Origin: Girardia tigrina
Lineage: Eukaryota
DNA: 53,120 nt
Direction of reading: 5' to 3'
Assembly: GCA_001938485.1 (NCBI GenBank)
Contig: MQRK01241884.1
Span: 1-53,120, forward strand
This document shows, piece after piece, positions 1-53,120 of this stretch. A program made the position numbers and the translations under genes. Position 1 is the stretch's first letter. Each line of letters starts with the position of its first letter. Under the pieces are notes generated by a model, which was not told where the DNA came from, made no database searches, and was given only the letters and a program-made list of their open reading frames with translations.

Positions 1-1155
1 GTTTATGAGCTTTATTACTATATACAAATTCAATTAATATCGATTCGACAATTCATGTTGTAATTAAAGATAATTACTTTGGAAAGAGTGCCCCACAACT
101 TATGACTCACCCTAATATTTAACATGGAGAAATTCGATCTATCCATAACCTGATTCAATAGTTGCTTTCGATAGAAATCGGCAATAGAAATCTGTGTTGG
201 GCCCATTGAAACAATAATTCACTCTCTTTTGAAGGATGCAAATAATCGATCGCAAGCGGCATAGTTACAATCAAAATTTTGTTTTCTTCTTTCAAATTCG
301 TTTTAACATTTTTCTTTTTTTGACATTTCAGTAATTCCGTCATTTAGAAATTCTACGTCATAGTTTTAATGGCGATAACGAAGTTATGGTGGATCTCAGT
401 GTCGTCGAGTGACACTTTCGAATCGCTCGATGAGACTCTCTTACGGCTATTTGAGTAAATCGCGGATATATTTCATTTTCTCCATATTGGATATCATCAG
501 TACGTCCTCACAACCAGACATTGACAGATAATTTATTCCGACTTGTCCGACAAATAATTTATTCTGACTGCGATTCTTCTGAGGTCGGATTTTAAATCTT
601 GCCTTTAAGGTCAAATAACTTAAAAATAATTTAGTGTCTTTTCTTTTTCTTTAAATAATTAAGGTCTCTTTGTTTGATAAAATCTTTTCCTTTTATACTC
701 TTCTTGTAAATATAATTCTTTTTATTTATTTTCTAAATAAATTCGATTATTTTCTTATGGTAAAAATTTCTTTATTTAATCTTAACTATTTACCTTTTAT
801 CTATTTTTAATTTAATTGTTTATATATAATTTATATTTACTAAAATAAAAGAGTAAATAATTCTATTTTACTCTATTTAATAAAACTAAATTTTATAAAA
901 ATAATTTTATTAAATACTATGCTCAACACAGAAATCACTTCGAGTATATTGACAAATCGAACTTCGCACGAATTATTTTGATAAACAAAAATAACGTTTT
1001 GATCTAAATTTCTTTATTTTTAACTCTCAAAACGATTAGCAGTTAGAATTAAAATTTTCAAACACACCATTACAATTGACTATCATAATAAAACAAAAAA
1101 AACGATTCAAAATTTCTAAATAGTAATAAACGAATTTTTATATTTACATTTAATA

Positions 1156-1179
1156 TAGGAATGCCTCATAAGTTTTGAC

Positions 1180-1219
<40 letters not shown>

Positions 1220-2511
1220 GTGTGTGTGTGTTAACTGCAGATATCCTTGCATCACATAAATAATTCTTATATATTTGCAATGCATAATAAAATGTTAATT
1301 AGATAAAATAGCATTTGCGATCTACTTATGTCCAATAATCTTTATTTTCTGTTCTAAATTAATTTTTGTTTTAATAAAATAATAGCATATTCGTAAATTT
1401 CGCACATTTTTATCATCCTAATGGATTTTAATCGCTTTAATATTCGTAAATTAATTTACTATTGCTGGAAAAGGGATTTAACACCCTCACAGATGACTGA
1501 CGAAATTAACACGGCCATTGGAGTTGGAACAGTCTCAAAGAGAACATGTAAAAGGTGGATTTCCATTTTTTTTGAAAGTAACTTTAACACAGACGATCAA
1601 GTCCGCGAAGGGCGGCCCTCTCTTGACATAGACGAGAAGATAATCGAGTTTCTGACTGAAGACAAGCGTGCAACATCGAGAAACATTGCAGAGGGAATTG
1701 ATCATGATAAAACCGCGGTGTGTTGGCACTTGAATGCAATTGGATACCGATACCTGGAAGATTACTCTATGCCACATACTTTGACGCAACAGAACAAGGA
1801 TAATCGCAAAAGTATTTGTCAACAGCTATTGGATAGTTATCACAGAAATGATTTCCTGTCCTAAATTATCAACTGCAATGAGATATGGGTGTACTGGGAC
1901 AATGAAGGCCCTTTCAACAATAGATCATGAAGAAAAACGGTTGAAAACCCACTTGCAGCACCGGCACGAAGACTGATAAACCGAAAGCATCTCGCCTCCG
2001 TCTTTTTGGACAGTAAAGGACTGCTCTTGTTAGATGTCTTACCTCAAAATGCTACAATCAATGCGGATATCTACTGTTCCCACCTGGATCGTCACATTAT
2101 AGCCGTTCAGCAGAGGCGCAGACGGTTGCTCCATGGAGGAAACAACAATGTTCATTATCTCCACGATAATGCTCGTCCCCATATGGCTGCTAAGACCAAG
2201 GACAAGCTGAATGTGCTTGGATTCCCCGTAATACCACATCCACCATACTCCCCCGATCTCTCGCCATCTGACTACTATATATTCTCTCCAATGAAATGTG
2301 CACTTAGAGGAAAGAATTATGCCGGTGTCAACGAAATCAACGAAGATTATCATTGTTTTGACAAGAAACCACGTGTTTTTTTCCAAAATGGGATACGCAG
2401 TCTCACAATGGCGACTACTTTTCGCATTTGCATGACGTGGACAATTGATAAAATATTTTATATTTTATTGTATTTGGTGTTTTTTTGGTCAAAACTTATG
2501 AGGCAACCCTA
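1156..2511 (+). mobile_element. mariner (DD34D) transposon, full length but inactivated
   Basis: TIRs TAGGAATGCCTCATAAGTTTTGAC and GTCAAAACTTATGAGGCAACCCTA (2 mismatches), TA on both sides (1154-1155, 2512-2513). ORFs 1421-1864 and 2006-2518 are in one frame, split by in-frame stops. Motifs: HTH (TCKRW..F), HDNARPH-x-YSPDLSPSD with D34D spacing; the first catalytic D reads N (INCNEIW). Confidence 0.95.
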
Positions 2512-3230
2512 TATTTAACATATCACATTATAATATATTAAACAAAGAGAGATAAAAATTGTCAGAGATTGTCATTCGGCCGAGGCCCTCGAGACAAGAG
2601 ACATAGAGAGAGATAGACATGAAGGAGTCCGTCGGTATAAATAATTATAATAATTTAAATATAATATTTTTTTAAAGATTGAATCCTGAACAATAGTCTA
2701 CAATCTAAACAAACAATTTTCAATCTTTTCTTATATATATATACTGAAATCGATTAGTTCAACAGTGACTAACATTTTTTTTTCATTTTGCTTTAAATTA
2801 ATTACATTGTTAATATGACATTCCGAATGAGCATTTTGTCGATTACATTTGTTTAAAATCGGTTCTCCTACGGTTTTTGTTTCATGTTTCAGAACAGTTG
2901 CTTGAGGGACAACATGTACACAAACATGTTCTAATAAAGTTGTTTTTTATGAACCCTTTTCAAGTAATGAAAATTTGTTCTAGATTTTTTATGCAAATAT
3001 TTAGTTCTGTGTCCGTCTGTAACTGAAATGTACATTGTTTATCTTGTAGGCTTTATTTTTTGAAAGTTTTCATAAGTTCGTTATTCTAAAATAATTTGAA
3101 ATCTAAGCACATTATTTATATGCCTTGGTTATGTCTAAGTATCTTGAAAGTATAGGACATAATTATGGTGATACGAAAAGCAAAAGAGAGAACAATAAAG
3201 GTAGTTATTCGAGGAATCCTTCTAGCATTA

Positions 3231-6200
3231 CACAACCAGTGCCAGCGGGGTGACTTGGGGGGATTAAGTCCCCCAAATGAAATCAAGCCTTTTTTTCAAG
3301 CCCCCCTAATTGAAAATAGCACATAGAGTATCAACCTATAGTAGTACTATACGTTCATTCAACATAGACAAACCCAGTATAAGCCTTTTGTGTTGACAAA
3401 AGGAAAGATATATTACAGTACCGTATATATATTTAATTGAAGCAATCTGATTTTAATTATGGTAACGATTTATAATGATTTATGATGATTTTATTATTTG
3501 TTTATACTTATATATTAGCGCGCAACTTGTTGATTTACTTTTTCCGAAGTAGCTTTATGAAATGGTAAGTATCTTTCATGGTAACATGTATAAACTATAC
3601 ACTGTCATTCTGACGGAATGTATATATTAGCAGTTAATCAGATTTTTAAAAATGGGTTTTCAAATACAATGCAGTTTTTTAACTACTGACTTAAATGCAT
3701 GTTACTTTATGAAAAATTTTAAACTATTGTTTTTTACGTAACGTGCACTTTTTTTAGAAAGTAAAGAATTCTTCTTTTCTAGGAAACACTTGTTCGTCTA
3801 AACGATCTGGGTGATAATGGAGCTTCCCAGCCTCACCTAAAAGGCTACCATCTGACTCAATTTTGAAATCAAAAGCGAGGCTTCAATAGCCAGTGGTACC
3901 AAAACAGACCGTGGCTTGAATAGTCACAGTCAGCTGATGCAACTTTCTGTATCCCTTGTCAAAAATATGCATCCTCCATCAACTCAAATGGAACATTTCG
4001 TGATTTAACTTTCATTACCAATGGCTTTCGCCAGTGGAAGACTGCTGCTTAAAAGGATAGGGGTTTTTATAAGCACGAAAATTCTCAGATGCTTATTCGT
4101 GCTATGACAACTTGGTTAGAGAGAAAGAAAAGAATCGAAACTGGGACATTTGTGGAGAGACAACTAATCACTCACCAACTAGAGAAGAATCGATATTACC
4201 TACATAGCGTTTTTGATTGTATCAAATTCTTGTTTGCCAATGAACTTGCTTTTCGAGGTGATGAAGAGAATCAACAGAGCTTTTCAGCTTTTTCCTTTAT
4301 CTCTTTCAGTTCATTATGGAAAGGGATGCCAAACTGAAAGAAATAACCACAACAATACCCGCAAATGCTTCCTATTTATCATCTGAAATGCAAAATTAGA
4401 TGATCTCAATTTTTGCCACCCTCGTACAAAAAGCAATTGTTTGCGAGACTAAGCAGTCATGGGAAGTGTGTCTCAATACTTTGTGATGGTACTAGAGACC
4501 GAAACAATATTGAATAAGTGGCTGTGGCACTGTGTTATGTTAAAGAAACCCCAAAGGAGCGTTTGCTTACCGCTGTCAATCTTTCATAACTGGATGCAAA
4601 TTCTATTGCTCAATCAATCTTGGATAGTTTAAGAGAGACTGAACTAATTTCTACAATACCGTCAAATGAACTAGCATCTGTAAGAATAATTTCACAGTGC
4701 TACGATGGCGCCAGTGTTATGGCAGGAAAGTATGATGGTGTACAACAAAAGTTGCAAGAGCTTCAAGGGTACAAGATCCCGTACATTCACTGTTTTAGCC
4801 ACCAGTTGTACCTTGTGATCGTCCATGTTTTATCTTCTGATAAGCAAATCTGCAATTATTTTGAAATTGCCAATGCTCTTTATAATTTTACTCAGCATTA
4901 CAAAGTTTCATCCGCTTACACAGGATACTCACTTAAAAGATTACTCTAACACCATTGGATTGGACATCTTGCGACCCCGGCAGTGATCATCAAGAATTTA
5001 GAGGAAATCAAAGAAGCTCTTCAGGAAGTCAAAAGAAGTAATGACTTCGATTCAGACCTGGTAATTAAACCTGCTGGTTTGTTTTCTCAAATTAAACGAC
5101 CAGAGTTCATTGTTACAGCACACATTATCAAAATAATATTGTATATTACTCAACTAGAAAATTTGTTTCTTCATAGCAGTCAATGTGACATTGTATCAGC
5201 TGTTAAACTCATTGAGAGTGTACAGAAATCACTTTCTGAAATTCGCAATGACGAGAAATATGAATTATTGCTTCAAGGAGTCGAAAATATTGCTGATATT
5301 CTTGACAATGAGCCAAAAGTGAAAAGGAAGCGTCTTAAAAACAGGAAGTAAATAATTCGCTTAGGACTTGTATTCTACGATAATTACATTATTTGCATTC
5401 CACCTTGCTTCAGACTTGCAGATACCATCATCATGTCTCCTATAGGATCATCGGATATGCCAGGTTCAAGTACACTTAAACAACGAGTTCTTTATTTTTC
5501 TGTAATTGATTCTGCCATTAGAGTGCTAGAAAAACGATCTTCTGAACGAGGATAACAGATAAGTACTTCTTATGTTTGTATTATAAACCTCAACTAGCAA
5601 TCACTCCAACAACATACGTATTTTGCTTTATCAATGTGATGGATAAAAAGTACATTGTTGCCGATGAGAGGTATCAAAATATTTTTAATCCGCATGAATA
5701 ATAGTGGTTGTAAATATGCATTAATGGATCTTTATCGTTTTACACTATTCTCTCAGGTAATAAAGTCGATGCGAAGTCTTATTCCTCCCATGGATCCCAG
5801 TGCAGTCAGGCCAATCTGCGAGGTAGCTGGTACAGATGTTGAAAAGGTTGTAAATGAAATGAAAGTTGCTGAAAAACTCCTTTTGGACAATGAACAACTA
5901 GATGTTATGCAACCTGATCAAAGTCTGTTGAAAGCATATACAAAGCTTCAAATTTGGCATGAGGCTTTCCCTACTTTGTCACAGACAATGGATGCTGCTC
6001 TCACGTTTGGAAGTACTAATGGTTATACCCGAAAGCAGCGATTTACAAAACAACGAATCCACAAAACAGTGAATCCCAAAACAGCGAATTCCGCAAAACA
6101 GCGAAAGAATTATTATATTAATAATATATTTTTTATTTCAAAATGAGATTTTTGTCATAAATATCTTAATTAATAATTTAGTTATAATTTAGTTGTTAAG

Positions 6201-6947
6201 CATCACCCGAATATTTATGATTTAATATCATGCACAGTAAAAGAACAAGGATTTACCGAAACATTGATGACACAAATTTATGCTGTACAAGTTATTAACA
6301 AAACAAATAAAAATTATAATTTAATAAGTCAACGTATTTCAAACTTGCAACTGCGTTTTGATAGTGGTGAAATTAGTGTCATGGAGTTTATTCGTGGAAC
6401 TTCTTTCAGTTTAAGCACATCAATTGCATTTTTACAGTGTATTTAAAGTTGGAATTTCATTAAAATAAAATTTTATTTCTATTTGACTTTTTTTCTATTT
6501 GGAAAGTAAATCGCTCGTTTGAGATTTGCTGTTTTGTAATTCACTGTTATGGGGATATGCAGTTCTAATGCAGTATGCAAAAAAGGTTTCTCTACCCTTT
6601 CGAGAATCCAGTTGCCCTACAGAATGTCAATGAAATGTGATAGACTCTCTAATCTAACGTTACTTGGCTATGAAAAACAATTTGTGGCTGGTATAACATT
6701 TGACGATTTTATAAATATGTTTTTAAAAACTTCTCGAAGATTGTGGTTGTAAATTTTTTTTAAATAAAAAGTCTTGGTCATGAAAATTTGCTTTTACTAT
6801 TGATATTTTATCTATTGGAGATATAGTCGCATCAAATGGCGAAGGATTTGTTCTCTATAAAATTGTATGTAACTTAGTTTTGAGGCCACCCCGAGGAATT
6901 TTAAAAATTACAAAGCCCCCCATGGAAAAAAGCTGGCTACGGGGCTG
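3231..6947 (+). mobile_element. hAT transposon (ZMYM1/TTF-zinc-finger type transposase), degenerate
   Basis: 8-bp TSD TAGCATTA (3223-3230) / TAGCAATA (6948-6955); decayed TIR CACAACCAGTGCCAGC vs rc CAGCCCCGTAGCCAGC. Fragments: FNSQWYQNRPWLE*S...FCIPC (TTF finger), LAFRGDEE, SQCYDGASVMAG...YIHCFSHQL, and the C-terminal dimerisation motif ALTFGS-NAVCKKGFSTL..RLSNL. Many stops and frameshifts; probable introns (e.g. 5348-5413). Confidence 0.9.
6021..6560 (+). mobile_element. non-autonomous MULE (Mutator-like) element nested in the hAT dimerisation domain
   Basis: 9-bp TSD AGTACTAAT (6012-6020) / AGTTCTAAT (6561-6569); imperfect TIR with CAAAACAGCGAA-type subrepeats; internal remnant KHHPNIYDLI..KEQ...RFDSGEISVMEFIRG resembles MULE transposase C-termini. 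Removing it restores the hAT frame TFGSTNAVCKKGFST. Confidence 0.85.
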
Positions 6948-7865
6948 TAGCAATACCGAGGGACATCACGTACATTAATTACCATTATCTATTTATAAAA
7001 CTGTACTTTAGAACTCATGTCATTTCATGTTATCATTTAATGTATTATCATTTCGATGAGATTCAATTTAACTTTATGATTAAATGTACTGAAATTTATA
7101 AATAGATTTCAATAAATTTTATATATATATATATCAAAGTTTATCATCATATGATAGAAGAAAGAAGGAAATCAAAAGACATTCAATATAATTACTAAAT
7201 TAAAACAATCGTAAATATTCTGCCATCAATCGTTTATGTAAATGAAATACATTCTCGCTCTTTTCCGACGTAATCTCTATCTACTTCTAATTGTCTTCAT
7301 CAACCAATATAACCAATATTATTTAGATTTATCTTTAAAAAAAATTTATTTACTTGTAGCTAAACTAATAGTTAACATTACTGATATCGTTTTCCAGCAT
7401 AAAATGAAGATGTTACTTCGAAGCTAAAACAATCGTACGCATCATCTTCCGATTCTTGATCTGATTAGCATTTTATAAAGTACTTATGTGTCTTTGTAAC
7501 ATCCACCTACCCTCACAACTTGGATATTTGCATAATTAAGATAGTTCTTGAAGTCGTAAATCTGGATCACAATTTTTTCGTCATCATAAAAAATATTGTA
7601 GAAATTAATTTAAATATGTTTCTCTATATATAATTGTTTTTGTTAAAAACAATTCATTCGATTCTTCTTAGGTAACTCTCACTGTTGAGATAAATATCAG
7701 TCAGAAAGTTCGAAATTTTCAAAAAAAATTAGGCTAAATAAAAATTTTCTTCTTTCTAATTGATACATTTTAAAACAGATTTTTAATATAATTTTCTATT
7801 ACATAGTAGAAGTCCGTGTTCTTCAACAATTTTCGCTTATTTCATCACATTAACCAACTATGCCA

Positions 7866-8125
7866 AGGGGGCGTCCATACATTGCGTAACTCTAGAAGAT
7901 GGGATAGGGAAAAAAATTCGATCCGAAATTTTGTTACGAAACGAAAGAGGAGGAGGGGTTGATTTTTCAGTTACGCAACACACAATCCGAATATTATATT
8001 TTGTGAACAATTTAATTGAACTATTGTGAATAAAAGTATTAACCTGTAAAATAAATTGTTTGCAAATTTTCACACCAAGTCAAATACGTACTAAGTAACA
8101 CAAGGAAAAATACAGGGACGTCCCT
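7866..8125. mobile_element. possible degenerate MITE
   Basis: Starts AGGGGGCGTCCATACATTGCGTAAC, ends GGGACGTCCCT (imperfect inverted termini), with internal GTTACG motifs. Confidence 0.35.
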
Positions 8126-10618
8126 AAATGCTTAATCTGTTTTAAATTACAAAAAATCGAAAAATTACATTTGCCAATTATTAGAGGTTCCTAGAACATT
8201 GTCGGAATTATTAGTAGCAGACATTAAAACTTTTATTATACCACAAAACATGTTTTAATCTTATATTTAAACAAATTTATTTCTTTTGAGAAACTATTTG
8301 TTTTATAAATCTTAAACCGATATAGATAAAAATACATATAAATATTCATATTTGATTTTTTTATTACTTCTATAATCACTTTTAAATTACGATAACACTT
8401 TAAAAAATTTAATTGTTTCATTTAATTTTATTACTTTTTTAAAATCGTTTCACATAAAAATTATACACTTTTTTTAACTTTTTATATTATATTAAAACTC
8501 TCAAAAAATTTTTATTAGCAATTTAATTGATCTTCTTAATTTTAGTAATTTTATTTTTTCGAATGTTACATATTTAATTATATAAAAATTTTAATTTGTA
8601 CATATTTAATATAACCTTCTTTCAAAAATTTTCCTAACATTTTTAATTCCTAACACCAATAATGACAATCTTTAAGATTTTTGAAATTTAAAAAAAAATA
8701 AACCTTTATTTATTTTGATCTACATAACTTTAACAAAATTACAAATAGGAAATAATTCAAAAAATTTAGAGATTTTATAATAATATTTTAAATGAGTTAT
8801 GAATTCATAAATGATATCATAAATGACATGCAGTCACAGTACCAGTCAAACTCTTGCCAAGTCAAAATGATGCTCATGCAAAACATGTTGACGGATAGTT
8901 TTGTACCACTTATTAAAGCAATTCAGTTAAGCATAATGTAGATAAAATTGGCCAAGATCTCAGTAGATATTGGAGTTTCACGCAAAACAAAAGCGTCGAC
9001 TGTAATATTTTATTTTATATACATAAAAGTCAAGTGTACGATAGATCAAATCAACGCCTTGGCTCTCGTGTTGAACGCAGTGTTTGAATCATATATTTTA
9101 GTTACTATTATTATAATTAAATGATTAGAGATGAAATGAGTGTAAAAATTGGTTAAAATAATAAATGTTATTATCATCAGATTTAAATTTTTGTATAATG
9201 AAATCGGAAACCGATAGTTGTAATGAAAATAAATGTTTTACAAATGAATTTCTCTGATGAGTTTAAACAATAATAAATTTATGCAATTTGTTTTCTTTAT
9301 ATTAAGAATTATTTTTACTGACGCTTTTTGGTAATAATTTTTTCTCATTAATTATTTTTGAAAGTTTATTAATTATGAAATAGATATTGACGTAATTTGT
9401 TTCTATTAATAGAAATTGTACCAAATCTAGAACAGTAATTAACCGTTCTTTTTGTTTTAATTATACTTATGAAAATACAAAATCACAAACTGATTTATAT
9501 ATGTACTTGTTCTCGGTTACTAGCAAATTTAAATTTACAAAAATTTAAGTGTTAAAATATAAAAAAATATTCAATCGAATTGAAAACATTTGAAAAAAAA
9601 ATGTTATTAATAACTAACCTGAATTAAACTTAAACTAAATAAATAATTTTGTGAATAATCTCACTGAACTTATTTGTGTAATATAATATATTTTAAAATA
9701 TGTGCTTCATTCGATTTAAATCTTGATAGATAAAATTTAACATTGTTAATTAAAACCAAGTTTGTTAATGTTAAATTAAGGTTTTTTGGTACCAATGTTT
9801 TTCATATAAAATTAATATATTCATAACATTGTATGAAAAATTTAAATGTTACATTTTCACATGCAATGGTTCCCATCTTTTTATTCTTCTTAAGAATACA
9901 CTCATAATACAATTCATTAAAAATAATTGTGAAACAAATTAAATAAAATTGGCAATTTATCAAATAAAAAAATTATGAAGCTAATTAAAGTTTATAAATT
10001 TAAGTTTTTTCAATATTAAGTAATATGGCAGGACATGGAAGACATAAATTCAAACACTTTAAAATTATATACCCTGAATTTAAGAATTATTGGGAAAGTG
10101 GCATTTAAATGGTAATATAAAAAATATTCGGATCCTAAAAGTAACGTTCAAACTGCATTCCCTGCAACTTTTTTAAATTACCGATGACATATCGATTACA
10201 TAAACACTAGTGGCACTATATGTCGTTTGAAAAAATCATTTGTTCTGACGATTACGGTTCAACCGCCGAAATTAATTAACTTTGATTGGCTTCAAAATTG
10301 TCCATAAAATAATCATTTCTTTAAGATTTCATTTGAACGTGACCGTTAATCAATCAATTGAGACAATGCAAAACAGATGCAACGGACTATGAAACATGCA
10401 ACCGGCAATAAGACATTAACAATAACTATTTCAACATAAATATTCAATATTTATATCGAACTATAATGAAATTAGACTTTTGAAAATCTATAAACAACTT
10501 TCTATATCGATTTTCACTCATCAACAAATCAAATGTGTTTCTAAAAATAGACTGCTTTAGTTGAAACAAAATATTACGATTTATCTGAAGAATTAACGAT
10601 CAAAGCGTTACAAAATAA

Positions 10619-11060
10619 ATGTGTTCCAAACAAAATCGTCCACAACAATTAAAACTTGATTCAAATTGTGGAAGTGAATCCAGTTCATTGATCGATTCCG
10701 ATGAGGATTATCAAGAAAAATCTAACGGGACGATCAAAATATTGTCGGATCTGACGTTAATTTCGAGTGTGGAGTTAATGAATTTTATCGATAATAAAAA
10801 AGAAACGAATTTGATTATCGATATTCGGAATAATCGGTTTTATCAAATGCAACACATAAAATACGCGATTAATTTCAATTGTTCGACGAGACTGATGTCA
10901 AGAAGATCGAAAATCAAATGGGCGCGGTTCCATTCGAATAAAGTGTTCGATTCCATTGTGATTTATGATGAAAAAGAACTGATTCCCGATCAGGATGTGT
11001 TTCCGATGAAATTTATCAATCAAATTCAATTTAATTGTCCTTGTGTCCAAATTTTGGCAG
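10619..11060 (+). CDS. MAP kinase phosphatase (DUSP10/MKP5/puckered-like), coding exon 1: rhodanese/Cdc25-homology kinase-binding domain
   Basis: ATG at 10619; LIIDIR...YQMQHIKYAINFNC, basic KIM-like LMSRRSK, IVIYDE, ends QILAG|gtatta (phase-1 donor at 11061). Joins in frame to exon 2 giving ILAGGFEEF, the typical end of MKP rhodanese domains. Confidence 0.9.
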
Positions 11061-11495
11061 GTATTATTTTTTGAATTTAATTTTCAAATTTTTGAAAATT
11101 TAAAATTAATAAGCCAATCAAAATTGATTTCTTTTTGTTTAATTTCGAATGTCAGACTTTTATTATCTGAAGTTAATGATTATGTAATCGACGTATTATA
11201 CTTTAGTTGTAGTGAATAATTATTGTTTTAATGAGGAGTTAGTTAAAATTTTCAATTCTCCAAACAATTGATCAGAATTTTTAATTTAAAATTTAACAAA
11301 AGATTAAATAATTATGTTGAACAAAAATATACATCAAGTTTAAAAATTTAAAAATTATTTTAAAAACTGTACAATAATTAAAATAAACAAAAATCATAAA
11401 CAAAGTTTAAAAAAAATTTATAATTAATTCTAATCGATATTTTTTTCAAAAGAAAATATTTAGTAAAAAAAATTTAAATCAAAAATTAAAGGTTT

Positions 11496-11631
11496 CGATT
11501 TCATTCGAACAAAGTGTTTGATTCAATTGTGATTTATGATGAATAAAAACTGATTCCGGATCAAGATATGTTTCTGATGAAATTCATCACTCAAGTCCAA
11601 TCCAACTGTCCCAATATTCAGATATTAGCCG
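11496..11631 (+). pseudogene. tandem duplicate of the 3' 136 nt of DUSP exon 1, with an in-frame TAA
   Basis: Ungapped alignment to 10925-11060: RFHSNKVFDSIVIYDE*KLIPDQDMFLMKFITQVQSNCPNIQILAG, followed by GT. Downstream intron sequence ~11138-11460 is also repeated at ~12125-12480. Confidence 0.9.
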
Positions 11632-11644
11632 GTGTTATTTGTAC

Positions 11645-12106
11645 TGTTAAGAGAACTCACATTTGACAGAACATTTATTACATTCACATTTCTTATCATC
11701 TTTATGATGATCAATAGTATTGCTTTCACTTAGATCCATCAATCAATTTTCAATATCTCCCATTATAATCTGAACTATACTTAAGAAGACCACTTTTTTT
11801 AAAAATATTTGATTTAAATTTTATTGGCTGAAATAAAATATTTTTATAGTCATTTTTAAACATTAAATTGATTTTAATTATTTAAAAATTTACAAAAATA
11901 AAATCATTAAAATTATTTAAAAGTTGTAATAAGGAAAATTAAAAATTTGAATATTAAATCTAAATTTAAATAAATTAGTTTCAGATTATAAGAAATTAAA
12001 TATCGATAATCCATCTGGTTAGGAGAAGCACAATCCCAAATCAACATACAACATTTAAACATGCAAAAACTACACAAAAACATCCACACACCAAATATTC
12101 CTCACA
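11645..12106 (+). mobile_element. solo-LTR-like element, family copy A (462 bp)
   Basis: TGTTAAGAGAACTCACA...AAATATTCCTCACA, perfect 5-bp TSD TGTAC (11640-11644, 12107-12111); internal CCATCTGGTTAGGAGA and AAATCAACATACAACATT motifs are shared with other copies. Confidence 0.8.
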
Positions 12107-12736
12107 TGTACTATTTTTCAAATTTTAATTTCGAAAGTCTAAACTATCATTATATGAAGTTATATGAAACAATAGAGATAATTGATGATTATGCAATCAA
12201 TGCGGCATAATTAAGTAGTAGAAAATTATTATTGTTACAATTTTCAATTCACCAAATAATTGATAAAATTTTTAATAGAAAATTTTAACAAAATAAATAA
12301 TTACTTAAAACATGAAAATTACATACCGGTTATATGATTAAAAAAAAATTATTTTTTAAAACCAACAAAAATTCAATAATCATGTAAAACAAAAAAGTGC
12401 ATTAAGGTTAAAATAAGCAAAAATGTATGTTAAAAGGTTTTGATTAATTAAAACTGATTTATTTTTGAAAAGAAAGTATTTATTAAGTCAATTCTTGTAG
12501 TTAATTTTTACAAAAGTAGAAATTTAATTTAAAAAAATTTAAATGGATTTAGATAAAATGATTTAATCGGATTAACGAGTAGAAATTTTTTTAAATTTGT
12601 GTGAAATCATGAGTTCCAATCTTAAATCAAACATTATTGAGGATAATGTTAATGCAACTTACAGTTTTAATTTAGGAGAGTAAATTAATTATTAAATTAT
12701 TAAACATGAAATTATTAAACAATCTTTTATTTTTTT

Positions 12737-13505
12737 ACTACGTTTTTCTTAGCTTGGTTTCTTTTCTGTCTGTCTGTCTGTCTGAAACAAATTTTGCGAT
12801 TGATTTTTCGACCATTTTCAGTCATTTAATTGAGCTGAATTTTTTTATACAGGCTTGCTTCCGATGACAATACAATATTTTAAAACATTTACTTTACGGA
12901 TGTACGGAAAAAATTAATAAATAGAACAAATATTGTGAAAATCAAGTGATAATTAAGTGTAGAAGTATTAAAATTAGGTTTAAAAATTATTTTGAAATAA
13001 AACTTGCTTTTATTAAAATAAAACTTTGTTATTTTGGTTTTANNNNNNNNNNNNNNNNNNNNNNNNNNNNNNNNNNNNNNNNNNNNNNNNNNTTATTTTG
13101 GTTTTATTATCATTTCTGTTATTCGAAATCAATCGAAAGATTTGAATTCCTAAATGATAACTAAAAATAGTTAAATAATATTATTAATAAAAAAAAATTT
13201 ATAAAAACAACTACGTTTTTCAAGCATTACCAATGCACTAAAAAGAGAAAAATAATTTTTTTCTAGACATGTGCGAAATTTTATACCTAACCAAAAACGT
13301 GGGGCATAGAAATGATCGATTGTTACTAAAANNNNNNNNNNNNNNNNNNNNNNNNNNNNNNNNNNNNNNNNNNNNNNNNNNAGTTACTAATAGCAGTAAT
13401 TCAGAAATCCGCCCCACGTTTTTGGTTAGGTATAAAATTTCGCATATGTCTAGAAAAAAAATTATTTTCCTCTTTTTAGTGCATTGGTAATGCTTGAAAA
13501 CTTGA
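12737..13505. mobile_element. Helentron/DINE-like non-autonomous element candidate ending in a ~90-bp inverted repeat
   Basis: ACTACGTTTTT at 12737 and 13210; (CTGT)n microsatellite ~12765-12784 followed by TTGAGCTGAA; inverted arms 13217-13305 / 13411-13500. Two 50-N gaps inside. Confidence 0.4.
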
Positions 13506-14234
13506 GTGTCACTCGTCAAGAATTTTGTAGATGGTTTTCGGATCTTAAAGTTAACTTCCAAACTTCACTCAAAAACTTAGTTAAATGAAGTAATTATAAC
13601 GTATCGATGGAAACTCATTAGCTGCAATACATAAGTAACTTTCTTTAAAAACCGGTTTCTCTAGTTTCAATAATTAGAAAAAATATTTTTATGTTAATAA
13701 GCTGTTTACAATAGCTTGAAAAAAAGTTTTAGAAACAAAATCTGGTAAATTAGAAAAGATAAATACATTTTTATTCAATATTTTAAATAAATTTTCAACC
13801 AACAAAGAAAAGGTAAAGAAAAAATCTGAAAAATTTAGATCAATAATACATTGAGCGCAATTTTATTCAAATATGAAATGGGATTCATTTAATATTTCTG
13901 TGAAGAAATTGAATCAAAACTATATTGATTTCCTGATTTTTAGAATTTTCTTTGATAAAAATGTAATAATAATAAATTGTTTGAAATATAATAAAAAAAT
14001 TACGATATATTTATCATTTATTTATTATATATAAAATTTTTATTTTATTTGTGTGGGAGAAATAAAATGAAAGAAATTTCAATACGAAAAAAATTATTTT
14101 TAGATATTTTTCATTTTGAGAAAGGAAAGAAAATATTTTCTGTATAATTTTGGTTTTATTTGTCGTAAATGGGAAATTTGTTTACTTAAGTAAAAGTAGG
14201 ATAAATTTGTTGCAAAAATAGTTTTTTTTGTTTG

Positions 14235-14560
14235 TGTGAGGAATATTTGAATGTTATTTTAGATTGGTGACTCTTATTAATTTATTTTAATTTAATAAAT
14301 TTTAAATTTTAACGAGAATTAAATAAAAGTTTGTAATTTGGAATTTTATAATTTATACTTTTGTAAGTTAGAATTTGCATGGGAATGTTATATAATAGAA
14401 TTTGAAAGCCAGCTTTTATTTTAAAAATATTGTTTAGTAATTTTAACCAATTGGATTTTTGAAAAATAAATATTTTTGTTTAGAACTGAAATAATTATTA
14501 AAAGAATATATCAATCAAAAAATAATGAATAATTCATAGAAACTTCTAAAGATTGTTGTA
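14235..14560 (-). mobile_element. solo-LTR-like family, truncated copy F
   Basis: Begins TGTGAGGAATATTTGAATGTT (rc of the family 3' end) and has TTTAACCAAT (rc of the internal ATTGGTTAAA motif) near 14445; other end not resolved. Confidence 0.5.
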
Positions 14561-14580
14561 ATAACGATTTTGTTAATTAA

Positions 14581-14798
14581 TATTAAGAACGTAAATTTTT
14601 TTTTGAATTTTTTTTTAATAAGTACAATTTCAATATAATCTTTTACAAAACCTTTGAAATATGACTCTTACATTTTAAGAAATTCAATTATTACTTTGCT
14701 CGAATAATTCGATTATTAAACTCATTTAAAAAATCCAAACCCTAAACAACATACCAAGTACAACATACAATAAACACCATCAGAATATATTTCTCACA
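14581..14798 (+). mobile_element. solo-LTR-like family, short copy G (218 bp)
   Basis: TATTAAGAAC...CAACATACAA...TATTTCTCACA; flanks ATTAA / ATTTA (4/5). Confidence 0.55.
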
Positions 14799-15158
14799 AT
14801 TTATTATATGAAATAACGCAAATAGCTAAACCGTTATTAATTTATTTTAAAAGAACAATTTTAGCCAGGAAAATTAATTAAATTTTAACCTTCCATTATG
14901 ACGCAGCGTCTTTTATATATAATATTTATATTTAAATTTATTAAAACGAAAAGATTTTTATCAGTGAATAAAATGATTATTTTAACAATTGTTTATCTAA
15001 TTAAATGGCGATTAATGCAGAACGATTTGCTCTTTGTTTAAGATTCTAGAGACGGGATGCATAAACGAGCACAATTCAGACATGGCACCTATCCAAATTC
15101 CATAAGCTACACCAATTACCAATTTGTTACAATATTTTTTTTCATAATAGATATTAAT

Positions 15159-16515
15159 TGTTATGAGAACTCACACAATGAGACAATCGATAGTTGAACC
15201 TCCAGTCGTTGACATAGAATTTCTTTGTAAAAAATATTAAAAAAATTACAACAAATTTCATTGGTTAAAATTAAAATAAATATCAATTATTATTAGGTGT
15301 ACAAGTATGAAATGCGCATTTCAGAAAACGGATTGTGCACAATGCAAAAAGTAGGTCAATGTTTAGGCAATGATGTCATAATATTGAGTAATTATGTAGT
15401 GTCTCATACGTAACTCATAAATTGATAAAGCGTTTTNNNNNNNNNNNNNNNNNNNNNNNNNNNNNNNNNNNNNNNNNNNNNNNNNNNNNNNNNNNNNNNN
15501 NNNNNNNNNNNNNNNNNNNNNNNNNNNNNNNNNNNNNNNNNNNNNNNNNNNNNNNNNNNNNNNNNNNNNNNNNNNNNNNNNNNNNNNNNNNNNNNNNNNN
15601 NNNNNNNNNNNNNNNNNNNNNNNNNNNNNNNNNNNNNNNNNNNNNNNNNNNNNNNNNNNNNNNNNNNNNNNNNNNNNNNNNNNNNNNNNNNNNNNNNNNN
15701 NNNNNNNNNNNNNNNNNNNNNNNNNNNNNNNNNNNNNNNNNNNNNNNNNNNNNNNNNNNNNNNNNNNNNNNNNNNNNNNNNNNNNNNNNNNNNNNNNNNN
15801 NNNNNNNNNNNNNNNNNNNNNNNNNNNNNNNNNNNNNNNNNNNNNNNNNNNNNNNNNNNNNNNNNNNNNNNNNNNNNNNNNNNNNNNNNNNNNNNNNNNN
15901 NNNNNNNNNNNNNNNNNNNNNNNNNNNNNNNNNNNNNNNNNNNNNNNNNNNNNNNNNNNNNNNNNNNNNNNNNNNNNNNNNNNNNNNNNNNNGAGGAAAT
16001 GAATTGGGAAGTTTTACCTCATGCGGCTTATTCACCAGACTTGGCTCCTTCAGATTACCATTTGTTTGCATCGATGGGTCACGCACTTGCTAAGCAGCGC
16101 TTTGATTCTTATAAAAATGTGCAAAAATGGGTCGATGAATGGTTCATGGAAAAAAGGAAGACTTTTACTGGCGAGGTAACCACAATTTAAGATATAGATG
16201 GGACAAATGTATCATTAGTAATGGAGCATATTTTGAATAAAGCTTTTTCTATCGTTCTTTTGTTTTTAACGTATTTATTTTCAAAATTTAATCCGCATTT
16301 CATACTTGTACACCTAATAAAAAGAAATATTTTGATTATTTTTTTAAAAATCAAATCGTTCACAATCTCTCAACTATATTCAATTAAAAGTAAATTTAAA
16401 CAATTAATTTTAAATTAAATTTTTTCCAGAAAATAAAAATTAAAATATTAATCAGCCATCTTGGTAGGAGAGTCATAATTCAAAATCTACACACAACATT
16501 CAAATATTTCTAACA
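15159..16515 (+). mobile_element. solo-LTR-like family, copy B, interrupted by a mariner
   Basis: TGTTATGAGAACTCACA...ATTGGTTAAAA [mariner] ...CCATCTTGGTAGGAGA...AAATATTTCTAACA; flanks TTAAT / TTAAC (4/5). Confidence 0.7.
15293..16317 (+). mobile_element. mariner, mauritiana (Mos1-like) subfamily, centre in assembly gap
   Basis: TIR TTAGGTGTACAAGTATGAAATGCG at both ends with TA TSD; [28 protein letters not shown]; frameshift in the A-run near 16150 before FYWRG...RWDKCIISNGAYFE*. Confidence 0.95.
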
Positions 16516-19185
16516 TTAACAACAGTTTTTAAAAACATTTTATTTCCTTTTATAATGTTGAATTAAAGTATTAGTTGTGTACAGATGGTAGAAAGGTAAG
16601 CATAATATTAAGGCAGTTATATCAGAGTTTTGTAACATTATAGAAAAATGTTAATTACATGTATTACTATTGGTGTTATAAAAGAAGTTTCTTCTAGGTT
16701 AAATATTTATCTTTGGCATTGCACTATAAATTCTTTATTAATTTAATTAAAATTTTAAACAAATTTAAATAAAAATAAAAATACTTATAACATTTTACTT
16801 CAAAAATAACATATAATTAATTTATTCTTTACCTGATTTAAGATTATAATTGAGTGTTCAACTTTTTGTTATACTTTATGAAAATTATGAAAATCCTTTT
16901 CGATTTAATTAATGAAATTGCTTTATTTTTCGAAATCATCTTAAATAGTGAATATGAAATTTTAGTTGAAATTTGCACTTCGCCAAAATAATATATTATT
17001 TTTTTTAAATTTCAATGTTTTAAAAAATTAAATGAATATAAATAGTTTTAAAATAAAAAATGATCTTAAAAGGAATTTTAAAATAAATTAAAATTAATTA
17101 ACGGATTAAAATTTATAATATTTGAATACATAATATTTTACATAAAAGGTTTATGGTAAATTTAAATTTAGTAGTTTTATGATAAAATTTTATAAAAAAA
17201 GTTTTAGTTATAATTAAAAAATTATATTTAAGTTAAATTTTACAAATTAAATTGGAAGAAAAATTTAATAGATGGAATTTGGCGAAATAATTGAATTAAA
17301 AAGAAATTTGTTTATATATTTATATTATTGTCATGAATAAAGTTTTGCGATAATTATGATTTCTGAAATTTCGGATAATGAAAATAGCATAAACTCTATT
17401 TACAGTGATTACTAACTGTAACTTGAACTTAAAATCGATTCAATTTTTATAAAAGAAATCATCATGTATCACCAAGTATCAAATCATCTGTATCAGTTAA
17501 AAGAAAACCCCAAAGAAACCTCAATAATGAAGGATTAAAGAAGTGGTGACTGTAATTCAGTCCTTGTTTACTATTTGATGTAATAACCACTCAACCCTAC
17601 ACTTAATCTTTAACACGTTTCTTTTAGAATCAGTTTTTTTTTCTCTTTTTAAAATAAGATTAGTATTTTCATTTGTATAAGTATTGTCTGAATTCAGGAA
17701 TGAAAGTAACTACAAAGATAGTATTCTAATCGGACGGACGAGAGTAAATTTAACGACCCACTTTAATATAAAATCAGTATTGATTCTTTAGAAGAAGATA
17801 CTTAATAAAATATTGCGAACGTAAAGGTTTTATCCTAGAGTTTTGCAAAGAACGACTATAATAAAATTCTTCTTAAGTCACAGGATATGTTTTAGAGTTT
17901 GTTGATACCAGTGAATTATATTAATGACGTTTAAGGATAAAATGTGTTTTGAAAGTCAAAATCAGGGTCCAATTTTAAAAGCTACTTTTACAAAAAGAAA
18001 ATAAAGAATTTTTAAGAAAAAGAGTGGTTGCGAAAAGTTAATGTACATTTCTTCTTTATTTGATCTCCAGGCCAGAAAGGATCACGTTGAGGAATGGGAA
18101 ATGTAGAAGTAAAATATGGAGAGGCAAACATTTTTTTTGAATAAAATGTTTGGTACACAAATTTTGTGTGTACCCCTCTTTGGTTTTTATATATTCTTGA
18201 ATGTAATTTCTTAAGTACATAAATGTAAAAAAGGGTAAACAAAAAACAATAACCTTAGACTTGATAAATTTTAAAATTTGGCACAATTTCAGAACGATTT
18301 TTCTGTATATAAAAGTAAATAAATAAATCAAAAATTATTTAGAAAGTTTATATTTTTTGTATTATTTTTTTTAAAAACATTACTTTTGTATATTCAGTTA
18401 TTTTGATATATTTAATTTTATTTTTCAGAAATTATATTTTCTTGTTTAAATTATTTTAAAAAGACATGTGTTGTGATTGTACAAATGAAGGTTTTATAAA
18501 AGTTGTTAGTTTGAAAAGTCGAAATATTCTTCTTTTGCCTTTAAGTCACCTTGACGCTACCTTGTCATTTCGGTACGTAGGACATTTCTTACGAAGGCAT
18601 TCAGAAGCGGAAAAGATAATTTGGTGCAAACGTATGCAAAAAAATTCCCAACCGGGAAATGTAGGAAATCCATTGTTCTTTTTCCTCGCTATTGTTTTTA
18701 TTCTTCTGTTTCAAATTAAGATTTACCGACTTACTGAGGTTAGTTGATTTAGAGTGTTTTTCATTTAAAAATATGAGTCGATTTTCAGAAATTTTAAGCT
18801 AATAAATATTAGTTTAAAAGGAAAAATAACATTATCCGTCAAAGGATTTAATTATATTCGCAATGATAAATTTTTGGATATTTAAATTATCTATTAGAGA
18901 TTTTTTTAAATGTTTATATTAATTTATTTAAATTAAAATATGTAAAAAATAAAATATTTTTACAATCATATGAGAAGAATTGTTTGGGTTTTACTAACGA
19001 GAGCCTTGTCGTTGTTTGAATATATGAATATAAATTTAAATGTTAAAATTAAAAGTTAGATTCCTTGAAACATTCGTTGGACGCCCTAATTAGAAGGAAA
19101 CTTTGTTAATAATACCAAAATCATAAAGAAAATTCTAGTTATTTTATAAAAAATAAATAATAATATAATGAAAATTAAGGTCATT

Positions 19186-19677
19186 TATTATAAGATTTAT
19201 TCACGAAAGAAAAGTGTTTCAAGAGATAATTCGTCATCTCCGCTCTAAAATTGATGAACATACTCAACCGAGTAGAAATAGTTCGATTTTAAGAGATACT
19301 AAAAATGCCAGGATAATCTTAATGATCAACAAAGAGATTTTAATTATTTATTAATTATTTATTAACTTTAAATAAATCAAAGTTTTATATCAAATTGTTA
19401 AAAATGAATTTAAATTTAAATTTCATTATATTAAACATTTTACACACATATATTATAAAAGCTATAGTTTAAAATTTTCTAAACTAATGAAAATATCTTT
19501 CAGTTAAAATATTGAAATCAGATTATTATCGTTTCGATATTATTATTCGAATAATCGATAAGCGTAATTAAAAAAATATACCAATTTCATCTGGGTTAGC
19601 GAATCACTATTTTTAATTCAATAATCAAATCAACATACTGTATTCTTCCATTCCTACAATTTAAAATATTCCTCACA
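19186..19677 (+). mobile_element. solo-LTR-like family, copy E (5' boundary tentative)
   Basis: 3' part CCAATTTCATCTGGGTTAGCGAATCA...AAATCAACATAC...AAAATATTCCTCACA closely matches the rc of 30523-30640; possible TSD TCATT / ACATT. Confidence 0.6.
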
Positions 19678-20197
19678 ACATTAATTATAATCAAAATAAA
19701 ATCAATTTTTCTTAATTAAATGTTTATATTTTTGGTTTTCCTAAATAATTCTGTTAATTTAATAATAAAATATGTATAAACATTTTTATTCAATTTATCA
19801 AGATCAACATGACAAATATCGATCTAATACAAGTAGACATTCAAAAACTATTATAAATAAAAAATAATATTTTATATAAAATATAAAATTTATAAAATTT
19901 ATAAAATATGAATTTAAAATTTTAATTAAAAGGAAAACTCGCAATTGAATTATTTTCTATAATTATTTTAAAGAAAAATATAGATAATAATTATTTACAA
20001 ATTTTTATAACATTATAAATTTTGAAAAAATTATAAATTAATAATTATTGTTTCATAAAAAAATGTTTAAAGTTAAATTATTAATACAAACTCTGAATTA
20101 AAACCGAATTCCCGAAACGTAAAGATATTTTTTTGAGGTATGATATATTAATGTTTGCAAAAAGATCTTCTTGAATACAGAAAAATAGGTCTGACTA

Positions 20198-21800
20198 TGG
20201 TAGACAGGAAAAAAGAGACCAAGAAAAAAGAGACAAGAAAAAAGAGACCAGAAAAAACCAGAAAAAAGAAACTGGGGAAAAAAGACTACATGGAACTAAA
20301 GAAATGAAAACTTTAAGTAAATCTAAAAAAAATAAAATATTCTCGTAATTTTTTTTCTAAAATTTAGTAGCAATTTCTTTTAATATTAGCTTTAAAATAA
20401 TCTTTTTAATGTACATTTACTGTTTACATATAAACTTTTTTGCGAAATATAAAAGTTGCGAGCATTCGGTATAGGTTAATTTGAAAAACTATTATTATTT
20501 CCTACCTTATCAAATTTTTGTCATAAGTTCAATTTATTATTACATTAAAATTAGAAAACCTGGTCAAATTATTTAAAATTCCTGACTGTAGTTTGATATT
20601 TGTTGACTTGTTTTTTGGAGTTATCATGGTCGAATTTATACACCAAACGTCGTTCAAAAAGGGTCTATCTATTAGTAGACTCAAAGGAGACTTGATTCTT
20701 TAATAGTGAAACTTTCAATATTTAAATCGAAAAATTCTGTAATAAACCATTCTTCAAAGAGTTTCTTTGTGGATCAATTTAAATAAAATTTTAATAATTC
20801 ATTATTTTAAAATTATAACTATCCTAAAAGGTTTTTCATAGAAAGTAAATCTCAGTTCATCAAATTAAGATTATATGATTTTTGTGAAGATAGAATTTCT
20901 TACATTTCTTACTTTTACTTTCAAATGATTAAAGATTAAAAACGCTTTCTTTCTGATAAAATATCTTGTACTTGCGTGCTATCAATTACGCCTAAACTAC
21001 ATAGGTCAATGTTCTCTCGTTCCGAATAACATGTTTCAACCAAGTTTTATACCTAATTATATTTCAAAATAACAAAGATCTTGATACAAAAATATTTTTT
21101 ATCCAGCAAATATTGCAGTACATGGCATAAAAATCTAAATAAATAAACTTTTTACTTTAAAATCTACATTAGATTTCCGAAAAAGAACTTTTGAAAATAA
21201 GAATGCTTTTCAAGAATTCGTATTTATAGCTTGGTTAACTTTCAGTTTTTTATCTTTGAAACTTTCAAGATCCCAAAAATTAATTTTAGGATTGGCTGAG
21301 CCCCAATTTTGTATTATTATTAGATCTTTGAAAATAGGTTTTAGAAATGTAAAAGCGTTAATAATTAAGAAATAAGGAAGATAGATATGTACATATTTAT
21401 GATATCCAAGAAAATTCTAAAAAAAACGTTTTCTAGGAAATTTGAAATGATTTTAGGATGTAAATTTTATTTTGCTCTTATAATAAGATAGAACAAGTTG
21501 GTTATATTTATAGTTATTTAAATTCATTATAGATAAAGTATAATTAAAGTATCAGAATTATACTTCTCAACATAATTCGAGAAAAATTTTTAACGGTATG
21601 GTAAGGTTTATCAAAGAGAAAAAATGATTCAGAGATTATGGGCCTAAGTAATTGGAAATATTTAAAAATATACAAATTATTACGATTTGATACATGTCTC
21701 ACCACAATATACTGAAAATAATTGGTTGTACGTATTGAAGGAGAAAATGAAATTTGAACGGTTATTATTTATAATTTGACTAAATAATATTACCCCTCTC
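20198..21800. mobile_element. highly decayed DNA transposon remnant (MULE-like terminus)
   Basis: Array of GAAAAAAGAGAC-like subrepeats at 20207-20290, typical of subterminal repeats; the adjoining sequence looks like decayed coding DNA but gives no clean motif. Right boundary uncertain. Confidence 0.3.
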
Positions 21801-22335
21801 TATAATTAATTTAAGTTATTAAACCTATCAATAATCTTAAAAAATACATTTAAAATTATTTTACTGCAAAAAAATATTTGTGCTTAAAATTTGACACATA
21901 TTAATGTTTTCAGATACATAGCTTTGATAAAGTATGTATGAAATTTATTTTGAGCCCTCTTTCTTTACTTACCATACAAAATAAAATTCTACTAATTATA
22001 AATGCAAAAATCAACAACGCGACATAAGTACAAAATTAGATTTAAAGAGGAAAACCGATGGATATTCCTGAAAAAACTACTCATGACCTTTACCTTGAGA
22101 GACTCAATGGCCAGTTAATGGTTTTCACAATAGATTTTTTGACTAGTAGAAGTACCCTAGACGCTTATTTAAACTTATATTATATTTTTTATAAGAATAT
22201 TTTTTTCAATAAAATAATAACGTTCGGACACATATTTGCCTTCCTTCTAACCTAAAATTCTTTAATAATTCTTCAGGTAAAACATTTATCATTTTCTAAT
22301 TGTTCCTATTCATTAATAATTTGCATTTATAAATA

Positions 22336-23532
22336 TTAGGTGTACAAGTATGAAATGCGGATTAAATTTTGAAAAGAAATACGTTAAAAACAAAAGAACG
22401 ATAAAAAAAGCTTTATTCAAAATATGCTCCATTACTAATGATANNNNNNNNNNNNNNNNNNNNNNNNNNNNNNNNNNNNNNNNNNNNNNNNNNNNNNNNN
22501 NNNNNNNNNNNNNNNNNNNNNNNNNNNNNNNNNNNNNNNNNNNNNNNNNNNNNNNNNNNNNNNNNNNNNNNNNNNNNNNNNNNNNNNNNNNNNNNNNNNN
22601 NNNNNNNNNNNNNNNNNNNNNNNNNNNNNNNNNNNNNNNNNNNNNNNNNNNNNNNNNNNNNNNNNNNNNNNNNNNNNNNNNNNNNNNNNNNNNNNNNNNN
22701 NNNNNNNNNNNNNNNNNNNNNNNNNNNNNNNNNNNNNNNNNNNNNNNNNNNNNNNNNNNNNNNNNNNNNNNNNNNNNNNNNNNNNNNNNNNNNNNNNNNN
22801 NNNNNNNNNNNNNNNNNNNNNNNNNNNNNNNNNNNNNNNNNNNNNNNNNNNNNNNNNNNNNNNNNNNNNNNNNNNNNNNNNNNNNNNNNNNNNNNNNNNN
22901 NNNNNNNNNNNNNNNNNNNNNNNNNNNNNNNNNNNNNNNNNNNNNNNNNNNNNNNNNNNNNNNNNNNNNNNNNNNNNNNNNNNNNNNNNNNNNNNNNNNN
23001 NNNNNNNNNNNNNNNNNNNNNNNNNNNNNNNNNNNNNNNNNNNNNNNNNNNNNNNNNNNNNNNNNNNNNNNNNNNNNNNNNNNNNNNNNNNNNNNNNNNN
23101 NNNNNNNNNNNNNNNNNNNNNNNNNNNNNNNNNNAAGCTTGCAATTCCACATCTTCGAAACCTTTTCGTGATTTCCCATGGTCCTTATCTGCAACATCAA
23201 AGTCACCACCATGGAAGCGCCGAAACCATCGTTCACATGTATCTTGCGATGGGACATATTCACCATAAACTTCTTGGAGTAATCGGTATGATTCAGCAGC
23301 AGTTTTCTTTAGATGGTAACAAAAAATTAGTACCGTCCGCGAATGCTCCCTGCTTGGCATAAATTTGGACATCTAAAACACAGAANTACAACAATTATTA
23401 AAACGCTTTATCAATTTATGAGTTACGTATGAGACACTACATAATTACTCAATATTATGACACCATTGACCTACTTTTTGCATTGTGCACAATCCGTTTT
23501 CTGAAATCCGCATTTCATACTTGTACACCTAA
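22336..23532 (-). mobile_element. mariner, mauritiana (Mos1-like) subfamily, centre in assembly gap
   Basis: Same TIR as the 15293 copy, TA TSD (22334-22335, 23533-23534); ORF 23372->22413 MSKFMPSREHSRTVLIFCYHLKKTAAES...TCERWF.RF..GDFDV.DK.HGK matches the Mos1 N-terminus as I recall it; ends ISNGAYFE. Confidence 0.95.
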
Positions 23533-23972
23533 TAATATCATTCTGTATACATTGTCTAATAATATATGTTTGATTTTGATATTATATTCAAAAATAATAT
23601 TATTCGATATACATTTCATATAATATAACTTTCAAAATTTATAAAATTCTTTATTTTCATATTTATATTTATTCAGAAAGAAAATAGAAATAAAAAACTA
23701 TAATCTAAATGAAAAAAAGTAAATGCAATAGTTATTATGATTAAAAACATTAATATATAAGATAATTGTTTTGCTAATATAATAATTTAAGGGGAATACT
23801 TAAACAATTATAAGTATAGAGACTGATTTTTGTGAAGAATGATGATGGTGAAGAGTTGCTTCTTCCATAATGAATAAGTCGGTATGTACTGCTTTGGTAA
23901 AGAGTGAGCCATCCACGGAAAAATTCATGAAAGTTTTTTGGATTTGATAATAACAAAATATATGTGATATAA

Positions 23973-24339
23973 TGTATCTTCGAATGAGGAATATTTTGAC
24001 TCAAATTATCGGTTCGAGTTTCGAGGATCAATCGTATATTCACGTTGGTGCAGCGGGCAAGATGGCGGCTTTCATTTCCTCGTGCAAACACTATCTCTAT
24101 CCGGTGGGTTATTTCATCGTGTCGGGTTTTTGTTGAGTGTTTGTCGACATCAGTATCCAGTCTCACTGTGACACTGACCGGGGCCAGGCGGGCATCTCTA
24201 CGCGACAAATACTCTTGAGCCCAACCTACTGCGAACTACGGAAACGAATAAAACAATATGCCGTTCTGCGATGTTCGAGCATTATCGGGTAAATTTGACG
24301 TTCTGGTAGGTGAAGAACTTCCGGCCCACTTTAGATACA
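23973..24339 (+). mobile_element. candidate solo LTR (different, more GC-rich family)
   Basis: Perfect 7-bp inverted ends TGTATCT...AGATACA, higher GC than flanks, AATAAA ~90 bp from the 3' end; no clean TSD. Confidence 0.4.
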
Positions 24340-24900
24340 AATATAGCTCTTTATTTTTTTAACAGATTATAGGACCATAATCATTACAAAATTACAGTCA
24401 TTAAATAATTAAGACATTTTACAATCCATTAACATATGAAAATACTCATATTCTTTTGGAAAATCTTGCACATAGTCCAAATATTTTTGATTAGATTTAA
24501 TTAACAATCTTGTTACAATTATTTGATGATATTGTTTTGAGTCTGGGATATAGTATAAGCGTTTCGTGTCAAGTTGTTTAGGACATTTCGGGAAAAAATT
24601 CTTCAAATGACTAGTATTGTTCATTTAGATTTATCATTTAATTGTATTAATAGAAGCGAAGAGCATATAAAAAATTCAGAACAATTTTAAGAAAAAATGA
24701 ACAATAAAATAAAATAAACAAAATAAAAAGTTACAGGAGAAGAACCCCTACGGACAATGAAACAAATTAAACAAACAAACCTTTCGCCACGAAGTCGTAG
24801 GAACCGTAAAGGCCAAACAGGCCGAGAATATTATAAAATTTATATTTTAACAATATTAAAAAACGCATTAAAGTTGAAAAAACTAAAAAAAATTAAATAA

Positions 24901-25001
24901 TTTTCGGCAAAGTGATTTTCGGTAAAATAATTTTTCGGCAAAATGAATTTTGGCAAAGTGAATTTCCCCGAAGTTATTTTCGGTAAAGTGATAGTGAAGC
25001 C
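24901..25001. repeat. 15-bp subterminal-type tandem repeats of a DNA transposon end
   Basis: About six units of TTTTCGG(C/T)AAAGTGA ending in GTGAAGCC. Confidence 0.55.
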
Positions 25002-25299
25002 TTAAAACGATTCAACCTAGTCATAAAAATATTGATAAAATCTTAACAATATTTTTTAAATTACCTTATTTTATAATTATTTTATTTTTAAACTTGTTTA
25101 TTTTTATTTTTGTACATTAAAAAAACATTCTATTTATAAATTAAAACGTCGTGTTTTTGCAAATGCATTTCACTGCAAACATAACAAATCATTATTTTTG
25201 TACGAAAATTTAGTAAATTTTTCTATTTAATAAATTAACTAATTACTTTGATATAACATTGTAACAAAAAAATTTACTAATATATTAATAATTGTAGAT

Positions 25300-26080
25300 G
25301 CAAAACCTTATTATTTAATTCACGAACTCGACAATTTTTAAAAAATTTTTTTTTATAAATTATATGAAAAATTTTGTATTTAATATGAAAAAATATCAAT
25401 TTCATATGAAAAAACTCAATTTAATTTGAAAATATCGATTTAATATGAACAATATCCATTTAATAAGAAAATTATCTATTTAATACAAATATTCAATTTG
25501 ATATGAAAAATTATCGATTTAATGGGAAAAAAATATCAATTTTATATGCAAAAAATGAATTTAATTGTAAAAAATATCGATTTAATAAGATAAAAAAACT
25601 TCTAGAATACAAATGTTTGCAAATCAGCATTCCACGAAGGAAGAAGTTTAATTAACTATAAATAAAATTTAACATTTGGAGTCTATTTTGCATAGTAAGT
25701 TAAAATTTTTTCATATTTAATTTATATTTTTTAATATTTTAATTGATAATCTTTCATGATAAACTCAAATTTTTGTCATATTAAACACATATGTCATATT
25801 AAATACCCATTTTCATATTAAATATATATTTTTCATAGAAAATTGATTTTTTTCATAATACGTACATAATGTTTCATTTTAAATTGAGAAATTTTTCATA
25901 TAGTTAGTGAATTCGGTAAAAATTGACTAGTTCATAAATTCGGCAATTACACTATTTAGTAAACTGTTGCCGATTTCACGAATTCGGCAAAATATTTTGC
26001 CTAATTCGTGAATTCGGCAATTTTTCTTGCTTAATTCACGAATTCGGCAAAATGATTGCAAATTCTGCATAACATATATA
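25300..26080. repeat. foldback-like element: inverted ~20-bp minisatellite arrays plus a 30-bp tandem array
   Basis: TTTAATATGAAAAAATATC-type units at ~25355-25595, their reverse complements (TTTTTCATATTAAA) at ~25700-25900, then TTCACGAATTCGGCAA units with ~30-bp period at 25905-26055. Confidence 0.6.
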
Positions 26081-26602
26081 ATGTAAAATATTTAAAGAAA
26101 TATTTGAAAAATCAAATTTTAAAATATTATAGTTTTGTATGTTTCGATTGACCTTGGTCATTATCAGCAATTAATTACTTATTTATTAACGAAAGACCTA
26201 ACTCAATTTGTTTGAATGAAATCAATATAATTACTGCTTTCATAAGGCAAAGTTCACGAAAAATCATTTCTGAATTTCACGAATTACATTCGTACCCGTA
26301 CTGATTTCTCAACAGGAATGTCGGGTAATAACAATCTTCTATTCCTAGATGAATGAGAAATTGAAAACGGACTGGTACAATAAATAATTAAATAAATATA
26401 TGTCCATGTAGAAATTGATTTTGAAATATAAAATTAAGACTAATATTAGGCTAGTATGATAATATCCGCTATCACAATATCACGACAGAAAATGAGAAGA
26501 GAGTGCTGAGATTGTAAAAAATTCATTTTCTGAAGGGTTGAGCAGATTTTCAAATTATATTTATAATTTATATTTATGGCTTAAATCAAATCCTAAATTG
26601 AA

Positions 26603-26634
<32 letters not shown>

Positions 26635-28450
26635 AATGAATAAAAAGAATAAAACGAATTTCGAAATAACAATCCCCTCATCAGGTCAATCTACAGCATT
26701 TATTTAACAAACACAATAAACGTGACTATACATTAATTGAAAAACATTTAATCAATAAATGATTGGATTAAAACAAATTTATTTCATTTTTCTTAAAAAT
26801 TAAGCAAAAATATTCTAAACACGATTTATTTTATAATCGCCTACAAACCATTGGCAGCTATCAATTGATGTTCGAGAAAACGATGATAAGTATATTGCAT
26901 TGATTGTGAGAAATCTCCATTACTTTGTAAAGTACGAAACAATCGAGTAAACATCTACAGAGTGTACATCTATAAATAAGTGTTTTAATAGACAAATTGT
27001 GCCAAATCATTAAAAAATATTTTCAAACCAATCTTCTGGAAAAGCAAAAAGATATGTTTATCAGGTGACTGAGAATCCTGTTAAACAATAGATTCTAAAT
27101 TTGAATGAAGGGTCCTTCTTGATGAATCGTAAATGCAGTTACGTCAAACAACGCAAAATAATACTTTAATTGACGTAGAGTTGCAAAATCTTAGTTTGTT
27201 TTTAGTTTTACAAATTTACTTTGATAAAATGCATTTTATCTATATGATTTACTTTCGTCATGCAATTGCTTGAATACGTTATTACATTACAGAGGTTAGG
27301 ATTCTAGTTTAAGAGATACCCTTTCTTCATACTTGTATAAGAAGTTATAACTCTTTCATTATTCCAAAGTTACTTTCTTATTTTAATAATATGATTTTTC
27401 TTCTGCAATATTTTATTAAACTGAATTTGACAAACTTGTCTTTTGTCTTCTTTTGTGTTCTTTCAGTTTGGAAACACATTCAAAACATTTATATTATTTC
27501 TTATCAATACACAATTGAAAAAGTAACATATGAATAAAAAAAGAAAACATCAGAATATTAAGGAACTGTGAGAGGGGCCATAGATAAATTAGAACAGGAA
27601 TGGTGTTGGAAGATAAAATATAACAGGTTACATAATAATATCTTGGAAGGAAATTATATAGTGGGATTATAATAATGTGGATTTTATATTATATAATGTC
27701 TATATCGTTGTATACTGCAATGGTGTTTATTATTCTTTTATAGTTTAATTTTACAATTGTATATATTTTCAATTCAACACTATTTTATTGTTTTAATCAA
27801 TCAAATGTTACATAATCTATCTTTTATCTTGCAATAATTAACAATTAATTGATTTGACAGTACAAAATCATTGTTTAAAATATAATTATTTTTAAAACAA
27901 AACTTCTAAAAAAGGTCACCATCTTTCAATTTGTTTAGAAAAAATTGATTATTTTATTTAATTTTTTATTCTTGTAATTATAAAGGACAAATAACATTCA
28001 GTTTACTAAAATTAAGATTACCACCGCGGCGGAGTCCGCGGTGTGATTCCTCGATTCTCCTACGCTGACTGAGAATACGTCACGACTAGACTTATTTTCG
28101 TTTTCTTGAACTCGATTAAGGATTGGAGGATGTTACGGTTGTGACAGAATTTTTAAATTGAATGATATGTGAATGTTGAAGGTAAAGTTAGAAAAATTAA
28201 TCAAAGATTAAGTTTTTAAACAGTCAGAGAAAAAAAGAGAAATAAAAGAGAAGAGTAAGAGAAAAAAATGAATGAATGAAAAAAGTTTAACAGAGATTGA
28301 AAAGGAAATGCAAAGGTTAAAAAAAGTATAATATCATTTATTCAACGACATAGGAAAAATATAAAAGATTTTAACAAAATTAACTTCATTCTTTCGTAAC
28401 ATAATATTTTTTTATTTTTCTCACATTATGTTTGGATTGTTTTTTACGTT

Positions 28451-28910
28451 TGTAAGGAATATTTGGAATGTTGATGTTTTGTGTCGTGTTTGCATGTTTA
28501 AATGTTGTATGTTGATTTGTGATTGTGCCTCTCCTAATCAGATGGATGATTTATATTTAAATTCTTATAATCTGAAACTACTTTATTCAAATTTAGATTT
28601 AATATTCAAATTTCAATTTATTCTTGTTGTAATTTTTAAATACTTTTATTAATTTTATTATTGTAAATTTGTCAATAATGAAATCGAATTAATATTTTTG
28701 AATGATAAAAGAAATTTTATTTTAACCAATAAAATATAAAGTAAATATTTTAAGTATAATAATTCATTTCAAGTTAATTCAGATTTGGAACGAGAAGTAT
28801 TAAACATTGATAGATGAATTTGAGTGCAGGCATTATTACGAATTGTAGTAAAGATGATCCAAATTGTGATTGCAATAAATGTTGTAACAAATGTGCGAGT
28901 TCTCTTCACA
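28451..28910 (-). mobile_element. solo-LTR-like family, copy C (460 bp)
   Basis: TGTAAGGAATATTTGG...CTCCTAATCAGATGG...TTTAACCAAT...GAGTTCTCTTCACA is the rc of copy A, with a close match over 28451-28620 vs 11940-12106; TSD not preserved. Confidence 0.8.
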
Positions 28911-29268
28911 AAACAAAAATTTAAATTGTTCTTGTAAGAATGGAACTGTTATACGAATGAAGGGATTGCTATTATTATTAATAATTTTTCACTTTAAATT
29001 TTCTAAAATGATGGACAACGGTTAGGGTAAAGGTACAAGATCAGTGGGTGAAACGTTTATGCAAAATTTTGGTGATATGTAATTTAATAATATTTTGTGA
29101 CAATGTATTATTAAATTTAGAATTTTTGTAAATCATTATATTTTAAACTTGGCTTGACATAAATTTAGAAAACCCGGAGAGTTATTGTGTCGTAGAACAC
29201 ATAAATAATATTGAAGGTATTTGACACGAAAATATTTCTATATTAAATTCACCAGACTTAGTTTAGAA

Positions 29269-29325
29269 TAGTGATTCTCAAAGTGGGCGCTACCGCCCAC
29301 ACGGGGGTAATAGGGTCATCTGATA
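29269..29325. mobile_element. hAT (Charlie-like) terminal fragment
   Basis: TAGTGATTCTCAAAGTGGGCGCTACCGCCC resembles CAGTGGTTCTCAAA-type hAT TIRs; partner end not found. Confidence 0.35.
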
Positions 29326-30307
29326 TCACCTAAAACATATTTTAATTAAAATTATTTAATTAGTTTCATTATTAATATTTTTACTATTATAACAATTCAT
29401 TTTTATACTTCATGATTGCAAAAATGTAAACTACATAAATAGCTATGAATATTAAAAATCAAATATTTTTTTTTCAAATATTTCATATAATATAATATAA
29501 TATACTAGTTATAATTTAAGTTAATATTGAAATTAGAGTTCTATTGACACTTTTAGGAATTAATAGTAAACGGAAAATTTTTGAAATAGACAATCTAAAT
29601 TAAGTTCAATTAGTTTATTAAATATAATTTTATAAAATACCGGTTTAACAAAAAATAAAACTTTAGTAATTTAGTTCCTCAAATTTTTTAAGAAATAATT
29701 AAATAAATAGAATATAAGTTAAATGTAAATTAAATAAAAAACAATTTGTTTTAATAATTGGCAGAATTTTTTAGGGAATTGAAAATCAGAGTGGAAATTG
29801 GAATTATTAGAAGATCAACGCAATCAATCAATTATTCCAAATATTTTTCAATATCCGATAATTAAGTGTCATTAATAAATATAATTTAGTGATGGATATT
29901 TGTTCTTCTCCGAGTGGTGTTCTCACAGATTCTAACAGACACAATGGAGTGTGAAAATGAAACAGATTTACCATTTTATTCATTTTTTTATTTTTAAAGA
30001 AAACATAAAAGTGATAGAATAAAACATTATAAATACATCTTTTTATTTTTTCCAATTTTTAAGAAATTTATTCTTTTGGTTTCTTAAAAAATAATAAAAA
30101 ACAAATGTGATTGCACATAAAATTTGATAATTTATAAATAATATCATGTGCAGAACGAATATGACTTTAAGTCATTGTAAATTATTTTAATTAATTATTA
30201 TACAAAGACATCTAAGAATTTATTGACTTAATTATTATTAATATTGTTATTATTTTTATTATTATTAATATTATTATTATTTTTGTTATTATTATTGTTC
30301 TTGATGT

Positions 30308-30522
30308 TGAGAGGAATATTTTAAAATTTGGTATTTGGAAATGTGTTTCTTCCGCCAAGATGGAAAATTTGTATTTTTGATGTTTGTGATGAGTGCTCGG
30401 GTATGATTTACATTTTAAATAACCACTTAAGATATTTACAAATGAAAAATAATATTAACTATTTTTTTTAATTATAAATTAAATTTTAAAACCAATTAAA
30501 TTAAAGTTCGGAAAATAAAAAT
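30308..30522 (-). mobile_element. solo-LTR-like family, partial copy H
   Basis: TGAGAGGAATATTTTAAA...CCGCCAAGATGG...AAACCAAT, rc of family motifs; runs directly into copy I. Confidence 0.55.
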
Positions 30523-31034
30523 TGTGAGGAATATTTTAAATTGTTTAAATGTGTAAATGCATGGATGCTGTATGTTGATTTAAGTATGTTGAATTTAGAA
30601 TGATGATTCTCCCACCCAGATTGAAATTGGTATTTTTTTATTAAGTTTAAAGTGATTGACTATTCGAACATAATTAAAATAATCATTTTATAAGTTCATA
30701 TCTTTAATTTCAGAATTAAAATTGAGTTTAATAATTTTTAGTAAAATTTAAATTAAATGCATTTTTAATAATTTGATGTCATTTTTATTATTTTGGGATT
30801 TATTAAAAAATGGTAAAAAATAATATTTTTAATTAATATTTTTTAGAGGTTAAAATAATAGAGTTATTTTAAAAAATAATTTAGAAAAATTGTTCGAATA
30901 ATCATGATTAAAAACAGAAATAAGAAAACCAATTAGAACGATGGCAAACGATGAAACACCTTCTGAGAGTCTTAATGACTCTAAATGTAATTGCAATAAA
31001 GATTTAAACGAGACTTGTTTAAATGTTCTTAATA
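30523..31034 (-). mobile_element. solo-LTR-like family, copy I (512 bp)
   Basis: TGTGAGGAATATTTT...GTATGTTGATTT...CTCCCACCCAGAT...TGTTCTTAATA with 5-bp TSD AAAAT (30518-30522, 31035-31039). Confidence 0.7.
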
Positions 31035-31772
31035 AAAATCATTGAAATAATCAGTAAAATTTTAGATAAAATTATAAATTCGATTAATTGAAAGTTTTTA
31101 AAATGGAAATCATTAAAATTAATTGTTCTTAATTAAAATATTTTTGAAATATATTAAAATATTATATTTTTAAAAATTTCTAAAATAATCGTGAAACCAT
31201 AAAATTAATTTAATCGTATAGAATTGAAATCTTTGTGGGAATTATTATTTTTTAATTATTCATTCGAAAAACTGAACAAATTAGTTTGATGTTAACTGAT
31301 GAAGGTTGTTTTTGTCAGTTGTTCTAAATACCAATCAAATTTTGATAAAAATAAAATATTTTAATACTTATTATTATAATTACCATTATTATTCCTATAA
31401 TGAAAAAGAAATCATAACACATTTATTTTTGAATTTCTGAAGTGTTTTATTTTTTTGAATCATCGAGGGTTAAGGTATATTTGAAGATGAAGTTCAGCAT
31501 TCACATCATATCACCGAGGTCATTTTTATAGACAAATTTTAACATTAGTTTGTGTTTTGTTAATAAATAAATTTTAAAAATGATGTTCTTGAATAAAATA
31601 ATTTACTATGTTTTTAAAAATTGATAATTTCCATCGAAGTTTAAATTATACAATTTTTTTAAGCATATATAATTTTAATTCGATCATAAAAGTATTATAA
31701 AACATCAAAAAGTTAACTTTAATAATTATATAAAGATTATTAAGATATGGTTATGATTCTACGTCTTTCTCT

Positions 31773-32331
31773 GATTAACAAATAGGGGAAATAATTGAGG
31801 AAGCCGGAAGCATTGTAGACATGTTCTTTTGTATTTTATAATCGTTTAGCATCTCTGATTCTTCGAGGGATCTGGATCTCATAATTAATTCTGAAATCAT
31901 CAAGATTAACTTGGTAGATTTTAACTTGCCAGCGACATGGAGGCTTGGCCTGAGAATGGTTTGAGATGGGAGTTTTATTAACATTGTTTCTATGTCGATC
32001 GGGTGTCCACGATAAGAACGGTGTCAACATGGTTATATAGTCGGAAGGCAGTATAACCAGGTTGTTTAAATAGAGAGGCACCGGCTCAGGGGAGAAACCT
32101 GCAGGCGAAACTCTCAACGTCATTCAGTATTGGGATTGCATCTGTGAATAGGGCAATGTTGATGGCCTCGTCAATATGACCAGACTCCGGTCTTTTTTTT
32201 GATTAACAAATATGGGAAATAATTGAGGAAGCCGGAAGCATTGTAGACATGTTCTTTTGTATTTTATAATCGTTTAGCATCTCTGATTCTTCGAGGGATC
32301 TTGATCTCATAATTAATTCTGAAATCTTCAA
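31773..32331. repeat. 131-bp direct repeats (31773-31903, 32201-32331) flanking a 297-bp insert
   Basis: Copies differ at 3 positions; the insert 31904-32200 is more GC-rich and ends in a T-run. Confidence 0.9.
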
Positions 32332-32810
32332 AAATCATTCACGACTAGTACAATGAAGTTAAGCGAGCTTCACAAAAATCTTTTATTGACCTAAAATTTA
32401 AGGAAGTTTTTACCGAACAAGACTTTAAATTAATTTATTACGTTTCTCAATCGCAGAAGCTTTAGCAAGTAGCCGTTGAGGCTTTTTGTCACTGTGATCC
32501 CAATCTATTGTCTGCATATCCTATTGTGAAGTATAGCAGCATAGAATAGATGTATAACTGATGACGGACCTATAGGTGCAATATTCACCTTTGAACCTAT
32601 AGATAGTGTTGAAGAACGATAAATTTTGAAATCAATTTTTGAACACAAAAATAATTTTCGAGAAACTTAAAAGACCTTCATTCTGAATATTAATTTTGAA
32701 AGTTTTTTCGATGAAAAATAAATCTCATCAATTTAAAATATAATAGTGAAGAAAAAGCTTTGACGAAAAAATGTGTAACGGTACAGTACACCGGTACTGG
32801 GAACCCAGGC
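32332..32810 (+). mobile_element. decayed hAT-like transposase remnant and 3' terminus
   Basis: QVAVEAFCHCDPNLLSA near 32466-32517 resembles the hAT-type EALCRRDxNLLxA; terminal ACCGGTACTGGGAACCC near 32790-32807 is TIR-like. Confidence 0.35.
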
Positions 32811-33067
32811 AAATATTCAGAAAAGAACTAAATAAGTGGGTCGTCCCACTCACAGTCAACAGAATTACTCCGTATATTCTGTTAAATAGCTCATTTTTTA
32901 AACTATGTTGATTTTAAGTTCTAAGAACATTCATACAATTAAAAAAATTTGTACTAAATTCAGGATTTAATGAATTAAAACAGCGTTTTAAAGTTTTTGT
33001 AAAATTAAATTCTAACTTTAAAATAATTAAATAAATAACTAAAAGTATAATAAATGTTAAAATGAAG

Positions 33068-33235
33068 GAGGATTCGAGGAATTTAGAAGTACCGCAGACA
33101 AAGATTATTTTGAAAAGAAGATGACGAGTCAAAAGATTTTGGAACATGCAGCCAGTCCTACCCATAAAGAATGTAGTTCCGAAGATGTTATGAAGACAAC
33201 GATGTCAGAAATAATACCGAAATTCCTCTATTTAG
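33068..33235 (+). CDS. DUSP10/puckered-like, coding exon 2 (not in the ORF track)
   Basis: aag|GAGGATTC...TATTTAG|gtatgt, 168 nt, phase 1-1, open: (G)GFEEFRSTADKDYFEKKMTSQKILEHAASPTHKECSSEDVMKTTMSEIIPKFLYL(G), i.e. end of rhodanese, linker and start of the DSP domain. Confidence 0.92.
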
Positions 33236-35259
33236 GTATGTAAAAATTACTTTTAATTTAATATTTGTTATTGTTAATTTGATGAAGGAAAGGTTATACA
33301 ATTTGAAATTCTTTGAATTATTATTTTTGTGTAACCTTTTAAAGTTGAGAATGATTAAAAAAATAACAAGGTTTTCATAAATTTTTATGTCCGTACAAAA
33401 ATGATATTTGACAAAAATATTTGACAAATATTCTACTTTTGATATAGACTGGTGTGGTTTTATTTTTTATAATTTTAATAAATCTGTTCTCTCATTGAAC
33501 GATCCTGCTGATGATGTTCTGATAAGAACGAAACATCTCGTGAATTGTGACAAAATAAGTAGTTACTTTAAAGATGTTTCTTCGTTTTTCACTATGTTAA
33601 ATCAATTAAATATATTTATTACTTTTTATGTTATTAAATTGAAATATCTAGATTTTTGGTTGTCTCAATTTTTATTTCAAAATATTTTCAGAAATATTAA
33701 AATTATGTAAAAGTCATCTTCAACAAGGAGGACATTGTTTGTATATAAAAATACAAATGAACAAACAAGAAAGGATAATCATTAAACGTTAACAAATGAT
33801 ATTGGCTGATACGTCTTACGTAAGGAGAACTTACTATTCTTTTCTTCTTCTATTCTTTAGAGAAAAGACAACTAACGAATATTTTTTTCAATAAAAGATA
33901 TAATAAAAATGAATATGTTGCATTTTTGAATAAAAAATCTGGATTACAAATGACCGCTTTTCAGGAAAATATAATTAATACATATAAGGAGCGAAAATAA
34001 TAATTTTTCTACCTCTTTTGCAGATGGATACAATTTCTTTCATAATTTCTAAGCCTTCCATCGGCGACACTAATTGCAAAAAAGTCATCGATAAATTACC
34101 AGAAAAATGTCAATTGAAACTGCGACGATTTAGGTTAAATATAGTTAGAAATCACGATGTATGTTGTGGGAGAACATCAAACAAGCTACAATGTAACCGT
34201 ATCGACCTAGATTTTGGGCTTGGGGAAACAAATAACTAAAGTAATTAACAAATCGAATGAAAGATTTACATCGAAATTCATAAATCTAGCATGGAGAAAG
34301 AGGAATAGATATTTATGAAATAAATAAATGAAATAGAAACAAAAGTGTTTTAGGTTGTAGTCGTTCATGTAGCAACTACCACCAGGAGCAGTCTTGATTC
34401 ACATCATTCCAGTCAATGGTCATATTTAGGTGAGACTGGTCTGACCCTTAATCAAGGACTAGTCAACATCTTGTGTTCTATATTGCGATATTTATTTCAA
34501 TCTTAAAATATTAAATTTATCGTATTATAGTTTTATATTATAGTTCCTATTTTACTTAATTTAACATACATTTTTGTAAAAGTAGTTGTTTGATCCCATT
34601 ATAAAATTATGCCTTTTAGTAAATGATTTTTGAAATTTAGAAAGGGGTTTTGATTTTATAAATATTTCTTGTGATATTATTCGTGTGTTACTTTCCTCGT
34701 AAAATAAAATTTTAATTTAAACATAATAAAATATTGCGAAATTTCAAATGACTTTCCGTCCGATTTTAGCAGATTTGCTACGTACCTAAACATGTCATAT
34801 TAAAGTACTGAAAAATCACAACGTCAATCGTATCATAATGCAAATAATTTGATTTTAACTCTGATTGCGCTTTTGGTTATAAAAGCTCACTAACGTCCAT
34901 GTTAAATCAGTAACACACTTAAATTTGTCTTTCGTTTGATGTATTTAAAGTAAATATTTTAATAAAATCATTAAATGAATGAATAATACTATAAGCTTAA
35001 ACAAGATACAGTTTCAAATTTACATTAAAATCAATTACACAACATTTCCATTTATTAATTAAAATAAAACATGTTAAGATTATTACCAACATTATTATAT
35101 CTTCTGACATTTTTATTATTATTACGACTCAAATTAAATATACAGAATTTAAAAGTCCTAAAGTATATATTGTGTGATATATCAGAAGGAGGATTAATAA
35201 ATTTATCAAAACTACAGGGAAAACTTTATATTTACTTTTTTTAATACTTCATCGTAAAA

Positions 35260-35860
35260 GATACTCAGCGAAACATACTGAAAAAAAGACTTTTAATCAT
35301 TAGCTGCTATCATTAAGTAAAAATTATGATAAAAAAGACGATTTCAAGGTCAGAGATATATACCACTCTCAAAAACTTGTTTTAAAACTCTTTTAAAGAA
35401 GAGCGGCTGTGAAACAGGTCGAGATTTAACTGAAAACATGGACTGAAACGATCTTCCGCTTTTTTCAATCAATTGTATCTAATAAAAAATTTTGAGCTTG
35501 AGTTTCACCTGAAATTAAAAGAGCCAAAGAATCAGATTGCTGCTTAACATCTTGCCTGTAATAAATCTAGACGCGGTAATAAATAAAAAATTCTTGTACA
35601 GAATTGTTACGGGAAACGAGTGATTGTGTCTTCACGTCAACAAGAAACAAATAAAGGAGTATGTTGCCTCAGGAGTCAGAGGTCTAAGTCAAGAGTGAAG
35701 TAACAACTTCACCCTAAGAAGACCATATTTTGCATTTAGTTTGACTGGGTATAAAGGAAAGAAATAAGAATGTCGATAATGATTTATTTACAATAAATAA
35801 GAGCGGATTGACAAGGTCAAGTGATATTTCTCCATGGCATCAAAAGGTTTTACACTGCAA
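35260..35860 (+). mobile_element. old mariner transposase fragment
   Basis: IVTGNE*LCLHVNKKQIKE (~35602) and QLHPKKTIFCI*FDW (~35704) match the mariner IVTGDEKW and LHPKKxMLCVWWD motifs; no TIRs. Confidence 0.7.
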
Positions 35861-38727
35861 ATACAGTCAAATAATAAGTTTTTTATTAGTTAATTGTCAA
35901 TCTTAGGAGTAATAAAAATTTTAAAGAAGTATTAGTAAAATAAGTCTAACTTTAGTTTGATCAAACAACTTTTATAATGTAGAAGAATATCATAAATTCA
36001 TAACCAAACTTAAAGAAAAAAGTTTGTAATTCTTCCAGACCATCATTTTTGTGTAAATCTTTAAAAAATAACGTAAATGGTTTCGTTGATCCAATTGTGT
36101 AAATAAAAATTTTTTCGGCTCATAACGGCAATTATTCGAAAATGGAATTAGTTTATATACTGGAAAACGCATACTTAAATTTTTGATACCGTAAAACAAA
36201 AATTGAAAATTCAAGAAATTATTACATATTTTTTCTTAAAAGAAAAATAAAATATCTTTTATAAAAACGTTTACAAAATTTTCTTTAAAAAATTTTTATC
36301 AAAAAAATTTACATTTAAAACTAAAAGAAATAATTGTTTTAATTTTTAAAATTTGTGACCCTAAAAATATCTCTAAAACTGAATTATTTGAAAATTAAAA
36401 AAATATTTATGATATGTTTTTAGTGATATTTAAAATAAATAAAATTTCTATGTACAAAGAGATATTGCGATACGAAAATATAAATAAATTAAATATAAAT
36501 AACTCAACATTTCTGATGAAAAATTTCATTATTGAAAAATATTTTATTAAAACTATTAATTTTTGATGAGATAATATTAATTTATAAAGTTGAATTATTC
36601 ATTTTTATGAGACAAAAAACAAAAGATAAACTCGTTCAATTTCGGTGAGAAATAATTTTCCCACAAATTTTATTTTTCAAACTCGGCGATATTTTATGGA
36701 GTCTCGAAATCGTTTATTTTATGAAGAAAGAAAGGAATAAAGAAACCGCTTCTTGTCAATTAAAACAAGAAATTCGAGTTTTAGTCATTAGAGAAATAAA
36801 ATTAGGATTATTTTTCATAATTGTTAAAATGGGTTTCTTAAAAGAAGAATGACAGTATATATGGACTCCGTTTGCTTCCAAGGACGGGTACTGAATGTGT
36901 GAAATAATAGGTTGTCTTGTTTTATTATTTGTAAATTATATAAATAATATTTTATAATGACAAAAAATGAATAAGAAATATCAAAATGATCGAAATTGGC
37001 TCCATTTTCATGAAAAAAGTTGTAAATATAAACTTTATTGGATATTGTAACAATCAGTTAGATTTATTTTTTTATTTTTATTTTTTTGGTATGTTAATGT
37101 ATTATTTTTATCATTTTGATTCTTGTGTGTTTATTAAATAAATAAACTTTATTTATATTTCGAAGAGGCCATTTAATCAAAGAAGGAGATTTAAAAAGTA
37201 AAGAAAAGGCATTGAAAGATGCGCAAATATTTCCACTGTCAATATAAAATTATAATCTTAATTTTAATTATTTAAAATTATTCAGAATCAGAATTTTTGA
37301 TTCCCGACTATTATTCGTTTCAATTACTGAGCAATCATCCATTACAATTACTCAACAACGATTAATTTGAATTACCGCACAATTGACAATTACAATTAAC
37401 AATATAATCCACTACTGAACAGAATTTGAAAAAGACATTTTTTTTAGAATAAAAGGAAACAAATTTTATCTTTCGATCTATCAAATACAAAAAATGAGTC
37501 ACATACTCCAGTCTCTTTTGTCCAAAGCTAGTCCATTCTAAAGAATCACTGATTGCAATATCCGAATAAAGACAGTAATATTTATTCAAGTTACTTTAAC
37601 TACTGACTCAATCTATTTGGTGAAAAACTTAATTATATCATCCATACTTTCCGTTATTTGTTGGTATATTTAATAACATATTTGATCATAATTTTGTGAT
37701 TGTTATTTTAATTTAAGTGAGCTCAAGGATTTCATCATATTTCTGATACATAATCCTTTAGCCCATTTGCAATTACTCACATTAATTACAAAACTACGTT
37801 ACATATTAATATATTAACATATATTAATTGTTTAATTAAAGATTTTAAAGATAGAGTCGGCTTTGCTGTGCGAACTTTTAATATTAATTAATAGTTGCAG
37901 TTTCCAAAGAGTTAAACCATGAATCTGGTTTTCAGATTTAATTGTCATGAGTGTCAAGACTCATACGCAAAGGACTCTCTTTTGGTTTTGGTTTGGAATG
38001 TTTAAAAATCTGTTATATCAATGGACGATCTCCCTGATGATGTTTTGATAAGAATGAAACATGTCTTGAATTGTGAAATAATAAATGGTTTTTACATTTA
38101 TCTAAGCAGTCAGTCGATCATGTCAGTCCATCTTCATATTTTATTATAAGTAGTTTGATCAACCTTCACGGTAAATATAAACCCTTTAACGCAATAATAA
38201 CTGAGCAATAAATCACATTTATAATTATAAAAATATGTTGATTTTGTGATCTAATCCAAATTTATATTTAATTGCATTCTTTTCTAATGCCGTATTGTTA
38301 AAATTGTATATGTATCACGTTTTTGTTCCTAAAATTAGAAATGATTATTTTGGATTTGAAATATGCAATAAATTTTAACTGTAAAAATTAATCTAAATAA
38401 AAGAAATAATAAAAAAATCGTAAATATTTTAGCATGCTAGAAAAAATATCGTGATTAATGGATCCATTAGGAAACCTGATGAATTTAAAACCGAATAAAT
38501 ACTCAATTAAACAATGTAACTATGTCAGTGATAATGTTCTACACTTAAATATGTCCTCATCTTTCTTAGGTTCAATATCAAGAGATGGAATCATAACACC
38601 AAACATATATGAATAACACAATAAGTGTTTTTTTCTACCAAATTTTTGATGAATCTTTTTTGTTTTTTTAATCTTAAATATTATAAATAAAAATATTACA
38701 AATATGAATATTTAATAAATTTTAATT

Positions 38728-39280
38728 AGTGTCCCGACAAATGGACGAACCGAAAAAATGCGCTAAAACACATTTAGTAAAATTTAGCACATTTTTGTAT
38801 ATAATTTTACGTTTTCGTCGTTACGCTGCTTACAGCGTGTTCATGTATATTTGATTTGATATTTTTAGATTCATTCTTAGAATTGTCTGGTGCATGCATG
38901 TGATCAGTAATATTCAGTTCTGTAACATTATTTTCTTTCCCCAGTCTTCCGGCATACTCTTGTTTGACACATCTCCATGCAGATGATCCATCTTATTTTT
39001 GCTTTTCACCATGATATATGTACCACTCGTAAAGTATTTTGTTCTTTCTTTTTTGTGACTTATATTATATTTTTATATTTTTTTATATTTTTTATATATT
39101 AATAATTTCTAAAATTTATGAAAAAATAATTTTTATATTTATAAATTTATATTTCAAAAATATTTTTAGTATTAACGAATTAATAATAAAAAATCAACAT
39201 ATTTTCAAAACCAATTATAAAATTTATTTTAGCTCTTTTGTCGGTGCGCGGATTTGTCAGACCGCACTTGTCGGGTCACG
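38728..39280 (-). mobile_element. non-autonomous MULE derivative carrying a FLYWCH zinc-finger fragment
   Basis: Perfect 9-bp TSD ATTTTAATT (38719-38727, 39281-39289); TIRs AGTGTCCCGACAAATG / rc CGTGACCCGACAAGTG; minus strand reads YIY...SAWRCVKQEYAGR...TDHMHAPD. Confidence 0.8.
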
Positions 39281-40094
39281 ATTTTAATTTATATTTTTTT
39301 ATAATTTCTCAAACTACCGTTTCACAAATTTCTTTTATAATTTCAAAATTTGCTGATTTATAATTTTTACAATTTCTGCATTTTACCACATTTACGATTT
39401 TTGAATTTCTTAATTTTACAATTTTAATTTAATAATTTAATAATAATTTAGGTTTTAAATATTAAATACATTATTTTATGTAAAATATTAAACTTGATTA
39501 TAGAAATTACAAAAGAAAAAAGTTTTAAATTTTCTTAAGTAGTATCTTAATCTTTTCTTTAATCTTACATAGAGAAAAGTAGCATATATGTGAACAATGT
39601 CAAAAATACTAATTGCAAAATACGAAAATTGGTCTTTATCAGGACAGCCACTATCACTTATCTCTTCTCTTGTTTTGTGTGAATTCGTTCTTTTCTTCAG
39701 TTTTCCATTCAAATAATACAATATTTTGTGTATATCTGCAGTGACTTTCAAGTTTCGATAAATGGAAAATCGCTTTTTAATTAAGTAATTACGCTCAAAT
39801 TTTATATTAATTAAACTTTTTTGATAAATGTTTAATAAATAAATAATACAATTAATTACTATTTGAATACTAAGATGATTCCGTTTGGAGTTATTAAGTC
39901 TTCAATTTGTAGCTTCACTATATAATGACTAAGTTTATTAATATATTAATATCAAAGATTAATTGCAAGACCTATTTTTGCGTTATTTTGTCATAAAACT
40001 TTTAACAACAGGTAATTTAGCCTACTTTATAATCAGTGAGATGCAAAATATAATTAATAACAAAAGTGTGTTGAAATATGCCAAGTTTTCTCTC

Positions 40095-40514
40095 TATTAA
40101 GAACACCAATATGACTATTAATATTTTTATTATTACAAGTTTGATTGTCCTCAGGACAATCTTTGTCAAAGCTTTCGTAAGATTGCTTCAGTCTATTAAT
40201 AAATGACTTCAATCTTATTATCTGATCAAATGGAGAATCAAATAAATTGTTAAAATATTTACTCAAAATTTTATTGGTTAAAAATTAAAATGATTTTTAA
40301 TTATTTAAAAAATATTAAGTCAATTTATTTATTTAAAAATTGTAAATGAAATTAATAAACTTATTTAAAATTTTTCAATTATTTTAAATTAGAAATAAAT
40401 TTAAACATTGCATATTTATAAATAATAAGAATTAAAATATTAATTATCCATGTGGATAGGAGGGATACAATTCCAAATCAACATACAACATTCAAACACA
40501 CAATATTCCTCACA
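40095..40514 (+). mobile_element. solo-LTR-like family, copy D (420 bp)
   Basis: TATTAAGAACACC...ATTGGTTAAAA...CCATGTGGATAGGAGG...AAATCAACATACAACATT...AATATTCCTCACA with perfect 5-bp TSD CTCTC (40090-40094, 40515-40519). Confidence 0.8.
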
Positions 40515-40869
40515 CTCTCTGATGTCAATGTAACATCTTTACAAAAAGTCAATCTACCCATGAAATCTATGTTTCTTAAACAAACACTATGTTTGACTAT
40601 TGTTTACATTTGACATAAACGATCATTCCGATTACTTGACAAGTGCATGCATGACAATTGCGTAGAGACTTTTGCATACAATATGCAAAAGTAACTACGA
40701 AAAAGTAGAAGTCATGGAATATACCGACCATTTGTTGTATGATTATACAATTATAAAATTTTCAATTTTTTTAATTAGTTTTTTTAATTAAAACTTTGTT
40801 GGCAAAGTAGAGTTGGGTCTACATAAAGAATGGATATAAAAAATTTAATTTTTTGATTTACTAGTTATG

Positions 40870-42060
40870 ACTACAGCGGGATATTTTTTGACCTAAAAAA
40901 TTAAAATTTTGACTTTATATTTCCTAGATTTTGACTTTTTTTGACCTTAAAAAAATTAGTTAAGAGAACAAGTATTTCAAAAATTGTATTAATAACACGT
41001 AGAGTAAAAAATGTTCAAGAAGTGGAATTAAAATTCTGCAATGCATAATAACGCACATTTCCCACATCAAAGTTACGATTATCTCGCAAAATTCTTTTCA
41101 GAATGGAAAACCTCCTTTCTACCGCACCACTTGTTTGCAGTGCTTCCTGCAGTAAAGCATAAAAGTGAGGGGACACATCGTTTCTCGCCATCTTCATTTT
41201 GTCCATAATTTCACTTCTGTCAAAAAGTTTATCCCAGTATTTTCTAATGGCACACGGATCCACCCCAACATGAAATATTTTTTATGTCTTTAACTGCCTG
41301 ATGTATATGATAGTTTGAAGACTCGAAGCATTCTACAAAGTTACAAGCGATTTATATTGTAAAATGTTAATAAAGTATTTAGAAAGAGTAGAACTTGCGA
41401 CCGCCTCTTTGGCATGCGCAAGAAGGAGCTGTTTGCATTCTGTGGAATTTACAATCTGTCAAACTGTTGGCTTTCTACTCCGTGTATTAGAAAGCTGCAT
41501 GCAACCCTGTGGTCCATCTCGTGAAAACCGGCTGAGATGATTGTTCAATAATTTTAAGTAGGCCTCGCCGTTCTGGGTTCTTTACTGCGAGGGCTTTGAC
41601 AATCAAGTGGCTTGTTGTATGCGGGTGCAAATTTTGTCTTCACTTGCATTTCACAATTGTTCAGTAAATGAGCTCCGCAGGTTACATGAAGCAATTGTGA
41701 ATACATTGTTTTCAGAACAATGATAATGAATAAAGAAGAAATACAATTATGATAACCTAGAACAATTTAAAACAGAAAAAAATTAATTGAATATTTGAAC
41801 AGATTTTGAATATGAGAATGAATAAAGAAAAAATAAAGTAAAATAAACTAGAACAATTTAAAATTAAAAAATCTTATTGAAACAAAACAGTGTTTTCTAA
41901 ATTTTTAAGACTTTTTTTAAAGTTAAAACTTTTTTAAATTGATATTATTGACTTAATTAGACTTTTTTGACGTATTTTGACAAAATTGTTTCATATTTTG
42001 ACTTAATTTGTCTAATTTTGACTTACTTTTTCTTTTTTTGAAATTTTTTGACTTAACGAA
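40870..42060 (-). mobile_element. internally deleted hAT element
   Basis: ORF 41263->41015 QTSGAVERRFSILKRIL (hAT dimerisation motif); upstream HVTCGAHLLN and PVFTRW fragments; TTTGAC(T/C) subrepeats at both ends. Exact termini not resolved. Confidence 0.75.
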
Positions 42061-42599
42061 GTTTTTAAGCAACTTTTAATTTTATGTAATTTATAACATT
42101 TGTACCTCTGAAATTGATTTTATAATTTTTTATCCTTTATCCTTCAAAACATATATGTTTCAACAGCATAATATACAAATGTGGAATTTTCACTGTATCT
42201 CCAAAATTCTGATTATGAATTTGCAAAGCTGCAGAGACACTTATCAAAAATTGATTTTCAACTGATTTTGATACCATTTATTGATACAGGGAAAATTCGG
42301 CATTGACATATTACTTTACAGAAGGAGATTATTGACAGAGGAGATGATAGAGAATTACAGATTTAATATAAAATTAGGTAGGAACAAATATTCCTGGGTT
42401 TAGTCATTAAATGCGAGATTCATTGCTACTTCTTAGGTACACGTACACGTTGGGGGAGACTTTTTCTGCATTGAGTAGTTTTATTTGCTGTGCAAGTTAT
42501 TGTGTACAAATATCAATAAATATATGAAATTATTATAAACTTTAATTATATAGTATAAGGAAGATCGAAGGAGAAGATGAAGTATTTAGTTAGGGGCGA

Positions 42600-43231
42600 T
42601 TATCATGAAAGACATTCGTCACATAAATGATTTCTGCTTCTTCCAACATCACAATAATAACAATAAGATTCCCAAATAATTTATTGAAACACGTTTTAAA
42701 TTCGACAATTAATGATTAAGTTTATTAATTGAGTTGAGTTTACTTTCACTTTAATTTTATTTGTGAAGATATTTTTAGTAATTATATTTTTAATCTTTTA
42801 TGTATTGCTAGATAGATAGATAATATTGTGAATTTGTCCATTCCTTTTATTAGCTTGCTTTCTATATATGTGTATTACGCTTCGAAGGAATCAATTTACA
42901 AAACATACCAGTTTCGTCAGCATTGTAAACATTTTATTTGCCTTATTAAATTATTTTTCTTGAAAGAAAATCAATGACATTGTTGTAATAAACTGAAACC
43001 AGGCCATACGATTCTCCAAGTAATCTTCTATGTTTTAAACTGTGACGTTCTACAAATTTTTCGAGCCAACATTTGATACTTTAAATTCTGTTAATTTCAA
43101 GTCATTAGCAATTTTTAATGCTTTATCAGTAAATAATGGGAAAAAATGTGGCGGATATAAGAATTTTTCTATGTAAAATGTATTTTTGTTGCGGTTATCA
43201 GTGGTTGGCCGATACGAGAGACTTTTACTGT
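42600..43231 (-). mobile_element. pogo/Tigger (CENP-B-like) transposon remnant
   Basis: Minus-strand TA-CAGTAAAAGTCTCTCGTATCGGCC terminus; LKLTEFKVSN/WLEKFVERHSL..RRLLGES and YNADETGMFCKLIPSK motifs. Confidence 0.75.
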
Positions 43232-44139
43232 ACTTAAAAATGCATACTTGTATAGTTATTTAACATTTGTCCGATGCACGCCTCCTAAAAGGTTTAGAGG
43301 CCGCTAAACTAACAAACAGACTAAGAAGTTTGTAATGGAAAATGAGAGCGAGTGGATCTCTATCTTCCATTAACTAAATAAATTAATAAACACAAAGTAA
43401 TCTGAATTTACAAAGTAAAATAATTTCTGAAGCTACTTTTTGAACTTTTAGGGTAGAGGTAGATCCAATGTGTATAACAAAAGAAATATGAATTTCATTA
43501 TTGTTTCCAATAGAACATCACTTATAACTTAAATTTTTAAAGCTTCACCATGCCATTTAACAAATAGAGAGTTAATTAAAATATTATGACGAAAGTATTC
43601 CTGTCTAGTGCTGTGATCTGTAGAACATTCAACTAAAAAGCATAATAAAGGATTAGAAAAGTAACCAAATTTTGAAACCCATATTTTCCAATACCTAGGA
43701 TACATCCTCTATACAAAATGGAATGTCAAAATTCAATTGTGACTGATAAATTCAAAGTTCAAATATCTGGATTGTGATAAATTTTAAGCAATTGTATTCC
43801 TTTGAAAATATGAGTACATCATAACACCTGAACATGTAGGACACTTGACAATCAATTGACATTCTAACATATCTCATTAATATTTAGTACTTTGAATAAA
43901 CTATTAAATTGACATCTAATAAAGTAATCGTTTACGTAAATTGGTTGGTTATTTATCAAAAGAAATGGGTTTCTAAAGACAAACAATCAAATACTCTCTT
44001 AAAGAAGAAATACAAAGTACATATGTGTTGTCATTTCGCGAACAAGGCAAGTATGTCTTCGTAATTAGGTATTAACAACATTTATTATAATCGAAATCAG
44101 TATTGTTTTCACAACAATTCTTTTTTTTATCGTTGAGCA

Positions 44140-44256
44140 AAAGTGCCCGGTTGGAACATAAATAAATTCGCCGCATGCATCGGCCCGAAGGCGTCCTCTG
44201 CACCGACCCTGGTTGCCACAGGGGTTCTTTCACTAGCGGCCTCCCCCCGCACCCAT
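44140..44256 (-). ncRNA. candidate structured RNA element, family unknown
   Basis: GC-rich island; on the minus strand GCC(UUCG)GGC and CCCUG-U-G(GCAA)C-CAGGG hairpins enclosed by GCCGC/GCGGC and an outer imperfect stem. Confidence 0.35.
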
Positions 44257-44779
44257 CAATTGAGTGAACGAATTGAGTGAATCACATTCACTAATCGACA
44301 TCTCTCTTGATTAATAAATAAATATATAATGCATAAATATCAAATTATCTTAATCAATTTGACACTTAAAATTTTTTAACATATTTCTAAGAAATTGCGT
44401 TTAAAATTATTATTTATTGTTTGCAAAACTATTTATGTGATTTATTCATTAAAAAAATCAAAATCAATTTAAAATTTTACAACAATATTAAATTACAATT
44501 AAATCTAAACATTAAAAATTAAAATTATATTTATGAGGAGTTATTTAATTTTCTTACTTGACAAATTTATTAAAAAATTAATTTATTTATTAATTTATTT
44601 AAAATATTACAGCAATTTTGTATTACAATTGCAGTAAATTAAATATTTAAGTAAATATTATTTGATAAAGAGATTATATTACAATCGAATTAAGGATTAG
44701 ATTTAATTTATAAGTTTGTAATAAAATAAATATTTTTTTAAATTTTAGAGTAATTTGATATTAAAAAATAATTAAAAAT

Positions 44780-44951
44780 ACCCTAATTTACTGCGGATAA
44801 CTCATGGGTAATATGGTGGAAAAAGATGACTTTTAGAAAAATGTATGGGGGCGGGTTTTCAATAGGAACTTAATTTTCAAAAAGTACTAAATGATCAAAA
44901 ATTGAGATGCGAGTTATACACGGGTGTGAGTTATCCGCAGTAAATTAGGGT
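44780..44951. mobile_element. 172-bp MITE (Tc1/mariner-pogo type)
   Basis: Perfect 25-bp TIR ACCCTAATTTACTGCGGATAACTCA / TGAGTTATCCGCAGTAAATTAGGGT; subterminal GAGTTAT repeats. Confidence 0.85.
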
Positions 44952-45159
44952 TAACCAAATTAAATATTAATTTTTAAATTTGTATTTTTTTTACAAATTC
45001 GATCAGAATTTAAAATTTAAAATATGTCTACGAATCGATTATTAAAAAGGAATCTGAAAATTTCTTTGAATTTATTTGTAATAGAAATAATTAATTTGTG
45101 TAAATAATAATATTATAGAAAACGATTAACAATATTAAATTAGTTGCAGATAATAAGAA

Positions 45160-45252
45160 TCAAAATATAAATCAGTCATCTGCGAATGAAAGGAACGATT
45201 CCAAATCAGCACACAACATTCAAACATAAAACATTCCGAAAATTCTTCAGGA
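45160..45252 (+). mobile_element. solo-LTR-like family, degenerate 3' fragment J
   Basis: CATCTG...ATTCCAAATCAGCACACAACATTCAAAC...AATTCTTCA matches the family 3' motif block. Confidence 0.5.
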
Positions 45253-45894
45253 ACTAACTAATAACTTTAAAGTTAAAATTGATAGACCTATAAGACTTTG
45301 TTGTACAGCAAAATATCTTTCTACTAAGTCTTTCTTGATTTTTTATTGAAGGAGAAAGGATTATTTATGTCATTTGAAGGTGATTAAATTAATCTCGAAT
45401 TTCGAAATGTATCGTCCGAAACTTGTTAGGAAGGAATAAACCTTTACCTTGCCACTAATCTAAACCTAAACAAAATTATTTATATTTATATTTCATTAAT
45501 GTTAAGATTACCAATTATTTTATATTAAGTGTTTTGATAAAAAAAGGACTTAGATTGAATTTTATCGGAAACTAATTTGGTAGTCACTTTCCTCGAGCGA
45601 AGTTAATTGATTTCCTGATCTAAAAAGAGATTAAATGCAGTACCAACTAGTCCTAGAATCGCCTTTAAGAGTCAAAAAGTCAGTCTTCAATTGGTTATTT
45701 GTAACTATAGGCTGAATTATCATAAATAAATTTATTATACAAATCAAAAAAGTCAATTTGAAAATATTTTATAATTTATTTCTGGTATTATATTTCCTTT
45801 TTCAATAATATTCTGGTCAAACAATGACAACAATATAAAATTGTGATTTATTTATTTGTTTACCAAATGAAAATCTTCATGATTATAATATTTT

Positions 45895-46349
45895 GGGTAC
45901 AGGTCTTTTTGGTGCCGTTTATTTTGGCGCAGAAATGCTCAGTTTTTTCCTCCTAGGATGTGGAACCAATACAAAAGAACAATCGTAGAAATTGATAGGA
46001 CAAATAATTATGCAGAAGCAGCACACAGAAAATTTTATGGTGAAATTGGTGTTTACAATCCCATTTTATGGAAATTTATTGACTGTTTAAGAAAATTTCA
46101 AAAGAGCAGAGATTTATATTACGAGCAATTAGTTGCTGACAATGCTCCAAGACATAAACGTCTTAAATATTTAAAAGCAGATTAAAGAATTTTAAATATT
46201 GTTAAACGATTTGCTCAAACAGAACCATCGGATTACTTACGCGGTTTAGCACACAATTATAAAATGCATTAAATTAGTAATTTTTTATGTTCTTTACATT
46301 CTTTTTTTACATTTTAATATTATATTTCTTATTTTAAAAAATTCAGGGT

Positions 46350-46389
<40 letters not shown>

Positions 46390-46454
46390 TTTAAATTCTT
46401 TCAAAAAAAAATTCAAAAAAATAAAAAAGTACGGCGCCAAAAAGACCTGCTCCC
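45895..46454 (+). mobile_element. non-autonomous MULE derivative carrying the transposase C-terminus
   Basis: TIRs GGGTACAGGTCTTTTTGGTGCCGT / ACGGCGCCAAAAAGACCTGCTCCC; 9-bp TSD TAATATTTT / CAATATTTC (7/9); FPPRMWN...RTNNYAEAAHR...PILWKFIDCL...DYLRGLAHN. Confidence 0.85.
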
Positions 46455-46859
46455 CAATATTTCAGAAATCCTTTTTTTGTCTTTCGATTTCCATCTAAGG
46501 AGTATTTAATTAAACCGCGTTATCATCATTCAACTTGGCGAGATTATCCTTGTTGTCTCCTCCCGACGGCGAATCAAACGATCTTTTTCTGTCAAAACAA
46601 GGTATAATGGAAAAGCTTAGACCTCAAAATATAATATACAACCAGCAATTTTGATAAGTGTGTAATAATTATATAAAGAAATGTATAGATAGTGTAGTAA
46701 CTTTAAGTAGTTTTAAAATTTTGTGTTTACAATTTGATAATTACAGGGAGAAGGTTATATGCGAAGCACTAGCGTGTTGTGTCCTATAATTTCTTCCTTT
46801 TGCACTCAGTATCAAAGGAACGGAAGTATTATACATTTATGGTACTACTTTTGGGTAGA

Positions 46860-47300
46860 AATTAAAACAGACTACAATCTTTTATGACCTTAGTATGAAA
46901 AGCATGATTTATCGTCCGTAAGAAGTTCCTCTCTCATTTTTAGTGGAGGCTTCTAATCTTTCCAACGCCAGCTTGCGGATTCAACAAATCTGATGAATAA
47001 CTTTCGGTATTCCAGTTCAGTTAATAAAGTGCGTACAGAACCGTATCTAATCTTCAGTTTAAATGCTTGTTCGCCTACTTGTACACTACGATCACGATTT
47101 TTTACCTTGGATTTTTTTCATTTGATATTTCATTTCGTCTTCCTCCTCCGCCGGCATCGTTCACAGATATATTGAACTACTTCAGTCAATAATAAAGAGT
47201 CTCTCTGAATAGAGAATCACCGCAATAATTTTTTTCAATGTCTCTCATGGTTTTGGCTACATTTTGTCCAAGTTTATAATTATAACGAATGTTGTTCAAA
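46860..47300 (-). mobile_element. old mariner transposase fragment
   Basis: Minus strand DRSVQVGEQAFKLKIRYGSVRTLLTELEYRKLFIRFV resembles mariner HTH2 plus linker (ISYGSVxTIL..LGYRKL..RWVP). Confidence 0.5.
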
Positions 47301-48799
47301 ATAAAAGTTTCTACAGCATTGCGATTTTTTTATTTCATACCTAGTCTTAGTGATTATAATCAATATTTATTGATCGAATTACGTACGTGAATATGCAACA
47401 TTATTTGTGTCAAATTGGTTTAGATTATTTGATAAAACTATTAATTTTGAATAAGAATGTCTATGAATGAAAGCTCTATTGTGGATTGTCTCAAGGGTGA
47501 TCTAAATTGTTTTTTCTAATCAAACTTTAAATCTATGGGAGAGTTCTCTTAACAAATATGCTATCAAAATATCATTAATACAAATTATTATTTTTTTGCA
47601 AACATTTAAAATAGTATTAAAATTATATTTTAAAATATAATATTTAAAACATATCTTGTACTGAACACGAAATAAATTTGAAAGAAATTTAACATTCCTG
47701 ACATTTTGAAATCATTAGTTTAGTTTTTAAATTGTTCCTCTCGTATATTTTTGTATTTTTTTACGATTAATGTGTAAATAATACATGCTTTTTTTATTAT
47801 TTTAAGTATATTTGAATCACAAGGTCAGCAAATTTTATTTACTATAATAATTCAGTAGAAACAATCAATTACAAAGTATTATTAAGGATATTATGTAGAG
47901 AAAATTATATGTTTTAATTTATTAATATGTTAAAAAAAGTTTATGTATCTAGGAATAGTCGATGAATGCTCGAGTTTTCCGAACTCCCGAATTCTTATAA
48001 ATGAAATAACCCATTCGCCGTCAGACACCTAAAGCTATCTAGGATTTAGGACACGTAGTCTAGGTTGCTAAATTATTCAACCTCCAAAAATATCAAAATT
48101 CTGATTACTAAAAATAATAATTAAATTAATAAATTAACAGAAAAGTTGACCATAAATATTTCGGTTCTTTACGTTATAGTTTCTTTTGGTCAAAATTACG
48201 AATGCTTATCCTATAAAGAAAGGTCAAAACTTGTAATTTAAGAAACCTTAAACTCCTTTAGTTTTAATTCTATTATCATATTTCTTCGTTTGATTATGAT
48301 ATATATATATATATATATATATTTGTGTGTGTGTGTGTGTAAGTAAACAATACATTTCATCAGTTCCGTCTAAGGAACCATACCTTCAGTGGCTACCGCC
48401 AGACGTATGGCCTTTATAATAAATAAATAATGTAAAAAAATATTTTACAAATAATTATTTTAAAATGACATTAAATTATTGATTGAACTATTCGGTCACC
48501 TTTTTAACTATTACTAATTTTGTTATCTAATTTATAAAAAAAACTATTCCTCAAGACAAAGTTAATGGTACATATATTTTTTACCAAATTACCCAGAAAG
48601 AACTTTTTTAATGAATATCGACAAGAGAAAACGTTTTATTCAACTCATATATGAAAATTTCAGCAACGGAGACTGAAAATTCATTTTATGTACTGTTGTA
48701 AAGTAACTTATTTATTTTATTCTTCCATATAATTGTTCTCGCTATTGCAATCAATCGATCATTCATATCTTTTGGATATTGATTATATTTTTTATATTA

Positions 48800-50100
48800 T
48801 TAGTTCATACCAGAAAGAATGAGACTTTTGAAATGTCAATATCATTTTTAACGAGCAATGTAAAAAAACAAACCTGTGTAATACATTCATTCATAATCAC
48901 CATTCTTCTTTATAACATTAGAGAGGTATTGTATCAGTTTTCCCATCTCAGATGACCATCGGTCAGCAGAAATATTTTTCAGTTCTGATGTAATGAATTG
49001 ATGTAATTCATCTGCAGATTGAAAATCGGTTTTGTGTCGCTGATCTTCCAAGTAAGGGTGAATAAAGCGATCAAAGATGTTATAATCAGGGGAATATGGT
49101 GATTGACGGAGCAAGGTAGCATTCTTGTTTTCGAGAAACATGAACGTCACTTTGGAAACATGAGGCCTCGCGTTGTCTTGCACGAAAATCATGTTTTTCC
49201 AGTTGAGTGGAAACACTTGTCGACTGCATAATTATAACACTGCATTATTATAACACTTGTCATGCTTTCTCTCTCCTGCAGCAGTTCGCAATGATATTTT
49301 CCAGTGAAGGACACTGCGATGACAGACATGATTTTTCTGTCAAACTGACTGCGCTTCACGACATGAATGGGTTCACTGTGATCACCATCAGGGGAGACCC
49401 ATCAACGGTTGCTTCTTTTCTTGCCAACAGTTCTCATGTAAAACCACTTCTCATCCACCATCACAATATGTTCATGTTGGTGTTTGCTTTGCAAAATTTT
49501 TAACCATTCCTTTGCAGCAGTGACACGATTAACCTTTTGATCATTTGACAATGCATGAGGAACCCACTTACAGGCAACAGACCGAAAGCCCAAATGATCA
49601 CTCACAATACGCTGAATGGTTCCATGGCTGAGGGATGTCTCATCTTCAATTTCCTCAATGGTCACTGCACCATAGACGTTAATAATTCCAGAGACCAACA
49701 GAATGTTTTCAGGGGTTGTTTTTGTTGATTTTCTCCCGCAGTTTTCCCATGCAAAAGAAGTCTTGCCATTGTCAAATTCAGTTATCCACCGATACACTGT
49801 AGATTCTCCAACACTGTCAGCACCATGAACAGAGATAATTTCCTGATAAATTTCACTTCCCGTTATGCCGAGTGAATAACGGGAGAAGGTATAGAAACGA
49901 AGATTTTTNNNNNNNNNNNNNNNNNNNACAGACAAATAAATCAACCAATATTCAAACAAGTATTCAATAAATATTTTCTGTCAATATTTTTTTAACTATT
50001 ACATATTTTTACTCTTTATATGTTACTATATACTGCGCAAGTAATTTCCGCCTTTACATAGAAATAAAACATCATTTTCAATCTTTCTGGTACGAACCAA
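48800..50100 (-). mobile_element. mariner (DD34D), full length, frameshifted
   Basis: TIRs TTAGTTCATACCAGAAAGAATGA vs rc TTGGTTCGTACCAGAAAGATTGA, TA TSD; STVYRW..F, KWVPHAL, VMVDEKW, QDNARPH-x-YSPDYNIFD (D34D) over ORFs 49959-49402 and 49216-48887. Confidence 0.95.
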
Positions 50101-50222
50101 TAATTTAATTATCATTTTCTAATTATTATTGCATAGAAAAGGTTAATAATATAAGTTTTACTAACATTGAATTCTTGTCTCTCCCCCCTCTCTCTCTAAT
50201 TATATATATATATATATATATA

Positions 50223-50345
50223 TAGCAGGTGAGAGTCTCGTTCGTTAACAGAATTAACCAGACAAATCGCTCCATGAAATAAGAACGACCAAGCATCACC
50301 ACCCACCGAATCAAAACAGAGCTATCAATCTGTTAATTCTCACGG
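50223..50345 (-). pseudogene. diverged 18S rRNA fragment (~123 nt)
   Basis: The rc reads GTGAGAATTAACAGATTGATAGCTCT..GATTCGGTGGGTGGTG..GTTCTTA..TGGAGCGATTTGTCTGGTTAATTC..TAACGAACGAGACTCT..CCTGCTA, the conserved eukaryotic SSU rRNA 3'-major-domain segment, with scattered substitutions. Confidence 0.92.
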
Positions 50346-50632
50346 ATCAGCTAGTGGGTCGAATAAAAATGCAATCTTTTCTTCAACCATCACCCAAAGG
50401 TCTTGTTTCTCGAACCAAGGAATTGTTTTATCCTCGTTCTGTCGCATGGTTCTGAAAGTAAAAGTTAATGTGTTCTGTTGAATTATATCGGGTTTTCTAT
50501 CTGAAAGAAAGATCAATTAATCACAATAACGAGAGCAATTATATGGAAGAATAAAAATAACTAAGTTATATATGTATATCAAAATAAATAAATAAAGTAA
50601 TTTCTAATTGTATAATAAATCATTATATTTAG

Positions 50633-50815
50633 GTAATGAACTGGATGCCAAAGACAAGCATTCTCTGAAAGAAAAGAAAATAACCGATATTTTGAATGTT
50701 ACTTCACATGTGCCATTTTTCTTTGAGAATCATTTCAAATATTACAGAATACCCGCCAGTGATTCTGACAAACAAAATCTGTCCCAATATTTTGATGAAG
50801 CTTTTCAAATTATTG
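50633..50815 (+). CDS. DUSP10/puckered-like, coding exon 3 (DSP domain N-terminal half); gene continues beyond the window
   Basis: tttag|GTAAT...ATTG|gtgagt, 183 nt, phase 1-1: (G)NELDAKD...ILNVTSHVP...YYRIPASDSDKQNLSQYFDEAFQII. The GNE.DA.D, NVT.H.P and PA.DS.KQNL.QYF.EAF pattern fits the DUSP10 subfamily as I recall it. Confidence 0.92.
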
Positions 50816-51114
50816 GTGAGTTTGGATTTCGTGATTAGCATTTAGTAATTTGAGTAATATTTGCACTACAATTTGAGCTACTAAAATCGTGATCGATACA
50901 AAATAATAATGGATCTTCTGAAAGTCGGATTCAGTTATGTTTTGTTCAAATAAGTTGATCTGAAATGTGACACATTAGTTAGAAAAATATATTAAAATTA
51001 ATTTATTATTAAAAAAACAAACTATTTAAACTGTTTCCTGTTAAATTTCAAAGTTTGAGGAATAATTTGAAATTTCACTAGTTCCATTCTTTTTATTAGC
51101 TTACTTTATATATA

Positions 51115-53088
51115 CAGGGTGACCATAAAGTAACTACCGGGTCTTATACTGCAATAACTTTTGAATTATATTGTATTTCTTTTTAATTGAAGCTTATTCT
51201 TTAAAATTTAAATAAAGTACATTTTGTTTAAATGTATTAATTGTTGTTATTGTTTTAAGCGTAAGATTCAAAATGGATGTAAATCAGTGTGTAAAAATTG
51301 TTATTTTATTTGCGAAGCACGAGTCAGTGACTTTAGTAAGAAGAGAACTTCAACGACTTAAATGGAAAAATATTCCAACCGAAAAAATGTATTAGAAGCA
51401 TCTTCAAAAAGTTTGAAGAGGCAGGAAGCATTCTAAATGTCCAAAAATCTGAAAGACCACCTGTAAGTAACGTTTATGCCACTTTCATTATTATCCAATT
51501 CAGAAGTTATAATTTATCACCACAAAATTTATTAATATCACAACTCCCAATTTTCAAACAAATTTTCGTTAATTAAACTTCTCGACTCGTCTCATAAATT
51601 TTATTTTACTTTCAATGTGTAAAAAAAACATAATTTATTATAACTTATTTTTGACATTTTACTATTTAAAATTTTTATTATTTTTAAAATTATATGACAA
51701 ATAAAATTAATTTATTCCATTAAATAAAATCCAATGAATGTGTATAAACTTTTTCAAAATATTTATTATTAAACACATTTTATTTGTTGAAAATTTTATT
51801 TAAACTAAGTCTTTATTATGCATTTTTTAAAAAATATTCTAAATACAATAAAAATAATTTAACATTTATAAACATCTAATTTTAAAATTAATTTGTAAAA
51901 AAAACTATTTAATTGCTTAAAAACTTTTGTAACAGCTTGATATATAAATTTACGCAAAAACTTTTATTTATTATATTATTTCTTTTAAAATTTTTATTTT
52001 AAAACTTTCAACTGGAATATATCAACTTTAAAATTTTTTTTGATTTTAAACTCTGTTTTTTATTATTTAATTTTTGTAAGATTTTTAAATTAAAAACATT
52101 TAATTATTCAGCCAATCGAAAATTTAAACTAACCCGCATACCACCAATTGATGATGAAAAGAAAAATGAGATAGCAGAACATTTTAAGCAAGAACCCCAG
52201 TATTCTATTAGGAAATCGTTGTCAACTCTGAATTGCTCTTATGGAACTGTTCAAAAAGTATTACGAAACGACTTAAAATGTTCCCCTACAGAATTCAAGC
52301 CACGCAACTTTTGTATGAAGAAGATTGCGCTCTTAGACGTGTTATGTGTGAAACTTTAATTCAATCGATTGATGCAGATGAAAATTTTCTTAGTAACCTG
52401 ATATTCTCTGATGACTCAACTTTCCATCTTAACGGCATTGTAAACAGACATAACTGTCGCATTTGGGGCACTGAAACACCAACCGAAACATATTAGAGGT
52501 CACCGGTTAGTGAAAAAGTTAATGTTTGGATGGGGTTGTCTTCAACTCGTGTTTATGGGCCCTTTCTTATTGATGGAAACATAACAGCGGCGCTTTACCT
52601 GGATATGTTAAAAAGTTGCTTTACGCCATCGTTATCAAGAACATGCAAACGGACAGCTGTGTTGCAGCAAGATGGAGCACATGCCCATTATTCACTGATT
52701 GTGCGACAATTTCTGGATGAAGCGTTTCCACAACGTTGACTGGGACGATTTGGTCCATATGTATGGCCGGCCAGGTCACCTGATGTGACACCACTCGATT
52801 TTTTTGTGTGGGGGTATTTGAAGAATGAAGTGTATAAGAGAAAACCAGAAACAATTCAGCAACTTAAAGATTTTATTTGTCAAGAAGCGGCAAAAATAGA
52901 TGGTGAAATGGTTCAAAATACCATTAAGTCTTTTAATAGACGCCTTAAACATTGTATTGATGCCAATGGTTATTCTGTTGAATATTATTAAATTTTTAAA
53001 AATGCTTTTTTGTTATTTAAAACCATTTTTTCATAATGTTTTGCAAAAAAAGTAATTGCAGTTTAAAACCTGGTAGTTACTTTGTGAT

Positions 53089-53095
<7 letters not shown>
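51115..53095 (+). mobile_element. Tc1/mariner superfamily DD41D (rosa-type) element, inactivated
   Basis: ~45-bp imperfect TIR CAGGGTGACCATAAAGTAACTACC... in a TA run; ATG ~51273; FSDDSTFHLNG.VNRHNCRIWG, QQDGA..H ... WPARSPDVTPLD with 41 residues between the last two Ds; stops and frameshifts. Confidence 0.92.
51462..52140. mobile_element. 679-bp AT-rich TGT...ATA insertion with 5-bp TSD inside the DD41D transposase
   Basis: Perfect TSD CCACC (51457-51461, 52141-52145); removal restores SERPPIDDEKKNEIAEHF. Confidence 0.85.

Positions 53096-53120
<25 letters not shown>

Follow-up and report, generated by a model that had tools for sequence, protein, structure and literature searches.

Short AT-rich repeats in the introns of a MAP-kinase phosphatase gene of Girardia tigrina are likely solo LTRs

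Mammalian MaLR elements (THE1/MST/MLT) are 350-500-bp TG..CA units with 5-bp target-site duplications (TSDs) that are numerous, overwhelmingly solo and divided into many subfamilies. TSDs of 5 bp are also usual for Bel/Pao and Copia elements. MaLR is a vertebrate class III lineage and serves here as an analogy for a high solo fraction only. Closer counterparts are the solo long terminal repeats (LTRs) of animal Ty3/Gypsy (Metaviridae) elements of the Sushi, rGmr1, Mag and CsRN1 types. These LTRs are a few hundred bp long (mean training-set lengths of Gypsy/Ty3 clades, 174-695 bp), show a ~7-bp TGTNANR..CNTNACA symmetry with TGTTRNR as integrase attachment consensus, and carry a polyA-like hexamer at a fixed place and motifs in a variable background, with conservation at one end (PMC3601003). 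Bel/Pao LTRs have short inverted TG..CA ends and plant Copia LTRs a TATATA box (PMC3601003). TARE1 of tomato, a plant Copia element with a 194-bp LTR, was amplified normally with TA..CA LTR ends and left rare solos (0.05 per intact element), with and without TSDs (PMC3701649). Small, non-coding, integrase-inserted units further include TRIMs and their solo LTRs, for example the cestode ta-TRIM, whose TSDs are mostly 4 bp and which leaves many TSD-flanked solo LTRs (PMC4558846), and a 292-bp grass element (PMC3281118). Integrase-type DNA transposons, whose evolutionary link to LTR retrotransposons has long been discussed, include Ginger1 and Ginger2/TDD, which have TGTNR termini. Ginger1 has terminal inverted repeats (TIRs) of 40-270 bp and 4-bp CCGG/CCGT targets, while Ginger2 TIRs span 45-297 bp and its animal members make 4-bp TSDs at RTATAY targets; a 252-bp non-autonomous Ginger2 member retains a 52-bp TIR, and the Dictyostelium TDD-4/5 make 5-bp TSDs (PMC2836005).

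Here we compare with these systems a repeat family in a 53,120-nt stretch of Girardia tigrina DNA (contig MQRK01241884.1; the window, of which 1,367 bases are N). The original prediction placed the family in DUSP introns; the host gene is indeed an animal MAP-kinase phosphatase (DUSP), and its two long introns hold the copies (Table 1). Exon 1 of this gene gave no long homologue by sequence search. Exon 3, together with a profile search, led to one 320-aa protein, 87% identical over exon 3, whose own search returned itself only, and a language-model search returned only eukaryotic rhodanese clusters with scores below 0.9. The window combines 26% GC with large introns full of transposable elements and a 7SL copy; a preprint on the planarian Dugesia describes low GC and SINE/7SL sequences, and >90% of the LTR elements there are Gypsy.

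Table 1. Repeat copies and host-gene exons in the window. Strands of copies follow the orientation of the original prediction (TRTTAAG end first); bits marked LOO are leave-one-out profile scores.
Feature	Position	Strand	Description
DUSP/MKP exon	10619..11060	+	Rhodanese-like domain
Copy A	11645..12106	+	Complete, 462 bp; TSD TGTAC/TGTAC; 140.8 bits LOO
Copy B	14235..14842	-	Degenerate; exact 13-nt end motif and CCAAT box; z 5.7 pairwise to I
Copy C	14581..14798	+	Short (218 bp) with an internal deletion; CCAAT absent; TSD 4/5; z 4.4-4.5 to A, I
Copy L/H	15159..16515	+	Pieces 15159-15292 and 16321-16515; TSD TTAAT/TTAAC, 4/5; 48.7 bits LOO
Copy E	19186..19677	+	492 bp; TSD 4/5; 22.8 bits LOO
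Copy D	28451..28910	-	Complete, 460 bp; flanks 1/5; 158.1 bits LOO
Copy G	30308..31134	-	Pieces 30308-30517 and probably 31040-31134; no TSD; 24 bits by profile
Copy F	30523..31034	-	Complete, 512 bp; TSD AAAAT/AAAAT; nested in G; 44.4 bits LOO
DUSP/MKP middle exon	33068..33235	+	
Copy I	40095..40514	+	Complete, 420 bp; TSD CTCTC/CTCTC; 85.4 bits LOO
Copy J	45121..45250	+	Fragment of conserved half, one end not fixed; 53.6 bits LOO
Copy K	47451..47554	-	Fragment, TGTTAAG end only; A/D subtype; z 7.7-7.9 to D
DUSP/MKP exon	50633..50815	+	Start of DSPc domain; last exon beyond window

The window contains about 11 copies, seven with both ends definable. Their GC content is 20-23%, compared with 26% for the window, and they occupy 9.7% of the two introns (3,817/39,391 intron bases). 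All start coordinates of the original prediction were recovered, as was its length range of 218 bp (copy C) to 512 bp (copy F), and the isolated 5' end proposed at ~47540-47554(-) corresponds to the fragment K (E 8.5e-5). A 13-nt end motif occurs seven times with at most one mismatch (shuffles: mean 0.42, maximum 2) and an 18-nt box eight times with at most three mismatches (shuffle mean 0.57), seven of these inside copies and the remaining one at 3474, outside the family. The suggested profile-HMM check was run on the window, where a profile of four copies picked up five more (E 1.6e-14 to 8.5e-5). Leave-one-out searches gave 22.8-158 bits for seven of the 11 candidates, compared with at most 6.4 bits in the reversed window; copy G scored 11.3 bits, and B, C and K, which these searches did not recover, are supported by terminal motifs and pairwise scores. 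The proposed motif chain does recur, with gaps in several copies: C and E lack the CCAAT box and B the central boxes.

Several copies have a readable history. Copy A lies within a local tandem duplication: the second unit contains it, whereas the first is without it and represents a paralogous empty site. Copy L/H is split by a Mos1-like mariner (15293-16320, spanning an N gap), and copy G is interrupted by copy F; the end 9-mer of G at 31125 occurs four times in the window, the other three within family copies. Copy B is probably interrupted near its other end by copy C, and its right end (~14842) is uncertain, with no TSD there. Copy J shows weaker similarity at 44401-44510 as well. A possible extra copy ending at 47703 (z 2.6 at best) was left out of the count. 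The nesting of two of the 11 copies within other copies is too weak for a claim of preference, and so is the distribution of 11 copies in 39 kb of intron and none in the ~13 kb outside (p ~0.04 by hand estimate).

Comparison of the flanks bears out the TSDs that had been noted. Among the seven complete copies, three have perfect 5-bp TSDs (TGTAC, CTCTC, AAAAT), three match at 4/5 (14581, 15159, 19186) and one at 1/5 (28451); with null rates of 0.0036 for perfect and 0.040 for 4/5 or better, this corresponds to p 1.7e-6, or 1.9e-4 with five offsets allowed. This count omits the copies at 14235, 30308, ~45160 and 47554, where both ends are not fixable and no TSD was seen where inspected. A 6-bp comparison yields 0-4/6 matches in all copies. 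The attachment consensus TGTTRNR (as paired ends, TGTTRNR..YNYAACA) has six defined positions, of which each of the 14 ends of the complete copies matches five or six. The terminal inverted repeat is ~7-8 bp and imperfect, end symmetry is gone after about 8-13 nt, and end comparison found no long terminal inverted repeat in the copies. In 4/7 complete copies one end is TA instead of TG, and no copy is TA..TA. The ends and 5-bp TSDs support the integrase footprint originally claimed. Since the perfect-TSD copies differ from each other by 20-23%, most of the divergence among copies probably predates insertion (chance of no mismatch in 15 TSD positions at 22% divergence, 0.024; all six TSDs together, 3/30 mismatches, P 0.078).

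The copies form 3-4 related groups, with a best pairwise identity of 83% over aligned positions (A and D). Of the two halves, one is conserved, whereas the other consists of unrelated subtypes, a contrast like that between R-U5 and U3. Identity is highest at the CACA end (0.70-0.88). The AT-rich spacers, originally described as far more diverged than the motif blocks, reach 0.53-0.71, and identity is lowest in the ~130 nt beside the TRTTAAG end, with 0.41-0.54 in the bins ahead of the last one and 0.48 for shuffled sequences. AT content in the middle of the copies is 82-94%. In copy E, the CACA half groups with copy F and the other half is unrelated to the remaining copies. Halves of some copies group differently when examined for template-switching mosaicism, with scores too weak for a claim.

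Ten copies were examined for RRCCAAT, and seven of them (A, D, I, F, L, B and G) have it in a single orientation; its background rate is 0.28 per kb per strand. At 17-21 nt before a CATCT box, 5/8 copies carry a polyA-like hexamer and the other three a one-mismatch variant. On the opposite strand, 4/8 copies have AATAAA at 35-40 nt from the far end (background 7% per 26 nt). These hexamer counts are non-independent, given the related groups and the AT-rich DNA, in which 35% of 30-nt windows at ≥85% AT contain a polyA-like hexamer. Because polyA-like signals occur on both strands, U3, R and U5 are not assignable, and the copies examined have no GT-rich U5 or TATA box in common. The TRTTAAG end is slightly favored as the 5' end of the transcription unit; the 6:5 strand split of the copies is uninformative on orientation. 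The CCAAT box and polyA-like hexamers are candidates for an LTR promoter and terminator.

We consider it likely that the copies are solo LTRs. They would derive from several diverged subfamilies within an LTR retrotransposon lineage, most probably Ty3/Gypsy and less probably Bel/Pao. The solo-LTR option of the original prediction is supported by the attachment ends and the 5-bp TSDs, and the lack of attached primer binding site, polypurine tract or coding sequence fits the solo state. The likeness to Ty3/Gypsy, based on published descriptions rather than a library sequence comparison, covers end symmetry, the candidate position of the polyA-like hexamer, motifs in a variable background, one-sided conservation and length (the 420-512-bp copies lie within the range of clade means); the TA at one end in 4/7 copies, the very low GC and the ambiguous orientation differ. 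TA..CA LTRs and solo LTRs without TSDs are documented (PMC3701649). Bel/Pao and Copia solos are not distinguishable from Gypsy without internal genes; the TATATA box of plant Copia has no common counterpart here. Unlike TARE1, the locus shows only solos, and the TSDs are 5 bp rather than the mostly 4 bp of ta-TRIM. The parent may have been an autonomous or non-autonomous two-LTR element, and the copies could be solos of a TRIM-like parent.

Formation of the solo LTRs would begin with a two-LTR cDNA, which an integrase binds at its ~7-bp attachment ends and inserts into the target with a 5-nt stagger. The resulting footprint is seen in the ends and 5-bp TSDs; the enzyme and the two-LTR intermediate are presumed. 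Recombination between the LTRs would then delete the interior and leave one LTR between TSDs, and recombination between different elements might account for the unmatched flanks of copy D. Remnants would subsequently gain deletions and later insertions, as seen for the mariner in L/H and copy F within G. Selection may have retained the CCAAT box and polyA-like hexamers for as long as the parent lineages remained active.

No two-LTR parent with these units and no pair of copies flanking primer site, gag, pol and polypurine tract was found within the window. A TGG start of a primer binding site is present at 0/8 and 0/9 copy flanks, and no polypurine tract was found at the copies, the best purine run (10/12 A-rich bases) being inside copy G. 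The noted absence of gag/pol remnants nearby holds, with no gag, RT or integrase Pfam match among the 140 longest of 266 N-free frames, and is expected if the copies are solo LTRs; small relics could escape because Pfam overlooked several visibly degraded DNA-transposon pieces in the window. A pairing of neighboring copies as the two LTRs of a single decayed element was rejected; 1 of 26 same-strand cross pairs shares an outer 5-mer, AAAAT, which lies on a copy with its own TSD. Motif scans of a prokaryotic genome collection gave no matches and are uninformative for the parent. The ratio of ~11 solos to no full element in 39 kb is high and counts against the solo-LTR reading, as do the absence from the window of a two-LTR parent, the defining feature, and the polyA-like signals on both strands.

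The high density in the introns is among the points that would suit a non-autonomous single unit that has attachment ends only and that an integrase-like enzyme would move whole, without a two-LTR intermediate. All copies seen are single, 6/7 have TSDs (≥4/5) directly on either side, a coding remnant is absent from the frames searched, and the window holds a second family of like build, with TG..TA ends and a 5-bp duplication, that interrupts a Tc1-like transposase. However, solo LTRs predict all these points as well. The transcript of a solo LTR lacks U3 and primer site, and integrases of retroviral type are not known to excise DNA. Moreover, there is no burst of near-identical copies, and no literature title found describes such an element. 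Nothing favors the self-mobile miniature unit originally suggested: lengths and sequences are heterogeneous, promoter- and polyA-like motifs are needless for a cut-and-paste MITE, and conserved boxes in variable spacers are the normal look of an LTR family (PMC3601003). We regard a unit moving alone as improbable. Equally doubtful is a minimal attachment-ends-only class that carries a CCAAT promoter module into introns and has the TG..TA family as another member. If true, and if the density holds, it would comprise hundreds of thousands of copies genome-wide, the TG..TA family would make it a class rather than a one-off, and a unit moving alone would form a bridge from LTR retrotransposons to DNA transposons of the integrase type. 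The only tie between the repeats and a family at 51462 is a single AT-rich match of 52 nt (E 1e-6), with many similar AT-rich hits beside it, and a link is not accepted.

A non-autonomous cut-and-paste MITE of Ginger1, Ginger2/TDD, IS3EU/GingerRoot or an undescribed short-TIR DDE family is likewise very unlikely. The TGT..ACA ends are common to the copies and Ginger, the termini fit TGTNR of Ginger2/TDD, and IS3EU has TA..TA ends. However, the copies have no TIR, and their two ends are unequally conserved. Ginger1 is contradicted by this and by 5-bp TSDs of varied sequence. The Ginger2/TDD option of the original prediction fails on TIR length, with end symmetry confined to about 8-13 nt against TIRs of at least 45 bp (PMC2836005); the 5-bp TSDs depart from the 4 bp of animal members and fit the Dictyostelium members only, and the targets are not RTATAY. 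IS3EU/GingerRoot (TA..TA, occasionally TG..CA; TSDs usually 6 bp) is rejected by the 6-bp flank comparison and the lack of a TA..TA copy. TRIM/SMART elements, two LTRs around a primer site and polypurine tract, do not fit either, as the longest internal direct repeats in 5/5 copies examined are 14-35 nt and AT-rich, with no LTR pair. A structured RNA gene or SINE was also rejected: the single Rfam match within the window, a 7SL copy, lies outside the family, and there are no tRNAs. Chance similarity among AT-rich low-complexity intron sequence, which the low GC of the window, the AT-rich middles and the three missed candidates might suggest, has next to no probability in view of the motif counts, leave-one-out scores, TSD statistics and empty site of copy A; it is refuted for eight copies and may still apply to the assigned extent of B and C.

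The repeats are thus most likely debris of a kind ordinary in genomes, and not a new mobile element. With the copies, CCAAT boxes and polyA-like signals are scattered over the introns of a phosphatase gene of the ERK-pathway type. Some tapeworm solo LTRs have been shown to act as promoters (PMC4558846); any promoter activity of the present copies would be an analogy to that case. As solo LTRs, the copies have annotation value only, in that about 10% of these introns would be LTR debris. Low-complexity masking could hide such debris or leave it unclassified, and the LTR content of AT-rich animal genomes may therefore be undercounted.

The prediction that the DUSP/MKP introns conceal a repeat family is borne out in the window. 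A 13-nt end motif occurs seven times against 0.42 expected and an 18-nt box eight times against 0.57, a profile built from four copies found five additional, unseen copies, and in leave-one-out tests the profiles scored 7 of the 11 candidates at 22.8-158 bits, whereas the reversed window gave at most 6.4. One further candidate scored 11.3 bits and those at 14235, 14581 and 47554 were missed by these profiles; the three missed ones are supported by end motifs and pairwise scores. A related 320-aa protein, P0001, covers the three exons without a gap (residues 1-135, 135-191 and 186-251), and the two intervening stretches, 22 and 17 kb long, are thus introns. Intron 1 carries eight copies and intron 2 three (strands 6:5), which together occupy 3,817 of 39,391 intron bases. 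The window is eukaryotic DNA with 26% GC and 1,367 N. The original prediction overlooked that a Mos1-like mariner interrupts the copy at 15159, whose end is at 16515, and that copy F (30523) is nested in copy G (30308); copy C (14581) is probably nested in copy B (14235). The paralogous unit of a tandem duplication lacks copy A (11645), which confirms the borders of this copy. That local duplication carried the 3' portion of DUSP exon 1 into intron 1 (79% identical, stop codon present), and copy A inserted in its second unit. A possible twelfth copy, very decayed, ends at 47703 (z up to 2.6).

Features of the stretch outside the eleven family copies
Feature	Positions	Strand	Detail
DUSP/MKP exon, rhodanese	10619-11060	+	E 3.7e-5
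DUSP/MKP exon	33068-33235	+	P0001 residues 135-191
DUSP/MKP exon, DSPc	50633-50815	+	E 1.8e-7
Tandem duplication	10906-11480 / 11478-12550		
Possible twelfth copy	47594-47703		
Mariner, presumably Mos1-like	15293-16320	+	spans assembly gap
Mariner, presumably Mos1-like	22334-23537	-	spans assembly gap
Broken DNA transposon	1397-2518	+	
Broken DNA transposon	48887-49980	-	
Broken DNA transposon	~3700-6146	+	
Broken DNA transposon	41015-41281	-	
Broken DNA transposon	45889-46185	+	
Second family	51462-52140	+	679 bp
Second family	16953-17404	-	452 bp
Tc1-like element, TIRs	51107-51162 and 53048-53103		
7SL/SRP RNA match	31909-32195	+	159.6 bits
Direct repeat flanking 7SL	31766-31903 / 32194-32331		138 bp, 96% identity
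MITE-like element	44780-44951		
MITE-like element	13217-13500		
Clustered tandem arrays	24895-26053		
Two-copy repeat	33474-33564 / 38001-38090		82% over 91 bp

Among the seven copies with both ends definable, 5-bp TSDs are perfect in three, match at 4/5 positions in three more and at 1/5 in copy D (28451), while for random intronic 5-mers full matches make up 0.36% of cases and matches at 4/5 or more positions 4.0% (p = 1.7e-6 for the excess; 1.9e-4 with five offsets allowed). TSD alternatives of 4 and 6 bp yield just 0-1 matches in copies A and I (40095), and the four incomplete copies, which lie outside this count, have no TSD where examined. The sequence TGTTRNR is matched at 5-6 of 6 positions at all 14 ends; the accessible text of PMC3601003 gives it as the integrase attachment consensus of animal Ty3/Gypsy LTRs, the closest forms being those of Sushi and rGmr1 (TGTNANR..CNTNACA). 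The final CA of the CACA end is invariant and the opposite end is TG or TA, a variability with precedent in TARE1 (accessible text of PMC3701649).

Across five copies, identity is highest (0.70-0.88) in the 99 nt at the CACA end and falls to 0.53-0.71 through the AT-rich middle and to 0.41-0.54 in most of the far 130 nt (shuffles 0.48); the far halves split into unrelated subtypes. Seven of the 10 copies examined have an RRCCAAT box, always in the same orientation. When the TRTTAAG end is read first, five of eight copies show a polyA-like hexamer 17-21 nt before the CATCT box, and the remaining three show variants of it with one mismatch; the variable half would then be U3 and the conserved half R-U5, which is the usual LTR pattern. 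The opposite reading has AATAAA 35-40 nt from the end in four of eight copies, with unconserved surroundings, and CCAAT in the forward sense. The hexamer counts are interdependent among copies, and AT-richness makes such hexamers common (35% of 30-nt windows with at least 85% AT). The TRTTAAG-first direction is favoured only very slightly.

What the sequence demonstrates is single non-coding units with integrase-type ends, a 5-bp stagger and subsequent nesting. Their origin is quite probably the insertion of two-LTR elements followed by LTR-LTR recombination: full elements would have inserted, recombination would have left a single LTR between TSDs, and copy D may derive from recombination between two elements. 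Within the window, the search for a parent found no primer-site TGG at flank starts (0/8 and 0/9), no clear polypurine tract at any flank, no internal LTR pair in the copies, and no gag, RT or integrase by six-frame motif scan or by a Pfam search of 140 N-free frames (the longest among 266), approaches of low sensitivity for short decayed pieces. They returned instead mariner/Tc1 and DUSP domains and three stray sub-cutoff matches. The outer 5-mer was common to 1 of 26 same-strand cross pairs, involving a copy with its own TSD. Rfam and ARAGORN gave no match within the copies, and prokaryotic genome motif scans gave none. The ends of the two gapped mariners are 91-98% alike; as the youngest repeats seen are those unclosed in the assembly, it may under-represent full-length LTR elements as well. 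The family is undescribed in the accessible text of PMC4558846, PMC6431247, PMC10045372, PMC3601003, PMC3701649, PMC10055111, 10.1101/2021.06.13.448266 and the Dugesia genome preprint 10.64898/2025.12.11.693146, a full-text result that cannot establish absence from Repbase or Dfam.

Pairwise divergence of the copies is 17-29% over aligned positions, with large indels besides, while TSDs mismatch at 3 of 30 positions overall and at none in A, F and I (at 22% divergence, P = 0.024 for these three and 0.078 for all six). This modestly suggests that most divergence predates insertion and lies between parent lineages, as with LTR subfamilies, and modestly disfavours decay of one burst as in a typical MITE.

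A unit carrying only attachment ends and moving by itself as a single piece would leave the same footprint, but it has no known route and no young burst was seen; integrases are not known to excise DNA. We consider it improbable. A short-TIR DNA transposon is marginally less probable still: end symmetry spans only about 8-13 nt, the copies contain no terminal inverted repeat, and Ginger1 and Ginger2 (PMC2836005) and IS3EU (PMC10045372), as far as their accessible text goes, each fail a defining feature. Two small MITE-like elements illustrate how true TIR elements look in this genome: their TIRs are long, 25 identical bp in one and about 90 bp at 97% identity in the other. Chance similarity, set against the motif counts, can be practically dismissed.

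Other repeats share the window. A second family has the same build, with TG..TA ends and no TIR; its 51462 copy has the TSD CCACC/CCACC (5/5), the other 4/5. The former has landed in a Tc1-like element and disrupts the transposase frame there, and this pins down the borders of the copy as well as the 5-bp stagger. The copy has a CCAAT box just 29 nt from one end. The 7SL match is full-length with a terminal T run and is either a retrocopy or a 7SL SINE; its flanking repeat would be unusually long if it were a target duplication. Two mariners among the broken DNA transposons are Pfam-supported, and hAT-like and MULE-like pieces were recognised by eye, with no Pfam match. The clustered arrays (15-, 20- and 30-nt units, partly inverted) are possibly a foldback or Helitron-like remnant.

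Mammalian MaLR solo LTRs offer an analogy for the high proportion of solo units. Judged from sequence, the family behaves like a solo LTR whose parent is likely Ty3/Gypsy, and it is most likely ordinary solo-LTR debris.
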